Made by a program: the position numbers and the translations under genes
NCBI GenBank assembly: GCA_019246665.1
Contig: JAFAQA010000524.1
Span: 1 to 59,267 of the forward strand
Direction: 5' to 3'
Origin: Hyphomicrobiales bacterium
Lineage (GTDB): Bacteria; Pseudomonadota; Alphaproteobacteria; Rhizobiales; Beijerinckiaceae
DNA length: 59,267 bases
Shown here: positions 1 through 59,267 of the stretch, piece by piece
Layout of the letters: every line of letters starts with the position of its first letter
Position numbering within the stretch: position 1 is the first letter of the stretch
The notes under the pieces: generated by a model
The model's input: the letters and a program-made list of their open reading frames with translations, nothing else
Told to the model about the DNA's origin: nothing
The model's database searches: none

Positions 1-2
1 CT

Positions 3-956
3 GACGATCTTCCCCATGTCGTCGAGGTGTTCACAAAATCGATCGCCTCCGGCGTTCCATATCATCTCGAACAGCGCTTGCGACGCTTCGACGGGGAATA
101 TCGCTGGCTTGACAACCGCGGCGTCCCAATTCGTGATGACTCTGGGCGTATCACGCGCTGGTATGTTCTCCTGACGGACATCGAGGATCGCACACAAGCG
201 CTGGCGCAGTTACAGCAGATGCAATCGGATTTCACCCACATGAACCGTGTGAGTATGATGGGAGAATTGGCAGCCTCGCTTTCACACGAGATTGCGCAAC
301 CGATCGCCAGCGCGCGCAACAACGCCCGGGCAGCCCAGAATTTTCTGAACACGCGGCCGCTGGACCTGGGCGAGGTGAGGGAAGCACTCTCCTGTGTCGT
401 TGGCGACGCTGATCGAGCCGGAGACATCATCGATCGCATCCGTGAGCAAATTAAGAAGGCGCCACCCCGAAAGGAGCGTTTCGAACTTAATGCGGCAGTC
501 AATGAGGTGATCATATTGGCGCGAAGCGTGACCAACCCCAATCGCGTCTCGGTCCAGACCCGGCTTGCGGAGGGATTGCTTCCAGTTCTGGGGGATCGCA
601 TTCAGCTGCAACAAGTCTTACTGAACCTGATGCTGAACGCGGTCGAAGCAATGGCTTCGGTCGAGGCGGGGCCACGAGAGCTGTTGATCAGCACCGAGCA
701 AGATCACACAGGCGTCATCGTGGCCGTGCGCGATTCCGGGCCGGGCATTGCCCCAGAAAATCTCGGGCGCGTTTTCAAGTCTTTTTATACGACAAAGCCT
801 GGCGGAACAGGGATGGGGCTGTCGATTTGCCAGTCGATCATAGACGCCCACGGCGGCCGGCTGTGGGCAGATGCGAATGAACCCCGAGGCGCCGTATTTC
901 AGTTCACCTTGCCCGGTACCGAGAGAGAAATCACGAAGCCTGTTCAGTCGACCTGA
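3..956 (+). CDS. PAS-domain sensor histidine kinase (NodV/FixL-like), 5'-truncated by the window edge
   Basis: The frame is open from base 3 (DDLPHVVEVF...). PAS/PAC motif RRFDGEYRW...TDIEDR, H-box GELAASLSHEIAQP, N-box QVLLNLMLNA, G-boxes DSGPGI and GTGMGLSI. Confidence 0.9.
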   Translation, partial: DDLPHVVEVFTKSIASGVPYHLEQRLRRFDGEYRWLDNRGVPIRDDSGRITRWYVLLTDIEDRTQALAQLQQMQSDFTHMNRVSMMGELAASLSHEIAQPIASARNNARAAQNFLNTRPLDLGEVREALSCVVGDADRAGDIIDRIREQIKKAPPRKERFELNAAVNEVIILARSVTNPNRVSVQTRLAEGLLPVLGDRIQLQQVLLNLMLNAVEAMASVEAGPRELLISTEQDHTGVIVAVRDSGPGIAPENLGRVFKSFYTTKPGGTGMGLSICQSIIDAHGGRLWADANEPRGAVFQFTLPGTEREITKPVQST

Positions 957-989
957 CCGGACGTGAGAGCGCGAGCGACCGCACTCCGC

Positions 990-1254
990 AGGAAGGGGCG
1001 AACGTATTTGGCGAGCATAATCCGGGCATCATGCCCCAGCGCCTTAGCCTCCGGCTGAGATGATGCGCTCCCACGCAAGCCTCCATGCCGATGAGGCAAA
1101 GGGGGCACGTTGGCGAGCGGCGTTTTCACCTGGCCACGTGACCACTTCAGTCGCAACGTGAGCGCGCCTCCCTCATCGTGGCCGACCACGTGGAACGCGT
1201 TCCTCCAATATCGATGCCGATGACCGCAATTGAGGCACTGAGCTTCTGAGAGAT
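990..1254 (-). mobile_element. Degenerate IS110-family transposase N-terminal remnant
   Basis: Joining frames gives SQKLSASIAVIGIDIG-NAFHVVGHDEGGALTLRLKWSRGQV...PP-CLIGMEACVGAHHLSRRL-KALGHDARIMLAKYVRPF, the IS110 DEDD domain. It has three frameshifts, an ATC where the start is expected, and no C-terminal part. Confidence 0.85.
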
Positions 1255-1797
1255 GGCGTGCTTCTTGTCTTTGGTAGCCCTTCTCAGCTTAGGCGCTGGC
1301 GGGCAAGGGAGCCCGGCCGGATCATTCATTAGCCGAAGTGGGCAGCCTGCTTTTGCTGCGATGCATTTCACAGCCTTGGACAAGCCATGTGTGTGGCCCC
1401 TGGCCTTAACGGGGTAGTCCGCGCGACGGTGCGATCTCGGTGCGCGTTACGTAGCTCGTCTGCACTCGACCCGCGCGCTTCCGACAGGAGCTTCGCGCTT
1501 AACAATGACGCCACGGTATTCGCTCCACCGATTATGCTGCCGCTTGTAAATTAAGGTTCACCGCGCTGAACCAAGAAGACGATCCCCCACAACCAGCGTC
1601 CAATAGATCGCGGCAGGCCAAAACACTAAATGCGTCTCATTAGTTGCGATCCGGTCATACGGCGTAGTGGATGACCGGCATCTAGATGCGAGGGGGCCAA
1701 TCACCGGCCCGAGCGCCCTTGACGTGAGACCGCGCGCTTAGCGGCCCTTAGGCGTATCTGACGCAACCGGCCGATCTGCACTCAACGTCAGCGACGA

Positions 1798-2100
1798 ATG
1801 AGGCGTGCCATGAACATTCCGACACACCCACGCAACTTGAGCATGGCTCGCGCCGCGTCCTGGTCGGATGCCTCGCAGCTGAAGCGCAGGTTGCTCGTCG
1901 CGGGACTGTCGCTTGCGCTGGTCTGCGTCGCAACTCTTGGTGTTCTGCGCGTTCTTCAGAGTTTCAGCAGCGATACGATCAGCGCCTGGCGTTTCGTGTT
2001 GCTCTTCGCCAACGCCTTCTTCTGCGTGACCGTCGCTTCCGCGCTCTATGCGCGCGGGCGGCAGCCTCGACGCAGAAGCGGCATTGGGCTCGGAAGATAG
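1798..2100 (+). CDS. Small hypothetical membrane protein (2 predicted TM helices)
   Basis: Hydrophobic segments LLVAGLSLALVCVATLGVL and FVLLFANAFFCVTVASALYA. Start is uncertain (1798 or 1810, the latter after GAGG). Confidence 0.45.
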   Translation: MRRAMNIPTHPRNLSMARAASWSDASQLKRRLLVAGLSLALVCVATLGVLRVLQSFSSDTISAWRFVLLFANAFFCVTVASALYARGRQPRRRSGIGLGR

Positions 2101-2139
2101 TTGCGCCAATACGCCTGAAGCCGCGCTTGGAGGAGAATT

Positions 2140-2391
2140 ATGGCCCGGATCGACGAGCGGTTGCAGCATCGCAGAGCCTCGAAGGCGGTCGCAATCAACC
2201 GGGCGCCGCGCCAGCGCTTGGCGGCGCGCGTCATCACCCTTCCCGCCGTGCTCGCGGCACTCGCGGCGCTGGTGCAGATCTATGACAGCGTCAGTGGCAA
2301 AGGCAGCTTGTGGACGGTATTCGTCTCCATCGCGATCACAGCATGGTGGGTCACGATTGCAATCTACCTGAGTGACCGGCGCGGTCGATAG
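2140..2391 (+). CDS. Small hypothetical membrane protein (2 predicted TM helices)
   Basis: Strong RBS GGAGGAG before the ATG; hydrophobic segments VITLPAVLAALAALVQIY and LWTVFVSIAITAWWVTIAIYL. Confidence 0.55.
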   Translation: MARIDERLQHRRASKAVAINRAPRQRLAARVITLPAVLAALAALVQIYDSVSGKGSLWTVFVSIAITAWWVTIAIYLSDRRGR

Positions 2392-2587
2392 CCGTGGGGA
2401 TCGGTCTGTGGTCAAAGGGAACTACAAGATGAGGTCCAGTCATGTTCCCAGCTCATCGCAGCCGCAGGGCCTCTGCGCATCGCACCGACGCTCCGGCCGC
2501 CTGAAAGGTGTCGATTGCTGCGAGGTTGCCCCGCGCCCCCGACTTCTCTCCGCGTTGCGGAATTTCCACCGCATCAACTGCAATCGC

Positions 2588-2828
2588 ATGGCGCCTCTAT
2601 CACGGAACCGAGTTCGCCAAGGGTCAGGTGAAGGACACAAACTTCGAAACTTACACGCCGCTGCGCATTGGCGACGTGCCTGAGCTCGACATCGAGTCCA
2701 TGGAAGGCGTTGAGGCACCGGTCGGCCTCGGCGGCACTGTGATTTTGCGGCGACGGGATTCGGTTACTATCCCGATTCGGCCGGTCGCCGTGCTCGAGGC
2801 GCTCGCGTCTAAAAAAACAGGACACTGA
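2588..2828 (+). pseudogene. C-terminal remnant of a molybdopterin aldehyde/isoquinoline oxidoreductase large subunit
   Basis: HGTEFAKGQVKDTNFETYTPLRIGDVPELDIE...PVGLG...PIRPVAVLEAL matches the xanthine-dehydrogenase-family C-terminus. The upstream gene body is absent and the GEP motif is lost. Confidence 0.7.
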
Positions 2829-3043
2829 CGCGTTCCGCTGCGTGCATTCAACAAAATTCGAAGAGGAGAATGCCTACGACGCCCCTAACGGATGGGTGCA
2901 ACTGTCGTTTGTTATTCATGCCGTCGCTATGAAGATTTGCTGGAATTTGCTCAGATTCACTCACGCTTTTGCGCCCCCTCGTGTAGGGGTCAAAGTCGAG
3001 AAGCCGGCAGCGAAACGCGTCGGCTGAACGGAGCGAAACGGCG

Positions 3044-3790
3044 ATGCAGCGGCCCACCGGACGCATCGAGATATTGCCGAATCCGCCGGCGCTGGCGCAC
3101 CACGTGGCGGAATGGATGACGCAAGCGGCATTGGCGGCGCAAGGTTCTTTCCGTGTGTCCCTCTCGGGTGGATCGACCCCGAAGAGACTTTACAAACTTC
3201 TCGCGTCAGACGAATTCAGGGATCGTTTCCCTTGGCAGCGGGTGTCCTGGTACTGGGGAGACGAACGCTTTGTCCCCCACGATCATCCCGACAGCAACTA
3301 TCGGATGACCCGCGAAGCGATGCTCGCCAAGGCGCCGGTGGCGCCGGAAAACATTCACCCCGTTCCGACCGACGGCACGCCCGAAGATGCCGCGCGGGGC
3401 TACGAGCGGACATTGCAGAAGGCCTACGGCGCGACGACGCTCGATCCGGAGCGCCCGCTTTTCGATGTCACACTGCTCGGGCTCGGGCCTGATGGGCATA
3501 CCGCATCACTGCTGCCCGGAGAGTCGGTGCTGAATGAGCGTGCGCGTTGGGTGGTCGCCGTCTCGCACGGCCGGCCTGAAGTGCGGATCACCATGACTTA
3601 TCCGGTGATTGAGAGTAGCCGGCGAGTCGCATTTCTGGTCGCTGGCGACGAAAAGGCGGCCATCTTCAGCGCGATTCGCGCCGGTAACAGTCAAGTACCG
3701 GCTGCGCGGGTTCAGCCGGTCGGTGAGTTACTTTGGTTTGTCGATCAAGCAGCTGCCGGCGAAGGAGACGCACGGGGACGCGCGCAATGA
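3044..3790 (+). CDS. pgl: 6-phosphogluconolactonase
   Basis: LSGGSTP, WGDERFVP, SNY and LLGLGPDGHTASL motifs. Confidence 0.95.
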   Translation: MQRPTGRIEILPNPPALAHHVAEWMTQAALAAQGSFRVSLSGGSTPKRLYKLLASDEFRDRFPWQRVSWYWGDERFVPHDHPDSNYRMTREAMLAKAPVAPENIHPVPTDGTPEDAARGYERTLQKAYGATTLDPERPLFDVTLLGLGPDGHTASLLPGESVLNERARWVVAVSHGRPEVRITMTYPVIESSRRVAFLVAGDEKAAIFSAIRAGNSQVPAARVQPVGELLWFVDQAAAGEGDARGRAQ

Positions 3791-4518
3791 CATCGGGAAG
3801 AGCTTCCACACTGGAACCCGAGCGTGTCATTCGACGGACGCCGTCAATCATCATCGCGCCCTCCATTCTGTCGGCCGATTTTGCGCGCTTGGGTGAAGAA
3901 GTTCGTGCCGTTGACGCCGCCGGCGCAGACTGGATCCATGTGGATGTGATGGACGGCCGTTTCGTTCCGAACATCACCATCGGCCCGATCGTCCTGCAGG
4001 CGATCCGCCGCTCGACCGCAAAGCCCCTCAACGTTCATCTGATGATGGTCGAGCCGGAGCGCTATCTCGCCGCCTTCGCTGACGCCGGCGCCGATCATCT
4101 CTTGGTGCAAGCCGAGCCGGGCTCGACTATCCATCTGCATCGCGTTCTGTCGCAAATCCGCGCGCTCGGCAAGAAGGCGGGCGTGGTGCTCGATCCGGCC
4201 AGCCCGCCAGAGCTGGTCGAATATGTCTTGCCCGCGTGTGACATCATCCTTGTCATGACGGTCAATCCAGGGTTCGGCGGCCAGACTTTCCTCCCCGAAA
4301 TGTTGCCAAAGATCATGCGTCTCCGGGTGATGTGCGCAGAGCGTGATCTGCATCCCATGATCGAAGTCGACGGCGGCGAGAAGACGACGACGGCCGCGCA
4401 GGCCGCGGCCGCCGGCGCAACGGCGATTGTGGCTGGCTCGGCGATTTTTCGGACCAGGGATTACGCCAAGGCGATTGCGGACATCCGCACAAGCGCCGCC
4501 GCCGCGGTAATGTCATGA
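3787..4518 (+). CDS. rpe: Ribulose-phosphate 3-epimerase
   Basis: IAPSILSADF, HVDVMDGRFVPN, MTVNPGFGGQ and VDGG motifs; ATGA overlap with the pgl stop. Confidence 0.95.
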   Translation: MTSGRASTLEPERVIRRTPSIIIAPSILSADFARLGEEVRAVDAAGADWIHVDVMDGRFVPNITIGPIVLQAIRRSTAKPLNVHLMMVEPERYLAAFADAGADHLLVQAEPGSTIHLHRVLSQIRALGKKAGVVLDPASPPELVEYVLPACDIILVMTVNPGFGGQTFLPEMLPKIMRLRVMCAERDLHPMIEVDGGEKTTTAAQAAAAGATAIVAGSAIFRTRDYAKAIADIRTSAAAAVMS

Positions 4519-5864
4519 ACGCGGCCGCGTCCTCGCCCGACACGGAACGGGACGCTCTCAAGCGCGCTGCCGCCGAGGCAGCGGCCCAATTGGTCGAGAA
4601 TGACATGGTGGTCGGACTCGGCAGCGGGTCGACTGCGGCCTTTGCGGTCGAGGCGCTGGCGCGGCGTCAGCGGCAAGGTCTGCGCTTTGTCGGCATTCCT
4701 ACCTCGGAGCGCACTGCGGCGCAGGCGAAGGCAGCGGACATTCCGCTCACTTCGTTCAGCGAATATCGCCAGATCGATCTCACGATCGACGGTGCCGACG
4801 AAGTGGAGCGCGGCACGCTCAATCTGATCAAGGGACTGGGCGGAGCCTTGTTGCGCGAGAAGATCGTCGCGGCTGCAAGCCACCGACTTGCCATCGTTGT
4901 CGACAGGACCAAGCTAGTGGACCGGCTTGGTGAGCGCACACCGGTCCCTGTGGAAGTGGTGGCTTTCGGCATTGAGGCAACACGGGAGTCGCTCGAAGTA
5001 ATCGGCGCCAGCACGCATATGCGCATGTCGTCAGGCGCTCCGTTTGTCAGCGACAGCGGCAACCGCATTCTAGACTGCGACTTCGGGCCCATCGCCGATC
5101 CAGCGCGATTGGATGAACGCATCAGGCGCATCGTCGGTGTGGTTGAAAGCGGACTTTTCATTAGCCGCGCCGGCCCGGTCTTTGTCGCTGATGCAGCCGG
5201 CGTCCACCGCCTCTGCAGCGCCCGCGCCCATCGGGGCAGTCCGCCGATCTTGGTGATCATGGGCGTGTCCGGGTCCGGCAAATCGACCATCGCCGAAGAA
5301 TTAGCCGCGCGGCTCGGCTGGCCGTTCGAGGAAGGCGATACGCTGCATCCGGAATCGAATATCACCAAGATGCACGCGGGAATTCCACTGACGGATGCAG
5401 ACCGCGGCCCGTGGCTCGAGCGCGTGGCCGCCTGGATCGATCGACAGCGCGCCATGAAGCAGCCCGGCATCATCACATGCTCTGCGCTCAAGCGGGCCTA
5501 TCGCCAGATCATCATCGGCGACCGGCCGGAGGTGCGCCTGGTCTATCTGCGGCTCGGTCGGGACTTGATGGCGGAGCATTTGTCGGGACGCCAGGGTCAT
5601 TCTATGCCCGCAGCGTTGCTGCGAAGCCAGATCGACACTCTCGAAGAACCGGATCCGAGTGAGGACCCGCTGACAGTCGACGTGAGAGCGCCCGCGACCT
5701 ATCTCGCTAACGAGATCATCCGGCTTCTCGGTGCTTCGGCAACTGTGGCAGGCGGCAACTCATTGCGACGACGAAAGGCATATGGGGAGCACGATTGCTC
5801 CGTCGATCCGGACACGCCGATTCCGGCCACCTCGTTCGCTGATGATGAATTTCCACTTCCCTGA
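4515..5864 (+). CDS. rpiA: Ribose-5-phosphate isomerase A fused to gluconokinase (GntK/IdnK type)
   Basis: N-part has GLGSGST, DGADEV, KGLGGALLREK and GVVESGLF. C-part from ~5247 has the P-loop GVSGSGKS, EGDTLHP...KM..GIPLTDADR.PWL, CSALKR.YR and SQ..TLEEP. Single uninterrupted frame. Confidence 0.9.
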   Translation: MNAAASSPDTERDALKRAAAEAAAQLVENDMVVGLGSGSTAAFAVEALARRQRQGLRFVGIPTSERTAAQAKAADIPLTSFSEYRQIDLTIDGADEVERGTLNLIKGLGGALLREKIVAAASHRLAIVVDRTKLVDRLGERTPVPVEVVAFGIEATRESLEVIGASTHMRMSSGAPFVSDSGNRILDCDFGPIADPARLDERIRRIVGVVESGLFISRAGPVFVADAAGVHRLCSARAHRGSPPILVIMGVSGSGKSTIAEELAARLGWPFEEGDTLHPESNITKMHAGIPLTDADRGPWLERVAAWIDRQRAMKQPGIITCSALKRAYRQIIIGDRPEVRLVYLRLGRDLMAEHLSGRQGHSMPAALLRSQIDTLEEPDPSEDPLTVDVRAPATYLANEIIRLLGASATVAGGNSLRRRKAYGEHDCSVDPDTPIPATSFADDEFPLP

Positions 5865-6051
5865 TAGGCTCAATTAAATTCCCGGTTCGTACGCGCAGGG
5901 AATCTTCAATCTAACAGACTGCGATTGGGACTAATCTGGCTTAAATAAATCGCCAAATCTAAGGTGATTTTTGAATAATCCCTGTTTAATTCCCTGATAT
6001 CAGGGAATTCCCAGGTGCAGACCGGTTCGCCAGAGACCACGTCATCAGCCA
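5857..6051. repeat. AT-rich element with repeated TTCCCTG/CAGGGAA half-sites, a perfect 22-bp palindrome and a tRNA-3'-like end
   Basis: AATTCCCTGATATCAGGGAATT at 5988-6009; further half-sites near 5857, 5877, 5896 and 5977; GGTTCG...CAGCCA at 6024-6051. Confidence 0.7.
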
Positions 6052-6169
6052 GGCATTTTTCTTTTCGTTCAGTTACTTACGTACCCACCGACGCGGCCTC
6101 TTCTTTACCGGGAGAACCGCTCGCCCCAGTTCGGCCAACCTAGCTTCTTTTCAGTCGCTGCAGCTTTCT

Positions 6170-6454
6170 CTTGTCGAGATGCGAACCGCCCAAGTCGCCA
6201 TGCGGGTCTTTGTGGAGCATGCGCTTCAAGTGTTGGCGACCGGTGGGCCCGAACAGGTGGCATCTATGGCCAATTAACTATTACGCCGAACGGCTGCAGG
6301 AGATTGTTGCAACGACATGCGCATCGTGGAGGGCGCATTCCTCGCATTCGAGCAAGTCTCGCGCTATTACTACGCGGCGCCATTTAGCCTTTACGCTGGC
6401 GGAACGATCGAAATCCAGAAGAGTCTGATTGCACCGGAGCAGGGGATTGGCTGA
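6170..6454 (+). pseudogene. Frameshifted 3' remnant of an acyl-CoA dehydrogenase
   Basis: Frames give LVEMRTAQVAMRVFV...VASMAN*, NYYAERLQEIV and SLYAGGTIEIQKSLIA, resembling the ACAD C-terminal ASMAK and IYGGTSEIQR.II motifs. Confidence 0.6.
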
Positions 6455-6513
6455 ACCAACTGCATCAACCTTGCCCTCACACCGACCGCTTCGCCAGGGA
6501 TAAGGGATACGAA

Positions 6514-7674
6514 GTGAAACAATTGATTAGTGACGCCAAGGAGCTTGACAGGTACGAGCTCATCGGTGCGAACGCTTCTCCATATTCGCGCAAACTGTTG
6601 GCCGTCCTGCGCTATCGGCGTCTACCCTACACCTGGCGGGTCCAGGACCCGGCGACATTGCCTTCCGATGTTGCCGGGCAGTTGCGATTGATGCCAATGC
6701 TGCGCATGTCCGACGGCAAGCGCTTTGAATGCGATTCGACGCCCCTGGCGCACATGCTGGAGGCGCGCCATCCCAAGGTGCGCTCAATCATTCCGGACGA
6801 TCCGGCGGCGGCGTTCCTCTGCCACTTGATAGAGGACTACGCCGACGAGTGGTGCACTAAGATGATGTACTATTTCCGCTGGAGTGACGCAGAGGCCGCG
6901 CGGATTTGCGCGAGGTGGGTGATCCGCGACCTGCGACCGGAGCTGCACGGGGCCGAACTCGCCGCGGCGCAGAGCGCCTTTTTCCAGCGTCAGCGCGACC
7001 GGCGGGAAATGGTCGGCTGTGCGCCTGAGAACGGACCGTTGATTGAAGCGCATTTCGGGGAGTTGTTGCGAACGTTGAACCTGCTCGGCGGGCCGGATCG
7101 ATACCTCTTTGGCACCCGCCCTTCGCTCGCCGACTTCGCGCTTTATGGGCAACTTTTCCAGCTGACCCTCGATTCGTGGCCACAGGCTGTCGTGCGCCGC
7201 GATGCGCCGCTCGTGGAGAACTGGGTTTGCCGTCTGGATGATGCGTCCGGCGTGGACGGCGAGTGGGATGCACTTGACGGGGGCGCCAGTTATGCCGCGA
7301 GAATGGCCACCTTGCGCATGATTGGCCGTGGCTACCTGCCGTTCCTTGTCAAGAACGCTGTTGCGATCACCGCCGGCGAGCAAACCGTTGAACTTGAAAT
7401 CGACCACCACCTGTACTCGCAGCCGGCCTTCAAATACCAGGCAAAGTGCTTCGACCAAATAGCACAACACTGGAGCGTCCTCGCCGAATCTGATCGATCC
7501 AGACTATCACCCTTGCTCAGCGAGACTGGTTGCTTGCCTTACTTGAAGGGTGATTGGCGGGAGAAAGCGATCGCCAAAACCATTCCGGACAGACACAGCG
7601 TTTCGCGAGCCTCGGTTATAGCCAATGAGGCGCAAAATACTGTCAGAGAAGATCGTCAAGAACAAAAGAGTTGA
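6514..7674 (+). CDS. Glutathione S-transferase-like protein
   Basis: SPYSRK...LRYRR N-terminal motif, DSTPL, LIEDYADEW, and YLFGTRPSLADFALYGQL (GST C-terminal motif). Confidence 0.85.
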   Translation: MKQLISDAKELDRYELIGANASPYSRKLLAVLRYRRLPYTWRVQDPATLPSDVAGQLRLMPMLRMSDGKRFECDSTPLAHMLEARHPKVRSIIPDDPAAAFLCHLIEDYADEWCTKMMYYFRWSDAEAARICARWVIRDLRPELHGAELAAAQSAFFQRQRDRREMVGCAPENGPLIEAHFGELLRTLNLLGGPDRYLFGTRPSLADFALYGQLFQLTLDSWPQAVVRRDAPLVENWVCRLDDASGVDGEWDALDGGASYAARMATLRMIGRGYLPFLVKNAVAITAGEQTVELEIDHHLYSQPAFKYQAKCFDQIAQHWSVLAESDRSRLSPLLSETGCLPYLKGDWREKAIAKTIPDRHSVSRASVIANEAQNTVREDRQEQKS

Positions 7675-8101
7675 ATCGCGATCCGATTACGCATCCGATC
7701 AACATATGCTCGCCCTTCGATCACACAAACCGCAATGAAGGGTCCTGAACTGACTTAATGCGGCGAGGTGATAGGCGGTCGGGCACAAGATGATGCTGCC
7801 GATGACGATTGATCTCTGCCGGGGTCGGGAAAGCCATTCGTCATCCTTCCGGAACCCCAAGCGGACTTCGTCCCGCAACCATATCAATCTCTGGTTTCCA
7901 GGCGCATGATGCGAAAGCACCTTGACGCCGTGGGCGCTGGCCTCGCTACCAGTTTAGCTAAGCCTGGCGGGGACGTTACTGGGTGAATTTGGGCCGCCAG
8001 TTCTCTCTCGGACGTTTTGCAACGTCCGAGATGAGTTTCGTCGAATGCGCCTTGCGACTCCGACCGCAGCAAACTTGTTTGTACACCTAGCCATTGCTGT
8101 C

Positions 8102-8323
8102 TCAGCAAGTGATCCAAGTGTGTGAGGCCATGCATGCGCCAGGGTCGGTTCGGTCTTGCCGCCTAGCCTGCCGGTCGCCTGCTCGAGGCGCTGGTTGTAT
8201 GAGGTCAACGCTCAAGCTTGAGAACTGAGGCTCCGCGCGGCGGCAACAGTCCGGGGAGAAGATCGAATCGGAACAAGCGGCCAAGCCGAACGAAGTGACC
8301 ACGAGAAGCGCAACTTTGCGCAT
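8102..8323 (-). CDS. Putative small lipoprotein or truncated lipoprotein remnant
   Basis: RBS GGAGGAG, then MRKVALLVVTSFGLAAC (lipobox LAAC). The downstream part has no recognisable family. Confidence 0.35.
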   Translation of the reverse strand: MRKVALLVVTSFGLAACSDSIFSPDCCRRAEPQFSSLSVDLIQPAPRAGDRQARRQDRTDPGACMASHTWITC

Positions 8324-8514
8324 TTGCTCCTCCCTTGCCATCGCCTGTCATGCGAGTGTGAGTCGCCTGCCTTCGTCGCCGAATAAGTGCCACAGCCCGG
8401 CACCGGTGAAGCTCACGAGTGCTTCCCATAGCGGATTCAAAGCACGACCGGCACATCCATGCAACGCGGATTATTGCGCCGGGGGCACGCTCGTCGAGCG
8501 ACGAGGCAGGCTTG

Positions 8515-8997
8515 TCAACGCGGGATGTCGCGGAGGGGCGCCGGAATACTCTCTGGCATGCTCCCCAATACGTGGAGCGCCGTGAGCATCGCGACGAGGT
8601 AGCCATAGGGCCCCAGCCCGGCGATCACGCCTTTAACGACCGTCGACAATATCGAGTGCCGGTGCAATTCGTCGCGGGCATGGATATTCGAGATATGTAC
8701 CTCGAAGATCGGGCCTTCGAAAATCTTCAACGCGTCGAGAATCGCGATCGAGGAGAAGGAATATCCGGCCGGGTTGATGATGATCGCGTCTGCCTCTTTG
8801 CGAGCGGCCTGGATGTGGTCGACGAGCACGCCCTGATGATTCGATTGATAAAACGCAAGTGTCGCGCCGACGAAATCCGCCAACTTTTCGCAACTGGCCT
8901 TGATCATATCGAGCGTAGTCGTGCCGTAGATATGCGGCTCCCTGATGCCGAGGAGATTGAGATTCGGCCCATTAAGGATCATCAGCCGTGCCATCAT
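8515..8997 (-). CDS. aroQ: Type II 3-dehydroquinate dehydratase
   Basis: LNGPNLNLLGIREPHIYG, QSNH.G, IINPA and EVHISN motifs. Confidence 0.93.
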   Translation of the reverse strand: MMARLMILNGPNLNLLGIREPHIYGTTTLDMIKASCEKLADFVGATLAFYQSNHQGVLVDHIQAARKEADAIIINPAGYSFSSIAILDALKIFEGPIFEVHISNIHARDELHRHSILSTVVKGVIAGLGPYGYLVAMLTALHVLGSMPESIPAPLRDIPR

Positions 8998-9207
8998 TCA
9001 TGTCCCTCATTCGATCCGTCCTTCACAGGTCGTCTCGAACCTGAAGCATCGAACATCGTTTCGCATGACACGAAATTCTGTTTCCGTGCATATCGAGCAA
9101 GATATTAGAGCATTTGCATTTTGCCTAGCTTTTCCGCAACCATATGATAAACGGGATTTCATTCGAGGATAGAACTGCCATCCAAGGGAGGCAGGGGCGA
9201 AACAAGG

Positions 9208-9891
9208 ATGCTGACCCGCACGCCCGAATACGATTCCATTGGCGAGAGGACGTATCGCCGCGTCAGAACCGACATCCTGTTTGCTAAGCTCTTGCCGAAC
9301 CAAAGGCTGAAGCTGGACCGTCTGCGCGAGGACTATCACACGAGCGTAGGCACGCTTCGGGAATTGCTCAGCCGACTGGCGAGCGAAGGACTGGTCATTG
9401 CCGAAGGCCAGCGTGGCTTCACGGTCGCACCTGTGTCAGCCGAAAACTTGCGGGAAATCGCTTCGCTCCGACTGCTGCTCGAGTCGCATGCTCTCACTCA
9501 ATCCTTCGCGGCTGGGGACATGGATTGGGAAGGTCGCGTCGTGGCAGCTCATCATAAGCTGGCTGCAATCGAGAAGCGGCTGCTATCAGGTGAACAGGCT
9601 AACCCCGAGGCATGGAAGCGCTATGATTGGGAATTTCACCAGGCGCTGATTGGCGCCTGCGGCTCGAATGCGCTGCTCGAAATCCATGAACCGATCTACG
9701 CCAAATACCTTCGCTATCAGATGGTAGCAGGGGTATTCCGCGGCGAGATCGCCGCCAACGAACACAAGAAGCTTTTGAAAAGCGCACTGCGTCGCGACGC
9801 AGCAGCGGCATGCGCCGTGCTCGAAGTCCATATCCAAGCCTGCGTCGACTTCACCATCTCAAAAGGAAGACTTCCTCCTATCGCTGAATAG
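9208..9891 (+). CDS. GntR/FCD-family transcriptional regulator
   Basis: N-terminal HTH (LRELLSRLASEGLV...QRGF) and FCD domain (D.EFH.ALI, EH); divergent from aroQ. Confidence 0.9.
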   Translation: MLTRTPEYDSIGERTYRRVRTDILFAKLLPNQRLKLDRLREDYHTSVGTLRELLSRLASEGLVIAEGQRGFTVAPVSAENLREIASLRLLLESHALTQSFAAGDMDWEGRVVAAHHKLAAIEKRLLSGEQANPEAWKRYDWEFHQALIGACGSNALLEIHEPIYAKYLRYQMVAGVFRGEIAANEHKKLLKSALRRDAAAACAVLEVHIQACVDFTISKGRLPPIAE

Positions 9892-9959
9892 ACAGGGCCC
9901 TAAGCGTTGAACCACAGAACGGTCGCGAAGACCGCCGATCATCCCGGAGGAACGTCACC

Positions 9960-10628
9960 TTGCACTACGAGTTCGACTTCACGCCGGTGATCGACGCCTT
10001 CCCTGATCTGCTCTGGGGCTGCCTCGGAACGTTGAGGCTTGCGCTCGCCGGGATGGTTCTCGCGATCATCATCGGCATCGGCGGGGTCGTCTTGCGGGAC
10101 TCCCAGTTCAAGCCGCTGCGCTTGCTCGTCATCATCTTCGTCGAGGTGATCCGCAACACCCCCTTCCTCGTGCAGATCTACTTCGTCTTTTTCGCGCTAC
10201 CATTCGTCGGCATCAAGCTCGATCCGACGCCGACCGCGATCATCGCGCTCGGGCTCAATGGCGGCGCTTACGCGATCGAGATCATCCGCGGCGGCGTGCA
10301 GTCGATCACGCGGGGACAGATCGAGACCGGCATGGCACTCGGCCTGCGTCCTCTCCAGGTGTTCCGGCTGATCGTGCTGAAGCCGGCGCTGCGCGCCATC
10401 TATCCCTCTCTCGCGAGCCAGTTCATCCTGCTCACGCTCACCACGAGCATCGCCTCGGCGGTTGCCGCCTACGAGCTCACCTCCGTGGCGAAGCTGATCG
10501 AGAACGAGTCATTCAGAAGCTTCGAGGTCTATTTCACCGTCACGCTGCTCTATCTCGCCCTGTCATGGCTCATGATGCGGCTCCTGGCCGCCATCGCCGC
10601 GCGTTACCTCGCCTATCCGGTGAAGTGA
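9960..10628 (+). CDS. Polar amino acid ABC transporter permease
   Basis: RNTPFLVQ and AY.IEIIRGG..SI..GQ.E motifs (HisM/Q type). Confidence 0.92.
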   Translation: MHYEFDFTPVIDAFPDLLWGCLGTLRLALAGMVLAIIIGIGGVVLRDSQFKPLRLLVIIFVEVIRNTPFLVQIYFVFFALPFVGIKLDPTPTAIIALGLNGGAYAIEIIRGGVQSITRGQIETGMALGLRPLQVFRLIVLKPALRAIYPSLASQFILLTLTTSIASAVAAYELTSVAKLIENESFRSFEVYFTVTLLYLALSWLMMRLLAAIAARYLAYPVK

Positions 10629-10634
10629 GCCGCC

Positions 10635-11279
10635 ATGGGAAAGAATGAATTCCTGTTCTTGCTGCAAGGCCTGAAATGGACCGCCATCCTGTCGGTCGTG
10701 GCCTTCGGCGCCGGCATCCCGTCGGGGCTTGCGGTCGCGTTGGCGCGGACCTCCGAATGGCCATGGCCGCGACGTCTGACGGCGGGCTACATCGCGGTAT
10801 TCCAGGGCACGCCGCTCTTGATGCAACTATTCGTCGTCTACTACGCGCTCGCGCTCGCTGGCCTCGATCTCGAAGCCTGGGAGGCGGTAGCGCTCGGCTT
10901 CACCTTGCATGCGAGCGCCTTCCTCGGCGAGATCTGGCGAGGTTCGATCGAGGCCTTGCCGTGGGGCCAGGTCGAGGCGGCCAAGGCCTTGAGCCTCGGC
11001 TATCTTGCAAGAACCGCGACTGTCATCCTGCCCCAGGCCATCCGCATCTCATTGCCGGCGACAATCGGTTTCCTGGTCCAGCTGGTCAAGGGAACCTCGC
11101 TCGCCGCTATCGTTGGCTTCACCGAGCTCGCGCGCGCCGGCGGAATCGTGTCGAGCCAAACCTTCAAACCGCTGCTCGTCTACGCCGTCGTCGGCATCAT
11201 GTATTTCGCGATCTGCTGGCCGCTATCGTTTTATGGAACCCGGCTCGAGCACCGGTTCGCGGCGGCTTCGGCGCGATGA
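10635..11279 (+). CDS. Polar amino acid ABC transporter permease
   Basis: QGTPLLMQ, EIWRGSIE...GQVEAAKAL, ILPQA and KGTSL motifs. Confidence 0.92.
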   Translation: MGKNEFLFLLQGLKWTAILSVVAFGAGIPSGLAVALARTSEWPWPRRLTAGYIAVFQGTPLLMQLFVVYYALALAGLDLEAWEAVALGFTLHASAFLGEIWRGSIEALPWGQVEAAKALSLGYLARTATVILPQAIRISLPATIGFLVQLVKGTSLAAIVGFTELARAGGIVSSQTFKPLLVYAVVGIMYFAICWPLSFYGTRLEHRFAAASAR

Positions 11280-11319
11280 AGACATTGGGGAGGAACCTCA
11301 TGCAGCAAGGGAGAAGTCG

Positions 11320-12177
11320 ATGAAAACCCGGAAGCCAAGTTCATGTTCTGGACCGAACCGCCGCAGCCTGCTGGTCGGAGGCGTCACGGCGATCGCGGCG
11401 CCAATGATCCTCAGCCGTCCGGCCTTCGCCATCACGCCGGACGAGATCAAGAAACGCGGCAAGATCATCATAGGCATTCAGGGTGACAACCCGCCTTGGG
11501 GCTTCGTCAATTCATCGGGCGTGCAGGAAGGCCTCGATGCGGAGCTCGGCGCACTCTACGCGAAGGAACTCGACGTGAATCTCGAATTCGTGCCGCTCGA
11601 GGTCGCGAACCGAATTCCGGCGCTCACGTCGGGCCGGGTCGATTGCCTCTTCGCCACAATGGCGATGTTTCCCGATCGGGCCAAGGCAGTGCAGTTCAGC
11701 AAGCCTTACGTGGCGAACATCATCGTCCTGATCGCCCCGAAGACGACCGAGATCAAGACCAATGCCGATATGGGAAAGCTTAAGGCCATCGCGGTGCCGC
11801 GTGCCAGCGCCCAGGACACCCAGGTGACCAAGAACGCTCCTCCCGGAACCAACATCCTGCGCCTCGACGGAGATGCGGCTGCGATCCAGGCAATGCTCTC
11901 AGGGCAATGCGACGCTGTCGGCGGCAACATGTTCTACAAGGACAAGCTGAACGAGGCGAAGCCCGGAACCTTTGAGGACAAGCTCGAATTCCAACGCATC
12001 TATAACGGCGTGTGCACGCGGCTGCACGAGAAGGAGATCAACGCTTCGATCAATGGCTTCATCGACAAGATCAAGGCCAATGGCGAGCTCGCCAAGGCCC
12101 ATGAGAAATGGTTGAAGCTGCCTTTGCCGACATCGTTTCCGGACAGCATTGAGGGCGTCCCCTACGTCGCGAGCTGA
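11320..12177 (+). CDS. Polar amino acid ABC substrate-binding protein (family 3), Tat-like signal
   Basis: NRRSLL signal, DNPPWGF, NRIPALTSGRVD and FSKPY. Start reassigned to the ATG at 11320. Confidence 0.9.
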   Translation: MKTRKPSSCSGPNRRSLLVGGVTAIAAPMILSRPAFAITPDEIKKRGKIIIGIQGDNPPWGFVNSSGVQEGLDAELGALYAKELDVNLEFVPLEVANRIPALTSGRVDCLFATMAMFPDRAKAVQFSKPYVANIIVLIAPKTTEIKTNADMGKLKAIAVPRASAQDTQVTKNAPPGTNILRLDGDAAAIQAMLSGQCDAVGGNMFYKDKLNEAKPGTFEDKLEFQRIYNGVCTRLHEKEINASINGFIDKIKANGELAKAHEKWLKLPLPTSFPDSIEGVPYVAS

Positions 12178-12387
12178 TCTTGTTGAGGCGCTGGGCGGAG
12201 GGCGAAGGCCGATAGCGAGGCGCTCTCGACGAAGCTCGAGGCGTATGGCGCAGGCCACCAGGGCGCTCGGTCCAATCTTGCGGGATGACCCGCATATCGG
12301 GACCGATGTCCACTTGCCCAGACTCTCATCGGCGCATTCGCTCGCGACGACGAGCGGCAACGTGACGGACGCAACCGTGCCTCAGGG

Positions 12388-13473
12388 CTACGTTGAGCGT
12401 GCCAGAAGTTTGGCGCGCAGCTGCTCCATGGCGATATGCACGACGTCGACATCCGCGACGGCGAAGCCAGACGCGAGCTCGGGGCTGACAGCGCGCAGGC
12501 GATCGGCAAGGCGTCCGGTATAGCGGATGAAGCCGTCAGCACCGACGACGAGTCCGTTCTCCTCCTCGAAACGCGCGTTCCAGGCGATAGCCTCGTCCCG
12601 AGCCAGGACCGGCGGCAGATTGAGATGTAGCGCCTGCCCATCCCAGAACACGGGATATCCCCCCGGCAGACCGAGCGGCCCCGGCACATGCCCTCGCCAA
12701 GTTTCCCGCGCAACCATGGCCAGAATGAGCGGCACGCCGCTTGCACCTGATATCTCGATCGCTGGCTCGGCAGTGAGCTTCACTCCCTCGAAGCGGGCCC
12801 GAACATCGCTAACCTCAGTGTTTGCGACCCACACGCGCGGCATCGGTCCGATGCGCTCGCCGGCCGGTCTGCGGAAAGGGGCCAGGCATTGGTAATGGGC
12901 CAGCAGGCGCAGGTCGCCAAATGTCGTGCGATCGAGGCTCGCGGCAAAGGCATTCGACAAGATTGCGATGTTGCCGGTGCCGCACACAACCGGCAGCCCC
13001 CTCGCGGTGATGAGCGCGTTGACCACGTCGGGAAAGCAGCAATTGATCATCTGGCAACCGTCCGGAACGGCCGCCGCCACGCGCATGGAGAAGAGGGACT
13101 GAAAAACGGCCGTCGCACTGAGGCCGCCCTCGGCCACGAGCTGGCTCCAGGCGTTGCCCTTGGTCGTGATCACGCTCGGCGTCTGCGTTGACGCAGCCTG
13201 GACCACCACCTTCGGCCTGCGGGTCGAGATCACCTCTTCTGCCGCCTCGGGCTGCGACAGATCGACTGCGCGAGCGTCAAAACGCGCCTCGGAGCCGAAG
13301 ATCGCGGCGCGCGAGCCTGCAGCGACACGCAGCCAGTCAAGACGTTCCAGGTTGCGCCCGGCGATGGTCACATGAACGGGTGCGCGTGCTGTCGCGGCGA
13401 TGTCGAAAACGATGCGCGCTGCGAAATTGCCCGTGCCGAAAACGAGGATGTCTGTCGCCTGAGACATCATCAT
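12388..13473 (-). CDS. NAD(P)-binding Rossmann-fold protein (saccharopine-dehydrogenase/LDH-like), function unknown
   Basis: ILVFGTGNFA nucleotide-binding motif, IAGRN and PGPLGLPGGYPV; 9 bp downstream of the IclR gene. Confidence 0.7.
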   Translation of the reverse strand: MMMSQATDILVFGTGNFAARIVFDIAATARAPVHVTIAGRNLERLDWLRVAAGSRAAIFGSEARFDARAVDLSQPEAAEEVISTRRPKVVVQAASTQTPSVITTKGNAWSQLVAEGGLSATAVFQSLFSMRVAAAVPDGCQMINCCFPDVVNALITARGLPVVCGTGNIAILSNAFAASLDRTTFGDLRLLAHYQCLAPFRRPAGERIGPMPRVWVANTEVSDVRARFEGVKLTAEPAIEISGASGVPLILAMVARETWRGHVPGPLGLPGGYPVFWDGQALHLNLPPVLARDEAIAWNARFEEENGLVVGADGFIRYTGRLADRLRAVSPELASGFAVADVDVVHIAMEQLRAKLLARST

Positions 13474-13482
13474 TCTCTCCTA

Positions 13483-14328
13483 TCAGCTCGGCTCGGACGA
13501 CCTGTTGAGTGGCCGCGCCTGCGACATCGCCTGTGCCGCGGCCATGACCAGGGGCGCGAAACGAGTTTCGGCCTCGACCGCCGGGCAGCGCAGCTTCGAG
13601 ACGGCGATGCTGACGGCTCCGAGGACCTCGCCCTTGCTGCCGAGCGCGGGGCTCGCGATGGAAATGTCGTTGGGATAGATTTCCTCGGCGGCAATCGCAT
13701 AGCCACGATGGGCCGCCTGCTCGAGCTGGGCCAGGAGTCGCGTCATCTGATAGATCGTGTGGGGCGTGAAGGCGCGCAATTCCGATTGCCGCAGCACGGC
13801 ATGCGCCTCCTGCACCGACATGCTCGCCAGGATGGCCCTGCCAGGCGCAGTGCAATAGGCGGGCAGGCGCGAGCCGATGATCACCTTCGTGTTGAGCATG
13901 AAGCGGCTCATGAAGCGCGAAACATAGACGACCTCGGTGCCGTCGAGCACGGTCAAGCTGACCGTCTCCTCCGTCTCGCGGCTCAGATGCATGAGATAGG
14001 GAAGCGACCGTTCGACCAGCGGGCTCGCGCGCGTGTAGTGATAGCCGAGGTCCAGGGCGCGCGTCGTCAACTCGAACCGCTTGGTCTCGGGATCCTTGCG
14101 CAGATAGCCCAGGGCCTCGAGCGTGTATGTGAAGCGCTGGGCCGCGCTCTTGTCGAGCTTCGTGGCGGCTGCGATCTGCCCAAGGCTCAAGGTCGAGCGT
14201 CCGCTGCCAAAGACGGCGAGCACCCGGAACCCTTTCTCGACCGAACGGACGAACAAGGCGTCCCGTGCGGAGGGCGTGCTTCGAATGCCCCCGAGGCGTT
14301 CCTTGGCGGACTTCGCCGCCGCGCTCAT
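13483..14328 (-). CDS. IclR-family transcriptional regulator (PcaR-like)
   Basis: SVEKGFRVL..F and the HTH ...AAQRFTYTLEALGYL; GSRLPAYCTAPGRAILA effector-domain motif. Confidence 0.93.
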   Translation of the reverse strand: MSAAAKSAKERLGGIRSTPSARDALFVRSVEKGFRVLAVFGSGRSTLSLGQIAAATKLDKSAAQRFTYTLEALGYLRKDPETKRFELTTRALDLGYHYTRASPLVERSLPYLMHLSRETEETVSLTVLDGTEVVYVSRFMSRFMLNTKVIIGSRLPAYCTAPGRAILASMSVQEAHAVLRQSELRAFTPHTIYQMTRLLAQLEQAAHRGYAIAAEEIYPNDISIASPALGSKGEVLGAVSIAVSKLRCPAVEAETRFAPLVMAAAQAMSQARPLNRSSEPS

Positions 14329-14476
14329 CGGCAGCGCTCCTCAACCTGCGGAACATCTGCACCCGACACAGGGCCCGAATCGACTGGGCCGGAGCCGTAC
14401 ATGGGCTGATGCATGAACGAGAGGCCTCCCTCGCCGCCGAAGGTCAACCGAACAGCACCGGACATCGCCCGCATGG

Positions 14477-14535
14477 TTGACACCGATATCCGGCGGCGGC
14501 AGTTTATCCGACATACAAGATCGGATTGCAATACA
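14477..14535 (+). promoter_or_regulatory. Putative sigma70 promoter with operator-like motif upstream of the ABC/oxidase operon
   Basis: TTGACA at 14477, 17-bp spacer, CAGTTT, then CGACATACAAGATCGGATTGCAATACA (14509-14535), 21/27 identical to the motif at 21601. Confidence 0.6.
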
Positions 14536-14633
14536 ACGGTTCCATTCCGACCTGCGAGCACCCGAGGCTGCGACCGCGGGAAGACCACGCAGCGAGCAAG
14601 ACGAAGAGCTGGAGGAAACCAGGGAGAACATCC

Positions 14634-15716
14634 ATGATAGAGCCGCGCAGCCTGAAAGATCCCTTGCGCTATTCTCTCGATCGACGCAGCGTGCTGATGG
14701 GAGGAGTGGCCGCGCTCACTGCCTCTTCGATGGCACTTCAGAAGGCCTTCGCGGCAGAGACGCTGACGGTTGCCGACCCGGGAGGTGCCTGGACGCCGGC
14801 GTGCGACGACGCCTTCGTCAAGCCGTTCGAGAAGGAGACCGGCGTCTCGATCAATCACATCGCCCGCGAGCACTACCCGAGCGTTGAGATCAAGGCCAAT
14901 GTCGAGACCAAGTCCTACACATGGGATGCGGTGATCGCGACCGACGCCGACGTCTACGAGCTTGCGCCGCAACACCTGCTGGAGCCGCTCGACTGGTCGG
15001 GCGAGGACATGGGCCAGATCATGGAGGCCGCCCGCAAGCCGGGCTGGATGGGGCAGGACACCTATGCCACGGTGATCTGCTACCGCACCGACAAATACAA
15101 GGATAACGGGCCGAAGAACTGGACAGATTTCTGGAACGTGCAGAGATTCCCCGGCCGGCGCGCGATGCATAAGCATCCAATCGACACGCTGGAAGAGGCG
15201 CTGCTCGCCGACGGAGTGCCGATGGAGAAGATCTATCCCATCGACATGGATCGCGCCTTCAAGAAGCTCGACGAGATCAAGCCGCATGTGGATGTGTGGT
15301 GGACCGGGGGAGCGCAGACGACCCAGATGCTCCAGAGCGGCGAAGTCGACATTCTGCCGACTTGGAATGCGCGGGCGCAGATCGTGATCGAGGCCGGCGG
15401 CCCGGTGGCGATGTCCTGGGATCAGGGCATCTACTCCATCGAAGGCTGGGTCGTGCCCAAGGGCTGTCCCAAGGCGGAGCTGGCCAAGAGGTTCATCAAG
15501 TTCTGCGCGAATGCCAAACGCCAGGCCGAGTTTGTCTCGAAGCTCGCCTATGGACCGACCAACCCGAAGGCCTATGACTACATCCCGAAGGAGCGCGCCA
15601 AGTTCCTGCCGACAGCGCCCGGCAACCTGAAGCTGATGATGCAGTCGAGCACCGACTGGTGGGGCTCCAACAAGGAGAAGGCGATCGAGCGGTTCAACGC
15701 CTGGCTGCTTGGGTAA
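14634..15716 (+). CDS. PotD-like (polyamine/opine) ABC substrate-binding protein, Tat-like signal
   Basis: DRRSVL signal, PKNWTDFW...FPGRR, LEEALLADGV and YGPTN. RBS GGAGA before the ATG at 14634. Confidence 0.9.
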   Translation: MIEPRSLKDPLRYSLDRRSVLMGGVAALTASSMALQKAFAAETLTVADPGGAWTPACDDAFVKPFEKETGVSINHIAREHYPSVEIKANVETKSYTWDAVIATDADVYELAPQHLLEPLDWSGEDMGQIMEAARKPGWMGQDTYATVICYRTDKYKDNGPKNWTDFWNVQRFPGRRAMHKHPIDTLEEALLADGVPMEKIYPIDMDRAFKKLDEIKPHVDVWWTGGAQTTQMLQSGEVDILPTWNARAQIVIEAGGPVAMSWDQGIYSIEGWVVPKGCPKAELAKRFIKFCANAKRQAEFVSKLAYGPTNPKAYDYIPKERAKFLPTAPGNLKLMMQSSTDWWGSNKEKAIERFNAWLLG

Positions 15717-15729
15717 GAGCCTGACAGGA

Positions 15730-16866
15730 ATGGCGGCTCCCGCGAGCGGCGCGGCGCGCGAGGCGATAACGCCCGATGCTCCGGTCAAGCTGTCGATCCG
15801 CAACGTAGGCAAGACCTATGGCGGCATAACGGCGCTGGAAAGCGCCAGCTTCGACCTGCGTCAGGGAGAGTTCCTGACCCTGCTTGGTCCCTCCGGCTCG
15901 GGCAAGACGACACTGCTCATGATCGTCGCCGGCCTAGTCCAGCCGACGCGTGGCGAAGTATGGATCGATGGCAAGCTCGCGACCTACACCATGCCCGACA
16001 AGCGCGACGTCGGCGTTGTCTTCCAGAACTATGCGCTGTTCCCGCACCTGACGATTCGCGAGAACATCGCCTTCCCGTTGCGCATGCGCCGGATGCCGGA
16101 GACGCGCATCGCGCAGGAGGTGGCGCGCGTCTTAGACATCGTGCAGCTCCCGCATGTCGCCGCGCGCCTGCCGCGCGAGCTGTCGGGCGGCCAGCAGCAG
16201 CGCATCGCGCTCGCGCGCTGCATGGTCTACGGCCCCTCCATCATCTTGATGGACGAGCCCCTCGGAGCGCTGGACCGCAAGCTGCGCGACCGCATGCAGC
16301 TCGAGATCAAGGAGCTGCATGCCCGGCACGCCATCACCGTCCTCTACGTCACGCACGACCAGGAGGAGGCAATGGCCATGTCCGACCGCGTCTGCCTGAT
16401 GAACCAAGGGCAGATCGAACAGATCGGCACGCCGCGCGAGCTCTATTTCAAGCCAAGCACGCCCTTCGTCGCGGACTTTCTGGGTGAGTCGAACATGCTG
16501 GACGGCACGCTCGAGAAAGCCGGCGACGTCGCCCTGATGCGTGGCCCTCACGGCCTTGCTGTGCGCGCGCGGACGCACCAGGTCATCGCGCCGGGCGACG
16601 CGGTGAAGGCGGTCGTCCGGCCCGAGAGCGTGCGGTTGCTGCGCGAGGGCGAAACGGCCGATAACGAAGCCGCTGGCGACGTCACCGAGGCAGTCTTCGT
16701 CGGCGGCGTGTCGCGCATCTTCATCACGCTGACACAAGGCGTCGTGATCTCCGCGAAGCAGCTCACCGACGCCGCTGTGCCGCAGCCTCGGCCGGGCGAG
16801 CGGGTCCGTATCGGTTGGAACATCGACCATGGCGTCGTGCTCAAGGCGAGCGAGCCAGCGCGATGA
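15730..16866 (+). CDS. PotA-like ABC transporter ATPase
   Basis: [29 protein letters not shown] and YVTHDQ; C-terminal TOBE-like region. Confidence 0.95.
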   Translation: MAAPASGAAREAITPDAPVKLSIRNVGKTYGGITALESASFDLRQGEFLTLLGPSGSGKTTLLMIVAGLVQPTRGEVWIDGKLATYTMPDKRDVGVVFQNYALFPHLTIRENIAFPLRMRRMPETRIAQEVARVLDIVQLPHVAARLPRELSGGQQQRIALARCMVYGPSIILMDEPLGALDRKLRDRMQLEIKELHARHAITVLYVTHDQEEAMAMSDRVCLMNQGQIEQIGTPRELYFKPSTPFVADFLGESNMLDGTLEKAGDVALMRGPHGLAVRARTHQVIAPGDAVKAVVRPESVRLLREGETADNEAAGDVTEAVFVGGVSRIFITLTQGVVISAKQLTDAAVPQPRPGERVRIGWNIDHGVVLKASEPAR

Positions 16867-18668
16867 GCATGGCGATGGTGGAGGCATCCGCTCCGCCGCT
16901 GAGCCAGGCGGGCTGGATCAGGGCCTGGCCGATCTATCCGCTGCTCCTGTTCGTCCTCGCCTTCTTCGTCTATCCAGTCGCGCAGATCCTGTGGCTGAGC
17001 CTCATCGATCCCGACGGGCATTTCACCCTCGCGAACTACGTCCACGCTGCGACCACGCCCGTCTATCTGCAAACGCTCGGCATCACCTTCCAGATCGCGG
17101 TTTGGACGACGCTCCTCGCCATCCTGGCCGGCTATCCCGTTGCCTATTTGCTCGCGACGTCCCGCGTCCGGACACGCGAGGCGCTAACCCTCCTGGTGCT
17201 GATGCCGTTCTGGACGAGCTTCCTGGTGCGCACCTTCGCCTGGATGATCCTGCTCGGCCGCAACGGCGTGGTGAACCACCTTTTGGTTTCGCTCGGCATT
17301 GTCGATGCTCCTCTCAGCCTCATCTTCAATTTCACCGGCGTGATGATCGGCATGGTGCATTCCATGATGCCGCTCGCCGTCATGGCCATGCTTTCGGTGA
17401 TGGAGCGCATCGATGGCAACCTCGTGAAGGCGGCTCGCACGCTGGGCGCACGCGGCGGCAACGCTTTCTGGCGTATCTATTTCCGCCTCTCGATGCCCGG
17501 CATCGCGGCGGCCGGCCTTCTCGTCTTCATCACTGCGCTCGGTTTCTTCATCGTGCCGTCCCTGCTGGGCGGACGGCAGCAGACGATGATCTCGCAGGTG
17601 ATCATCTCCGTCGTGCAGGAGCTGCTCAACTGGCGCTTCGCCGGTGCGCTCTCCGTCATGCTGCTCGCCGCCTCGGCTCTCGTCTTCTACCTCTATGATC
17701 GGCTGCTCGGCATGTCGACGTTATCGGGCAGTGCTGACGACGTTGCGGACGGCCGGAAAAGCGGCGTGCTCGCAAGGGCCGGCTCCGCTGCCGGCGAGCG
17801 CCTCATCGCCGCGCTCGGCTGGATGACTGATCGAGCCGGAGCGCTTCTCGAAACCGTGATGCCGCCGCGCGCCGATCGGCCGCGCCGCGCCTGGTCGCGC
17901 CTCGTGCTCGGCATCGTGGCCGGGCTGATCATCGCCTTTCTGTGCCTACCCTCCCTGTTCGTGATCCCGGTGTCCTTCACCGACGGAAGCTTCATCGAAT
18001 TTCCACCGAAGGGCTTCTCGCTGCGCTGGTATGAGACCTATTTCACGTCGCCCGGCTGGGTGGCGGCTACGACGCGTTCCTTCGTCGTCGCGCTCCTGAC
18101 CGGTTTCGTTGCAACCGTGCTCGGCACCGCGGCCGCTATCGTTCTGGTGCGCCAGCGGATCATGTTCCGGATGGCGATCATCACGCTCGTGCTGGCGCCC
18201 CTGGTGCTGCCACGCATCATCATCGCCGTCGCCCTGTTCTACCTCTACGCGCAGCTTAATCTGGTCGGCACCGTCGCAGGGCTTGTGATCGGCCACACCA
18301 TCCTCGCAGTGCCTTACGTGGTGATCACGGTGATGGCTGTGCTCAAGACTTATGACGAGCGCCTCGACCACGCCGCCTGGACCCTCGGCGCCAGCAAATG
18401 GCAGGCGCTGCGCCGCATCACGTTGCCGCAAATCAAGGGCGGACTGATCGCCGGCTTTCTCTTCGCTTTCATCACCTCCTTCGATGATCTGACGATCGCC
18501 CTCTTCGTCACCGGCGGTAGCACATCGACCCTGCCGCGCCAGATGTGGAACGACCTCCTGCTGCAGGTGAACCCGACGCTCGCTGCCGTGTCGACGCTCA
18601 TCCTTGTCTTTGTGACCGCCTTCATCGTGCTGGCAGAGATCCTGCGGCGCCGCGCGGTGGCGGGATGA
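16863..18668 (+). CDS. Fused double ABC permease (PotB+PotC-like)
   Basis: Two permease halves, each with an EAA-like loop (KAARTLGA and HAAWTLGA); PFWTS.LVR motif. Confidence 0.92.
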   Translation: MSMAMVEASAPPLSQAGWIRAWPIYPLLLFVLAFFVYPVAQILWLSLIDPDGHFTLANYVHAATTPVYLQTLGITFQIAVWTTLLAILAGYPVAYLLATSRVRTREALTLLVLMPFWTSFLVRTFAWMILLGRNGVVNHLLVSLGIVDAPLSLIFNFTGVMIGMVHSMMPLAVMAMLSVMERIDGNLVKAARTLGARGGNAFWRIYFRLSMPGIAAAGLLVFITALGFFIVPSLLGGRQQTMISQVIISVVQELLNWRFAGALSVMLLAASALVFYLYDRLLGMSTLSGSADDVADGRKSGVLARAGSAAGERLIAALGWMTDRAGALLETVMPPRADRPRRAWSRLVLGIVAGLIIAFLCLPSLFVIPVSFTDGSFIEFPPKGFSLRWYETYFTSPGWVAATTRSFVVALLTGFVATVLGTAAAIVLVRQRIMFRMAIITLVLAPLVLPRIIIAVALFYLYAQLNLVGTVAGLVIGHTILAVPYVVITVMAVLKTYDERLDHAAWTLGASKWQALRRITLPQIKGGLIAGFLFAFITSFDDLTIALFVTGGSTSTLPRQMWNDLLLQVNPTLAAVSTLILVFVTAFIVLAEILRRRAVAG

Positions 18669-18970
18669 GCGAGGCGCCGCGCGGCCAGGTGGTGCGGGTC
18701 AAGCGGCGCCACGCGCCGCTCGTCGTCATCGAGATCGACGGCGAGCAGGTCGAAGCCTTCGCCGGCGAGAGCGTGCTGGTCGCCGTGCTGGCACACCGCC
18801 CGGCGCTTCGCCATCTCGAATTTAGCGGCGAACCGCGAGCCGGCTTCTGCCTCATGGGCGCCTGCCAGGATTGCTGGGTCGAGATCGAGGGGGTCGGCGG
18901 GGCAAGGGCCTGCACGACGCCCGTCTCGGCCGGACTGCGCGTCTCGACCGGGTGGCCGCGCTTTGGCTGA
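18665..18970 (+). CDS. Small 2Fe-2S subunit (HcnA/opine oxidase subunit C-like)
   Basis: GFCLMGACQDC...RACTT; ATGA overlap with the permease stop. Confidence 0.88.
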   Translation: MSEAPRGQVVRVKRRHAPLVVIEIDGEQVEAFAGESVLVAVLAHRPALRHLEFSGEPRAGFCLMGACQDCWVEIEGVGGARACTTPVSAGLRVSTGWPRFG

Positions 18971-20336
18971 GGCGCGGCGCGTTCTCATCGTCGGCGCGGG
19001 ACCGGCCGGCGTCGCGGCCGCCGCGGTTCTCGCGGCGCATCGGCAGCGGCCTTTCCTGATCGACGAAGGGCATGCTCCGGGCGGGCAAGTCTATCGGCGT
19101 GCCTCGGCGCCCGTTGCGCTCGACATCAAGGCGCTGTTCGGCTCCCAGGTTGGAAAATACGAGCGCCTTCACGCGACCTTCGCAGGGCTCGCCGGCTCTG
19201 TCGAGCATCGACCGCGAACTCTGGCCTGGGCCGTGCACGAGCGCGCGGTGCACACGCTTGCCGAGGGCAAGGCCGAAGTACATCCCTATGATGCCCTCAT
19301 CCTCGCCACTGGCGCGACCGATCGCCTGCTGCCTGTGCCGGGATGGACGCTGCCCGGCGCCTACGCACTCGGTGGCGCGCAGACTCTGCTGAAGGACCAG
19401 GGCTGCCTCATCGGCCGGCGCGTCGTGTTCTGCGGCAGCTCGCCGCTTTTGCATCTTGTGGCGCTGCAATACCAAGCCGCTGGCGGTGAGGTCGCCGCGG
19501 TCGTCGACACGACAACAACCGGTGCCAAGCTCGCCGCGGCGCCCGTGCTCGCCGCGAACGGCTTCGCCACGCTGCTGCGCGGCCTCAGCTACATGGCAGC
19601 GCTTCGCTGTAAGGGGGTGCGGATCCATCACGGGACCCGCCTCGTCGCCATCGAGGGCGAAACTCATGTGACCGGCCTGCGCTTCCGCGACAGGCGCGGT
19701 AATGAGCATCGCGTTGAGGCGGATGCGGTGGCGATCGGCTTTGGTTTGCGCGCGGAGACGCAGCTCGCCGAGCTCGGCGGGGCGCGGCTGCGCTACGACT
19801 CTGTCTTCCGGCAATGGCTACCCGACGTCGACGCGGATGGGCGCTGCGCGCCTGGCCTCTACGCCGCGGGCGATGGCTGCGCCATCGGAGGCGCGGACGC
19901 AGCCGAGGAGAGCGGCCAGCTCGCAGCCTATGCGGCGCTTGCCGATCTCGGCATCGCGGCGCCGAACGCGCGGATGGCGCGGCTGCGCGCCCACGTCGCA
20001 AGACTGAGGCGGTTCCAACGCGGCCTCGCTAAGGCCTTCGACTGGCCGCATAGCTGGCCGATGGACATGCCCGACCAGGTCATCCTGTGCCGCTGCGAGA
20101 ACGTCACGCTGGGCGAGGTTCGCGCGACATTGCGCGAGGACATCCCGCCCGCCGACGTCAACCGCGCCAAGGCCTTCACGCGCTGCGGCATGGGACGGTG
20201 CCAGGGCCGCTTCTGTGGGCTGGCGCTCGGCGAATTGATGGCCGCCGAGACGGGGACAGCTCATGAGCGGACAGGCTGGCTCAGGGCGCAGGCACCCGTG
20301 AAGCCGGTGCCGGTCTCCACGGCCTTCCCGTCGTGA
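18963..20336 (+). CDS. FAD/NAD(P)-dependent oxidoreductase, OoxA/HcnB-like, with BFD-like 2Fe-2S domain
   Basis: GAGPAG, ATGA.DR..PVPGWTLPG, CRCE, RCGMGRCQGRFC and QAPVKP motifs. Confidence 0.9.
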   Translation: MAEARRVLIVGAGPAGVAAAAVLAAHRQRPFLIDEGHAPGGQVYRRASAPVALDIKALFGSQVGKYERLHATFAGLAGSVEHRPRTLAWAVHERAVHTLAEGKAEVHPYDALILATGATDRLLPVPGWTLPGAYALGGAQTLLKDQGCLIGRRVVFCGSSPLLHLVALQYQAAGGEVAAVVDTTTTGAKLAAAPVLAANGFATLLRGLSYMAALRCKGVRIHHGTRLVAIEGETHVTGLRFRDRRGNEHRVEADAVAIGFGLRAETQLAELGGARLRYDSVFRQWLPDVDADGRCAPGLYAAGDGCAIGGADAAEESGQLAAYAALADLGIAAPNARMARLRAHVARLRRFQRGLAKAFDWPHSWPMDMPDQVILCRCENVTLGEVRATLREDIPPADVNRAKAFTRCGMGRCQGRFCGLALGELMAAETGTAHERTGWLRAQAPVKPVPVSTAFPS

Positions 20337-21544
20337 CGACGCGGTTGCGCACCGAAGTGGCGATCATCGGCGGCGGGCTCATGGGCTCGTGGACCGCCTA
20401 TTTTTTGCGACGCCGCGGACTTTCCGTCGCGCTGATCGACAAGGGCGAGATCGGTGCTCAATCGAGCGGCGTAAATTTCGGCAATCTGCGCCTGCAGGGC
20501 CGCCATCCCGGCCAGATTCCGCTCGCACTGCGGGCCGACGCAGTATGGGACAGGATCGTCGAGCACCTGGGCGAAGCTTGCGAGTTCGAGCGCGGCGGAC
20601 ATCTCTATCTCGCTTTCGACGAGGCGCAGATGGCGAAGCTCGGACACATGGCCGAGGACATGTTCCGCTGCGGCGTTCCCGTCAAGCTCCTCGGAGCCGC
20701 CGGGCTGCGTGCCCGCTGGCCGTGGCTTGGCGCCGGCGTGGCGGGCGCCTCCTGGTCGGCGCGCGACGCCACGGCCAATCCGCGCCTCGTCACGCCCGCC
20801 GTGGCGCGTGCGGCGCGGCGCCTTGGAGCCGAAATCCTGTCCGGCACACGCGTCTCAGCCTTCGCGAAGGACGGCGAACGCTTCCGTCTCGCGACCGATC
20901 GCGACCTCGAGATCGAGAGCGACGCTCTGGTCAACACTGCCGGCGCCTGGGGACCTCAGATCGCCACCGTTTTTGGCGAGTCGGCGCCCGTCTTCGCGGC
21001 CGGGCCTCCGCAATTCGTGACTGAGCCTCTCCCATATTTCATCGGCCCGTCCGTTCAGGCGGCGGATGGGCGTGTGATCTTCCGCCAGGTCCGCCGCGGC
21101 AATGTCGTCGTCGCCGGCTATCCGCGCGGCGCCTCCGACCCCGTTGCCAACCGAGCGCCTGTCGACCCCGCACGCACTCTCGCGGCCATGCAAAGCCTCG
21201 TCGAGGCTGTGCCGCGCCTCGCCGGCACCTCGGTCATCCGCGTGTGGTCGGGCATCGAAGGTTATCTGCCCGATATGCTGCCGGTGATCGGCGTCAGCCG
21301 CACGACACGCGGCCTCTTGCATGCTTTCGGCTTCTGCGGCCATGGCTTTCAGCTCGGACCGGGCGTCGGCCTCACCCTCGCCGAGCTGCTTGTCGACGGC
21401 GGGACGTCGATACCCCTTTCCGATTTCGACATCGGCCGTTTCGCCGGCGAGGTCGCTCATGACGAGCGCCTCTCACGAGAGTTCGACAGCGCCTCGCTCG
21501 CGGCGACGGGCTGGAGTGCGGCGGGCAAAGCAACACTGCCGTGA
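20333..21544 (+). CDS. FAD-dependent D-amino acid oxidase-family subunit, OoxB/HcnC-like
   Basis: GGGLMG, QSSGVNFGNLR.QGR, WSGIEGY.PD..PVIG and GFCGHGFQLGP motifs. Confidence 0.9.
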   Translation: MTTRLRTEVAIIGGGLMGSWTAYFLRRRGLSVALIDKGEIGAQSSGVNFGNLRLQGRHPGQIPLALRADAVWDRIVEHLGEACEFERGGHLYLAFDEAQMAKLGHMAEDMFRCGVPVKLLGAAGLRARWPWLGAGVAGASWSARDATANPRLVTPAVARAARRLGAEILSGTRVSAFAKDGERFRLATDRDLEIESDALVNTAGAWGPQIATVFGESAPVFAAGPPQFVTEPLPYFIGPSVQAADGRVIFRQVRRGNVVVAGYPRGASDPVANRAPVDPARTLAAMQSLVEAVPRLAGTSVIRVWSGIEGYLPDMLPVIGVSRTTRGLLHAFGFCGHGFQLGPGVGLTLAELLVDGGTSIPLSDFDIGRFAGEVAHDERLSREFDSASLAATGWSAAGKATLP

Positions 21545-21571
21545 CCGAGGCGTGGTGACTGAGCCCTTTCA

Positions 21572-21627
21572 TTGACAGGCCGGCGACAGTCGCCATAATT
21601 CGATACATAGGATCGTATTGCAATACG
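21572..21627 (+). promoter_or_regulatory. Sigma70-like promoter with palindromic operator
   Basis: TTGACA (21572)-16 bp-CATAAT (21594), then the perfect palindrome CGTATTGCAATACG (21614-21627). Confidence 0.7.
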
Positions 21628-21638
21628 CGGGGTCGGCG

Positions 21639-22412
21639 GTGTCGGATTTCATCATGTCGGAGAAGCACGGTGCCGTGAGGCTGCTTATCCTCAACCGGCC
21701 GGAAATCCTCAATGCATGGCACGCCAAGATGCGCGACATGCTGGTGACCAAGCTGGAGGAGGCCGAGGCCGACCAAGGCGTGCGCGCCATCGTCATGACG
21801 GGGAGCGGTGAACGGGCTTTCTGTGCCGGCCAGGACCTCAATGAGACGAAGACCTTCGATCCCGACCGTGCGGAGGAATGGATGAAGGAGTGGGAGCTGC
21901 TCTACGGCACGATCCGCTCACTGTCGAAGCCGCTCGTCATGGCGCTGAACGGGCTCGCGGCCGGATCCGGCTTCCAGGTCGCGCTGCTGGGCGACTTTCG
22001 CATAGGCCATTCGGACGTGACCATGGGCCAGCCCGAGATCAATTCAGGCATCGCCAGCGTGACCGGGCCGTGGATCATGCGCGAAATCCTTGGTCTCGCG
22101 CGCACGATCGATCTGACCTTGAGCGGACGCATGATGGACGCGCAGGAATGTCACGCCATCGGCATTATCAATCGCATCGTGCCGGCAAGCCAGGTGCTGC
22201 CGGCAGCCATGGCGCTGGCCAAGGAGCTCGCCGAAAAGCCGCCGGTCGCGATGCGTCTCAACAAGGCGCGCTTCAAGGAGGTGACCGAGGCGAGCTTTCG
22301 GGAGTGCATCGCGGCCGGCATTCGCAATCAGAGGATCGCTTACGGCACGGGCGAGCCGGCGCGCGAGATGGAGAAGTTCCTGGCGTTGCGCGCGGCCAGG
22401 AAGCGCGGCTGA
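21639..22412 (+). CDS. Enoyl-CoA hydratase/isomerase (crotonase) family protein
   Basis: LNRPE.LNA, AFCAGQDL, KP...ALNG.AAGSG and QPEINSG. Start is uncertain (GTG 21639 or ATG 21654). Confidence 0.9.
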   Translation: MSDFIMSEKHGAVRLLILNRPEILNAWHAKMRDMLVTKLEEAEADQGVRAIVMTGSGERAFCAGQDLNETKTFDPDRAEEWMKEWELLYGTIRSLSKPLVMALNGLAAGSGFQVALLGDFRIGHSDVTMGQPEINSGIASVTGPWIMREILGLARTIDLTLSGRMMDAQECHAIGIINRIVPASQVLPAAMALAKELAEKPPVAMRLNKARFKEVTEASFRECIAAGIRNQRIAYGTGEPAREMEKFLALRAARKRG

Positions 22413-22427
22413 AGACCGCTTGCGGAG

Positions 22428-24008
22428 ATGGTGATGCTGGAGGAGGCGCAGCAAGGCTTCATCGAGTGCTTCGTCGCGCAGGCGAAAGCCACTCCACAGC
22501 GGCTGTTCGCCTCATACGAAGGCGAGCCCGTCTCTTTCGAGCGGCTGCACCGGGCCTCCGAGGCCATCGCCGCGGCGCTGCGCCGCCGCGGCATCGGGAG
22601 CGGTGACCGCGTGGCGGTGATGCTGCGCAATGGGCCGGCGACGCTCGCCGTGCTCTTCGGCCTGGCGAAGGCCGGCACCGTCTGGGTGCCCATCAATGTG
22701 CAGCAGCGCGGCGACGGGCTGCGCTACATTCTCGACCACGCCGATCCGAAGCTCGCCATCGTCGAGGACGATCTCTTGTCCGTGGTGACCGGCTCCGGCG
22801 CGCACCTCGACGCCCGCGCGATCGTCGGAGCCCGGAATGCAGGGGGCTTGCCAGCCTGGCTCGCTCAGGCAGACCTCTTCGGCCAGCCTGCACCCACGTC
22901 AGATGACACATTCGCGATCATGTACACGTCCGGAACCACAGGCCCACCCAAGGGTGTGATGGTGTCCCACCGAATGCTGCGGCTGGCTGGCGAGGGCGCG
23001 GCGCGGGTCGCGGGCGCCCGTGACGGCGACGTTTTCTTCGTCTGGGAGCCACTCTATCACATCGGGGGCGCGCAGCTGCTTGTCGTTCCTCTGCTCAAGG
23101 ATGTCGTGCTCACCATGGTCGAGCGCTTCAGCGCCACTCGCTTCTGGGAACAGGTCAAGGCCTGCGGCGCAACGCATATCCATTTTCTCGGCGGCATCCT
23201 GCAGATCCTGCTGAAGCAGCCTGCATCGCCGCTGGACCGCACCCATGGTGTGCGTATTGCCTGGGGCGGCGGCGCTCCAAGCGACATCTGGCAAACGTTC
23301 CAAGAACGCTTCGGCATCGAGATCCGCGAGTGCTACGGGATGACCGAAGCCTCGAGCATCACGACCTCCAATGAGCTCGGCATCATCGGCTCGGTCGGAC
23401 GGCCGATGCCCTGGCTGTCGGTCGAGATCATGGGCGCGGATGGCCAGCCGGTGGCCCCGGGGCAGCGGGGGGAGATCGTGACGCGCGAGATCGCGCCGGG
23501 CGCCATCACCAAGGGATATTTCCGAAATCCCGAGGCGACCGCCAAGGCGTTGCGCAAAGGGCAGCTCCACACCGGCGACCTCGGCTCATTCGATGAAGCC
23601 GGCAACCTTTATTTCCATGGCCGAATGAGCGACAGCGTGCGTTGCAAGGGCGAGAACGTGTCGGCCTGGGAGGTGGAACACATCGCCGCCTCCCATCCCG
23701 CGGTCGAGGACTGCGCCATGATCGGCGTCAGGTCAGATGTGGGCGAGCAGGACATCAAGTTGTTTCTGAAGCCGCGCGCGGGGGCGGGCATCGATCTCCC
23801 GGCCTTCTCGTCCTGGATCGGCACGCGCCTCGCTCCGTATCAAAACCCCCGCTACCTCGCGCTCGTCGAGGAATTCGAGCGAACGCCTAGCCTGCGCATC
23901 ATGAAGCACAAGCTGTCGCCGGCGGTCGACGACGCCTGGGACCGGCTGTCCGGCGCCGCGCCACCAGGGCCGCTTGCCGCAGCCGCAAAAGAGGACGTTT
24001 CGCCATGA
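22428..24008 (+). CDS. Acyl-CoA synthetase, CaiC (crotonobetaine/carnitine-CoA ligase)-like
   Basis: YTSGTTGPPKG, YGMTE, HTGDLG and GENVSAWEVE motifs. Confidence 0.9.
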   Translation: MVMLEEAQQGFIECFVAQAKATPQRLFASYEGEPVSFERLHRASEAIAAALRRRGIGSGDRVAVMLRNGPATLAVLFGLAKAGTVWVPINVQQRGDGLRYILDHADPKLAIVEDDLLSVVTGSGAHLDARAIVGARNAGGLPAWLAQADLFGQPAPTSDDTFAIMYTSGTTGPPKGVMVSHRMLRLAGEGAARVAGARDGDVFFVWEPLYHIGGAQLLVVPLLKDVVLTMVERFSATRFWEQVKACGATHIHFLGGILQILLKQPASPLDRTHGVRIAWGGGAPSDIWQTFQERFGIEIRECYGMTEASSITTSNELGIIGSVGRPMPWLSVEIMGADGQPVAPGQRGEIVTREIAPGAITKGYFRNPEATAKALRKGQLHTGDLGSFDEAGNLYFHGRMSDSVRCKGENVSAWEVEHIAASHPAVEDCAMIGVRSDVGEQDIKLFLKPRAGAGIDLPAFSSWIGTRLAPYQNPRYLALVEEFERTPSLRIMKHKLSPAVDDAWDRLSGAAPPGPLAAAAKEDVSP

Positions 24009-24757
24009 CTGCCACCACCAAGCCGAGCATCGGCAACGACGCCGACGCGCAGCAGGCGCGTGTCGACCTCGCGGCCATCTTCCGCATGACGGCGCGCCTC
24101 AATATGCACGAGGGCGTGTGCAACCACTTCACCGTCATGCTGCCGGGCCGCCGTTTCCTCATCAATCCAAAGGGCGTCGCCTTCGAGCGCATCACTGCGA
24201 GCGGGTTGCTGCTGATCGACGAGCACGGCGCCACTATCGCGGGGAAGGGGCGCGCGCCGACCACAGGCTTCGCCATTCACACGCGCGTCCACCTCGCTCA
24301 CCCCTACGCCAATGTCGTGCTGCACTTGCACTCGCCCTACTCCACGGCGCTCACCGCCATCCAGGGCGGGCGGCTCGAGATGGTCCACCAGAACGCGGCG
24401 CGCTTCTATGGCGAGATCGCCTACGACGACCATTTCAACGGCATTGCCGAAGCGACCCTGGAGGGCGACCGCATTGCGGAGGCGATAGGGGACAAGCGCA
24501 TCCTCTTCCTCGCCAATCACGGCGTCGTGGTGGTCGGCGAAACTATCGCACGGGCCTTCGACGACTTGTACTATCTCGAGCGCGCCTGCCAGGTACAGGT
24601 GCTGGCCACGCAGACAGGGCGCCCGCTGAAGGTGATGCCGGAGGCGCTCGCCAAGAGCACGCACGACCAGTTCGCCAACTTCACGGTGAACGCCGACCTT
24701 CATCTCGAGGAGATCAGGAACATTCTCGACGAGCAGGAGCCAAGCTACGCCTCATGA
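24005..24757 (+). CDS. Class II aldolase/adducin family protein
   Basis: EGVCNHF, IH..VH, HLHSPY and LANHG metal-binding motifs; LERACQVQ. Confidence 0.9.
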   Translation: MTATTKPSIGNDADAQQARVDLAAIFRMTARLNMHEGVCNHFTVMLPGRRFLINPKGVAFERITASGLLLIDEHGATIAGKGRAPTTGFAIHTRVHLAHPYANVVLHLHSPYSTALTAIQGGRLEMVHQNAARFYGEIAYDDHFNGIAEATLEGDRIAEAIGDKRILFLANHGVVVVGETIARAFDDLYYLERACQVQVLATQTGRPLKVMPEALAKSTHDQFANFTVNADLHLEEIRNILDEQEPSYAS

Positions 24758-25054
24758 TGCAGGCTGTATTGTGCGCTCGCAGCCCGCGCCGTTATGCGGC
24801 CCTTCTGGCTGTCGCTGACTGGCGGCAGCGGCGGGTAGTAGATGGGAGGCCAGGACCCGTCGATGGTGGCAGAACTTCACGCAAGCGGGAAGATTGTCGT
24901 GCATGGAGCAACCGGCTCTATCGCAATTGCGCGCCTGACGGCGGAACACGGCAGGGATCGGCAGCGTTCACGAATAGCGGGCTTTCCCGTAAGCAGCTCA
25001 GCTGCACGGAAAACGGCGCAATCGCTGAGCGGGCAGCCCTCTGCGGAGGCTCCA

Positions 25055-25927
25055 ATGAACATCATCATCTGCGCGACGCGCCGCCGGTTTGCGATTTCCC
25101 GGTTTTGGCTGATAGGGCTCGCCGCAGCCGGTATTGCCGCCTTGCTACAGCCGACAGTTGGCATGGCGCAGTGGTCCGACAATGGAGGCGCGCTGATCGA
25201 CGCTGCCTCCGGTCCGCGGGCATATTCCGCATACCTGCGCGGTGGGCAGCCGTTGCGTCCGAGCGATGCCAGCCACATTTTGCGGGACTGGGGCTTGAGG
25301 TTGCTGTCCGGACCGACGCGGTCTGCCACGTCGTATCAGGCGATTGTCCGGGACGCTGCCGGCCAAGACCTTTTGGCAGCGGTCGACCCCTATGACGGCA
25401 GGATATTGAACTTGGACGTTATCGATAGGGCGCTTGGTATTGCTTCCTTTCCCCGGAGCGATGCTGATGAGAGCCTCGGCCACGAAAGTAACGGCCCCTC
25501 GTCTCCGCCAATTTCCCTGTCACATGGGCGGCGGAAAACGCGGATCGCGACGGGGATTGTCTCCCCTCAATCAGCCAGCAGGGCACCGGTACGCGAAACC
25601 ACTTCTCGACGGCTCGCCGCCGTCGAACCGAGTGTCGAAATTCGTGCGCCCAAGCGAGTTGCCGTGAGATCGCCTGTGTCCCAGGTGCCGAGACCTTCTG
25701 CGGGCCTGGTGCGGCCACGAGGCGAAACCGCCCCTGGTCAGGCAGCCAGCTTAACACCTACCAAGGCACAGCTTAGGAGCGGCGCAGTGCGCACGACCTC
25801 TCCCGTCGCACATGAGGAAGGTGTTTCCACCTCGGCTTCTCCGGCGCCGCCGTCGGTCTCGGAAGCCCAGAAGATCGAGAGGCAACACACGAAACCTGCG
25901 ATCCCAGCCGACGCCGGTTTCGACTGA
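25055..25927 (+). CDS. Hypothetical exported protein with PepSY-like segment and Pro/Ser-rich tail
   Basis: RBS GGAGG, signal-like N-terminus, VDPYDGRIL motif and low-complexity C-terminus. Confidence 0.55.
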   Translation: MNIIICATRRRFAISRFWLIGLAAAGIAALLQPTVGMAQWSDNGGALIDAASGPRAYSAYLRGGQPLRPSDASHILRDWGLRLLSGPTRSATSYQAIVRDAAGQDLLAAVDPYDGRILNLDVIDRALGIASFPRSDADESLGHESNGPSSPPISLSHGRRKTRIATGIVSPQSASRAPVRETTSRRLAAVEPSVEIRAPKRVAVRSPVSQVPRPSAGLVRPRGETAPGQAASLTPTKAQLRSGAVRTTSPVAHEEGVSTSASPAPPSVSEAQKIERQHTKPAIPADAGFD

Positions 25928-26185
25928 TCGTCGATCCGGTGCGGCCATTGCCGATCGAACCCCTCTGCTGACGAAGCAGCATTCTGCGCAATGCCCAGCT
26001 GATCCAAAAGACCGAGGCGTGTGCTCTTAAAATCGTGATACCCGCTTTTCACCCACCAGAAGCGCTATGAAGGCGACATGCCGCTTCTCTGCGTCATGCG
26101 CTTATCGGATGTCGGCAAAGCAACGCCGGTTTCTCTGCAAGTAAAATGGGAATGGTGGCATGGCGGCGCCGTTTCGCTTTGCCGC

Positions 26186-27625
26186 TTAGACGAGGATGGG
26201 TAAACTCAACGGTGCCAGCTCATCGGTTGTACGTCCGCGATAATCACGGCTGACCGACGATGCCATCATGCGGTTCTGAGCTTCCGTAAGCCTCTCGCCG
26301 GCTGCCTTGTGGTCGAGCGTCGTGACTCTGCCTTCGGCCACTACTTGCCGACCCGCGATATATACGTCCCTCACCGCACGATCCGCAGCATGAAAAACGA
26401 GGGAACGCAGCGGATCGCGGACCGGCATCATGTCGGGATGATGCGCATCAACCAGCACGATGTCGGCCTTCGCGCCCGACGCGAGACGTCCGAGGTCGTC
26501 TCGCATCAGCGCCTTGGCGCCCCCCACAGTCGCGGCATGAAAGAGCATGCTGGTCGAGACGTTGTTCACGTCTCGCGAGGCGATACGGGCAAACGTTCCG
26601 GCCTTCCTGATCTCCTCGAGCATGTTGTGAGGAGTCGTATCAGTGCCGATCCCCATGTTCACCCCGGCACGCACATAATCACCGAAGTTCTCCATGATTT
26701 GTCCATAGCGCGCGAACGGAGTCGGGCAGTGCGCGACCGAGCACCCGCTGTCGGCGAGGATGTTCAGGTCATCCTTCGTCCACCAGCGAATCCAGGAATG
26801 TGTGTCGAGAAAAATGGCGTGGCCGAGAATTGAGCTCGGCTCCAGAATGCCGATGTCCTTTGCATGGCGGATGGGTGTTACGCCATGCCGACGGATCATC
26901 TCGTGCACTTCAAGGACTCCTTGCGAGATGTGGACCGTGAAGGGAACGTTGCGGTCCCTCGCGGCGGCGAAACTCTCGCGCAGCAGATCGTCCGAACAAT
27001 TCTCGATCTGTAGAGGGGAAACGATGCCCGAGAGCCGTCCGGAAGGATGGTTGGCAAGGCGATCGATGAAGGCGAGCGAGATCTCCAAGCCTTCCCTGCC
27101 ACGGGCTTCATCCCACTCGAACTCCAGCCTATGGTCGTTCTCGAGCTTCCAACGCGCGCTGGCGAAACCGGGTGCCAGAAAGCCGCGCATCCCGCTCCTG
27201 ACGAAAGCATCGACCCATCCCTCGTAGATCGACGAGATGTCGCATAGCGAGGTGACACCGCTCTTCAACAGCTCGCACAAGGCGACCTCGACGGCTGCCC
27301 GCTTCAGGTCCGGATCGGAGATGTTGAAGGCCTGGCTGCGCTCGTAGAGGCCGGTCATGTACATGTTGCGAACGCCATGCTCCTCGCGTATGCCCCGATA
27401 AGCCGGCTCATGACCGGGGTGCGAATGGACATCGACAAGACCCGGCATCACCAGAAGCCCTTGGCCCTCGACGACGGCGTCGGCCTTTCCCTGAAAGGTT
27501 TCGCCGACATGGATGATCGTGTCCCCCCTGAACGCGACATCGGCGTTCCTGCGGTAGACGTGCCGATATTGGGCCTCGTCCCACGCGATGATCCAGTCCG
27601 CACTCCTGATCAGTGTCGTTCTCAT
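26186..27625 (-). CDS. Amidohydrolase (SsnA/AtzA/MtaD-like superfamily)
   Basis: MPGLVDVHSH, TVHISQ, GHAIF, GTDT and G.KADIV. Start reassigned to MRTTLIR. Confidence 0.9.
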   Translation of the reverse strand: MRTTLIRSADWIIAWDEAQYRHVYRRNADVAFRGDTIIHVGETFQGKADAVVEGQGLLVMPGLVDVHSHPGHEPAYRGIREEHGVRNMYMTGLYERSQAFNISDPDLKRAAVEVALCELLKSGVTSLCDISSIYEGWVDAFVRSGMRGFLAPGFASARWKLENDHRLEFEWDEARGREGLEISLAFIDRLANHPSGRLSGIVSPLQIENCSDDLLRESFAAARDRNVPFTVHISQGVLEVHEMIRRHGVTPIRHAKDIGILEPSSILGHAIFLDTHSWIRWWTKDDLNILADSGCSVAHCPTPFARYGQIMENFGDYVRAGVNMGIGTDTTPHNMLEEIRKAGTFARIASRDVNNVSTSMLFHAATVGGAKALMRDDLGRLASGAKADIVLVDAHHPDMMPVRDPLRSLVFHAADRAVRDVYIAGRQVVAEGRVTTLDHKAAGERLTEAQNRMMASSVSRDYRGRTTDELAPLSLPILV

Positions 27626-27923
27626 GGCGGCCCCTGCTGCAAAACGGCATAAGCGCCCATCCGGGAGCGACGACCCGATCGGCATTTGCGATCAGCGTGC
27701 GGTCGAGCGACTTTCCCGTGCTGCCGGCATGGACATAACAAAACCGCGCGGCTTTTGAGTCCATTAAAAAGAGGAAACGCGGTCGCCGCAACGGCGCGTT
27801 CAAAGACCCCGCTTGCCGGAAGCCGCTTTGGGAAGCTTGATCTTGAAACGCGTCATGTGCGCTGTTAGCTTCGCTTGATCATTCGTCACTGGCTCGTCGG
27901 GCGTTCGTCCAGGAGGATCGGCC

Positions 27924-28610
27924 GTGACCTTTTCGATCGCGGCCTTATGCCGGCGGACGGGCGAAGTCGGGTGCGCGCTCGCGACATCGAGCACGGCAGC
28001 GGGCGCGCGAGCGCCCTTCGTGGCGCCCGGACGAGGGGCCGTTCTATCTCAGGCGCGGTCCGATCCGGCGCTCGGTTTTCTCGGTGTCAAGCTGCTCGAA
28101 GCTGGACGCTCCGCCGAGGAGACACTTGCGGAAATGGTCGCCTCGAATTCCCATTCCGCCTGGCGCCAGCTCGCGGTGGTCGACCAGGTCGGCAATGTCG
28201 CCCATTTCACCGGATCGGAGCCGCTTGCCTCCCGCGGGGCGCGAGTCGGCGACGCCGCGATCGCCATCGGCAACGCCCTCGCCAATGACGACGTCGTGGA
28301 CGCGGTCCTCAAAGGCTTCGGGGCCGCGCCGGACCAGCGTTTGGCCAGTCGTCTCCTGATGGCGCTCGAATACGGCGAGCGGGCCGGCGGGGAAACCTAC
28401 CCGTTGCGCTCCGCCGCAATTAAGGTGGCGCGCCCGAATGTGCCCTTCCCTATCCTCGATCTCAGGGTCGATCATTCGGAAAGTCCGATCGCTGATCTGC
28501 GCCGCATCTGGTTGGAATTCGATCCTATGATCGAAGCTTACGTCACGCGTGCTCTTGATCCGCAGAACTCTCCGGCGGCGGCGACAATCGAGGGTCATCC
28601 AGGGCCCTGA
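27924..28610 (+). CDS. DUF1028 family protein (putative Ntn-hydrolase)
   Basis: MTFSI...TG..G.A..SS..A.GAR start, WRQLAVVD, GN.L, AGGE...RSAA and DLRVD; RBS GGAGG. Confidence 0.88.
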   Translation: MTFSIAALCRRTGEVGCALATSSTAAGARAPFVAPGRGAVLSQARSDPALGFLGVKLLEAGRSAEETLAEMVASNSHSAWRQLAVVDQVGNVAHFTGSEPLASRGARVGDAAIAIGNALANDDVVDAVLKGFGAAPDQRLASRLLMALEYGERAGGETYPLRSAAIKVARPNVPFPILDLRVDHSESPIADLRRIWLEFDPMIEAYVTRALDPQNSPAAATIEGHPGP

Positions 28611-28646
28611 CCCGGCGGATGGTCGCCGGCTTTTCGGGAGCATGAG

Positions 28647-30152
28647 TTGATGGCGACACGGGTCGATCATTGCGTCATCCGTGGCGGTCGGGTCCTCGAC
28701 ATCCGGCGCCATGCCGCGGAGCTGGCCGACATTCTGGTGGTGGGCGACACAATCCGCGAGATCGGGCCTCCAGGCCTGGAGGCACCGGCCGGAGCCGTTG
28801 TGATCGAGGCCGCCGACCTCCTGCTCCTGCCCGGCCTCGTCAATGCGCACACGCACGGCCATGGCCATCTGGGGAAGGGTTCAGGTGACCGCTGGACGCT
28901 CGAGCTTCTCCTCAACGCGGGTCCCGCACTCAACAGTAACCGAACGCTGGAGGACAAGTATCTCGCGTGCCTTCTCGGCGGGCTCGACATGATCCGGTCG
29001 GGCACAACTGCCTGCTACGATCTTTTCTACGAGTTCCCCCTGCCAAGTTTCGAGGGGCTGGAAGCGGCCGCACGCGGCTACCGCGACGCAGGGCTGCGGG
29101 TCGTGCTCGCGCCGATGGTCGCAGACCATAGCTTCTACGAGGCCATTCACGGCCTCCTCGAGGCGTTGCCAGCGGCGCAGCGTGAAATGGTGGAGCGGTT
29201 TCGCCTCGCGCCGGCCGCTGAAACGCTGTCGGCGCTTGAGGCTATTGTCTCGCGCTGGCCTTTCGATGCGTCCGAGGCTGGCCTAGCGCTAGCGCCGACG
29301 ATCCCACTCCACTGCAGCGACGATTTCCTCACCGCTTGCAGTTCGCTCGCCCGTGGGGCCAGCCTCGGCCTTCACATGCATCTGGCGGAATCCAAGGTGC
29401 AGGCGGTCGCCGGCATGAGGCGCTACGGCCGCACTCTGACGGCGCATATCGAAAGCCTCGGCGTGCTCGGGCCGCACTTCACGGCGGCCCATGCAGTCTG
29501 GCTCGACGACGACGACATCTCGCGGCTGGCGGACCACGGGGCGAGCATCGCGCATAATCCTGGCAGCAACCTGCGTCTCGGCTCCGGGATCGCCCCGGCT
29601 CGACGAATGCGGGAGCGCGGCCTCTCCGTCGGCATCGGCACCGACGGGTCCCAATGTTCGGACAATCAAAACATGTTCGAGGCGACCCGGCTTGCCTCTT
29701 TTTCCAGCCGCATCGTTTCGCCTGACCCGGAGTGCTGGCTCTCCACTGACGAGGCCCTGACCATGGCGACGGAGGGCAGCGCCCGAGCGCTCGGTCTCGG
29801 CCGACACGTCGGCCGGATCGCGCCCGGCCTCAAGGCGGATATTGTTTTTCTCGATCTCGGCAACCTCAACTTCGTGCCTTTTAACGATCCGACGAACCAG
29901 GTCGTCCTCACCGAGAACGGCGCGGCGGTCGATAGCGTCATGATCGGCGGCCGCATCGTGCTCGACCGTGGCCGGTTCACGACCTTTGACGTCCACCGGT
30001 TACGGGAGCGGGTAAGCGAGCGCGTCGCTGCGCTGCGGGAGCAAAATCGCGATCTCGCGGCGCTGACGCTCGGGTTGGAGAAGGTCGTCAGTCATTTCTG
30101 CGTTGGCCTCGCCCGCAGCCACTATCATGTCGAGCGCTTTGTTCCCGCGTAA
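28647..30152 (+). CDS. Amidohydrolase/deaminase (MtaD/AtzB-like)
   Basis: PGLVNAHTH, HMHLAES, AHAVW, HNPGSN..LGSG and GTDG motifs. Confidence 0.9.
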   Translation: MMATRVDHCVIRGGRVLDIRRHAAELADILVVGDTIREIGPPGLEAPAGAVVIEAADLLLLPGLVNAHTHGHGHLGKGSGDRWTLELLLNAGPALNSNRTLEDKYLACLLGGLDMIRSGTTACYDLFYEFPLPSFEGLEAAARGYRDAGLRVVLAPMVADHSFYEAIHGLLEALPAAQREMVERFRLAPAAETLSALEAIVSRWPFDASEAGLALAPTIPLHCSDDFLTACSSLARGASLGLHMHLAESKVQAVAGMRRYGRTLTAHIESLGVLGPHFTAAHAVWLDDDDISRLADHGASIAHNPGSNLRLGSGIAPARRMRERGLSVGIGTDGSQCSDNQNMFEATRLASFSSRIVSPDPECWLSTDEALTMATEGSARALGLGRHVGRIAPGLKADIVFLDLGNLNFVPFNDPTNQVVLTENGAAVDSVMIGGRIVLDRGRFTTFDVHRLRERVSERVAALREQNRDLAALTLGLEKVVSHFCVGLARSHYHVERFVPA

Positions 30153-30270
30153 GGGCCGTGTGGCCGCGAGCCCAGGCGGGGGTGGCGAAGATCGCGCCAC
30201 GCGATCGACGTCCTCACCGGCCGGAACCGCTCGTCATCCGGTCAATCCGAGTCGGGCAGAGGGTGGGCTG

Positions 30271-31386
30271 ATGAGCGGCGCGAACGCGGGCAAATGGCTG
30301 GTCCTTGAACGAGTGACCAAGCGCTACTCCAACTTCCTCGCTGTCGACGGGATTGATCTAGAGCTGAGGAATGGGGAGTTCCTGACCATCCTCGGGCCGA
30401 GCGGTTCTGGCAAGACCACCACCTTGATGATGGTCGCGGGTTTTACGCCCCCGACAAGCGGCTCCATTCTCATGAACGGGCGTTCCATTGCCGGGCTAGC
30501 CCCGGAGCGGCGCAACATCGGCGTGGTGTTCCAGAACTATGCGCTCTTCCCCCACATGAGCGTCGCGGAAAACGTCGCGTTCCCGCTGAAGATGCGCAGT
30601 GAGACCCGTAGCATCACGTCCGAAAGGGTCGCCCGGGCGCTCGACATGGTGCAGCTCGGCGGGTTGGGCGGGCGCCTGCCGCGGCAGCTCTCGGGTGGCC
30701 AGCAGCAACGGGTAGCACTCGCAAGAGCTCTCGTCTTCGGTCCGGACCTCCTTCTCATGGACGAGCCGCTCGGCGCGCTCGACAAGAACCTGCGCGAGCA
30801 GATGCAGTTCGAGCTGAAGCGCCTGCATGTCAATCTTGGCATCACGGTGCTTTACGTCACCCACGATCAGGAGGAGGCGCTCACCATGGCGGACCGGGTG
30901 GCGCTGATGAATCGGGGCCGCATCGAGCAGATCGGCCCAGCCGAGACCCTTTACGAGCGACCTGCGAACCGCTTTGTCGCCGAGTTCGTCGGTGAATCCA
31001 ACATCCTCTCCGGCGTCCTTGAACCCACACACGAGGCCGGCCGCGCGTGGTTCGTGCCCGCCCGGGGTCCTCGCTTCCTGGTTTCACTCGACCGGTCCGA
31101 AACGCCTCCCGGTGAAGACTGCCTACTCGTCGTTCGGCCCGAAAAGCTTTCGCTCGGGCCCGCCGCGGATGCGGGCGATGAAGGGCTCCGAGGCCGGGTT
31201 ACGCAACTCGTCTATGTTGGCGATTTCACTCGCTATCGGGTCGAGCTCGACGGCGGCTTGGTGCTGACGCTGAAGAGACCCAACAGCACGAGATCGTTTC
31301 GGCCGGCCGAGGGAGAGGCGGTCCGCCTTTTCCTCGACCCCGATGATGTCTGCATTCTTCGAGACCGCAAAGGAGAGAGGACATGA
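30271..31386 (+). CDS. PotA-like ABC transporter ATPase
   Basis: [25 protein letters not shown] and DEPLGALD motifs. Confidence 0.95.
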
Positions 31387-32474
31387 ACAGACGTGACATT
31401 CTCAAGGCGGCGGGCGTCGTCTCGGGCGCGGCGGCGATGGGACCCTTCTTCCATGTCGGCCCGGCTCGAGCCGACCAGGGCGAGCTCGTCGTCGTTAGCT
31501 GGGGCGGCGATTACGACCAGGCGTTGCGCGATCTCGTCTTCCCGGCCTTCGAGAAAGAGACCGGCTATCGGGTCAAGCTCGATGCCCCGCCGGAAACGGC
31601 GAAAATCAGAGCGATGGTGCAGAGTGGCAACATCGCTTGGGACGTCGTCTTGACCGACATTCCGGCTGTCCTCACTCTGATGAAGGACGACCTTCTCGAG
31701 CCGATCGACTACGGCGTCCTCGACCAGGCCAAGCTCGGCCGGATCCCGAAGGAGCTGCAGCGGTCCCATGCGCTAGGGCAGCGGATTTATTCCTTCAATA
31801 TCCTCTACAATTCCAAGATGATCCCCAAGGACAAACACCCGCGAAACTGGGCGGATGTTTGGGACGGCAAAGCATTTCCGGGTGGCCGCACCTTCAACTT
31901 TCAGGGGGGTATCGAGCCTCAGCTCGAGACTGCCCTTCTGGCCGACGGCGTGCCAATCGACAAACTCTATCCGCTCGACGTCGAGAGAGCGTGGAAGATG
32001 TACGACAGGCTGCGGCCGCTCGTCACCAAATGGTACACATCCCATGCCGAGGCAATCCAGCTTCTCACGGCCGGAGAGGCAAGCATCGGCTGCACCATCG
32101 GCCCACGCGGTATCACGGCAAAGCACAACGGCGCCCCGATAGAGGTCGAGTACAACCAGGGCAAGCTCGCCTCCGACAATTGGTGCCTCGTCAAGGGCGT
32201 GCGGAACAAGAAGGTTGCGCTCGAATTCATCAACCACGCCATCGATGGCAAGGCACAAGCAGGCATCGCGCAGCGCGTGCCGTATGGGCCGAGCAACGTC
32301 GCCGCGTTCGACTTCCTCTCGCCTCAGGAGGCGGCCGATCTCAACACCTCGCCCGAGAACATCAAAGAACAGTATTGGCAGAACGTCGAATGGTGGAGCA
32401 GCGTGGAGCCGAACGGCAAAACGCAGCGCGAAATCCAGGCACAACGCTTCGCTACCTGGATGCTGAAGGGCTGA
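31383..32474 (+). CDS. PotD-like ABC substrate-binding protein, Tat signal
   Basis: MNRRDILK signal, VSWGG.Y, W.D.WD...FPG.R, LLADGV and YGPSN. Confidence 0.9.
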   Translation: MNRRDILKAAGVVSGAAAMGPFFHVGPARADQGELVVVSWGGDYDQALRDLVFPAFEKETGYRVKLDAPPETAKIRAMVQSGNIAWDVVLTDIPAVLTLMKDDLLEPIDYGVLDQAKLGRIPKELQRSHALGQRIYSFNILYNSKMIPKDKHPRNWADVWDGKAFPGGRTFNFQGGIEPQLETALLADGVPIDKLYPLDVERAWKMYDRLRPLVTKWYTSHAEAIQLLTAGEASIGCTIGPRGITAKHNGAPIEVEYNQGKLASDNWCLVKGVRNKKVALEFINHAIDGKAQAGIAQRVPYGPSNVAAFDFLSPQEAADLNTSPENIKEQYWQNVEWWSSVEPNGKTQREIQAQRFATWMLKG

Positions 32475-32599
32475 GGAGCGCCGACGTGCTCGCAATCCCC
32501 ATCGTGCCTTTCGACGCAGTGCTATCGCGTAGCGAGTGGCGTGCGGCGCGATCGGACCGCGTGCCCGGCCCACAGTTGGCGGAAAGAGGGTAAGGAAGA

Positions 32600-33472
32600 A
32601 TGGTGATGGCAGGGCAGCGCCGGCCCATGGGGCCGGGGCAGGCGGGGTTCTGGCGCTCGCGCCAGGGCTTGCTCGTTCTGCCGCCCCTGATCTTCTACCT
32701 CCTCGTCTACATTTATCCCCTGTCGCGCCTATGGGCCTGGAGCTTCTTCGACCAGCATTTCACGCTGGAATTCTACCGTGAACTGTTCGACGAGCCGGCC
32801 TATTTCAAGGCTCTCACGAACACGCTCGAGATCAGCTTCCTGGCAGCGGCGCTCTCGCTGATGCTCGGCTATCCGATGGCCTATCTCATGGCGACCACTT
32901 CGCCGCGAGCCCGCAACGTGCTGATGGCGTTCGTGCTGATCCCGTTCTGGACAAGCATTCTGGTACGCACCTTCGCGTGGATCGTGATCCTCGGCAAGAA
33001 CGGCCTCGTCAACCACCTGCTGGGCAGGCTCGGACTGATTGATGAGCCAGCCAAGCTCCTGTTCAATATGACGAGCGTGCAGATAGGCATGGTCCATGTC
33101 CTTCTGCCGTTCATGGTGTTTCCGCTCTACGGGGTCATGTCGCGGATCGATCCGAGCCTGGTGCGCGTGGCGCGCAGCCTTGGCGCCTCGCCGCGCCGGG
33201 CCTTCTTGCGCGTCTTCCTCCCGCTCAGTCTCCCGGGCATAGGCGCTGGCTGTGTGATCACCTTCCTCCTGGCGGTCGGCTTCTACGTGACGCCGGCACT
33301 CCTCGGCGGCCAGGGAGAAATCACCCTGGTGATGCTGATCGACATGATGGTCAACACACTCCTCAACTGGGGGTTGGCAGCGACCCTCGGCATCGTGCTG
33401 CTCGTCGTGGTCGGGATCATTTTCGCGGTCTTCAGCTCTCTGTTGGGCGTTGAACGCGTCACGGGTAAGTAG
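32600..33472 (+). CDS. PotB-like ABC permease
   Basis: PFWTSILVRTFAW and ARSLGASP motifs. Confidence 0.93.
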   Translation: MVMAGQRRPMGPGQAGFWRSRQGLLVLPPLIFYLLVYIYPLSRLWAWSFFDQHFTLEFYRELFDEPAYFKALTNTLEISFLAAALSLMLGYPMAYLMATTSPRARNVLMAFVLIPFWTSILVRTFAWIVILGKNGLVNHLLGRLGLIDEPAKLLFNMTSVQIGMVHVLLPFMVFPLYGVMSRIDPSLVRVARSLGASPRRAFLRVFLPLSLPGIGAGCVITFLLAVGFYVTPALLGGQGEITLVMLIDMMVNTLLNWGLAATLGIVLLVVVGIIFAVFSSLLGVERVTGK

Positions 33473-33481
33473 GAGCAGCGT

Positions 33482-34288
33482 ATGGAATCCGAGAAGATCG
33501 GCGTCTTCCGCGTCGTGCTCTGGGTCATCGGCATTCTAGTAAGTGTGTTCCTGGTCGCGCCCATCATCATCGTCATGATCACGTCGCTCAACGAGATGCC
33601 TTATATGGAGTTTCCTCCCCATCGCTTGTCGCTGCGTTGGTATCGCAATTTCTTCACCTCGCCGCACTGGTTCGAGCCTGCGCTGCTCAGTGTTCGCGTC
33701 GCATTTGCGACTGCCGTCAGCGCCGCTTTCCTCGGCACGCTGGCCGCCATCGGCATCGGACGCGGCCAGTTCCGCTTCCGCCGCGCCCTCGAAATGTTTT
33801 TCGTTTCCCCGCTCGTCGTGCCGGTCGTCGTCCTGGCACTTGGGCTTTATCTCCTGTTCTCCAGCCTCCATGTCCTCGGTACGCCGCTTGCACTCTATCT
33901 TGGCCACACGGTGATCGCGACGCCGCTCGTGATCGTCATCGTGCTCGCCGCAGTCAGGACAGCGGATCCTGAGATGGAGCTCGCGGCCCGGAGCCTGGGC
34001 GCTGGCTACATGAGCGCCCTTTGGCATGTCACCATCCCGATCATCCGGCCCGCCATCTTGTCGGGTACCGCCTTCGCCTTCCTGATCTCGTTCGATGAGG
34101 TCATCATCGCAATCTTCCTCGGCGGCCCCGACGCGACGACTCTGCCAAAGCGCATGTGGGAGACGATCCGGTTCGAGATTGATCCGACGCTGACCGCAAT
34201 CTCCTCGCTGCTCACCTGTGTCGCGGTCCTGATCCTGGTCGGTGCGGAAGGGGTGCGGCGCACCTTCCAGGGCAGGTCGGCCCGCTAA
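33482..34288 (+). CDS. PotC-like ABC permease
   Basis: SLRWY, ELAARSLGA, SFDE and TLPKRMW motifs. Confidence 0.93.
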   Translation: MESEKIGVFRVVLWVIGILVSVFLVAPIIIVMITSLNEMPYMEFPPHRLSLRWYRNFFTSPHWFEPALLSVRVAFATAVSAAFLGTLAAIGIGRGQFRFRRALEMFFVSPLVVPVVVLALGLYLLFSSLHVLGTPLALYLGHTVIATPLVIVIVLAAVRTADPEMELAARSLGAGYMSALWHVTIPIIRPAILSGTAFAFLISFDEVIIAIFLGGPDATTLPKRMWETIRFEIDPTLTAISSLLTCVAVLILVGAEGVRRTFQGRSAR

Positions 34289-34431
34289 CTCGCAATCCGC
34301 GACTTGCCCAGTGCCATGCGCGAATTTCACTGCTTGACGCTGGCCAGAACGAAGGTGACGTTGGTGGGCGCTGCACGGAATCGACCTGCTTGCGGCCAAC
34401 CGTGATCGGTGCCTATGAGGCAAAGACCGCG

Positions 34432-35076
34432 ATGAACCCTCTCACCCTTTACTACGCACCGGGCGCGTGTTCGCTTGCGGCGCACATTGTGCTTGAGGAA
34501 GTCGGAGCAAGGTTCGAGCTTTCGCGCGTCGATCTTTCAGCCAATCAGCAGCACAGCGCCGAATATCTCCGCGTTAACCCGAAGGCTCGCGTGCCAGCGC
34601 TCGCCGATGGCGATTGGGTCTTGACCGAAGCTCCCGCCATCCTGCGCTATGTCGCGGCGCGCCATCCGGCCGTCGGCCTCTGGCCCTGGGATCCTCAGGA
34701 AGAAGCGCGCTGTGCCGAATGGCTCAATTGGCTTTCGTCGACCATTCACGTGGCGTTCGTGCGCGTGCGCCGAGCCGCGCGCTTCGCGACGGAGCCTCGC
34801 GCGGTCGATGATGTTGCCGCCACAGCCAAGAAGGCATGCCGCGAACTTTGGGGTGCGGTCGATGCGAAGTTGGGGAGCGGGCCTTGGGCCCTCGGCGAAC
34901 GTTACAGCGTGGCCGATCCATATTTGCTGGTTTACTGGACTTGGGGACGAGGCCCGGCGCTCGCCTTCGACATGGCGCGGGACTTCCCCCATTGGACCGC
35001 GCATGCACGGCGCCTATCTGCCCGGCCGGCCATCAAGAGGGCTTTCGCAAGCGAGGGCCTTACGCTGCCTTCCTGA
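34432..35076 (+). CDS. Glutathione S-transferase (beta class-like)
   Basis: LYYAPGACSLA.HI.LEE, NPKARVP.L, LTE..AI..Y and YSVAD.YL motifs. Confidence 0.92.
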   Translation: MNPLTLYYAPGACSLAAHIVLEEVGARFELSRVDLSANQQHSAEYLRVNPKARVPALADGDWVLTEAPAILRYVAARHPAVGLWPWDPQEEARCAEWLNWLSSTIHVAFVRVRRAARFATEPRAVDDVAATAKKACRELWGAVDAKLGSGPWALGERYSVADPYLLVYWTWGRGPALAFDMARDFPHWTAHARRLSARPAIKRAFASEGLTLPS

Positions 35077-35109
35077 TCCAGATGCATGCGATCATAAGAA
35101 AGTTGCAAT

Positions 35110-36708
35110 CTATCCCAATGCTTCGATGAGTTCGGTCGATTTGGTCACCGCGGCGACGTTTTGCATCGCATATTCGATGGAAGCTCGGTGCCAGTCGGCG
35201 TTCATCGTCGAGCAGCAATCTTCCGGAACGATGACGAAATATCCTTTGTCGGCCCCCGTGCGAGCAGTGTGCTCAATCGACATATTGGTCCACGCGCCGG
35301 TATCGATGATCGTGTCACGGCCGCCGGATTTCAGGACGATCTCAAGGTGGCTTCCTTCGAAAGCACACATGCGCATCTTTTCGACGATATGGTCTCCGGG
35401 CTGCGGCTCGAGCCCTGCCACTGGGGCAGCGCCCCAGGAGCCGCGCACCATTGCCTTTTGATCGACCACTCCTTCGAAGAGCGGCGCATTGAGCGTAAAG
35501 CCCGGCGCCCCCGGCTCGACCACGAACCAGACATGGACGACCATGACGCCGCGCGAGCGGCACGCTTCCGCCAAACGACGGATGTTCTCGACGACATTTT
35601 GGTCCCGAGCGTGCTGGGGAGAGCCCGAAGAGGCGAAGGCGCCACCCTCCATCATCACGTCGTTCTGCATATCCTGAATGATGAGCGCGCAGCGCGAGGG
35701 GTCGATCGCGAGCGCGCCTGTTCGGATGCCCCGCTCAGGCGCAGAAGCGGAGACATTTGCAGCCGCACCACTTGCAACTCGAGCGGAGCTCGTCGGCGCG
35801 TTCGAACGCATGAACGGCTCGACCCGCGGTCCGATCTTCGTTCTGACAGCATAAAGCGAGTGGGTGGCGCAGATGAAGAGCGTTCTCCAATCCGCCTTGC
35901 CCCAGTGGATATTGGCAACGAGTTCCGGGACCTTGATTTTCCCGAGCAAGGCACCGGAGCGCGAATACACCCACACCCCGCCTGGCGCGGTCACCCAGAT
36001 GTTGCCGGCGCTGTCGCATTTCATGCCGTCCGGCACGCCGGGCTCGAGTTCCGAGCGGATGCCGGAGGCGAAAATCCGGTCGGGTCCGAGCGAGCCGTCC
36101 GACCTCACATCGAAGACGCGGATGAGTGCGCGGACCGTATCGTTCACGTAAAGCTGCCGCTCGTCGGGCGAAAAGCAGAGCCCGTTCGGCTGCTCGAAGA
36201 GATTTCGATCGACGAGAAGCTGCGGCTCCCGATTCCCCGGCCGCACGCGATAGACACCTTGGAAGTCGAGCTGGCGCGGTCGTTCGACGCCGTACACAGG
36301 CATGCGTCCGTACGAAGGATCTGAAAAATAGATCGAACCGTCGGAGTGGACACACACATCATTCGGACTATTGAGTTCCTTGCCCTCGAAGTGCGACGCC
36401 AGAATTTCGCGTTTGCCATCGTGCTCGCGAACAAGCGTCGATGTCGCGTGTTCGCAAACAACCAGGGCAAGCTGCGCATCATAAGTCATGCCGTTGCATT
36501 TGTTGGAAGGTCGCGTGACCTCGCGTATGCCGGCGCGCTCGTCATAACGGCGCCTCACATCAGCCGGCATGTCAGAGAAAAGCAGATACTGATCGCGCGG
36601 ATGCCAGATCGGCCCTTCGGTGAAGGTGAACCCACCCGCCAACCGCTCGACGGGAGCGTCGATGTCGATTAATTCGGAAAACTCGCGACGCAGTGCGGAA
36701 TGGCGCAT
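35110..36708 (-). CDS. SMP-30/gluconolactonase fused to an isochorismatase-like hydrolase domain (nucleophile position Ser)
   Basis: N-part has FTEGP.W, NGMT, NSPND, PNGL.FSPD and PDGM. After an Ala/Ser-rich linker, the C-part has IQDMQND, EKMR and GAWTNMSIEHTAR. Confidence 0.88.
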   Translation of the reverse strand: MRHSALRREFSELIDIDAPVERLAGGFTFTEGPIWHPRDQYLLFSDMPADVRRRYDERAGIREVTRPSNKCNGMTYDAQLALVVCEHATSTLVREHDGKREILASHFEGKELNSPNDVCVHSDGSIYFSDPSYGRMPVYGVERPRQLDFQGVYRVRPGNREPQLLVDRNLFEQPNGLCFSPDERQLYVNDTVRALIRVFDVRSDGSLGPDRIFASGIRSELEPGVPDGMKCDSAGNIWVTAPGGVWVYSRSGALLGKIKVPELVANIHWGKADWRTLFICATHSLYAVRTKIGPRVEPFMRSNAPTSSARVASGAAANVSASAPERGIRTGALAIDPSRCALIIQDMQNDVMMEGGAFASSGSPQHARDQNVVENIRRLAEACRSRGVMVVHVWFVVEPGAPGFTLNAPLFEGVVDQKAMVRGSWGAAPVAGLEPQPGDHIVEKMRMCAFEGSHLEIVLKSGGRDTIIDTGAWTNMSIEHTARTGADKGYFVIVPEDCCSTMNADWHRASIEYAMQNVAAVTKSTELIEALG

Positions 36709-36724
36709 CCGTTGTGTCCTCTCT

Positions 36725-37573
36725 TCAGGCGGGGAACCACTGCCGTCGCGGCAGGGATTGGACGACAGACCCCGGGACAGTGTCTTGCAGGCGGCCCGCG
36801 ACTTGTCCTGCTTCGATCAGCGCCGGACGATCATGGACCGGAAGCACGAAACGCGAGCTCGCGACGACCTTCTTGATCGCGGCCTTCTCCTGGCGCTTGG
36901 TCGTGCCGTGATTGCCGGTGACGCGCGGCTCCATGTCGCCGATTTCGCGGAAAGGTTCGACCAGCTGATCGTTAATGTCGTAGATTACATCTCCGCAGAT
37001 GGTCGCGATCCCTTCATTCGTCTTGACGATCACGTTCATCGAACCCTCGGTGTGCCCGCCGGCTGCCTCGCAGATAACCCCAGGCATCAGCTCGGTTGGC
37101 CCGGAAATCTCGAGGTCGAGAAAGCGCAACGCGCCTTTGGTATGGAGGCGATCGACGAGGTGCTTGATATCGACTGCCGGATATTGGGGGTGCATGAGGC
37201 CCGAAACCGAATATTCCAGCTCGCGTCGATTGATGACGACCGCGGTGTTCATCGGAAAGAGATCGTCCTTGCCGGCGTGATCGATATGCAGATGTGTATG
37301 GAGGACGTAGCGGACGTCACCCAGCTTGAGGCCATGCTTCTTCAGCTGATTCTCTATCATGTTCTCGTAGGATTGCATGCCGCGCATCCCGAGAGTCTCC
37401 ATGATCTGATTTGAGCGGTAGCCTGTATCGACCAGCACGGGCCACGTACCCCCGAGTATGAGAAAGCCCAAAGTCGGCACGCGCCGCGTGCGGCCGCAAT
37501 CGCGTCCGAGGACCAGAAAGCTCGACTCAAGTTCGATATCGCCGTAGTCGAGAATCTTGATTTCGAGCGCCAT
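36725..37573 (-). CDS. Metallo-beta-lactamase-fold lactonase (AHL-lactonase family)
   Basis: VDTG, THLHIDHAG, GHTEG, CGD and PVHD metal ligands. Confidence 0.88.
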   Translation of the reverse strand: MALEIKILDYGDIELESSFLVLGRDCGRTRRVPTLGFLILGGTWPVLVDTGYRSNQIMETLGMRGMQSYENMIENQLKKHGLKLGDVRYVLHTHLHIDHAGKDDLFPMNTAVVINRRELEYSVSGLMHPQYPAVDIKHLVDRLHTKGALRFLDLEISGPTELMPGVICEAAGGHTEGSMNVIVKTNEGIATICGDVIYDINDQLVEPFREIGDMEPRVTGNHGTTKRQEKAAIKKVVASSRFVLPVHDRPALIEAGQVAGRLQDTVPGSVVQSLPRRQWFPA

Positions 37574-37600
37574 TTCGTCCTCCCCGTAGGTCGCGTTTCC

Positions 37601-38491
37601 CTATTGGCCAAGCCGATAAACTTTTGCGGCTGTGCCATGCAGCACCGCCCGAGCCGTCTCTTCGCCCAGCCCTTCGAGCGCGCTTCGGTACGCCGAAACC
37701 AGATCGGAAAAGCGGGTCCACAATTTCTCGATCGGAAAGTTCGAACCGAAGAGGCAGCGCGTCGGACCGAATATTTCAATGGTATCGCGCACCACCGCGG
37801 TGATGTGTGCGGGATCATTGCGGTGGATGAAGGTGCCGAGACCGGATAATTTCGAGACGACGTTCGAGCACGTGGCGAGACGGCACATCCCACTCCGCCA
37901 TCTATCGTAACCTTCCGCGGAAGTGTCCTCCAGCATGCCGGCGTGCTGGAGAATAAACGTGACCTTCGGAGCGCTCTCAGCCAGCTCCGTTGCGCCTTCC
38001 ATCTGCCCCGAAAAGACCTGGAGGTCGAAACTCCAGCCATAGTCGGCGAGGCGCGCGACGTTGCGCTGCAGCGTCGGGTCTCGAGCCAGGTCCGGCCCCG
38101 GCGCAAACCGGTATTGCGGATTCTGGTGCCATTGCAGTTGCATGCGCAAGCCGCGCATGCCCTCGTATTTTGTCAGACGGTCCAGTTGTGGGCGAACATC
38201 CTCTGCGAGAAAATCCGCGTAGCCGACGATAGCTTGTGGAAAGCCGGTCTCGTCGGCGACGCCTTGCACATAGGAGACTTCCTCCTCGAATGCGTCCTGG
38301 CGCCAGTTGCACTGGACATAGACCGATTGGGTGACCTCGCAGCCGGTGATGTCGGCCAGGTACTCGTCGATCGGATAGTCCCTCCGGATCGCCTCGTAGC
38401 TTCCAAAGATGCGCGGCTGCATCGATCCGAGCAGCCATGGCAGGTCGGCGCGCCGCCATATGTGGTGATGAGCATCGATGATCGTCGTCAT
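37601..38491 (-). CDS. Amidohydrolase-2 family protein (sugar lactonase/COG3618-like)
   Basis: IIDAHHHIW, WSFDLQ, LQHAG, SKLSG and FGSNFP motifs. Confidence 0.85.
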   Translation of the reverse strand: MTTIIDAHHHIWRRADLPWLLGSMQPRIFGSYEAIRRDYPIDEYLADITGCEVTQSVYVQCNWRQDAFEEEVSYVQGVADETGFPQAIVGYADFLAEDVRPQLDRLTKYEGMRGLRMQLQWHQNPQYRFAPGPDLARDPTLQRNVARLADYGWSFDLQVFSGQMEGATELAESAPKVTFILQHAGMLEDTSAEGYDRWRSGMCRLATCSNVVSKLSGLGTFIHRNDPAHITAVVRDTIEIFGPTRCLFGSNFPIEKLWTRFSDLVSAYRSALEGLGEETARAVLHGTAAKVYRLGQ

Positions 38492-39600
38492 GCGGGCTTC
38501 TCGCGCGCCAGCTCGAGAACGTGAGCGCAGATGCTGTCCAACGATCCGCCGTCGCCCAATTCGTCGAGGAAGGGCCAGACCGCAGCGAGGCCGGCCGTGC
38601 GGGGCTCGAAATTTTTATCGCCGGCGAGCGGTGTCAGCCAGACGGTGCGCCAAGCGATGCGGGATAGATGCGCCACCGCCTCACGCATCGCGCTTGGATC
38701 ACCTCGCTCGAGCCCGTCCGAAAGCACGACCAGCGCTGCTCCGCGCGCCAGCGCAGCGAAGCGAGGAATGCCCAGAAATGCGCCGAGCGCCTCGCCGATA
38801 CGGGTGCCGCCGTCCCAGTCGGCCACAAGATTAGAGGCGCTGGCGAGGGCCCGTTGGCGATTGCGCTGGCGCAGCGCCCGGGTGACGCGCGTAAGCCTCG
38901 TGCCGATCGTGAATACCTCCGCTGAGTCAGCGGCGCGCGCAAGCGCGTGCGCAAAGGCAAGGTGCGTGTGGGTGCGCTCCTTCATCGAGCCCGAAATATC
39001 GACGAGCAGCACGATGCGGCGCTGGCGCATCCGGCGCTTGCGGCGCCGCAGCCGCACGAATTCGCCGGCGGTTCGCATGGCATCGCGAAACATCCGCCGC
39101 GCGTCGGCGCCTGGTCCCCGAGGCGCGCCGCGCCAGCGGTAGCCGCGTCGTCGGGGCGCATGGGCCGGCAGTGCGCGGCTGAAACGGCGCAATATTTCGA
39201 GTTCGCCGCCAGGGCTGAAGCGCCGCGCGGCGAGTCTTTCGGCGCCAGTGGGCTTTTCCCCGGACTCATGGGTCTCGTTCCCGAAGATCGGCTCGGGGCC
39301 GCCGGAGGAATCATCGGCCGCACGGATCGATACGTCCTCGCTCGGTGCCGATTCCACCGCAATCCCGAGCGTTCCAAGAAAATGACCGTCGAACAGAGCG
39401 TCGAATTCGTTGAGGCGCTCAGGCGGGGGAGCCAAAGTTGCACGGGCAGCGCGTCGGAGGTCGCCGATCTCCGTAGGTCCGAGAAGTTCGATCCCGGCGA
39501 GCCAAGCCATGCTTTGCTCTGGCGCGACGAAAAATCCCGCCCGCCGCAGCAACGAGGGAAAGCCGAGGAGGTGCACCAGGGGCACGCTTGTGTCCATCAT
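38488..39600 (-). CDS. VWA domain protein, CoxE-like
   Basis: MIDAS DISGSM, GTRLTRVT, DWDGGTRIG and LSDGLERG; ATGA overlap with the MoxR stop. Confidence 0.9.
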   Translation of the reverse strand: MMDTSVPLVHLLGFPSLLRRAGFFVAPEQSMAWLAGIELLGPTEIGDLRRAARATLAPPPERLNEFDALFDGHFLGTLGIAVESAPSEDVSIRAADDSSGGPEPIFGNETHESGEKPTGAERLAARRFSPGGELEILRRFSRALPAHAPRRRGYRWRGAPRGPGADARRMFRDAMRTAGEFVRLRRRKRRMRQRRIVLLVDISGSMKERTHTHLAFAHALARAADSAEVFTIGTRLTRVTRALRQRNRQRALASASNLVADWDGGTRIGEALGAFLGIPRFAALARGAALVVLSDGLERGDPSAMREAVAHLSRIAWRTVWLTPLAGDKNFEPRTAGLAAVWPFLDELGDGGSLDSICAHVLELAREKPA

Positions 39601-40484
39601 GCTCCAGCCTCGACGAGAATGGAGTCGAGCTTCGGAGCCACCTGCACGAGGTCGTCCTCGTCCTTGAGAACGACACCGAGCGAGCGACGGAAAGCCTCCG
39701 GCCAACGTGCTCCTTGCTCATTGAGAAGCGTTGCGGCCTCGGCCCATTCCACCGCTTCCGCGATGCCGGGATGCTTGGCTAGCGGCTCGCGCCGCAATCG
39801 TCCCACCGCCGCGACAACGGCGCGCGCCGCTTTCTCCGCAACGCCTGATGCCCGCATCATGATGATCCGCATTTCGCGTTCGGGTGCCGGATATTCGATC
39901 CAGTGATAGACGCAGCGGCGTCGCAAGGCTTCGTGCAGCTCGCGAGTGCGATTTGACGTGAGGATCACGACCGGGCGCTCGTAGGCACGAATGGCGCCGC
40001 GCTCGGGGATCGAAATCTGAAAATCTGAGAGAAACTCGAGAAGAAAAGCCTCGAACTCGTGATCCGAACGGTCGATCTCGTCGATGAGGAGGACGGTCTC
40101 TTCCGGATGCCTCAGGCAGGCGAGCATTGGCCGCTCGATCAGGAACTCGTCGCGATAGATATCGACGGAGGCGCCCTCGGCACTCTCTTGGCGCAGCGCC
40201 AGCATCTGGCGGGGAAAGTTCCACTCGTAAAGCGCCGCCGCCGCGTCGATCCCCTCGTAGCACTGCAGGCGCAGGAGTCTGCGGCCAAGCACGCCCGCAA
40301 TCGCTTTGGCGGCTTCCGTCTTGCCGACGCCGGGCGCGCCTTCGAGGAGCAATGGTTTTCCGAGCGCGAGCGCGAGATATGCGGCAGTCGAGAGCTCTTC
40401 GTCCGAGAGATAATAGGCAGCGCGCAAGGCCTGCTCGAGATCGTGCGGGCTGCCAATGCCGACAATGGTACGTCGTACCGCCAC
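39597..40484 (-). CDS. MoxR AAA+ ATPase, CoxD-like
   Basis: GAPGVGKT, RLQCYEG, LLIDEID and TSNRTRELHEALRRRC motifs. Confidence 0.92.
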   Translation of the reverse strand: MAVRRTIVGIGSPHDLEQALRAAYYLSDEELSTAAYLALALGKPLLLEGAPGVGKTEAAKAIAGVLGRRLLRLQCYEGIDAAAALYEWNFPRQMLALRQESAEGASVDIYRDEFLIERPMLACLRHPEETVLLIDEIDRSDHEFEAFLLEFLSDFQISIPERGAIRAYERPVVILTSNRTRELHEALRRRCVYHWIEYPAPEREMRIIMMRASGVAEKAARAVVAAVGRLRREPLAKHPGIAEAVEWAEAATLLNEQGARWPEAFRRSLGVVLKDEDDLVQVAPKLDSILVEAGA

Positions 40485-40489
40485 GATCG

Positions 40490-41515
40490 CTACCGCACGC
40501 GCGGGGGCGCTTCGGGTCGACCCCGGACTTTCAACGCCCTCAGGACCTTCTCTGGCGTGATCGGCAGCTCATCGATGCGCACGCCGACGGCGTCATAGAT
40601 CGCGTTGGCGATCGCCGGAAGCGAAGGATTGGCGCACATCTCGCCCGGACCTTTGGCTCCGAACGGCCCGTCGGGCGCTGGTCGTTCGAGCACGACGATG
40701 TCGTGGGGGCAAATATCGCCGGGACCTGGCATCAGATATTCGTTAAAATCACGCGGCCCCTCGCGTGTGTCCGGATAATAGGGTTCTGGCGTCTCGAAGA
40801 GCGCGTGGCTCATGCCCATCCACGAGCCGCCAACCAGCTGTTGCTCGACCAGCTTTGGGTTGATCGCGCGCCCCAGTTCATAGGCGCTGGTCATCTTGAG
40901 CACGGTAACCTCGCCCGTCTCATCGTCGACTTCAAGGTCGACGATCTGGCAGGCGTGGGCGTAGCAGGTTGCCGGCGACATCTCGCCGGTTTCCGGATTG
41001 ACGTCCGAGAGCGGCACCAGGAAAATGCCGCGTCCGGAGATCGTCTTCCCTTGCCGGAATTGTGCCGCGATAGCGACATCTCGAACTGAAATCGCACGAT
41101 GCGGTGCGCCCTTCACGTGGATCGAGCCGCGTCCATCGGTTTCGAGATCACCGGGGTCGACTTCGAGCTCCTCGGCGGCCGCTTCCATCATCACCGCTCG
41201 CGCCTCGCGAGCCGCGGCCATGACCGCATTGCCGACCCGATGCGTGCCGCGAGAAGCGAAAGAGCCCATGCAATGGGGCCCCGTGTCGGAATCGGCAGTG
41301 TCCACGTAGACATCCTCGACCGGAATGCCGAGTGTCTCCGCGCAAATCTGCCGCGTCACCGATTTCATCCCCTGTCCAAGATCGATCGAAGAAAGCGCGA
41401 CCGTGAATTTTCCGGTCGGGTTGGAGTGGACCAGCGCTTGGCTCGGATCGCCGCCGAGATTCATGCCGATCGGGTAATTGATGGTCGCGACGCCGCGCCC
41501 GCGATGCCTGGCCAT
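40490..41515 (-). CDS. Molybdenum hydroxylase Mo-binding subunit, C-terminal half (NdhM-like)
   Basis: RGRGVA start, DLGQG, GSFASR, INP..VEQQ..GG and GPFGAKGPGE (catalytic Glu). Confidence 0.9.
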   Translation of the reverse strand: MARHRGRGVATINYPIGMNLGGDPSQALVHSNPTGKFTVALSSIDLGQGMKSVTRQICAETLGIPVEDVYVDTADSDTGPHCMGSFASRGTHRVGNAVMAAAREARAVMMEAAAEELEVDPGDLETDGRGSIHVKGAPHRAISVRDVAIAAQFRQGKTISGRGIFLVPLSDVNPETGEMSPATCYAHACQIVDLEVDDETGEVTVLKMTSAYELGRAINPKLVEQQLVGGSWMGMSHALFETPEPYYPDTREGPRDFNEYLMPGPGDICPHDIVVLERPAPDGPFGAKGPGEMCANPSLPAIANAIYDAVGVRIDELPITPEKVLRALKVRGRPEAPPRVR

Positions 41516-41517
41516 TC

Positions 41518-43104
41518 TCAACGTCTCCTGGTGCCAAAAACGGATGAAAATCGTCGCACGCCGTGCGTCGACCCGGCGGGTGGCGTTGCCGGAGGTGTCG
41601 ATTGGATCGGCGGCGGAGAGGTGGAACCGGCAGGCCGCTCATAGGTGACGCGCTGCGGGGCACTAGTCCCCGTTCGGACGGGCGCGGCAGGGGTGGACAT
41701 ACGCGTGCGATCGGCGACCCCGGCGCGCTCCGCACCGCCGTCTTTCTTCGACGACATCTTGCGGAATTCGTCGCGGAGCGGCCAATTGGCCTTTTCCGCC
41801 GCGACCTGCGCGCATTCTATGAGCGCGCAATTCTTGGCCTCGCGCCGATGGGCTTTCATATCCCCGTCGCGGTAGGCGTTGAGGAGGCGGAACTCCAATG
41901 GATCCATGCCGATCGCGACGGCGTCCTTGTCCATTTGGCATTCAAGCGCGAAGTCGAGCGCGGTAACGCCAAAGCCGCGCATTGCCGTGGCCGGTGTCCG
42001 GTTGGTGAAGACGCAGAAGACATCCGCATGCACATTGGGGATGGTGTAGGGCCCGGGAATATGGGCCACGCATTTCACGACCGCGTAGCTCGAAAGGCGC
42101 GTGTAGGCACCCGCGTCGAAATAGGCCCGTACCTGTCGCGCGACGATCCGCCCATCGCGCATGACACCATCCTTGACGTAGATGCGCTCGGCGCCCCGCG
42201 GCGAGCCGAACTGCATCTCTTCGTGCCGGCTCAGCCGATAACGCACGGGCGCGCCGGTGAGGCGGGCGGCCAAGATGGCAAGCGGCTCGGTGAGCGTATC
42301 CACCTTGCCGCCAAACCCGCCGCCCACGGTGCCGCCAATGAAATGCAGCTGGTTCGACGGCATTGCGTTGATCTTGGCGGAGGTGTCGAGCGAGAAGAAC
42401 AGTGCCTGCGTGGACGTGTAGACGGTGAAGCGGCCATTGGTGTCCGGCACCGCGATCGAGCCGTTGGTCTCGGTTGGTGCGTGCTCGATCGGCGACATCT
42501 GGTAGCGTTCTTCAGAAACGAAGTCCGCCTGCGCGAACGCCTGCTCGACCGCCCCGAAGCGCAGTTTCTGGTGGTCGTATTTGCCGTGGTATTCGAAAGT
42601 GTTCTTCGGATATACCGGGTTGACGGACACTGCGCCCGGCTTCAGCGCCTCCTCGACATCGAACACCGCCGGCAGTGGATCGTAGGAGATGCGCACAAGC
42701 TCCAACGCCTCGCGCGCCGCGCGTTCGCTGGTCGCGACGACGCCGAGAATGGGTTCGCCCTTGTAGCGCACGACGTCCGTCGCAAGCGACGGCTCGTCAT
42801 CCTTGCCGAATTGAATGAGGCTCAGCAGCGTGTTTAGGTTGACCGGCACGTCGGCGGCGCGAATGATGCGCTTGACGCCCGGCGCGCGCGAGGCTGCGGC
42901 GTCGTCGATCGAGCGAATCCGCGCATGCGCGTGCGGGCTCCGCAGGATTTTCAGGTGGAGCAGATTGGCGAAGCGATGATCGTCGTAGTAAGCCGAAGTT
43001 CCGGTGACATGTCCGAGCATGTCCTGGCGCTGTGTAGGCTGTCCGACTTCTTTCAGATTATCGGCGCGTTCGTCAGCAAATATATCCTTGCGCATCTCGA
43101 GCAT
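41518..43104 (-). CDS. Molybdenum hydroxylase Mo-binding subunit, N-terminal half (NdhL-like), with Pro-rich C-terminal tail
   Basis: VTG...Y.DD, RSPHAHA.I, GGGFGGK, GPY.IPN and AMRGFG, followed by a ~80-aa low-complexity tail. Confidence 0.9.
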   Translation of the reverse strand: MLEMRKDIFADERADNLKEVGQPTQRQDMLGHVTGTSAYYDDHRFANLLHLKILRSPHAHARIRSIDDAAASRAPGVKRIIRAADVPVNLNTLLSLIQFGKDDEPSLATDVVRYKGEPILGVVATSERAAREALELVRISYDPLPAVFDVEEALKPGAVSVNPVYPKNTFEYHGKYDHQKLRFGAVEQAFAQADFVSEERYQMSPIEHAPTETNGSIAVPDTNGRFTVYTSTQALFFSLDTSAKINAMPSNQLHFIGGTVGGGFGGKVDTLTEPLAILAARLTGAPVRYRLSRHEEMQFGSPRGAERIYVKDGVMRDGRIVARQVRAYFDAGAYTRLSSYAVVKCVAHIPGPYTIPNVHADVFCVFTNRTPATAMRGFGVTALDFALECQMDKDAVAIGMDPLEFRLLNAYRDGDMKAHRREAKNCALIECAQVAAEKANWPLRDEFRKMSSKKDGGAERAGVADRTRMSTPAAPVRTGTSAPQRVTYERPAGSTSPPPIQSTPPATPPAGSTHGVRRFSSVFGTRRR

Positions 43105-43115
43105 GACAATTCCCT

Positions 43116-43592
43116 TCAACTACGCCGAGGGGCAGCGCGGGCCGCATCGAGGACCGCGGCGATGATCGGCTCATAGCCGGTGCAGCGGCAAATGTTTCCG
43201 CAAATCGCATCGACGACGTTCTCACGTGTCGGGTTTGGCTCCCGATCAAGGAGGGCTTTCGCCGCCATCAGCATGCCCGGCGTGCAATAGCCGCACTGGG
43301 CCGCGAAGCGTTCCATGAAGGCGGTCTGCAGAGGGTGCAATTTTGCACCTTGGCGAAGCCCGGCAACTGTCTCGATGGACTTGCCTTCGCAACTTTCGGC
43401 GAGGGTCACGCAGGAAAGTCGCGGCATGCCGTCGACCAGAACCGTGCAGGTACCGCAGGTGCCCTGCCAACAACCGCCTTTGACCGAAAGGTCACCGATT
43501 CCCTCCCGCAGCACATCGAGCAGGTTGGAGCCGCTATCGGCGAAGGTGGCGACCTCTTCGTCATTCAGGCGGAACTGGATCGAAGTCTTCAT
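43116..43592 (-). CDS. Molybdenum hydroxylase 2x[2Fe-2S] subunit
   Basis: GCWQGTCGTCTV, QCGYCTPG and GNICRCTGY. Start reassigned to MKTSIQF. Confidence 0.93.
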   Translation of the reverse strand: MKTSIQFRLNDEEVATFADSGSNLLDVLREGIGDLSVKGGCWQGTCGTCTVLVDGMPRLSCVTLAESCEGKSIETVAGLRQGAKLHPLQTAFMERFAAQCGYCTPGMLMAAKALLDREPNPTRENVVDAICGNICRCTGYEPIIAAVLDAARAAPRRS

Positions 43593-43599
43593 CGGCGGC

Positions 43600-44418
43600 T
43601 CACGAGCGCCCCGCGCCGAGGAGCAGCCGGCGCAAATGGATGGGAAGAATCTCGCGCCGCCACCAGGCGCTGGCGATGGCGTCGTCAAGTGGGGATGTGC
43701 CGTCGGCCGCGACGGCGAGAGCGGGTGCGATGGCGTTGTCTTCGAGCGGACGCCCTTCGAGAGCGCGCTCAGCCGCTTTGGCGCGCAGGGGCATCCGGCC
43801 CATGGCCCCGTACGCAATGCGCGGGCCCGCAATTCGACCGTTCGCGAGGGGCAATTGCGCGGCGATCGCAAGAACCGACAAGCCCTTGGGATGCACACGG
43901 GTGACCTTCGTAAACCGGAACACCTCATTCGCGGGCCGTTTGAAAGCAATGCTCGATACGAGCGAAGCTCCGCGTTCGCGTCGCCCAAGGAACTCTTCGA
44001 GCGACAACTCGCGCTGACCGTAGCCACCGGCGAGCGTCACTGTCGCGTCGAGCGCAAGCAGGGCCGAGGCGAAATCGCCATAGGGGCTCGGTGCGAACAA
44101 GTTGCCCCCGATAGTAGCCGCTTCGCGTACTGCCGGCCCGCCGACAGCTCGTGCCACCGGGTGCAGAAACGCGAGTTCGCGCTCGCCAAGAATAGCGGCC
44201 ATCGTCACGCCGGCACCAAGCTCGACGCGACCCGAAGTCACCGCGATGCCGACGAAGCTCGGATCCGTCGAGCGGACGAGCGTTTCAATCGAAGGCTCAG
44301 CTTCGTTGACAGCGCGCATGACGAGCGTGCCACCCGCGAGAAAGCGCGCGCCGCGTTCGGTCGAGAGGGCGCTGGCAGCCTCGGCCAAACGGGCGAAGGT
44401 CTTCACAGCGATGGTCAC
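43600..44418 (-). CDS. Molybdenum hydroxylase FAD-binding subunit (CoxM/NdhF-like)
   Basis: LAGGT, VGGPAVR.AATIGGN and ALLALDA motifs. Confidence 0.9.
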   Translation of the reverse strand: MTIAVKTFARLAEAASALSTERGARFLAGGTLVMRAVNEAEPSIETLVRSTDPSFVGIAVTSGRVELGAGVTMAAILGERELAFLHPVARAVGGPAVREAATIGGNLFAPSPYGDFASALLALDATVTLAGGYGQRELSLEEFLGRRERGASLVSSIAFKRPANEVFRFTKVTRVHPKGLSVLAIAAQLPLANGRIAGPRIAYGAMGRMPLRAKAAERALEGRPLEDNAIAPALAVAADGTSPLDDAIASAWWRREILPIHLRRLLLGAGRS

Positions 44419-44873
44419 GGGCGGCCCTCCCCGGCCATCCCTGCGAAGTGGGCGCGGACGGCCGCGAATCCCGCGTCGTAGATGTCAATCCCGATCATCC
44501 GCGTCATTTCCTCTTCCTCACCCATGCGCGTTGAAAATGAGCAGCGCCATTCCCAGAAGGTCCGGTCTCCGTCGGTGACCGGAGCGAGGCGCACATGCGC
44601 CACGTAATTGAACAAGGGAACCGGCGTGTCTAACAGGCAGTAGGAGAAGCTCTGCTCGAGATCGGAGAGGCTCAGCAGCCGTTCGCGCAGCTCCGATCCG
44701 TCGCGCAGGAAGAAGCGTCGAATGCAGCCAAGCTTGTCTGCGCTTTGCCCGCGCTCGATCGCGCTCTTGGCGACGGCGGGATGCCATCGGTCATGGCCAT
44801 TGAAATCTCGCAAGAAGAGCCAGACGCGATCGGTCGGGGCCTCGATAATCGTCGAGCGCACGAGACGGATCAT
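44415..44873 (-). CDS. SRPBCC (START/polyketide cyclase-like) protein
   Basis: S.II.AP...VW..LRDFN....WHP, GC.R.F.L.DG...RE.LL.LSD; paralog of the adjacent gene. Confidence 0.88.
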   Translation of the reverse strand: MIRLVRSTIIEAPTDRVWLFLRDFNGHDRWHPAVAKSAIERGQSADKLGCIRRFFLRDGSELRERLLSLSDLEQSFSYCLLDTPVPLFNYVAHVRLAPVTDGDRTFWEWRCSFSTRMGEEEEMTRMIGIDIYDAGFAAVRAHFAGMAGEGRP

Positions 44874-44877
44874 AGCC

Positions 44878-45315
44878 TCAGCCTCCAAACTGGCGCTTGA
44901 GAGCATCGAAGCCCCCCTGGAACACACCCCCGCCGATCGACGACATCAAATCGGCCTCGCGCTCCGGCGGGCAGTCGAACTCCGCCGTCCACTCGACAAA
45001 GGTGCGGTCGCCGTCGGTGATCGGGGTGAGGCGAAGCGTGGCCACGTAGTTCTCGACGCCCATTGGCGATTCCAGGATCGAATACGTACAGAACAAATCG
45101 AAATCGGAGAGTCCGAGGAGCCTCTCCCGGATGCGATCGCCATTGCGCAGGCGAAAATCGCGCACGCATCCGACCTTGTCCGCAGGTTCGCCATTCTCGA
45201 TGCGGCTCTCCGCGATCCCAGGATGCCACAAGGGAAGCGCATTGAAATCGCGAACTCGCGCCCAAACGCGGTCGGAACGGCTGTTGATGACGCTCGAGAC
45301 GTAGACGCGGGGCAT
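44878..45315 (-). CDS. SRPBCC (START/polyketide cyclase-like) protein
   Basis: VW..VRDFN.LP.WHP, GCVRDF.L..G..IRE.LL.LSD and TFVEWTAEF motifs. Confidence 0.88.
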   Translation of the reverse strand: MPRVYVSSVINSRSDRVWARVRDFNALPLWHPGIAESRIENGEPADKVGCVRDFRLRNGDRIRERLLGLSDFDLFCTYSILESPMGVENYVATLRLTPITDGDRTFVEWTAEFDCPPEREADLMSSIGGGVFQGGFDALKRQFGG

Positions 45316-45348
45316 CGTGAACTTCCTTGCTCCGTTCGCGGGACGTTT

Positions 45349-48201
45349 TTATCCGCGCGACGACCCCCCGCCTGCGGGTGGCTTCTTCGGCTTGGTCTCC
45401 TTGCCGATGGCTTGCATGTCGCGCGCTTCCCGAATGAGGCCCGGCAATCGCGAGAGGCTTCCGCCCTCGATGCCGATTTCGGCGAGGATCTGATCGATCA
45501 TCGGGGCCTGGACGCGATATCGTAGCGCCGAATCGATCACCTCGTCGGTGGCGCTGCGGCCTCGCGAGCCGCCCGATCCACTCCCACCATTGAGGCCGTC
45601 TACGTGCAGGATGCGGATGCCCTCGATTTTCTCCATCGGCTTGACGCTTTCGCGCACGATGCCCTCGATACGTTCGAGCAGCCTGCGGCGGAAAAGCGAC
45701 GCACGCGATGCATCCGAGAGCACGTTTTCCGCCTCATTGAGAAGCCGCTGGGCTTCGGCTTCGGTTTCCGCGCGCACCTTTTCAGCCGCCGCCGCGATCC
45801 GCACTTCGTCGGCCTCTTTTTCGGCGATGAGCACTTCGACCGTGCGACGACGACGCGCCGCCTCGCTTTCGCGGACCGTCTTGACCCGCTCCTCGGCCTC
45901 GACCGCCTCAGCGCGTGCCGCCTCGGCTTCGGTCTGTGCCGTCGATTGTTCGAGCGATTTTCGGTGAATTTGCACCGCGCTTTCCATCCTCGCCGTTTCG
46001 ACCGCAGTCTCGCGACCGATTTCGAGCTGGCGCAGTTCCCGCTCACGAATGATCCGCGCCTCATCGAGGCCCCGTTCCGAGGCGATGCGCGCCCGCTCGA
46101 CCTCCTCGCGCGATGCGATCTCCGCTTCCTGGAAAGCTTGCATGCGGCCGATCTCGGACTGTTCCACCGCGCGCCGGCGCTCCAAGCGCGCGAGATCGAG
46201 AGTTTGCTCACGCACGACGTCGGCGCGCTCGATGCGCTGGGTCGCCAGGATGTTGGCTTCCTTCACCCGCCGATCGGCGTCCGCTCGTTCGGTCAGCTTA
46301 GCTGCGACCTCGATCGAGCGATCCTGATCGGCGATCTCCAAGATCTTGCGGCGATCGATGTCGAGCGTCTCGCGGGTCCTTGACGATGCGATCCGCTCGC
46401 GCTCGAGGGTAAGCTCGCTGGTGATGCGTGCAGCTTCGACGACCTCGCGTCGCTTGATCTCGGCATCTTCGATTGCCCCCTCGCGCGCGATTTCGCGACT
46501 GCGCGTCTCCTGCTCGGAGCTGATACGCTCGAAGGCGATCTTTTTCTCCTGGCTTATGCGGGAAGCCTCGACCGCTTCGCGCGCCGCGATTTCCGCCTCA
46601 TCGAGCGAGCGTGTCCGGGCAATTTCGAGGGCTCGGACATGTTCCTCTTGCTGGATGCGTGCCGCCGCGGTGACCTCGCGTGCCGCGATGTCGGTTTCTT
46701 CGAGTGTCTTGGTGCGTTCGATCTCGAGGGTCCTTATGGCGACCTCCGACGCGATACGCTCGGCGGAAAGAGCTTTCTCTCTCGCGATGCGTGCCGCTTC
46801 CGTGGCCCTCGCGGCGGTGATCTCTTCCTCGTCGACCACGCGGTTGCGGGTGATCTCGCGCCGGCGGATCTCTTCCTCGAGTGCGATGCGCTCGTCGGTG
46901 ACGACCCGTTCCTGGGCGATGCGGGCGCGCTCGGTGATCTCACGGGCCGCGATTTCGGCCTGCTCGAGATTGCGCGTGCGTTCAATCTCCAGGCGGCGGT
47001 TCTCCTCATCCTTGGCGATGCGTGCCGCGGTGACCGTGAGCTCTTGAGCGATGCGCGCCTTTTCAGTCTCCTCCCGCGCTACGATTTCGGCCTGCTCGAC
47101 GTTTCGCGTGCGTTCGATTTCGCGCCGCTGGTCCTCCTCATCGCGCGCGATGCGAGCCTCGGTGACCACCCCCTCCTGGACAATGCGGGCGCGCTCGACG
47201 CGTTCGCGCGCGGCAATCTCGGCTTCGTCGATCAGGCGTCCACGCTCGATCTCGCGCTCGCGGATGTCGCGCTCGGAAGCGATGCGCGCTTCGGAAAGCG
47301 CGCGCTCATGGGCGATGCGCGTCTTCTCCACTTCCTCGCGGGCGGAGATCTGTGCCTGCTCGGCTTCGGTGTCGCGCAGCGAGCGCTCTCGGGCGAGCTC
47401 GGCGCGCTGCACCGCGCGCCTGACCTCGATGTCGCGTTCCTGGTTAAGGCGGGCGGTCTCACTCTCGCGATCGATTTCGAGCGCCTGCTTCTCCGCTTCG
47501 AGGTTGCGGCTGCGGATCAGGATCATCGAATCCTGCTCGATGTCGTTGCGCAGCTTGCGGCGCGCTTCGATGTCCTCGATGAGTTTTGTCAAACCTTCGG
47601 CATCGAACCGATTGGATGGATTGAAGAATTCGAGATCCGTCTGATCAAGATCGGTGATCGCCACCGATTCGAGTTCGAGGCCATTCTGCTGCAGGCCCTC
47701 CAGCGCCGCGTCCTTGACGCGAGACACATACTCGCCGCGCCGCTCGTGCATCTCGACCATGGTCATTTCGGAGGCGACTGATCGCAAGGCGGAAACAAAC
47801 TTGCCGGACAGCAAGGCATCGAGCTCTACGACGTTGGTGGTGCGCCGGCCAAGTGTCGCCGCCGCGATGGTCACCGCCTCGCGCGTGGGCGGGACCCGAA
47901 CGTAGAACTCCGAATCGATGTCAACGCGCATGCGGTCCTTGGTGATCAGTGCGTCTCCCTGGTTACGAACGACCCGCATGCGCAAGACGTTCATGTTGAC
48001 CGGAGTGACTTCGTGAATGAACGGAAGAACGAAGGCTCCGCTGTTGATCACCACCCTTTCGCCAAAGAGCCCCGTGCGCACGAAGGAAAGCTCCTTCGAT
48101 GAACGGTGATAAAGCCAATTGACGAGGTAGACGAGAATGGCGATGACGACGACGGCGACAATGAGCCAGATGATTAGGTTACCGAGAATGGCAACAGACA
48201 T
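45349..48201 (-). CDS. Very long flotillin/SPFH-family protein (~950 aa, YqiK-like)
   Basis: N-terminal TM helix, SPFH domain (FVRTG, LITKDRMRVD...FYVRV, NGLELESV, FFNPSN.FDAEGLT), a long E/R/A/I coiled coil, and a flotillin C-terminus (ESVKPMEKIEGIRI, SALRYRVQAP). RBS GGAGG before the ATG at 48201. Confidence 0.9.
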   Translation of the reverse strand: MSVAILGNLIIWLIVAVVVIAILVYLVNWLYHRSSKELSFVRTGLFGERVVINSGAFVLPFIHEVTPVNMNVLRMRVVRNQGDALITKDRMRVDIDSEFYVRVPPTREAVTIAAATLGRRTTNVVELDALLSGKFVSALRSVASEMTMVEMHERRGEYVSRVKDAALEGLQQNGLELESVAITDLDQTDLEFFNPSNRFDAEGLTKLIEDIEARRKLRNDIEQDSMILIRSRNLEAEKQALEIDRESETARLNQERDIEVRRAVQRAELARERSLRDTEAEQAQISAREEVEKTRIAHERALSEARIASERDIREREIERGRLIDEAEIAARERVERARIVQEGVVTEARIARDEEDQRREIERTRNVEQAEIVAREETEKARIAQELTVTAARIAKDEENRRLEIERTRNLEQAEIAAREITERARIAQERVVTDERIALEEEIRRREITRNRVVDEEEITAARATEAARIAREKALSAERIASEVAIRTLEIERTKTLEETDIAAREVTAAARIQQEEHVRALEIARTRSLDEAEIAAREAVEASRISQEKKIAFERISSEQETRSREIAREGAIEDAEIKRREVVEAARITSELTLERERIASSRTRETLDIDRRKILEIADQDRSIEVAAKLTERADADRRVKEANILATQRIERADVVREQTLDLARLERRRAVEQSEIGRMQAFQEAEIASREEVERARIASERGLDEARIIRERELRQLEIGRETAVETARMESAVQIHRKSLEQSTAQTEAEAARAEAVEAEERVKTVRESEAARRRRTVEVLIAEKEADEVRIAAAAEKVRAETEAEAQRLLNEAENVLSDASRASLFRRRLLERIEGIVRESVKPMEKIEGIRILHVDGLNGGSGSGGSRGRSATDEVIDSALRYRVQAPMIDQILAEIGIEGGSLSRLPGLIREARDMQAIGKETKPKKPPAGGGSSRG
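46363..47253 (-). repeat. Intragenic tandem repeat: six 44-aa and one 33-aa units with 11-residue periodicity
   Basis: Units start EIERGR, EIERTR, EIERTR, EITRNR, EIERTK (33 aa), EIARTR and EIAREG; Ile recurs every 11 residues (EI..EI..RI..RI). Confidence 0.85.
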
Positions 48202-48202
48202 C

Positions 48203-49093
48203 TTACGTCCTCCCTCTCGCTGACCGCTGGTAGAGTGCGCGGCTAACCTTTGTTTTACTATCAGATTTCTTGATTGCCTTGAATTTTGCAACTTGGTCGG
48301 CAAGAGCGCGCTCGACCGGCAGGCGCTCCATCGACGAGGCTCCGAAGAACCCGTCGCAACGACGAGACTGAGCGAGCACATAGGCGGCGTCGGCTGGCTC
48401 GGCGACCGGTCCGCCATGCACGAGCACGAAGATGTCGTGCTTCACCGCGAGCGCCGCCTCGGCCATGGTGTCGGTGAGGGCTGGACAATCCTCCAGTCGC
48501 GTCGCGGTCGCTGCGCCAATCGAGCCGCCGACCGTGAGCCCGAAATGGCACACGAGGATGTCCGCGCCGGCCTTGGCCATGGCCGCTGCCTCCCAGGGTT
48601 CGAAGACATAGGCAGCTGTCAGAAGGTCGCGCTCACGCGCCTTGGCAATCATGTCGACCTCGCGGTCATAGCCCATGCCGGTTTCCTCGAGCCCCGCGCG
48701 AAAGCGACCGTCGATGAGCCCGACCGTGGGAAAGTTCTGCACGCCGCTGAAACCCAGCCGCTTGAGTTCGAGCAGCAGATCATCCATCTGGCGGAACGGA
48801 TCGGTCCCGCATACTCCGGCGAGCACCGGCGTGCGAGCGACGACGGGGAGCACCTCGCGAGCCATATCCAGGACGACGGCGTTTGCGTCGCCATACGGCA
48901 TCATGCCGGCGAGGGACCCCCGGCCAGCCATGCGGTAGCGCCCTGAATTGTAGATGACGATGAGATCGGCGCCACCCTTCTCCTCGCTCTTGGCGGAGAT
49001 GCCGGTGCCCGCACCGGCACCGATGATGGGTTCACCCCGCTCTTTCATGGCGCGGAAACGCGCGAGAATGTCCGAGCGCGTGACACGGGGCAC
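48203..49093 (-). CDS. TIM-barrel signal transduction / PEP-hydrolase-like protein (Tm-1 C-terminal domain homolog)
   Basis: [49 protein letters not shown] and [10 protein letters not shown] motifs. Confidence 0.88.
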
Positions 49094-49096
49094 GGG

Positions 49097-51313
49097 CTAC
49101 CTCCTTGCGTGACGCCGGGTGCGGCGCCCACCGACCAACCGGCGGAATTCGGAGACGATTTCCGTCGAGAATTGCGGATCATTGATATGCGCGCGCAACC
49201 GGATGAGCCGGCGCGCGGCGGATTGCCGAACGGTGGCTTCGAGAGTTCGGAAAAGCTCTTCGTCGGCATTCGGATCTGCAAACGGCCCGCGCGGACCGTC
49301 CAGCGCCGAGAGCCCACCCTCGGGCAGGAAGAAACGGACCGGCCCCTCCATCAGATTGAGGCGCTCGCCGATCCATCGGCCGATCCGCACGTTCTCGTCC
49401 GCGGTCGTTCGCATGAGCGTCACCGTCGGGTTATGCACGTGGAACCTGCGGCCACGGTAACGCTCAGGGACGCTGTCGATCGGCCCGAAGTTCACCATGT
49501 CGAGCGCGCCGCACGAGCCGATGTAGGGAACTCTCGTGCGCGCGATGGCTCCGAACCGATCCTCGGTGGCGGGCAACACGCCACCGAAGAGAAGATCGCA
49601 GACTTCCGTCGTGGTGATATCAATCACGCCCATAAGCGCGCCGGCATCGACGAGCTTTTCCATCGATTGTCCGCCGACGCCGGTGGCGTGGAAAACGAGG
49701 CACTCGAAATCGTCATCGAGCGCGTGTGCGATGGCGTCGACGCAAGGGGTCGTGACCCCGAACATGGTGAGGCCGATCCCCGGTTTGCCGCCGCCGCGCG
49801 CCTGCAGTCGATCGCGTTCCGTCGTGCTTGCGGCGCGCGCCTTCACCATACCGACAATGGCCGCGGCCCCATTGGCGAGAACCTGGCGTGTGATCGAATT
49901 CAGTCCCGCAACGTCGGCCACGGAGTAAAGCATCATGATATCCGAGGGCCCGACATACGGAGCGACGTTGCCGGAAGCGACGGACGAGACGAGCACCTTG
50001 GGCACGCCGATCGGCAAGGCCCGCATGGCCGGCGCAACCAACGAACTTGCGCCAGATCCTCCCGCGGAAATCAGGCCGCCGATCGGCGCCTGCCGCCTGA
50101 TCCATGTTTCGAAGGCTTCGGCCATGGCGGTGATCGCGGCGCCGCGGTCCCCCGAGAAAACCGAATTTGGCCCGCCACGGTAATATGTCGCGACGTGATG
50201 GGGCGGCACATCGGCCGGCGATGGCCCGCCCGAGGTGGACAGATCAACCAGCGTCACGCGCACGCCTGCGGCGGCGATCTGATCGCGAATAAAACGAAGC
50301 TCCTCGCCTTTGGTGTCCAGCGTCCCAGCGACGATCACCGGGGCCACACCGCCGCGGTGGACTGGCCGCAGGTCGACCGCCGGGGCCGTGGGCTCGGCCG
50401 TCGCCTCGGGCACCACCGTGCGCGTGCGCGCGGCCGTCTCGATCTGTAGAATGGAAGCTGGCAGTGACCAGCGCGTCGGCGTCGCCGGGTTGGAAATAAA
50501 CACGCGGACGGGGCCGCGTGGCTTCCGCGGGCGGGCAGCGTTGCCGGGAGAAGGCTTTTCGGCAGGCTCCTCGGTCGTCCCTTCCTCGCCGTGCTGGCCC
50601 ACGCCAAGCAATCTTTGTTGAAGTTCACGATCGGCTTCGAGGCGCGCCGCGTCCATGACGCGATTGATCCGACCATTGATCATGATCGCGACTTTTTCCG
50701 CTATCGCGGTCGCGACCCCGATGTTTTGCTCAACCACCAGAATGCCGATGTCGCTTTGCTCGCCCAGTGTGACCAGGATCTGTTCGACCTGGTCCACGAT
50801 GACGGGTGCCAAGCCCTCGGTCGGCTCGTCCATCACCAAGAGGAGCGGGTTGAGAAGCAGGGCGCGTGCAATGGCCAGCATTTGTTGCTCGCCACCGGAG
50901 AGCTGATTTCCCCGATTGTTGCGTCGTTCCGCCAGCCTCGGGAACGTGTCGTAGATGCGCGAAATCGTCCACTGTGATCGGCTTGCCCCGCTCGCGAGCT
51001 GCAGGTGCTCGGCGACGGTGAGTGAAGGCCACAGCCGGCGGCCCTGCGGCACATAGCCGACCCCCAGTCGTGCGATCTCGGCAGGGCTACGACCGATGAG
51101 ATCTTCGCCCATGAAACGGATGGAGCCGCTCGCGGCAGGGATCAGCCCAAGGATTGCCTTGCACAGCGTCGTCTTGCCCATGCCGTTTCGTCCCACCAGG
51201 GAAAGCACGCCGCGCTCGAGTTTCAGATCGACGCCCTGAAGCGCATGGCTGCGTCCATAGGAGACGTTCAACCCTTTGATCTCGAGCAAATGGGACGAGC
51301 GAGGCTCAGCCAT
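49097..51313 (-). CDS. LivF-type ABC ATPase fused to a UPF0261/Tm-1-like ATP-binding domain
   Basis: N-part has GRNGMGKT, VPQGR, LSGGEQQM and DEPTEGL. After an ~85-aa linker, the C-part has GTLDTKGEE, GGSG, LPIGVPK..VS, TMFGVTT, FHATG.GG, GALDMVNFG and HINDP.F. Confidence 0.9.
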   Translation of the reverse strand: MAEPRSSHLLEIKGLNVSYGRSHALQGVDLKLERGVLSLVGRNGMGKTTLCKAILGLIPAASGSIRFMGEDLIGRSPAEIARLGVGYVPQGRRLWPSLTVAEHLQLASGASRSQWTISRIYDTFPRLAERRNNRGNQLSGGEQQMLAIARALLLNPLLLVMDEPTEGLAPVIVDQVEQILVTLGEQSDIGILVVEQNIGVATAIAEKVAIMINGRINRVMDAARLEADRELQQRLLGVGQHGEEGTTEEPAEKPSPGNAARPRKPRGPVRVFISNPATPTRWSLPASILQIETAARTRTVVPEATAEPTAPAVDLRPVHRGGVAPVIVAGTLDTKGEELRFIRDQIAAAGVRVTLVDLSTSGGPSPADVPPHHVATYYRGGPNSVFSGDRGAAITAMAEAFETWIRRQAPIGGLISAGGSGASSLVAPAMRALPIGVPKVLVSSVASGNVAPYVGPSDIMMLYSVADVAGLNSITRQVLANGAAAIVGMVKARAASTTERDRLQARGGGKPGIGLTMFGVTTPCVDAIAHALDDDFECLVFHATGVGGQSMEKLVDAGALMGVIDITTTEVCDLLFGGVLPATEDRFGAIARTRVPYIGSCGALDMVNFGPIDSVPERYRGRRFHVHNPTVTLMRTTADENVRIGRWIGERLNLMEGPVRFFLPEGGLSALDGPRGPFADPNADEELFRTLEATVRQSAARRLIRLRAHINDPQFSTEIVSEFRRLVGGRRTRRHARR

Positions 51314-52088
51314 GCCCTCCTCCCAAATACAATTGCTGCACCTGGGGGTCTGCTTCGATTTCGCGCGGCGTTCCTTCCTTGAAGATCCGTCCGTTGTGCA
51401 TCATCGTCACGCTCTCAACCACCCGCAGCGCAACGTCCATGTCATGCTCAATGATGATGTAGCCGATATGGGCGGGAAGCGCGGTGAGGATCGCGATGAG
51501 ATCGCCTCGCTCGTTCGGCGAAAGCCCCGCTGCCGGTTCGTCGAACAGGATGAAGCGCGGTGCGCCTGCGAGTGCCAGAGCGATCTCGAGCTGACGTTGC
51601 TGGCCGTGCGCCAGCTCGCCGACCGGACGATCGGTGACGGATTCGAGATGCACCAGCGCAATGAGGCTGGTGACCGATTGCATGATGGCGTCGCGGGCGT
51701 GCCTGCGGGCAAACGAGAAACGGCCGCGCGAAACGCCTAGGCAGGCGAGATAGACGTTGTCTCGGACCGAGAGGCCCTGGAACAACAGCGAGATTTGGTA
51801 AGTGCGGCGCAGGCCTCGGCGAATGCGTTCGTGGGGCGGCAGATTAGTCACATCCTCGCCGTAGAAGCGCACGCTACCCGAGGTTGGGGGAAAATCGCCG
51901 GTCACGCAATTGAGCAAGGTGGTTTTGCCCGCGCCGTTGGACCCGAGCACGGCGCGTCGCTCGCCGGGTCGAACGCTGAGCGTGATGTCGGACAAGGCTG
52001 CGAGACCGCCGAAACGCCGGCTTACGCCGCGCAATTCGATCGCATTGCCGGTGCCGGCGACAGCAATCCGTTCGGCGATCGTGCTCAA
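51306..52088 (-). CDS. LivG-type ABC ATPase
   Basis: GSNGAGKT, L.HGQQRQLEI, DEPAAGLS and IEHDM. TTG start overlaps the upstream stop. Confidence 0.92.
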   Translation of the reverse strand: MSTIAERIAVAGTGNAIELRGVSRRFGGLAALSDITLSVRPGERRAVLGSNGAGKTTLLNCVTGDFPPTSGSVRFYGEDVTNLPPHERIRRGLRRTYQISLLFQGLSVRDNVYLACLGVSRGRFSFARRHARDAIMQSVTSLIALVHLESVTDRPVGELAHGQQRQLEIALALAGAPRFILFDEPAAGLSPNERGDLIAILTALPAHIGYIIIEHDMDVALRVVESVTMMHNGRIFKEGTPREIEADPQVQQLYLGGGHG

Positions 52089-53143
52089 CGCGGGCTCTTC
52101 CCGGTCTGGGAGCGAGCGCGCGCCGACCACCGCCGCCAAAGGCCTATCATCCCATCGGGCGAGAAGAGCACGATGACAAGAAATCCCAGTCCGATGATCG
52201 TCTGGAAGCGGCGTCCATCGAGTCCGACGGCGACAAGCGAGTCGAGGGCGAAGGTCCGCAATATTACGTAGATCAACGCACCGATGAAGGCACCGATTGG
52301 GTGTCCGAGGCCCCCGACCACCGCAATCACGAGAAGGTCGATCGTCGCCTCGATGCCGGCGGTGCCTGGAGAGATCTGGTTGTTGAGCCACACCAAAAGG
52401 ATGCCGCCAATCGCCGCGATGAGGGCCGCGAAAGCGTAGGCGGCGATGCGGTGAGCGGTGACATTGAAGCCGATCGCCTCCATGCGACGGGGATTATCGC
52501 GGGTGCCTTGGAGAGCGAGGCCGAACGGCGCGCGGGAGATGTAGAGAACAGTAACGTAGCTGAGACCGGCAAAAAATAGGATCAGATAATAGAGGGCGAC
52601 GGGAGATTTCCAGTTGATACCAAGGAAAATCGGTGCCGGTATCGTCGTAAAGCCGTTGAAGCCGTTGAAGATCGACCAGTTCTGGAGTGTCAGGTAGAAG
52701 AAAGCGCTCGCAAGTGCGAGGGTGATCATGATCGTATAGATGCCTTCGGTGCGCGCGGAGAGGGCGCCGGCTAGCGTTCCGAAAGCGACGGCAATGATGA
52801 TCGCAACAGGGGCAGCCACCCACCACGGCCAGAACAGGCTAATCGAGGGAAGTGAACTCGCGCCGAAAACGGTGATCATGTATCCGGCAAGGCCCGCGAC
52901 CGTCATCTGCACCAGGCTCACCATGCCGCCGTAGCCGGCGAGAAACATCAACGACAGCGCGATCATGCCGAGGATCAAGGTCCAGCCGACGATCTGGTCG
53001 AGCACGAAATTGCTCGCGACCGCCGGCAGCAGCACCAGGACAAGCCCGAGCAGCAGAATGGCAAAATGATCGGCGATCCAGCGCGGCGGCGCCGCGCTGT
53101 CGACGCCGCCGATCCTAGTCTCCCTGGTGTGCGAGATCGCCAC
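52085..53143 (-). CDS. LivM-type branched-chain ABC permease
   Basis: GYGGMVSL, Y.IMITLA, PFG.AL...RDN..R...G and VVGG.G...GA motifs. Confidence 0.92.
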   Translation of the reverse strand: MAISHTRETRIGGVDSAAPPRWIADHFAILLLGLVLVLLPAVASNFVLDQIVGWTLILGMIALSLMFLAGYGGMVSLVQMTVAGLAGYMITVFGASSLPSISLFWPWWVAAPVAIIIAVAFGTLAGALSARTEGIYTIMITLALASAFFYLTLQNWSIFNGFNGFTTIPAPIFLGINWKSPVALYYLILFFAGLSYVTVLYISRAPFGLALQGTRDNPRRMEAIGFNVTAHRIAAYAFAALIAAIGGILLVWLNNQISPGTAGIEATIDLLVIAVVGGLGHPIGAFIGALIYVILRTFALDSLVAVGLDGRRFQTIIGLGFLVIVLFSPDGMIGLWRRWSARARSQTGKSPR

Positions 53144-54211
53144 TCAACGCCGTCCCAGAAGCCCTTGCGGGCGCAAGGCGAGAACAACCACCATGATCAC
53201 GAATGTCGCGACCGTTGCATAATTTTGGAAGTAAACCAGGCCAAACTGCTCCGAGAGGCCGATGATGAGAGCGCCGAGCGCGGCACCCGGAATCGATCCC
53301 ATTCCCCCAACGATCACCACGACGAGCGATGCCAACAGGAAATGCGAGTCTTCGCCGAGGGAGATCGATTGGAATGTCCCGCCCACGATGCCTGCCATTC
53401 CGGCCAATCCGGCGCCGAACGCGAAGACGAGGATGAACAAGAGTTGCACCCGGTATCCGAGCACCGAGAGCATGTCGCGATCATCGACCCCGGCGCGGAT
53501 CATCATGCCGATCCGCGTACGGTGCAGGGCAAGCCACATCCCGACGCCGATCAGGACGGCGGCGATAAAAATCACGAGCCTGACGCGGGGGTATTGAAGA
53601 AAAACCGCGTCACCGCTCGATTTGATGGCGACAATGATGGGGGTTGGCACGGGACCCATCAAATAATCCGGCGTATCGATCTGGATGGCGTTGCCGCCCC
53701 AGACCCACACCATCAGATCGGAGAAGACGATCGAGAGCCCAAGCGTGACAAGCGTCTGGCGGAGATCCTGCCCCTGCATTCGACGGAAGATCAGGACCTG
53801 CATGGCGGCGCCGACCAAGGCACAACAGGCAAACGCGAAAACATAACTGAGGAGCCACGAACCGGTCCACACACCCGCCTCGTAACCCATATAACCACCA
53901 AACAAGTAGAGCGAGCCGTGCGCGAGGTTGACGTTGCGCATCAGGCCAAAGATCAACGTGAATCCGGCGGCAACGAGAAAGTAGAGCCCGCCGAGCGTAA
54001 TGCCATTGAAAAGTGCGTTGATGAATAGACGCTTCCTGCCGAAAACGTTCTCGAACTCTTCCGGCCATGGCGCGAACACCAGCCAGAGCACGAAAATAAC
54101 AGCAATGGCGATCGTCAGCGCCGCGACGGGACGACGGCTTATCCAGCGCGCGAACCTGTCACCGCGCTGCGCGGTTTGTGGTGCAACTTCGTGGCCAAGA
54201 GCCGTGGTCAA
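53144..54211 (-). CDS. LivH-type branched-chain ABC permease
   Basis: NGITLGGLY..A.GFTLIFG...VNLAHG, VIVGGMGS and RPQGL.G motifs. Confidence 0.92.
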   Translation of the reverse strand: MTTALGHEVAPQTAQRGDRFARWISRRPVAALTIAIAVIFVLWLVFAPWPEEFENVFGRKRLFINALFNGITLGGLYFLVAAGFTLIFGLMRNVNLAHGSLYLFGGYMGYEAGVWTGSWLLSYVFAFACCALVGAAMQVLIFRRMQGQDLRQTLVTLGLSIVFSDLMVWVWGGNAIQIDTPDYLMGPVPTPIIVAIKSSGDAVFLQYPRVRLVIFIAAVLIGVGMWLALHRTRIGMMIRAGVDDRDMLSVLGYRVQLLFILVFAFGAGLAGMAGIVGGTFQSISLGEDSHFLLASLVVVIVGGMGSIPGAALGALIIGLSEQFGLVYFQNYATVATFVIMVVVLALRPQGLLGRR

Positions 54212-54294
54212 TCCCTGCCGCCTCCACGTTCCTCGACAAAATTACCTCAAATGAGGCGACGCGGCATGCTCGACAGTCTGATTTTTTGCCAAGT

Positions 54295-55122
54295 CTATTC
54301 GACCACGACCCGGGCTATAGTCCGATAAAGATTGGGTGCCACGCCGACATGGGCTGAGAAGAAATGGGTGAAATGGCTCTGAGATGAGAAGCCGAGCTCA
54401 AAACCGATATCGCTTACTGAGATTTGGGGGTCCATCAGGCGCTCAAGGGCCCGCTCGATCCGCATGGTATTGGCGTAGAGTGCGGGTGTCACCCCGGTGT
54501 TTTCGCGAAACAACTTGAAGAAATGCGGCCGGGACAGGCCGACATGTCGCGCGATGGCATCGAGCTCGAGGCCTTGTGAACAGCCGTCCTGCAGCAAGTG
54601 CAACGACTTACGAACGCGAAAGTCGATGGAGGTTCTGCAGGCCGAAAGGGTTGCCGGTCGACGATCCTTGCTCCAGGAAGCATCAAAGCTCGCATCGAAG
54701 AGCTGGTTCAAGTAGCGCTCGACGATCCGACAGCTCGCGTGAGTTACAAGCACGTGGGCAAGGCTCACGGCAATCGAGCGGATCGTTGTTCCTACCTCGA
54801 TCGTGTTGGCACCAAAACGTAGGCTGCCGCGACCGTGTTGATCTCGGTCAAGCCATCGCTCGCAGAGATAGGCCACCAGAAAGACCGAACCTTGATTTCC
54901 AGGGCTTGGGCAAAAAGAATGCGGCTGCCAAGGATTGATGGCTACCCCTCTCGTCTCGTTGACGACGTGGGGAACATCACAAATGGTGACCACTGCCGGA
55001 GGGCCACTCAACAGGTAAGTCAGATGCCCTTCACGATGCGCATGCGTGCGCATGGGCCGATCGAGCTTATAAACGGTCACTCGCCCGAATGCGCCATGGC
55101 AGACTGACAGAGCATTGCTCAT
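54295..55122 (-). CDS. AraC-family transcriptional regulator with cupin N-domain
   Basis: HAHRE cupin motif; double HTH GLSRPHFFKLF...GVTP and LGFSSQSHFT.FF. Confidence 0.92.
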   Translation of the reverse strand: MSNALSVCHGAFGRVTVYKLDRPMRTHAHREGHLTYLLSGPPAVVTICDVPHVVNETRGVAINPWQPHSFCPSPGNQGSVFLVAYLCERWLDRDQHGRGSLRFGANTIEVGTTIRSIAVSLAHVLVTHASCRIVERYLNQLFDASFDASWSKDRRPATLSACRTSIDFRVRKSLHLLQDGCSQGLELDAIARHVGLSRPHFFKLFRENTGVTPALYANTMRIERALERLMDPQISVSDIGFELGFSSQSHFTHFFSAHVGVAPNLYRTIARVVVE

Positions 55123-55442
55123 CGATCGCCTCCCACACAGGTTTTCTTGTTTTGTGGATTAAGCGCCGACCTGTTCCGGGTGACAAGTGGGTGTGCGGTT
55201 GAACTTGAGAATTGGGCAAGATCGGACCCCAAGACAGGCAGGCGCAGCCCGTGTACTTGGGTTGCGACTACACAAATCCGGCGCGCAAATTCTAAGATTC
55301 CACAGTAATGGACTTGTGGCGGACGCCCGCCAACTGTTACGATTTCGTTGCTGGTCGATAGGACGGTGAGTTATTCCCCCCGCAACAACTAAGCTTCAGC
55401 AGCCGGTGCCGTTTCACGGTGCACCAACAGGAGGAAACCTCA

Positions 55443-56705
55443 ATGCGCAAGGGCATGGTACTCGCGTATGCGGCGGCTTGCGTCGCGCTCGCCAATAGCG
55501 GATCTGCGCAAGCTGCCGATAAACTCAAGGTTGGCGTCACCGCGACGCTCGAAGGCACGTACACCGTGCTAGGTGAAGACGGCATGCGCGGCTACGAGCT
55601 CGCAGTGAAGGCTCATAACGGGAAGGCCGGGGGCAGGGAAATCGAGACCATCGTCGGGTCAACGGATGCCAGTCCGGACTCAGCGCTGCGGGCCGCCAAG
55701 AAGCTGGTCGAACAAGATAAGGTCGACGTCCTTATCTCCCCGCTCTCGGGCGCAGAAGGCATCGCGATCAGGGATTATTCCAAGACGCAGCCGCAGATCA
55801 CTGTCATCAACGCATCCTCTGGTGCGCTGGAAACCACTTATGTGGACCCCTCCCCCACATTCTTCCGCTTCAATATGGACGGTGCGCAGTGGCATGCCGG
55901 GCTTGGCGACTACATCTACAACACCAAACACTATAAAAAAATTGCTACGGTCGCAGAAGACTATGCGTTCACGTATACCCAAGTTTTTGGACTGGCACTG
56001 GAGTATTGCCAACTAGGCGGGCAGATCACCAAGAGGTTTTGGGTGCCGCTCGGTACCAAGGATTTCGCTTCGGTCATCGCGGCGCTCCCTGATGACGTGG
56101 ATGCCATTTACCTCGGACTTGGCGGCGCCGACGCCGTGAACTTCCTCAACCAGTATCAACAAGCCGGCGGCAACGCCAAGCTCATTGGCGGGTCGATCAT
56201 GGTGGACCAGACGGTGCTGTCGTCGAAGGGGAAAGCGAAAGAAGCGCTGGTCGGTGTCGTCGCGGCAAGCGGCTCTGCCGATACCGATCCTGATCCGAAA
56301 TGGCAGGCGTTCGTGAAAGCCTATCAGGAAGCCTGGCCGGCCGATAAGCGCTTTGCCGCTCCATCGCTCCTTGCCATCAGCTACTACAATTCGGCGGATG
56401 CGGTGTTTCGTGCGCTCGACCAGGTCAACGGGGATCTCAGCGACGGCAATAAGAAGTTCCGCGAAGCCCTGAAGAACATGGTTCTGGACGCCCCGAATGG
56501 GAAAATAACTCTGGACGAAAATCGCCAGGCCATTGGCACGAATTTCGTGACAGAAGTCGTGAAGGACGAGCGTGGCGATCTCGTCAGCAAGGTCGTCAAG
56601 GTCGTCCCGAACGTGCAAGAACGGCTCGGGTTCTCAAAGGAAGTCTTCGACAAGATCGGCCTGCCCGGACGGGATGTGCCCGAGTGCAAGAAGAGCTATC
56701 CATAA
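55443..56705 (+). CDS. LivJ/K-type ABC substrate-binding protein
   Basis: Sec signal, KVGV...EG.Y, KLVEQDKVD and DYAF; RBS GGAGG; divergent from the AraC/operon. Confidence 0.9.
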   Translation: MRKGMVLAYAAACVALANSGSAQAADKLKVGVTATLEGTYTVLGEDGMRGYELAVKAHNGKAGGREIETIVGSTDASPDSALRAAKKLVEQDKVDVLISPLSGAEGIAIRDYSKTQPQITVINASSGALETTYVDPSPTFFRFNMDGAQWHAGLGDYIYNTKHYKKIATVAEDYAFTYTQVFGLALEYCQLGGQITKRFWVPLGTKDFASVIAALPDDVDAIYLGLGGADAVNFLNQYQQAGGNAKLIGGSIMVDQTVLSSKGKAKEALVGVVAASGSADTDPDPKWQAFVKAYQEAWPADKRFAAPSLLAISYYNSADAVFRALDQVNGDLSDGNKKFREALKNMVLDAPNGKITLDENRQAIGTNFVTEVVKDERGDLVSKVVKVVPNVQERLGFSKEVFDKIGLPGRDVPECKKSYP

Positions 56706-57204
56706 AGGACACGAAAAACCTCGACGCCGTGGCCGGCTTCCCAATCACCGGATCGTCACCCCCTACGACCTGGGCAACTCACCCAAGCTCAGGCTCCCGG
56801 CCACCGTCGTCCGGTCATGCTGCCGATCAGCGCGGGGGCACCAGGAAATCCCTGGTGCTCCTCTGTTGCCGAGTGCAGCGATAGGGGGTGACGGTTCTTC
56901 TTCTAATCGGTGTCCAGATGAAAACCCGTTGTGATTTTGGCATTTCGCTCCGTAACATCGCGGCGCGCCCTCCGGTTTCATCGCTATGTTACACGTCGAG
57001 TCATTACAGCAGGGTTATGAAGGTGACGACAACGATGGCATGGGTGTCGAGATCATCGGGGGAATCAATCCGGCGATGGCGAATAAACACATGAAGGCGA
57101 TCGAGAGAAGGTGTTAACGGTCGAAGGCTGTGAGGCTTGGGCGCCTGCTTTAGGCGGCTCGCCAGCGGCCACTGTCGCAAGTCACCACGGCTGGACCCAG
57201 GACT

Positions 57205-58020
57205 TCATCTGATCTTCTCGAAATCGCCGTGCCGGCCGAGACCGTCCTTGAAGCGCGTCGCTCCCGCTACGCCGTCCTCGATCAGCGCTTGACGCCCGTT
57301 ATACCATTCTTGGATCAGGGCCTCACGTACAGCCAGCCCGTGGCTCCTGATAGCGGAGCGTCGATCAGCGCGCACGCATACCTGCGGAAAGCGCGCGATC
57401 TCCCGTGCCAACTCCTCTGCCTTTGCCCGAGCGCCGCCCCTGGGCGTGACGTATTCGCACAATCCAATTTCCAAGCATTCCTCCGCGGGCACTTTTCGTC
57501 CTGTCAGAATGATCTCCAGGGCGCGGCCCTGACCGACGATACGCGGCAGGCGCACGGTTCCCCCGTCGATCAACGGCACGCCCCAGCGGCGGCAATAAAC
57601 GCCGAAGTAGGAGCCCTTCGCCATCACCCGGAAGTCGCACCACAGGCCCAACTCCATGCCGCCGGCGACCGCCGGACCCTCGATGGCGGCGATCACCGGC
57701 TTGTCGAGCTCCAACCGTGAGGGTCCCAGGGGTCCGCGCGGAATTTCGCCGCCATTGCCGCGCGGGGCGGCGACCGGAATGTCGAGCTCGCCGAGCGGAT
57801 AACCGCGATCGAGCGTACTAACGTATTTGAGATCCCAACCCGCACAGAATGCGCCGCCCGCGCCATAAAATACCGCAACGCGCGCTCCCTTATCGGCATC
57901 GAATTCGAGAAAAGCGGCGGTCAATGCATCGGCGCTTTCAGGGTCCATTGCATTGCGTGCCGCCGGCCGGTCGTGAATGACCGTCCAGACTGCGCCGTCT
58001 TTCTCGATTCTGACCGTCAT
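57205..58020 (-). CDS. Enoyl-CoA hydratase/crotonase family protein
   Basis: RPAARNA, FCAGWDL, KPVIAAIEGPAVAGGMEL and RRWGVPLIDGGT motifs. Confidence 0.92.
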   Translation of the reverse strand: MTVRIEKDGAVWTVIHDRPAARNAMDPESADALTAAFLEFDADKGARVAVFYGAGGAFCAGWDLKYVSTLDRGYPLGELDIPVAAPRGNGGEIPRGPLGPSRLELDKPVIAAIEGPAVAGGMELGLWCDFRVMAKGSYFGVYCRRWGVPLIDGGTVRLPRIVGQGRALEIILTGRKVPAEECLEIGLCEYVTPRGGARAKAEELAREIARFPQVCVRADRRSAIRSHGLAVREALIQEWYNGRQALIEDGVAGATRFKDGLGRHGDFEKIR

Positions 58021-58185
58021 GGTCGCTTCCTTCGATAGCTAAATTGTTCGAGCAATGTAGTGCGGCAGATAGTGAAGACCCAGCGAGTTCCTGCGACTAT
58101 GGCAGACATTCTCACACGAAAGGTTGGGGAATTCGCTTCGAGCCAAGGAACCTGTCGTCATGGCGCTTACCGGGGTAGGCTTTTC

Positions 58186-58713
58186 TTATTGGGCACGCCC
58201 CGAGCAGACATCCAATGGTTGTCTGGTGGCAAATGTGGCTTTCTGGGCTGAAGACCTCGGCTCGAAGCGAGTCCAGTTCTCACCACCACAGAGGAGCCCT
58301 AGTACGCACCCTTCTATTCGCAATGTACTGGGATCCAGCATGCTGATATGGGCAGTGTAGGTCTTGCCGTTCTTGGCGTTGTAGACCTCTCCGTCCCAGC
58401 GGCCATCCGGGCCTGGTTTCATATCCAAGAGGACGGGAAGTCCGAGCGTCGGCCGGGCACGCTTTGTGGGATCTGGATTTTGGACATCTTGACCGCCGGG
58501 ACTCTCTTCCCAAGAGACCGCGCCCCACATTACGCCCCCGCAATCCTCGATGCGTATCCTGGCGGTCCGGTCGTTGACCAGCCACTCTCCCACCGGGCTT
58601 TTGTCGGTCCTATGGGCGAGGCCGCTCCTGTTGGAATGGCTCTGTTCTTCAGTGGCCAGGGCGGTGCCGCCGATAATCATGACGGCACAAACTGCCAGAA
58701 TTTTTAGTCGCAT
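58186..58713 (-). CDS. DUF2147 family exported protein
   Basis: Signal peptide, PVGEW, D..NPDP..R.RP..G, W.G.VYN...GKTY and GCVLG.LC....WTR motifs. Confidence 0.88.
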   Translation of the reverse strand: MRLKILAVCAVMIIGGTALATEEQSHSNRSGLAHRTDKSPVGEWLVNDRTARIRIEDCGGVMWGAVSWEESPGGQDVQNPDPTKRARPTLGLPVLLDMKPGPDGRWDGEVYNAKNGKTYTAHISMLDPSTLRIEGCVLGLLCGGENWTRFEPRSSAQKATFATRQPLDVCSGRAQ

Positions 58714-59267
58714 TGCTGTTGTCGGTTGCTGGCCCATTGACCGGCCGCTACGGCGCAGCGCCTCATCACGAGCCCGGATGGCGGCGGTGAATGGAGGCTG
58801 ACAGCCAACTGCTTGAACGACCGAAGTGGCCAGCCACTTTTGCAAGCTGGCAGGGGTGGTTGCGGGAGCGGATCTCGACGCGTTCGACATCTGCGAGCAC
58901 TGTGCACGATCTTCCGCATCAAGATTTGTTCTCGTCGACGTGGTCCAAGCGACACCCTTTCGAGCTTCGCTGCTGTCGGTTCCAGGGATATTGGTGTTCG
59001 CCGCTCACCTGGATCGGGCGCTTTTCCCTCCACGATCGCCGCAAGCGCGTCGCCATCATCTCTTGAAAATTCAGCGCGGGCAAGCCTATTAGTCGCCATG
59101 CCGCGACACTTGGCGAGTTCACCGATCAAAGAGCGCGGAGCGGCCTCTGCTCGAGGCGCAACTGCGAGAGGCTCTGTCGAGAACGGATGTTGCGATCGCC
59201 TCCTTCTGCATGTGCCGTAACGTCGCGCTCACCCTTGGATGCTGCGATTAGGTTGAGTACTTGGCGA

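What the first reader, a model, noticed from the sequence alone, without database searches (positions are those of the whole stretch)
35110..56705. Candidate undescribed system: 17-gene operon coupling a Tm-1-like module, a giant flotillin and SRPBCC proteins to an ABC importer and a molybdenum hydroxylase pathway
Seen: 17 co-directional genes from 54211 to 35110, with every gap <=33 bp or overlapping: livH, livM, livG, livF::UPF0261, TIM-barrel, flotillin, SRPBCC x2, FAD, FeS, MoL, MoM, MoxR, vWA, amidohydrolase, MBL and SMP-30::isochorismatase-like. An AraC gene lies 83 bp upstream and a binding protein is divergent. Known: Mo-hydroxylases oxidise heterocycles and aldehydes, SPFH proteins form membrane-attached rings or cages, and SRPBCC folds bind small hydrophobic ligands. 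Inference: uptake, sensing, ligand shuttling, oxidation and ring hydrolysis may be organised on a flotillin scaffold as a membrane-bound metabolon or compartment. I know of no characterised pathway with this gene set.
Basis: partly seen in the sequence, partly recalled or inferred. Interest (0 to 1): 0.9.

Follow-up and report, generated by a model that had tools for sequence, protein, structure and literature searches.

The report
Import-and-oxidation operon with giant flotillin
This is a real 17-gene operon, widespread in soil alphaproteobacteria and apparently uncharacterised, that likely imports and oxidises an unknown small compound; its oxidising enzyme carries a conserved tail, seen only beside an extra-long membrane-cage protein (flotillin), which would be a docking tag if the enzymes are gathered in that cage.

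Summary
Observation confirmed: 17 co-directional genes, gaps at most 33 bp. All 17 keep this order in 55 of 66 full-length related loci. The likely Bradyrhizobium diazoefficiens orthologues (bll3369-bll3385) fall together 3.5-7.5-fold in a published, apparently unreplicated RNA-seq screen. Nine literature searches found no characterisation.

The cluster joins two modules that also occur apart. One is an ABC importer whose LivF is fused to a MarK/Tm-1-type kinase domain, plus flotillin and two SRPBCC proteins. The other is a split nicotinate-dehydrogenase-like Mo hydroxylase with MoxR/vWA and a lactonase.

The flotillin wall is one predicted helix of about 630 residues and varies in 11-residue steps. 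New here: the Mo subunit ends in a disordered linker and a conserved RFSS-x-x-G motif. It is present in all flotillin-linked copies checked across families and absent from 17 unlinked ones. It arose once, so the match is a single event, and no binding partner was tested.

Best reading: import, trapping by phosphorylation, hydroxylation and lactone opening, likely organised on a flotillin barrel. Substrate unknown; a sugar-derived oxygen heterocycle is favoured. The scan found this cluster four times before on other DNA; none of the notes shown mention the tail.

The parts
55443..56705 (+). LIV-type periplasmic binding protein (Peripla_BP_6), divergent here
   Evidence: Pfam 9.5e-55; nearest solved chains only E 5e-36 to 7e-23; linked to the cluster in relatives
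54295..55122 (-). AraC-family regulator
   Evidence: HTH_18 1e-21; hit in 72 of 80 loci, often at the locus edge; also leads some flotillin-free Mo modules
53144..54211 (-). LivH-like permease
52085..53143 (-). LivM-like permease
51306..52088 (-). LivG-like ABC ATPase
49097..51313 (-). LivF ATPase fused through a Pro/Ala linker to a UPF0261 (Tm-1/MarK-type, predicted kinase) domain
   Evidence: Pfam; Tm-1 3WRY 5e-93, MarK 9MPY 2e-58; ATP-site Lys335 and the MarK G195/H219/H304 positions kept, four other pocket residues Tm-1-like
50465..50476 (-). Conserved T-R-W-S motif inside the otherwise variable LivF-UPF0261 linker
   Evidence: my pattern missed it in some copies (L152, L163, L166, L177, L179)
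48203..49093 (-). PF09370 PEP-hydrolase-like TIM barrel, the second half of the Tm-1-like pair
   Evidence: Pfam 1e-125; Mll9387 2P10 9e-113
45349..48201 (-). 950-aa flotillin: N-terminal membrane helix, SPFH domain, very long helical wall, Flot cap
   Evidence: Pfam; model: helix 3-33, SPFH about 34-190, helix 198-825 with one low-confidence break; fold matches prohibitin, flotillin, HflK/C and MVP
45826..47559 (-). Flotillin stalk: 578 residues built of 44-residue (4 x 11) repeats
   Evidence: self-identity 0.36 at lag 44, next peaks at 33, 77 and 11; shuffled control about 0.12, computed at lag 30; length 6 mod 11 in 68 of 68 close loci and 26 of 34 distant loci, 3 mod 11 in the other 8
44878..45315 (-). 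SRPBCC protein 1 (mean identity 87% in 80 loci, which were selected on this gene)
44415..44873 (-). SRPBCC protein 2; fused to an MDR oxidoreductase in clusters without the Mo enzyme
43600..44418 (-). Mo-hydroxylase FAD subunit
43116..43592 (-). Mo-hydroxylase 2x[2Fe-2S] subunit
41518..43104 (-). Mo-binding large half (MoL, NdhL-like)
   Evidence: 3HRD_A 7e-60
41518..41739 (-). MoL C-terminal extension: Pro-rich disordered linker plus conserved terminal motif (41518-41553), a candidate docking peptide
   Evidence: pLDDT below 50 for residues 456-528; motif in 72 of 77 MoL hits; synonymous codon variation in 19 diverse loci; one gain on the tree
40490..41515 (-). Mo-binding medium half (MoM, NdhM-like), catalytic Glu motif intact
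   Evidence: 3HRD_B 4e-49; motifs
39597..40484 (-). MoxR/CoxD-type AAA+ ATPase
38488..39600 (-). CoxE-type vWA protein
37601..38491 (-). Amidohydro_2 hydrolase, nearest to L-fuconolactonase (below its cut-off)
   Evidence: NF052480 101 of 400 bits; 4DLF 3e-16
36725..37573 (-). Metallo-beta-lactamase-fold hydrolase, nearest to AHL- and pyridoxolactonases (below cut-offs)
35110..36708 (-). SMP-30/gluconolactonase fused to an isochorismatase-like domain with Ser at the position where relatives have Cys
   Evidence: Ser in 70 of 70 orthologues; 3KL2 alignment

Best explanation
The 17 genes form a conserved operon, likely one transcript, that likely imports a small organic acid, likely traps it by phosphorylation at the transporter, likely hydroxylates it with a four-subunit molybdenum enzyme and likely opens the resulting lactone, with an extra-long flotillin predicted to form a barrel on the inner face of the membrane that would hold the importer and the enzymes together.

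Shown: gene content, order, fusions, repeat structure, the MoL tail and its distribution. Inferred, with my odds: one catabolic unit (0.9); UPF0261 is a small-molecule kinase (0.65); the flotillin physically organises at least the importer (0.6); the MoL tail docks the enzyme on the flotillin or on an SRPBCC adaptor (0.4); the substrate is a sugar-derived oxygen heterocycle such as a furan or pyranone carboxylate, or a sugar acid (0.4).

The cluster probably arose by joining an importer-kinase-flotillin-SRPBCC module to a stand-alone Mo module. In that step the MDR enzyme fused to SRPBCC2 was lost and MoL gained its tail.
For: Operon: order kept in 55 of 66 loci. MoM relatives at E<=1e-90 occur in 86 of 401 genomes and 34 of 149 genera of the window's order. 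USDA110 bll3369-bll3385 match in count and order, and 7 of 17 have identical lengths. They are expressed at RPKM 71-212 and all fall 3.5-7.5-fold in a phaR mutant, while bll3388 (0.83) and blr3367 (1.39) do not (PMC6201568 file 4). Six of them and AraC rise together in a nasT mutant.

Kinase: MarK is a UPF0261 kinase, and the ATP-site Lys and the two His are kept. UPF0261 is found in 85 of 86 genomes with the Mo enzyme, including 13 of 13 where the enzyme is tail-less and unlinked, against 71 of 315 others (kin are not independent). A kinase pair is also essential for the Mo enzyme HpdA.

Lactone and sugar theme: three lactonase-type folds. The Amidohydro_2 gene follows the Mo genes in 11 of 15 flotillin-free loci. 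Stand-alone UPF0261 genes sit among sugar-catabolic genes. The Yoonia copy adds SDR-FAH-SDR genes, the FAH scoring 412 of 500 bits to a diketo-deoxyrhamnonate hydrolase model. Arg336, Tyr340 and Lys344 of MoL are kept from Alphaproteobacteria to a haloarchaeon, which suggests an anionic substrate (inference).

Scaffold: the importer, LivF::UPF0261, flotillin and SRPBCC genes stay together without the Mo genes. Stalk length moves in 11-residue steps from 446 to 853. The human flotillin cage is a closed helical barrel. The tail was present in 36 of 36 genomes checked among the 73 higher-identity MoM genomes, all 73 of which have the flotillin (72 by search; 1 frameshifted). It was absent in 15 of 15 unlinked loci and in two distant ones. 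Its codons vary synonymously.
Against: The tail arose once (1 change, support 99/99), so its match with flotillin is a single event and would also follow from shared ancestry. The last Arg codons overlap the ribosome-binding site of MoM, and the motif resembles the end of tail-less MoL, so it may be a duplicated terminus. Tail-less enzymes with the same pocket residues occur in 5 of 9 tested genomes that have no flotillin hit. Tail length does not track stalk length (rho 0.08, n=27). A sealed cage would hinder the ATP and electron-acceptor exchange that these enzymes need (inference). Oligomerisation was not modelled; the monomer model has pTM 0.32. The binding protein is LIV-type, not sugar-type, and the closest solved Mo enzyme acts on nicotinate. 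The kinase pocket differs from MarK at 4 of 7 positions. USDA110 orthology rests on order, length and labels, not on sequence, and the RNA-seq was called a screening test.
Confidence: 0.5

Rival explanations
1. The flotillin only forms a membrane microdomain for the importer. The Mo enzyme works free in the cytoplasm, or touches the membrane through its basic-aromatic tail binding lipid, as CoxG is thought to do for CO dehydrogenase.
For: Flotillin travels with the importer, not with the Mo genes. Tail-less enzymes exist without flotillin. The tail is rich in Arg and Phe. CoxG is proposed to recruit CODH to the membrane for electron transfer.
Against: It does not explain why stalks are 446-853 residues in Mo-linked clusters but 201-482 in the 7 measured Mo-free ones (phylogenetically confounded), nor why a similar R-aromatic-S motif sits in the LivF linker.
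Confidence: 0.25
2. The pathway degrades an N-heterocycle (a pyridine carboxylate or hydroxypyridine), working like nicotinate or 3-hydroxypyridine dehydrogenase, and serves as a nitrogen source. This rival concerns the substrate only.
For: The best solved matches for both Mo halves are E. barkeri nicotinate dehydrogenase L and M, with the same split. HpdA needs an SRPBCC subunit and a kinase pair. The cluster responds to nasT loss. The haloarchaeal copy sits with a cyclase-family gene.
Against: There are no maleamate-pathway genes. The hydrolases are lactonase-type. The isochorismatase-like domain has Ser at the usual Cys position in 70 of 70. The position aligned to Arg319 of NdhL is Lys (the role of Arg319 is recalled).
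Confidence: 0.3
3. The Tm-1-like pair is a sensor that couples transport to signalling or regulates LivF, not a catabolic kinase.
For: The TIM domain was named a signal-transduction domain. A PF09370-Fis HTH fusion occurs at L112. The TIM gene is absent in 2 of 66 loci. Tm-1 itself has no known catalysis.
Against: MarK is a demonstrated kinase with the same ATP-site Lys and His residues. Stand-alone UPF0261 genes lie inside catabolic clusters.
Confidence: 0.15
4. The MoL tail is not a docking tag. It is a duplicated terminus held by translational coupling to MoM, a degron, or a handle for MoxR/vWA during maturation.
For: One origin; overlap with the MoM ribosome-binding site and likeness to tail-less ends.
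Against: The R-F-S-S-x-x-G residues lie upstream of that site and vary synonymously while the linker diverges freely. Most tail-less loci also keep MoxR/vWA and all keep the split L/M layout.
Confidence: 0.25

Closest known systems
Eubacterium barkeri nicotinate dehydrogenase NdhFSLM (PDB 3HRD)
   Same: Best solved match for both Mo halves; same four-subunit layout with split L and M; catalytic Glu motif, Tyr13(M) and Phe353(L) positions kept (residue roles recalled).
   Different: Modest similarity (E 7e-60 and 4e-49); Arg319(L) position is Lys; a 73-residue disordered tail; different surrounding genes.
3hpd cluster / HpdA of Ensifer adhaerens HP1 (bioRxiv 10.1101/2020.01.08.898148)
   Same: ABC transporter, Mo hydroxylase, a separate essential SRPBCC subunit and an essential kinase pair (passages).
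   Different: One unsplit Mo subunit; PPDK-type kinase, not UPF0261; SRPBCC has a membrane segment; maleamate pathway downstream; no flotillin in the passages read.
MarK aromatic kinase (PMC12624787, PDB 9MPY) and tomato Tm-1 (PDB 3WRY)
   Same: UPF0261 fold, ATP-site D-T-K, and the G195, H219 and H304 positions.
   Different: Fused to an ABC ATPase; at T196, F283, I285 and H348 it has the Tm-1 residues (V, M, N, L), so the substrate likely differs from MarK's; paired with the TIM barrel as in plant Tm-1.
Human flotillin-1/2 cage (PDB 9BQ2, 9L3G) and other SPFH cages (HflK/C, prohibitin, MVP)
   Same: SPFH domain, charged non-heptad helical wall and C-terminal cap.
   Different: Wall about 630 residues against 186; single gene; 44-residue repeats of variable number; encoded inside a catabolic operon.
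FArhodopsin gene clusters (PMC10308929) and YqiJ-YqiK / NfeD-SPFH2 operons (PMC2636767)
   Same: Related flotillin; FAR clusters also carry transport and hydrolase genes.
   Different: No rhodopsin and no NfeD/YqiJ partner among the 17 genes; a much longer stalk.
cox cluster accessory genes CoxD, CoxE, CoxG (PMC4240915)
   Same: AAA+ ATPase, vWA and SRPBCC genes beside a Mo hydroxylase.
   Different: Not a CO dehydrogenase (far below NCBIfam cut-offs); the SRPBCC proteins are short and soluble.

Membership tests
Xanthine-oxidase-family Mo hydroxylase | FAD, 2x[2Fe-2S] and Mo-binding domains with the Moco motifs and catalytic Glu | tested here: met
Nicotinate dehydrogenase (NdhFSLM) | Split L and M Mo subunits | tested here: met
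Nicotinate dehydrogenase (NdhFSLM) | Arg at NdhL position 319 (substrate-binding role recalled) | tested here: not met
   Lys344 in the window and in relatives
Nicotinate dehydrogenase (NdhFSLM) | Hydroxylation of nicotinate | not testable with these tools
   needs an assay
Xanthine dehydrogenase or aerobic CODH | Scores above NCBIfam equivalog cut-offs; XDH-type Glu after GGGFGGK (recalled) | tested here: not met
   All far below cut-off, partly because the subunit is split; Val follows the motif
3hpd (3-hydroxypyridine) cluster | Unsplit Mo subunit, PPDK-type kinase pair, maleamate pathway genes | tested here: not met
   no direct sequence comparison with HpdA was made
UPF0261 kinase (MarK type) | ATP-site Lys and substrate His residues | tested here: met
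UPF0261 kinase (MarK type) | MarK aromatic pocket (T196, F283, I285, H348) | tested here: not met
   V, M, N, L, as in Tm-1
Flotillin-like SPFH protein | Membrane segment, Band_7, helical wall, Flot domain | tested here: met
Flotillin-like SPFH protein | NfeD/YqiJ partner in the operon | tested here: not met
   none among the 17 genes; usual for SPFH2; not searched genome-wide
Flotillin-like SPFH protein | Assembly into a ring or cage | not testable with these tools
   monomer model only
FArhodopsin cluster | Rhodopsin gene next to the flotillin | tested here: not met
Protein compartment with cargo-loading peptides (encapsulin or microcompartment type, recalled) | Short conserved terminal motif on a disordered linker, found only with the shell gene | tested here: inconclusive
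   pattern present but one origin
Protein compartment with cargo-loading peptides (encapsulin or microcompartment type, recalled) | Encapsulin or BMC shell fold | tested here: not met
   no such domain among the 17 genes

The most novel reading that the evidence does not exclude
The flotillin builds a membrane-attached barrel roughly 50-130 nm long that caps the ABC importer and holds the kinase, the Mo hydroxylase and the lactonases. They are loaded through short R-aromatic-S peptides on disordered linkers (the MoL tail and the LivF linker). This would be a metabolic compartment made from an SPFH protein, with its length set in 11-residue steps. Finding the substrate would also suggest the native chemistry of plant Tm-1.
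Probability: 0.3. Interest if true: 0.92.

Novelty: new variant of a known kind. Interest (0 to 1): 0.75.

Why it matters
What most bacterial flotillins scaffold is an open question. Here one sits in a single operon with named candidate clients and a candidate docking peptide, and it is already expressed in a genetically tractable strain (B. diazoefficiens USDA110, likely bll3380) in ordinary medium. Deleting 12 residues tests the scaffold idea directly.

The cluster or its Mo enzyme occurs in about a fifth of the sampled genomes of this order, so it marks an unknown but common soil nutrient. The LivF-kinase fusion would be an ABC-type analogue of import coupled to phosphorylation. Its pocket matches tomato Tm-1, a virus-resistance protein whose native biochemical role is unknown.

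Tried and rejected
Complex prediction for the MoL tail against the flotillin cap and both SRPBCC proteins was not available; nothing was folded, so it gives no result either way. No RNA holder was listed for window 40000-49900, so no reads were laid. The promoter and terminator scan gave counts at chance level (4 against 3.8, and 18 against 15.7) and is uninformative. The ESM Atlas returned only generic SRPBCC clusters. Tail length against stalk length: no correlation.

The nicotinate dehydrogenase structure paper was not held, so its residue roles are recalled. bioRxiv supplements were not seen; the 3hpd tables could bear on the comparison.

Rejected readings: polyketide synthesis (the label used in PMC6201568; no PKS domains); CO dehydrogenase and LIV amino-acid uptake (labels in PMC6759348; below cut-offs); blr3389 as the binding protein (bll3387 fits by position and co-regulation). 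L174 first looked like a tail without a flotillin, but the gene lies 3.4 kb outside the fetched stretch. G946 was missed by the flotillin search but has a frameshifted copy in place and keeps the tail. Three of the 75 MoL hits from flotillin-linked loci lack the terminal motif (L004, L021, L034); they look like frameshifts but were not checked base by base. No specific substrate could be assigned.

Full report
Observation. The largest gap is 33 bp. AraC ends 83 bp before livH and the binding protein is divergent. The window is one whole contig, and each cluster gene has a single close copy in the genome. GC content is 60-66% across the cluster, like its flanks.

Conservation. Of the 66 full-length loci, 55 have all 17 genes in order, 9 lack Amidohydro_2, 1 lacks the TIM gene and 1 lacks both. 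MoM relatives at E<=1e-90 occur in 86 of 401 genomes of the order and in 6 of 401 of a class-wide sample. Full clusters also lie on Shinella and Yoonia replicons.

Co-transcription. Recalled USDA110 locus tags led to two papers. PMC6759348 (passages) labels bll3369 a gluconolactonase, bll3376/77 coxS/coxM, bll3383-85 LIV transport and bll3386 AraC, all raised 2.3-5.4-fold in a nasT mutant. PMC6201568 (passages and supplement file 4, part 46) lists 17 genes bll3369-bll3385 whose lengths match the window, 7 exactly. All drop 3.5-7.5-fold in a phaR mutant, as does bll3387 (5.1); bll3388 and blr3367 do not. This supports one regulated unit. Orthology is inferred from order, length and labels, and the data are a screening experiment in TY medium. 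PMC6321122 only lists bll3374 in a figure legend.

Two modules. Some genomes carry importer, LivF::UPF0261, sometimes TIM, a shorter flotillin, SRPBCC1 and an SRPBCC2::MDR oxidoreductase fusion, with amidohydrolase, FAH and alpha/beta-hydrolase genes and no Mo enzyme (Variovorax L082, G256, G024, G184, G096, G947, G818, partly G828). Others carry the four Mo genes with a GntR or AraC regulator, usually MoxR/vWA, an EthD or single SRPBCC gene and the Amidohydro_2 gene, without this importer or flotillin (15 loci). Related Mo loci occur in Nonomuraea and Salinigranum. G184, G096, G947, G818 and G828 hold both modules at separate places. The window's cluster is best read as their union (inference).

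Enzymes. MoL and MoM are closest to E. barkeri nicotinate dehydrogenase among solved structures. The catalytic Glu motif is intact, Val follows GGGFGGK, and Arg336, Tyr340 and Lys344 are kept in the distant copies examined, which points to an anionic substrate. MoxR and vWA are CoxD/CoxE-type maturation factors (PMC4240915, passages). The UPF0261 domain matches Tm-1 better than MarK. It keeps the ATP-site Lys and two His of MarK, a proven kinase (PMC12624787, passages), but has Tm-1 residues at four pocket positions. UPF0261 occurs in 85 of 86 MoM-positive genomes and in 71 of 315 others; kinship and genome size inflate this contrast. The 3hpd cluster is a working precedent for a Mo hydroxylase that needs both an SRPBCC subunit and a kinase pair (bioRxiv 10.1101/2020.01.08.898148, passages; lead from an earlier scan note). 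The three downstream hydrolases are nearest to lactonases, all below family cut-offs, and the isochorismatase-like domain has Ser for Cys. Stand-alone UPF0261 genes lie among sugar-catabolic genes in most of the loci read. A LIV-type binding protein, a cationic Mo pocket, lactonases and sugar-type neighbours are reconciled most simply by a sugar-derived oxygen heterocycle or sugar acid (0.4); an N-heterocycle remains possible (0.3).

Flotillin. The model has a membrane helix, an SPFH domain, a helix from residue 198 to 825 with one low-confidence break, and a poorly predicted cap. The fold matches prohibitin, flotillin, HflK/C and MVP. The stalk is built of 44-residue repeats. Its length is 6 mod 11 in 68 of 68 close loci and 26 of 34 distant ones, and 3 mod 11 in the other 8, ranging from 446 to 853 residues. 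Human flotillin forms a closed 44-mer barrel 22 nm high with a 186-residue wall (bioRxiv 10.1101/2024.05.09.593390, passages). Scaled, the window's 578-residue stalk would give 68-87 nm; assembly itself is not shown. There is no NfeD partner, unlike most SPFH2 operons (PMC2636767, passages). Related flotillins occur beside rhodopsins, importers and hydrolases (PMC10308929, passages).

The MoL tail. After the enzyme core MoL continues with a Pro-rich linker and ends in a conserved motif; residues 456-528 have pLDDT below 50. The motif is in 72 of 77 MoL hits; two of the five misses are flotillin-free loci and three look like frameshifts. In the order sample, 13 genomes have tail-less enzymes with no linked flotillin, and 73 have higher-identity enzymes. 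I checked the tail in 36 of those 73 and found it in all, and all 73 have the flotillin; in eight fragmented assemblies it is on another contig. In 19 diverse loci the R, F, S, S and G codons vary synonymously, so the constraint is on the protein; the final Arg codons overlap the MoM ribosome-binding site. A similar T-R-W-S motif sits in the LivF-UPF0261 linker of most copies. On a 49-sequence tree the tail needs one change (L138 and L126 were left out for lack of a complete gene call), so the association is one event. Five of 9 tail-less genomes tested have no flotillin hit at E<=1e-10. The layout resembles cargo-loading peptides (recalled), and the SRPBCC2::MDR fusion suggests SRPBCC2 as an adaptor, but no binding partner was tested.

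Literature. Nine full-text searches found no paper describing this gene set. The library lacks most subscription journals, so absence is not proven. PMC5028733 (passages) covers the origin of the Tm-1 gene pair only. The scan's own notes record the cluster four times in other genomes; a word search for the tail found nothing.

Verdict. A real, common and apparently uncharacterised catabolic operon. It works like known Mo-hydroxylase clusters, 3hpd above all, but failed the membership tests for each named system. It adds a transporter-kinase fusion, a dedicated extra-long flotillin and a candidate docking tail. The scaffold reading is plausible (about 0.5) and the enclosed-compartment reading less so (0.3); both can be tested directly in USDA110.

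Noticed in passing
window 26186-35076: Two divergent Amidohydro_1 genes, a DUF1028 gene, a polyamine-type ABC importer and a glutathione S-transferase converge on the operon's end; a GST is also seen beside the cluster in 12 of 80 loci.
   Followed up: no
window 48203-49093 and 45349-48201: The TIM gene runs about 19 codons longer than the 277-aa Bradyrhizobium orthologues, and the flotillin stalk is three 44-residue repeats shorter than in most of the closest relatives (578 against 710).
   Followed up: partly
L083:10484-23184, L178:9969-15095, L182:9248-14504: Rhodopsin-flotillin pairs in alphaproteobacterial genomes with ABC and alpha/beta-hydrolase genes (AttM lactonase and Fe-ADH in L083), followed by one or two genes without a Pfam match.
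   Followed up: partly
L112:1818-4052: PF09370 TIM barrel fused to a Fis-type HTH near a Mo-free version of the cluster; a similar second TIM-like gene lies at L191:10405-12192.
   Followed up: no
L197:7615-10255 (G946): Flotillin gene with a frameshift near codon 60 in an otherwise intact cluster; the MoL tail is kept. It may be a sequencing error.
   Followed up: partly
L186:831-3362 and 24418-26752 (Yoonia): The full cluster is extended by Fe-ADH and aldehyde dehydrogenase genes upstream and SDR-FAH-SDR genes downstream, a possible lower pathway.
   Followed up: partly
L187:6714-14434 (Salinigranum) and L188:9315-15880 (Nonomuraea): The same split Mo enzyme, 62-64% identical in MoM, occurs in a haloarchaeon (with ABC, cyclase and SRPBCC genes) and an actinomycete.
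   Followed up: partly
window 36725-36760: The MBL hydrolase ends in a conserved P-R-R-x-W-F motif in the few relatives seen; it may be part of the fold or a third short tag.
   Followed up: no
P0168, P0173, P0195; L021: A few database proteins join MoL and MoM in one frame (855-881 aa); possibly long-read indel artefacts.
   Followed up: no
L121, L122, L136, L191-L195: Unfused UPF0261 genes, mostly paired with a TIM gene, lie beside sugar importers, ThuA/cupin, 3-keto-disaccharide hydrolase, glucose/sorbosone dehydrogenase, GMC oxidoreductase and Gfo/Idh/MocA genes, often with an SRPBCC gene.
   Followed up: partly

What the first reader, a model, noticed from the sequence alone, without database searches (positions are those of the whole stretch)
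45349..48201. Giant flotillin extended by 44-aa hendecad (4x11) repeats: a possible length-tunable SPFH cage
Seen: ~950 aa, with residues 317-613 forming six 44-aa units and one 33-aa unit, so unit length varies by exactly 11 and Ile recurs every 11 residues. No NfeD/YqiJ-like partner gene is adjacent. Known: typical bacterial flotillins (FloT, YqiK) are roughly 500-550 aa and usually sit beside an NfeD-type gene; hendecad periodicity gives nearly straight helical bundles; SPFH relatives (HflK/C, flotillin, major vault protein) form barrels or domes. Inference: 297 repeat residues at ~0.15 nm each would add ~45 nm of wall, giving a vault-scale chamber large enough for the co-encoded enzymes.
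Basis: partly seen in the sequence, partly recalled or inferred. Interest (0 to 1): 0.8.

Follow-up and report, generated by a model that had tools for sequence, protein, structure and literature searches.

The report
Giant flotillin built in 11-residue steps
This gene encodes an extra-long bacterial membrane-scaffold protein (flotillin) whose predicted helical wall differs between species almost only in steps of 11 amino acids and which sits inside a conserved nutrient-import gene cluster, so it likely builds a tall membrane-anchored tube serving that importer; giant flotillins were noted in 2009, and enclosure of the neighbouring enzymes is untested.

Summary
Observation confirmed. The gene (minus strand) encodes a 950-aa flotillin. 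Residues 317-613 form six 44-aa units and one 33-aa unit, with Ile at 30 of 30 positions spaced 11 apart. It is not a misassembly. Among 186 relatives, 46 of 49 distinct core lengths fall in two classes modulo 11; E. coli YqiK obeys the same rule, so the stepping is family-wide. The predicted 3.67 Fourier peak is not significant. Instead the helix has two apolar seams, which fits a side-by-side barrel wall rather than a small bundle. The gene lies in a fixed operon (63 of 63 full-length close loci): LIV-type importer, LivF-UPF0261 fusion, TIM barrel, two SRPBCC proteins and a split Mo-hydroxylase. All 52 Mo-linked copies in the sampled genomes are giant, but this traces to one origin, and length varies 530-937 with unchanged cargo, so tuning is unsupported. 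A 2009 survey already lists 'giant SPFH2b without NfeD' in Bradyrhizobium. This scan also reported the family on other DNA. Best reading: a tall membrane-anchored cage or tube scaffolding the importer (0.55). Enclosure of the enzymes: about 0.2.

The parts
45349..48201 (-). Giant YqiK-type flotillin gene, 950 aa
48209..48213 (-). GGAGG ribosome-binding site, 7 nt before the ATG and overlapping the end of the TIM-barrel gene
   Evidence: sequence
48103..48198 (-). Predicted N-terminal membrane helix (residues 2-33), followed by basic residues, so likely cytoplasm-facing
   Evidence: topology inferred from sequence
47638..48078 (-). SPFH/Band_7 domain (residues 42-188)
   Evidence: 60.6 bits, cut-off 23.6
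45727..47595 (-). Predicted wall helix, residues 203-825 (623 aa, no proline)
46363..47253 (-). Repeat block, residues 317-613: six 44-aa units and one 33-aa unit; unit DNA 49-70% alike
46357..47316 (-). Ile ladder, 30 of 30 positions from residue 296 to 615 in steps of 11
45469..45825 (-). Flot domain (residues 793-911): end of wall, cap helix, last helix
   Evidence: 126 bits, cut-off 27
48203..49093 (-). PEP_hydrolase-like TIM barrel (PF09370)
49097..51313 (-). LivF-type ABC ATPase fused to UPF0261 (Tm-1/MarK-like, putative kinase)
51306..54211 (-). LIV-type importer: LivG ATPase and two permeases
54295..55122 (-). AraC-family regulator
55419..56705 (+). Periplasmic binding protein (Peripla_BP_6), divergent
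44415..45315 (-). Two SRPBCC (Polyketide_cyc2) proteins
40490..44418 (-). Molybdenum hydroxylase with split large subunit: FAD, 2Fe-2S and two molybdopterin subunits; best solved match E. barkeri nicotinate dehydrogenase 3HRD
38488..40484 (-). CoxD-like AAA ATPase and CoxE-like vWA protein
35110..38491 (-). Amidohydrolase, metallo-beta-lactamase-fold protein and SGL-isochorismatase fusion, the end of the gene train

Best explanation
The protein is a YqiK-type flotillin whose predicted single wall helix has been lengthened in whole 11-residue units, and it likely assembles into a tall membrane-anchored ring (cage or tube) in the cytoplasm that likely corrals the co-encoded importer and its fused kinase-like domain. 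Shown: the domains, the 11-residue register, the length steps, the two-seam pattern and the operon. Inferred: each helix packs against a neighbour on either side through an Ile seam and a Val/Ile/Thr/Leu seam, with an Ala-rich face and a charged face left over, probably inside and outside. Any indel that is not a multiple of 11 would rotate the seams out of register and be purged, which explains the steps. Repeat number most likely drifts by slippage or unequal recombination of 132-bp units under that filter, rather than being tuned to cargo. Predicted wall height is 76-93 nm for 623 residues, against 22 nm for the human cage.
For: Ile at 30 of 30 steps; over 2292 hendecads from 68 relatives one position is 97% Ile, another is 77% large apolar, and the seams lie 148-180 degrees apart by weighting. 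46 of 49 distinct core lengths in two classes mod 11; random draws reached at most 22 in 20,000; mod 7 shows nothing. Best profile and fold matches are human flotillin 9BQ2/9L3G, a 44-helix side-by-side right-handed barrel (PMC11260169). Importer, LivF-UPF0261, flotillin and SRPBCC pair are kept in 63 of 63 loci of 18.5 kb or more and also beside short flotillins, so the importer module is the older partner. The Bradyrhizobium counterpart bll3380 is transcribed and drops 4.7-fold with five neighbours (4.6-6.4-fold) in a phaR mutant (PMC6201568 supplement).
Against: No bacterial YqiK-type structure was found in the PDB copy, so the ring is inferred from homologues with 14-22% identity. The monomer model is low in global confidence (pTM 0.29) and breaks at about 420-480 and 622-637. 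Ring size is not fixed by the seam angle. Strict hendecads fit about 21-23 helices unstrained at 3.63 residues per turn; 44 would need slight strain. No physical contact with the importer was tested. Flotillins of the same type also sit beside YqiJ or rhodopsin genes, so neighbours need not be clients.
Confidence: 0.55

Rival explanations
1. The ring is a closed metabolic chamber: importer and kinase at the base, the Mo-hydroxylase and hydrolases inside, and the wall grew to hold them.
For: In the sampled genomes all 52 flotillins followed by the Mo-hydroxylase genes have cores of 530-937, while 22 of 23 operon flotillins without them have 285-566. Three short-frame matches beside the Mo genes proved to be cut by contig ends or frame-broken. 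The human cage wall is described as without holes (PMC11260169).
Against: The link is one gain and one loss on the tree; only 2 independent pairs, sign test p = 1. Length varies 1.8-fold with unchanged cargo. Related Mo-enzyme modules (large subunit 53-61% identical) occur away from any flotillin gene, and 5 of the 86 genomes with the subunit had no Flot match at E <= 1e-15 (searches compared). Flotillin mRNA is only 1.2-2.4 times that of the five neighbours seen, low for a many-subunit shell around a few enzymes, though mRNA is not protein. Lumen width is unknown.
Confidence: 0.2
2. The repeats form a narrow stalk (small bundle, fold-back hairpin or double layer using the Ala-rich face) or a filament, not a tall wide cage.
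For: The Ala-rich face could pack on a second helix layer. Strict hendecads suit small radii without strain. The monomer model has low-confidence breaks where a fold-back could lie.
Against: No single hydrophobic core: period 3.667 is not significant, and every canonical a/d/e/h assignment puts charged positions in the core. No proline and only 7 glycines in 623 residues. The SPFH and cap ends resemble ring-forming relatives.
Confidence: 0.15
3. The flotillin is a general membrane organiser that merely travels with the operon, with no specific client in it.
For: YqiK-type flotillins occur in several other contexts. TIM-barrel and UPF0261 genes occur without a flotillin nearby in 5 of 5 such loci fetched.
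Against: Fixed position, 1-nt and 33-nt gaps to its neighbours, 63 of 63 synteny, one operon clade across many families and co-regulation in Bradyrhizobium.
Confidence: 0.1

Closest known systems
Giant SPFH2b flotillins without NfeD (Hinderhofer et al. 2009, PMC2636767; e.g. B. japonicum NP_770020)
   Same: 800-1000 aa, expanded predicted coiled-coil region, no NfeD; five such entries in the supplement. Bradyrhizobium relatives have the same core length (662) and nearly the same unit order.
   Different: In the passages and supplement rows I saw, there is no 11-residue register, no length steps, no operon and no structural model; 'repeats' and 'xanthine' have 0 hits in the main text.
E. coli YqiK (b3051)
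   Same: Same anchor motifs and the same modulo-11 rule (core 274, class 10); single N-terminal membrane helix.
   Different: 553 aa against 950; paired with yqiJ, whereas this clade has no YqiJ and sits in an importer operon.
Human flotillin-1/2 cage (PDB 9BQ2, 9L3G; PMC11260169)
   Same: SPFH domain, long wall helix, cap helix; top profile and fold matches.
   Different: Wall 186 aa against about 623; lipid-anchored heteromer against a predicted membrane-helix homomer; wall described as held by charge pairs, here two apolar seams in strict 11-residue register.
Flotillins of FArhodopsin clusters (PMC10308929)
   Same: Longer-than-usual flotillin (1,977 bp) tied to one gene cluster; rhodopsin-linked flotillins form part of the sister branch in my tree.
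   Different: Partner is a rhodopsin, not an importer with kinase and Mo-enzyme; cores 252-380.
Major vault protein
   Same: Weak fold matches (rank 29 and below); long helical barrel.
   Different: No vault Pfam family in this protein; it has a predicted membrane helix.

Membership tests
Bacterial flotillin (SPFH2, YqiK type) | N-terminal SPFH/Band_7 domain | tested here: met
   PF01145 60.6 bits, cut-off 23.6; profile hits human flotillin-1 at E 1e-7
Bacterial flotillin (SPFH2, YqiK type) | C-terminal Flot domain | tested here: met
   PF15975 126 bits, cut-off 27
Bacterial flotillin (SPFH2, YqiK type) | N-terminal membrane anchor and long helical region | tested here: met
   Predicted helix 2-33 (hydrophobic) and helices across 203-825; prediction only
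Bacterial flotillin (SPFH2, YqiK type) | Cap helix, beta-strand, last helix at the narrow end | tested here: inconclusive
   Helix-helix-linker-helix predicted, no strand in the monomer; fold search gave only generic helices
Bacterial flotillin (SPFH2, YqiK type) | NfeD/YqiJ gene in the operon (usual, with known exceptions) | tested here: not met
   the 2009 survey lists the giant members as lacking it
Bacterial flotillin (SPFH2, YqiK type) | Ring-shaped high-order oligomer on the membrane | not testable with these tools
   needs purified protein or tomography
Giant SPFH2b without NfeD (PMC2636767) | About 800-1000 aa through an expanded helical region | tested here: met
   950 aa; expansion lies between the conserved anchors
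Giant SPFH2b without NfeD (PMC2636767) | Orthology to the listed members (NP_770020) | tested here: inconclusive
   Other Bradyrhizobium genomes give 66-69% identical relatives in the same operon; bll3375, bll3379 and bll3382 match the window's genes in length and order. The NP_770020 sequence itself was not compared, and its equation with bll3380 rests on recalled numbering.
Canonical hendecad coiled coil | 11-residue sequence period | tested here: met
Canonical hendecad coiled coil | One continuous hydrophobic core (period 3.67) | tested here: not met
   Power 46 against a shuffle 95th percentile of 95; two seams 148-180 degrees apart
Major vault protein | N-terminal vault repeats; soluble cage | tested here: not met
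   Only Flot and Band_7 at E <= 0.001; predicted membrane helix
Enzyme-enclosing compartment | Cargo enzymes physically inside the shell | not testable with these tools
   only genomic association was examined

The most novel reading that the evidence does not exclude
A bacterial flotillin forms a membrane-capped tube 75-95 nm tall (110-135 nm in the longest relatives), built in whole 11-residue courses, that seals an importer with its fused kinase at the base and a molybdenum hydroxylase inside: a membrane-anchored metabolic compartment made from an SPFH protein.
Probability: 0.2. Interest if true: 0.85.

Novelty: new variant of a known kind. Interest (0 to 1): 0.5.

Why it matters
What bacterial flotillins do and whom they serve is an open question. 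This clade names candidate clients in its own operon, is expressed and co-regulated in a tractable model (B. diazoefficiens bll3369-bll3386), and offers a natural ladder of 49 wall lengths from 252 to 937 residues. That ladder allows a direct test of whether SPFH cage height follows helix length and whether the 11-residue register is needed for assembly. If the rings form, they would have walls about three times longer than the human flotillin cage.

Tried and rejected
Complex prediction of four copies of residues 317-560 gave no verdict (score 0.00, controls not run); it is not used for or against. The fold search with the C-terminal model returned only generic helices, Z up to 7.1. phmmer of the single protein found no solved relative, and NCBIfam had no family at E <= 1e-8. 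No RNA holder was listed among sequencing runs. The promoter and terminator scan was at chance level, and Rfam had no match. Misassembly rejected: unit DNA is only 49-70% alike; one contig of run X3 covers 46384-47533 with one mismatch and no in-repeat skip was listed, though no piece spans the whole gene; an 89% identical relative has the same unit order, and complete Bradyrhizobium genomes have the same core length. Heptad register rejected. Length tuned to cargo rejected as unsupported. Literature searches: flotillin + hendecad gave 0 papers; flotillin, xanthine dehydrogenase, SRPBCC and Tm-1, 3 of 4 terms, gave 0; none of the 25 papers listed for hendecad or SPFH held both terms. I recall a 2023 survey of hendecad families that this library does not appear to hold (one search listed only four papers with the terms); it may cover these proteins. 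The vault's dimensions were not found in the passages read.

Full report
Observation. The interval 45349-48201 is one 950-aa ORF on the minus strand, with a GGAGG site 7 nt upstream. Pfam gives Band_7 at 42-188 and Flot at 793-911. Ile recurs at 30 of 30 positions from 296 to 615 in steps of 11. Autocorrelation peaks at lag 44 (0.49 against 0.13 +/- 0.02 in shuffles) and at every multiple of 11; heptad lags are near background. No NfeD or YqiJ gene is adjacent. The genome's two NfeD matches lie beside other SPFH genes, and YqiJ_N was not found in this 92.7%-complete genome.

Not an artefact. Unit DNA is only 49-70% alike. One public contig covers nearly the whole repeat block with one mismatch, although no piece spans the gene. 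An 89% identical relative has the same unit order, and complete Bradyrhizobium genomes have the same core length of 662.

The 11-residue rule. I measured the distance between two conserved anchors flanking the helical region. Of 121 proteins from the homologue search (best 120 of 6088, plus the query), 107 had both anchors and 104 of these fell in classes 2 or 10 modulo 11. Of 195 genome loci examined, 186 gave an intact ORF and 182 of these fell in the same two classes. The nine dropped were three lacking one anchor in the stretch held and six with 1-2 extra bases but otherwise in class 2. Counting distinct lengths only, 46 of 49 (range 252-937) are in the two classes; random draws reached at most 22 in 20,000, and modulo 7 shows nothing. 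E. coli YqiK (274) and ordinary yqiJ-linked flotillins (274-310) obey it too. The stepping is therefore a property of the YqiK type, and this clade simply has many more steps. The two classes differ by 3 modulo 11, so a second, rarer indel exists.

What the pattern implies. It is not significant (46, against 95 for the shuffle 95th percentile); the peaks are 5.5, 2.75 and 2.2. Over 2292 hendecads from 68 relatives, one position is 97% Ile and another 77% large apolar; an Ala-rich arc lies on one side and a charged arc on the other. The two seams are 148-180 degrees apart depending on weighting. I infer side-by-side packing in a wall, as in the human flotillin cage, which is a 44-helix right-handed barrel with a 186-residue wall, 22 nm tall and 32 nm wide at the base (PMC11260169, passages and section 7). 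That structure is the best profile and fold match. The monomer model predicts helix across 203-825 with two low-confidence breaks and pTM 0.29. My geometric estimate shows that strict hendecads are nearly straight only in small bundles. A wide ring must tilt by up to about 35 degrees, so the 297 repeat residues would add 36-44 nm and the whole wall would be 76-93 nm. Ring size, and thus lumen width, is not determined.

Genomic context. The gene is inside a tightly packed train: AraC, LIV-type importer, LivF fused to UPF0261, TIM barrel, flotillin, two SRPBCC proteins, a four-subunit Mo-hydroxylase, CoxD/CoxE-like proteins and three hydrolase-fold genes. UPF0261 has one characterised member, the aromatic kinase MarK (PMC12624787, passages). 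The large Mo subunit's best solved match is nicotinate dehydrogenase 3HRD; the substrate is unknown. All 63 of the 80 fetched loci that are 18.5 kb or longer keep importer, fusion, SRPBCC pair and Mo genes, and 61 keep the TIM barrel; these were the 80 best of at least 740 matches, so they are close relatives. In B. diazoefficiens, bll3369-bll3386 match by order and gene length. bll3380 has RPKM 212 against 90-179 for the five neighbours I looked up, and all six fall 4.6-6.4-fold in a phaR mutant (PMC6201568, passages and six supplement rows). Parts of the cluster rise in a nasT mutant (PMC6759348, passages).

Does length follow cargo? From evenly drawn samples of 300 class-level and 400 order-level genomes I fetched 115 flotillin regions; for the order sample I chose 80 matches with long open frames and left most short ones unfetched. 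Of 114 with anchors, 52 are followed by the Mo genes and all have cores of 530-937. 23 are in the importer operon without Mo genes, and 22 of them have 285-566. The other 39 lie outside the operon (252-582). Three short-frame matches beside Mo genes were truncated or frame-broken. On trees built from the non-repeat parts, however, the Mo-linked giants are one clade with one later loss of linkage (63 rows in the second tree, 34 Mo-linked rows left out). There are only 2 independent pairs (p = 1). Within the clade, length varies 1.8-fold with unchanged genes. Related Mo modules occur without a flotillin gene nearby in the 15 loci fetched. The importer module, present beside normal-length flotillins at the base of the clade, is the older partner.

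Mechanism. Most likely the protein forms a tall, membrane-anchored, cytoplasm-facing ring that corrals the importer and its fused kinase-like domain (0.55). Repeat number likely drifts by duplication or loss of 132-bp and 33-bp units, with selection removing out-of-register changes. Rivals are an enzyme-enclosing chamber (0.2), a narrow stalk or filament (0.15) and a passenger with no specific client (0.1). Assembly, lumen size and clients are all untested.

Novelty. Hinderhofer et al. 2009 describe giant SPFH2b proteins of 800-1000 aa and list five entries as lacking NfeD, among them B. japonicum NP_770020 (PMC2636767, passages and supplement rows). Size and missing partner are thus known. 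I found no paper on the 11-residue register, the length ladder or the operon, but the library lacks most subscription papers and bioRxiv supplements. This scan has reported the same family on other genomes; those notes were used as leads only. Verdict: a real feature and a new variant of a known kind, interest 0.5.

Noticed in passing
window 49097-51313 (-): LivF-type ABC ATPase fused to a UPF0261 (MarK/Tm-1-like) domain, kept in 63 of 63 full-length loci; suggests substrate modification at the transporter.
   Followed up: partly
P0008 and P0016: Database proteins joining the flotillin to an SRPBCC or a TIM-barrel domain; both have out-of-frame-looking stretches at the junctions, so they may be sequencing errors rather than true fusions.
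   Followed up: partly
L010 and L022: Two operon copies with different core lengths (871 and 926) carry the same assembly title; paralogues or bin mixing.
   Followed up: no
L192, L197, L174, L169, L171-L182: Separate expansions (cores 373-582) in flotillins outside the operon, also in register; wall lengthening happened more than once.
   Followed up: partly
L260, L261, L262: Other, more distant flotillins also lie beside LIV-type ABC genes of a different kind.
   Followed up: no
L135:5046-5747, L136:8075-8764, L161:2665-3375: Rhodopsin genes directly upstream of flotillins of the sister branch, as in FArhodopsin clusters.
   Followed up: partly
window flotillin against family f1: Only 1 of 14 sampled genomes of the window's family has the Mo subunit, and its flotillin (L211) groups apart from the window's; the operon may move horizontally.
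   Followed up: no
window 41518-43104 (-): The first large Mo subunit ends in a Pro/Thr/Ser-rich tail with a short basic terminus; the more distant unlinked relatives stop about 60 residues earlier.
   Followed up: no
window 13483-34288: Further catabolic and transport clusters: IclR regulator, two ABC importers, oxidoreductases, enoyl-CoA hydratase, AMP-binding enzyme, aldolase and two amidohydrolases.
   Followed up: no

What the first reader, a model, noticed from the sequence alone, without database searches (positions are those of the whole stretch)
48203..51313. Plant Tm-1 domain pair attached to an ABC transporter ATPase
Seen: one 738-aa frame joins a complete LivF ATPase, via an ~85-aa linker, to a UPF0261 domain (~49097-50342). 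A TIM-barrel gene starts 3 bp after its stop. Known: the tomato ToMV-resistance protein Tm-1 consists of these two domains in this order, its N-domain binds ATP, and the cellular role of the bacterial homologs is unresolved. Inference: the fusion tethers the Tm-1-like module to the transporter's cytoplasmic face, as a regulator or a first-step enzyme on the imported solute, which would give the family a metabolic context. The linker also holds a non-low-complexity island (VRVFISNPATPTRW) that could be a docking motif.
Basis: partly seen in the sequence, partly recalled or inferred. Interest (0 to 1): 0.8.

Follow-up and report, generated by a model that had tools for sequence, protein, structure and literature searches.

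The report
Importer ATPase carrying a tethered kinase
One ATP-burning subunit of a bacterial nutrient-import pump is fused, through a flexible linker with a short conserved motif, to a Tm-1/MarK-type domain that likely phosphorylates the imported molecule or its first product at the membrane, and the fusion nearly always sits beside a membrane-scaffold (flotillin) gene, which would give an untested enzyme pair shared with plants a concrete place to be studied.

Summary
Confirmed. The 738-aa frame (49097-51313, minus) joins an intact LivF ATPase, an 87-aa linker and a full UPF0261 domain; the TIM-barrel gene starts 3 bp later. Independent contigs bridge the linker without indels. The fusion is common (19 of 47 UPF0261-bearing genomes in a 401-genome sample) and its LivF forms one clade. 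The linker is predicted disordered but holds a P-[TN]-R-W motif ([TN]R[WF] in 34 of 34). A flotillin gene follows 32 of 33 other fusion loci (one contig ends) and 0 of 33 unfused loci. Best reading (0.5): a transporter-tethered kinase that traps a hydroxy-(hetero)aromatic or enol solute and feeds the TIM barrel. The scan found this fusion before on at least six other genomes; I found no paper on it.

The parts
49097..51313 (-). LivF-UPF0261 fusion gene, 738 aa (P0001)
50603..51286 (-). LivF-type ABC ATPase domain, residues 10-237, all motifs intact
   Evidence: 1JI0, TM 0.88 to target
50339..50599 (-). Linker, residues 239-325, predicted disordered (pLDDT mostly under 50)
50417..50515 (-). Conserved linker island, residues 267-299 (64% and 51% identity in the window-type clade against 10-24% in the flanks)
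50468..50479 (-). Core short motif P279-T280-R281-W282
49832..50338 (-). UPF0261 N-subdomain (326-494) with D333-T334-K335, equal to MarK D14-T15-K16 and Tm-1 K20 (ATP site)
49136..49786 (-). UPF0261 C-subdomain (510-726) with G519, H542, H627 (MarK G195, H219, H304) and Tm-1-type V520, M606, N608, L671
48203..49093 (-). PF09370 TIM-barrel partner; nearest structure 2P10 (Z 38), then 4ML9 and phosphonopyruvate hydrolase 2DUA (Z 19-20, 13-19% identity)
45349..48201 (-). Flotillin (SPFH + Flot), 950 aa, starts 1 bp after the TIM stop; 44-residue period in the coiled coil
44878..45315 (-). SRPBCC (Polyketide_cyc2) protein 1
44415..44873 (-). SRPBCC protein 2
43600..44418 (-). Mo-hydroxylase FAD subunit
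43116..43592 (-). Mo-hydroxylase 2Fe-2S subunit
41518..43104 (-). Mo-hydroxylase molybdopterin subunit, first half; best PDB match nicotinate dehydrogenase large subunit 3HRD_A
40490..41521 (-). Mo-hydroxylase molybdopterin subunit, second half; best PDB match nicotinate dehydrogenase medium subunit 3HRD_B
39597..40484 (-). MoxR/CoxD-type AAA ATPase
38488..39600 (-). CoxE-type VWA protein
37601..38491 (-). Amidohydro_2 (weak L-fuconolactonase-like match, below cut-off)
36725..37573 (-). Metallo-beta-lactamase-fold hydrolase (weak AHL lactonase / 4-pyridoxolactonase matches, below cut-off)
35110..36708 (-). SMP-30/gluconolactonase + isochorismatase fusion
51306..52088 (-). LivG-type ABC ATPase (start approximate); overlaps the fusion start by 8 bp
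52085..53143 (-). LivM-type permease
53144..54211 (-). LivH-type permease
54295..55122 (-). AraC-family regulator, found in 12 of 33 other fusion loci
55419..56705 (+). Periplasmic binding protein (Peripla_BP_6), divergent here; homologue in 33 of 33 other fusion loci

Best explanation
The gene fuses the LivF ATPase of a branched-chain-type ABC importer to a UPF0261 domain that is likely an active ATP-dependent small-molecule kinase, predicted to phosphorylate a ring hydroxyl or enol of the imported solute (or of its first product) at the inner face of the membrane, where the TIM-barrel partner would take the phosphorylated compound and the co-encoded flotillin would likely organise the assembly. 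Shown: the fusion, intact motifs in both halves, one origin from an operon where livF and upf0261 were already neighbours, and tight genetic linkage to TIM barrel, flotillin and SRPBCC genes. Inferred: (1) kinase activity, by homology to MarK; (2) a substrate other than acetovanillone, probably a hydroxy-N-heteroaromatic or lactone/enol compound, from the pocket changes (I285 to N, H348 to L) and from the nicotinate-dehydrogenase-like Mo enzyme and lactonase/amidase genes; (3) since MarK is a homodimer and this fusion is the only UPF0261 in the genome, the domain would pair two importers; (4) the P-[TN]-R-W motif docks on a partner, flotillin being the candidate by co-occurrence only.
For: MarK is a UPF0261 kinase with D14/T15/K16 and G195/H219/H304 conserved in over 90% of homologues (PMC12624787); the window has D333/T334/K335/G519/H542/H627, kept in 34 of 34 genomic fusions and 106 of 106 close database fusions and in all 39 metagenome fusions whose frame covers all the sites. 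Model matches Tm-1 3WRX/3WRY and MarK 9MPY folds. LivF motifs invariant in 19 of 19. 17 genes from livH to the isochorismatase are packed with gaps of -8 to 33 bp. Among 33 other fusion loci: LivG 33, binding protein 33, flotillin 32, SRPBCC 32, TIM 29; among 33 unfused loci flotillin 0, TIM 27; the two TIM-less fusion genomes that I checked carry a TIM gene elsewhere. Metagenome fusions with 2 kb or more downstream: flotillin 32 of 32, TIM 32 of 32; three named plasmid fusions also carry motif and flotillin. Fused LivFs form one clade (98) that is sister to LivFs of unfused UPF0261 operons; flotillin subgroups mirror the UPF0261 subgroups. Motif [TN]R[WF] in 22 of 22 linkers against 0.41 expected by shuffling, 12 of 12 in a later sample, 43 of 44 metagenome fusions with the last one PMRW; absent from 6 of 6 unfused LivF tails. 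TIM barrel keeps an invariant G-A-S-S at strand 8 (phosphate-binding site by recalled knowledge of this fold). Both Mo subunits match nicotinate dehydrogenase best. The unfused operon of Thermomicrobium roseum carries PEP-utilising (dikinase-type) genes.
Against: No activity was measured for any TIM-paired UPF0261 protein; MarK is only about a third identical in this domain (33%) and lies in an operon without a TIM barrel described. Two diverged fusions (P0297, P0301; 2 of the 8 ABC+UPF0261 proteins among 24 representatives scanned) keep LivF motifs but have lost the kinase residues, and P0263 keeps the kinase but has a degenerate LivF: each half can persist without the other's catalysis. All co-occurrence counts stem from one fusion event, so they are not independent. 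The downstream enzymes differ by lineage (Mo-hydroxylase tail in 12-13 of 33 loci, quinone reductase/hydrolase set in most others), so the Mo enzyme cannot define the core substrate. In G213 the flotillin is frameshifted while fusion and motif persist. The motif is not docked in the single-chain model (alignment of 49 rows). The binding protein's best solved relative is distant (4ZPJ, E 5e-36) and names no ligand.
Confidence: 0.5

Rival explanations
1. The fused domain mainly regulates or scaffolds the importer: it binds ATP and the solute or a product, dimerises two transporters and recruits the TIM barrel, in the way C-terminal regulatory domains control other ABC ATPases (MetN, MalK; recalled). 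Catalysis is secondary or lost.
For: P0297 and P0301 keep a full-length UPF0261 domain and intact LivF but lose D-T-K, G519, H542, H627 and the GGSG loop. Tm-1 acts by ATP-bridged protein binding (PMC12624787). TIM-barrel paralogues fused to sigma-54 activators sit next to unfused operons (L060), so this fold is used for sensing.
Against: Degenerate forms are rare: 0 of 34 genomic fusions, 0 of 106 close database proteins, none among the 39 fully covered metagenome fusions, and a scan with P0301 found no degenerate locus. Catalytic residues are as conserved in fused as in unfused copies.
Confidence: 0.25
2. The domain is an ordinary pathway kinase acting on a later intermediate, and the fusion is a frozen accident of two neighbouring genes that only fixes co-expression; flotillin and motif ride along with the operon.
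For: Unfused livF-upf0261-TIM operons exist in Alphaproteobacteria, Actinomycetota and Thermomicrobium and their LivFs are the sister group; one unfused copy (L185) is nested in the fusion clade, and a 519-aa family keeps a linker remnant without LivF.
Against: A 77-119-aa linker with an invariant Arg-Trp core was gained and kept across 13 families of one class and into Betaproteobacteria and Arenicellales; flotillin was gained with it and is missing from the L185 locus.
Confidence: 0.2
3. The module is a defence protein that binds a viral helicase, as tomato Tm-1 does.
For: Closest solved structure is Tm-1 (E 6e-93 against 2e-58 for MarK).
Against: [quoted passage not shown] The defence-system library was not searched.
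Confidence: 0.03

Closest known systems
MarK (Saro_1862) of Novosphingobium aromaticivorans, PDB 9MPY; UPF0261 'multiple aromatic kinase' (PMC12624787)
   Same: Both UPF0261 subdomains; D-T-K ATP site; G/H/H hydroxyl-binding and stacking residues; catabolic operon setting.
   Different: Stand-alone protein followed by acvCDEF; T196, F283, I285, H348 are V, M, N, L here; not fused to a transporter; the paper has no occurrence of 'ABC', 'transport' or 'flotillin'.
Tomato Tm-1 and plant Tm-1-like proteins (UPF0261 + TIM barrel; PDB 3WRV-3WRY; PMC5028733)
   Same: Same domain order; closest solved structure; identical pocket residues V/M/N/L and the ATP-contact lysine; plant TIM halves 60-64% identical to the window's.
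   Different: Here the TIM barrel is a separate gene and the UPF0261 half is fused to an ABC ATPase; Tm-1's cellular job is unknown.
LivFGHM-K / UrtABCDE family of ABC importers
   Same: Full set of two permeases, two ATPases and a type-I binding protein.
   Different: All scores lie below the Liv and Urt equivalog cut-offs, so the cargo is neither shown to be an amino acid nor urea; LivF carries a 500-residue extension.
ABC ATPases with fused C-terminal regulatory domains (MetN, MalK, OpuA) and transport-coupled phosphorylation (PTS, PnuC-NadR, GlpF-GlpK); all recalled, not from a call
   Same: An extra domain on the ATPase, or a kinase that traps the solute on entry.
   Different: In those the extra domain is small and non-catalytic, or the kinase is a separate protein or part of a non-ABC system; here a whole kinase-family domain is tethered to an ABC ATPase.
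Flotillin-associated rhodopsin clusters (PMC10308929)
   Same: A flotillin paralogue without the usual YqiJ neighbour, co-encoded with a membrane client; these are the nearest non-fusion flotillins and LIV-type permease genes precede them in the three loci checked.
   Different: Client there is a rhodopsin; no UPF0261 in those loci.

Membership tests
UPF0261 / Tm-1-like domain (PF06792 + PF23189) | Both Pfam profiles over their cut-offs, matching fold | tested here: met
   201.7 and 296.5 bits against cut-off 27; NF002673 577 over 520; Foldseek 3WRX/3WRY/9MPY
MarK-type aromatic kinase | D-T-K ATP-site residues and G/H/H hydroxyl-binding residues | tested here: met
   D333 T334 K335 G519 H542 H627
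MarK-type aromatic kinase | Acetovanillone pocket residues T196, F283, I285, H348 | tested here: not met
   V520, M606, N608, L671
MarK-type aromatic kinase | Co-location with acvCDEF/hpeCBAD carboxylase and phosphatase genes | tested here: not met
   None of the 19 window genes scanned around the fusion is a biotin carboxylase component; the rest of the genome was not searched for them
MarK-type aromatic kinase | ATP-dependent phosphorylation giving ADP | not testable with these tools
   Needs an assay
Tm-1-like protein (plant type) | UPF0261 and TIM barrel in one chain | tested here: not met
   Stop at 49097-49099, separate GTG start 3 bp on; apparent triple fusions in the database are frameshifted
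Tm-1-like protein (plant type) | Physical pairing of UPF0261 with the TIM barrel | not tested
LivF/UrtE-type ABC importer ATPase | Walker A, Q-loop, signature, Walker B/D-loop, switch; LivG, two permeases and binding protein adjacent | tested here: met
LivF or UrtE equivalog (known cargo) | Score over the curated cut-off | tested here: not met
   UrtE 222.9 under 285.8; LivF 154.6 under 441
Phosphonopyruvate hydrolase / PEP mutase-isocitrate lyase superfamily (TIM partner) | Structural kinship and catalytic residues | tested here: inconclusive
   Z 19, rmsd 3.4, 234 aligned, 13% identity to 2DUA, tied with other barrels; catalytic residues not compared
Four-subunit nicotinate-dehydrogenase-type Mo-hydroxylase (operon tail) | Molybdopterin subunit split into large and medium chains with FAD and 2Fe-2S subunits | tested here: met
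   Best PDB matches 3HRD_A (E 7.5e-60) and 3HRD_B (E 4.5e-49), next 4-hydroxybenzoyl-CoA reductase; substrate not shown

The most novel reading that the evidence does not exclude
An ABC importer that does PTS-like group translocation without the PTS: the LivF-tethered kinase phosphorylates the solute as it enters, UPF0261 dimers and TIM-barrel oligomers link several importers, and the P-[TN]-R-W motif anchors them inside a dedicated flotillin cage whose height is matched to its cargo (937-1125 aa where the Mo-hydroxylase tail is present, 559-736 aa otherwise), forming a membrane-bound metabolic compartment. Its substrate would also reveal the lost cellular job of plant Tm-1.
Probability: 0.15. 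Interest if true: 0.85.

Novelty: new variant of a known kind. Interest (0 to 1): 0.58.

Why it matters
The UPF0261/TIM-barrel pair is kept in plants, fungi, archaea and bacteria and has no known cellular reaction; only the TIM-less MarK has an activity. This fusion ties the pair to one importer whose binding protein can be screened for its ligand, in cultured strains (Variovorax paradoxus VAI-C, Shinella zoogloeoides Teo12, Yoonia sp. SS1-5, Reyranella soli NBRC 108950), so the substrate becomes directly testable. A kinase-family domain tethered to an ABC ATPase would be an unusual way to couple uptake and trapping, and a flotillin gained together with a short linear motif would be a rare genetically defined client for a bacterial flotillin. 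The architecture is already in databases (named by JGI, mis-named 'ABC transporter permease' by NCBI, a 2003-member Atlas cluster), so the fusion itself is not rare or hidden; what is missing is any study of it.

Tried and rejected
Artefact reading: rejected. Triple LivF-UPF0261-TIM fusions (P0126, P0127, P0246, P0252, P0256, P0257): all leave the UPF0261 frame near its C-end, and an intact 753-aa member (P0245) lies in the same cluster, so dropped as frameshift records. My first recall that AcvAB/HpeHI are the UPF0261/TIM pair was wrong: PMC12624787 treats them as a separate heterodimeric (di)kinase. Complex prediction of linker+UPF0261 with the TIM barrel: tool not available, nothing folded, so no verdict on any binding. 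Single-chain model leaves the motif undocked, no verdict. Careful tree and one-clade test did not finish; trees cited are quick or FastTree, with three long-branch unfused rows (L067-L069) left out and 25 of the other LivFs sampled. In one search only two candidates per genome were scored; one search repeated the count by family. G190 (fragmented, 7% contamination) has a LivF+linker match with one stop that I did not examine. TIM as the motif's partner could not be excluded. No RNA holder listed. Promoter and terminator scans were at chance level. Binding-protein, SRPBCC and TIM structure searches named no substrate. Scan for degenerate fusions in metagenomes found none. Paper searches that found no study of the fusion: (listings only, except the papers named in the full report); the 2014 Tm-1 structure paper is not held. 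Supplements of the MarK paper (homologue lists) were not read and could list such fusions. SMa1334 as a UPF0261 gene is recalled and unverified; its mutant had normal nodulation (PMC3462710, passages).
Full report
Observation. The minus-strand frame 49097-51313 gives 738 residues without a stop. Pfam finds ABC_tran at 25-165, UPF0261 at 326-494 and UPF0261_C at 510-726; the nearest ATPase models are UrtE and LivF, both under their cut-offs. The linker is residues 239-325. The PF09370 TIM-barrel gene starts 3 bp after the stop and a 950-aa flotillin gene 1 bp after the TIM stop. Contigs from two public runs bridge the whole linker with 0 and 1 differences and no gaps, and no indel is listed in 4 of 4 runs laid; 7 listed variants in the ORF that I checked are synonymous. 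The fusion is the only UPF0261 match in its genome.

How common. A search with residues 200-360 gave 3707 proteins among 5945 candidates; 114 of the best 120 carry both PF00005 and PF06792, JGI names the architecture and NCBI calls it 'ABC transporter permease'. The ESM Atlas holds a 2003-member cluster with both domains. In 401 evenly drawn genomes of the class, 47 have UPF0261 and 19 of them, the window included, have the uninterrupted fusion, the 18 others in 13 families. A second sample of 401 gave 12 more fusion loci, all checked; three more came from named contigs (Burkholderiales MAG, Reyranella soli, Arenicellales) and three from plasmids (Variovorax, Yoonia, Shinella). Fused LivFs form one clade (support 98) whose sister group is LivF of unfused livF-upf0261 operons in Alphaproteobacteria and Actinomycetota; one unfused UPF0261 (L185) nests inside the fusion clade of the UPF0261 tree. 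So the two genes were neighbours first, fused once, and were occasionally split again. These are FastTree and quick trees; the careful test did not finish.

What the domain is. PMC12624787 (parts 1-4 of 8 read; passages) shows that MarK, a UPF0261 homodimer, phosphorylates phenolic aromatics with ATP to give ADP; D14/T15/K16 line the presumed ATP site (K16 equals Tm-1 K20, which contacts ATP-gamma-S), and G195/H219/H304 hold the phenol. The window has D333, T334, K335, G519, H542 and H627 at these places, as do 34 of 34 genomic fusions and 106 of 106 close database fusions (one of 107 was not matched by the cutting pattern) and all 39 metagenome fusions whose frame covers all the sites (of 44). 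The other four pocket residues are V520, M606, N608 and L671, as in Tm-1 and unlike MarK, so the substrate is not acetovanillone and this is not a MarK orthologue. The model matches Tm-1 (TM 0.84 to 3WRX_B), MarK and the LivF-like 1JI0. LivF motifs are invariant in 19 of 19 aligned fusions. The TIM partner is 61% identical to the uncharacterised 2P10 and otherwise only distantly like phosphonopyruvate hydrolase and other barrels; PMC5028733 (abstract, parts 1-2 of 5 and passages) reports that 491 of 504 bacterial genomes with the barrel also have UPF0261 and does not mention transporters.

The linker. It is predicted disordered (pLDDT under 50 over 239-286 and 293-322) and varies from 77 to 119 residues, yet [TN]R[WF] stands in 22 of 22 linkers where shuffling expects 0.41, in 12 of 12 further ones, in 3 of 3 plasmid fusions and in 43 of 44 metagenome fusions, the last having PMRW. 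R281 is invariant in 49 aligned rows. In the window-type clade residues 267-284 are 64% identical against 10-24% for the flanks. The motif is absent from 6 of 6 unfused LivF tails and from the N-ends of unfused UPF0261 proteins.

The surroundings. Seventeen genes from livH to the isochorismatase fusion are packed with gaps of -8 to 33 bp. Among 33 other fusion loci LivG and the binding protein occur in 33, flotillin and SRPBCC in 32 (one contig ends in the TIM gene; one flotillin is frameshifted) and TIM in 29; among 33 unfused loci flotillin occurs in 0 and TIM in 27. Conversely the 16 best flotillin matches in the class sample (58-75%) all lie beside fusions, although the next tier starts at 57%, and flotillin subgroups mirror the UPF0261 subgroups. 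Of 20 other flotillins, 10 have YqiJ and 4 a rhodopsin directly upstream. Downstream enzymes come in two sets: a four-subunit Mo-hydroxylase with MoxR/VWA, amidohydrolase, lactonase-like and isochorismatase genes (window type, 12-13 of 33), whose Mo halves match nicotinate dehydrogenase best; or an SRPBCC-quinone reductase with FAA hydrolase, alpha/beta hydrolase and amidohydrolase. Flotillin length follows this split (937-1125 aa in 12 of 12, 559-736 aa in 18 of 18). Both sets point to opening of a small ring compound; neither names it.

Mechanism. Most likely (0.5) the tethered domain is an active kinase that phosphorylates a ring hydroxyl or enol on the solute or its first product right under the importer, trapping it and feeding the barrel. 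Because MarK is a dimer and each importer has one LivF (recalled stoichiometry), the domain would pair importers, which fits a flotillin microdomain; eukaryotic flotillins form closed membrane-bound cages (bioRxiv 10.1101/2024.05.09.593390, abstract). All of this beyond the sequence facts is inference. Results against: among 24 representatives scanned, 8 have ABC+UPF0261, of which P0297 and P0301 have lost the kinase residues with LivF intact and P0263 has the reverse, so the domain can be kept without catalysis (rival, 0.25); no such locus was found in a metagenome scan. A neutral fusion of neighbours (0.2) is weakened by the gained motif but not excluded.

Novelty and score. Ten paper searches in an open-access library found no study of this fusion; subscription papers and the MarK supplements were not seen. 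PMC10308929 and PMC3462710 were seen as passages. Each part belongs to a known family, so this is a new variant of a known kind: a real, widespread, unstudied architecture that makes the reaction of the Tm-1 domain pair testable. Interest 0.58.

Noticed in passing
window 45349-48201 and fusion loci L032-L049, L091, L092, L170-L181: Flotillin length tracks operon type: 937-1125 aa with the Mo-hydroxylase tail (12 of 12), 559-736 aa with the quinone-reductase set (18 of 18); the window's coiled coil has a 44-residue (4 x 11) period.
   Followed up: partly
L070:87-6916, L074:2954-6892, L085:2536-6763, L077:4243-6675: The nearest non-fusion flotillins follow a rhodopsin gene (FArhodopsin type, PMC10308929), and in the three loci checked LIV-type permease genes precede it: flotillins without YqiJ recur beside LIV-type importers.
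   Followed up: partly
P0297, P0301, P0263 (database proteins, no locus): Diverged fusions in which either the UPF0261 catalytic residues or the LivF motifs are lost while the other half is intact.
   Followed up: partly
P0264 cluster (27 members, mostly 519 aa): UPF0261 with a roughly 115-residue N-terminal linker remnant and no LivF; looks like a fission product.
   Followed up: partly
L192:14368-19899 and L067:10666-12051: PEP-synthase-like (dikinase-type) genes lie in or next to unfused UPF0261 operons.
   Followed up: no
L060:956-2842, L093:4387-6024: A diverged PF09370 barrel fused to a sigma-54 activator (L060) lies upstream of unfused operons; L093 has a similar long barrel gene.
   Followed up: no
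window 35110-36708: SMP-30/gluconolactonase fused to an isochorismatase domain; same pair in the Shinella and Yoonia operons.
   Followed up: partly
L046:8394-10652 (G213): Fusion-adjacent flotillin broken by frameshifts while fusion and motif persist.
   Followed up: partly
P0132, P0137, P0360, P0283: Database proteins joining UPF0261 and TIM barrel in frame (P0132, P0137), in reverse order (P0360), or UPF0261 with a cupin (P0283); origin and reality not checked.
   Followed up: no
window 18963-34288: A second catabolic region upstream: oxidase-like genes, enoyl-CoA hydratase and CoA-ligase-like frames, class II aldolase, two amidohydrolases, DUF1028 and a polyamine-type ABC importer (partly read by eye).
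   Followed up: no
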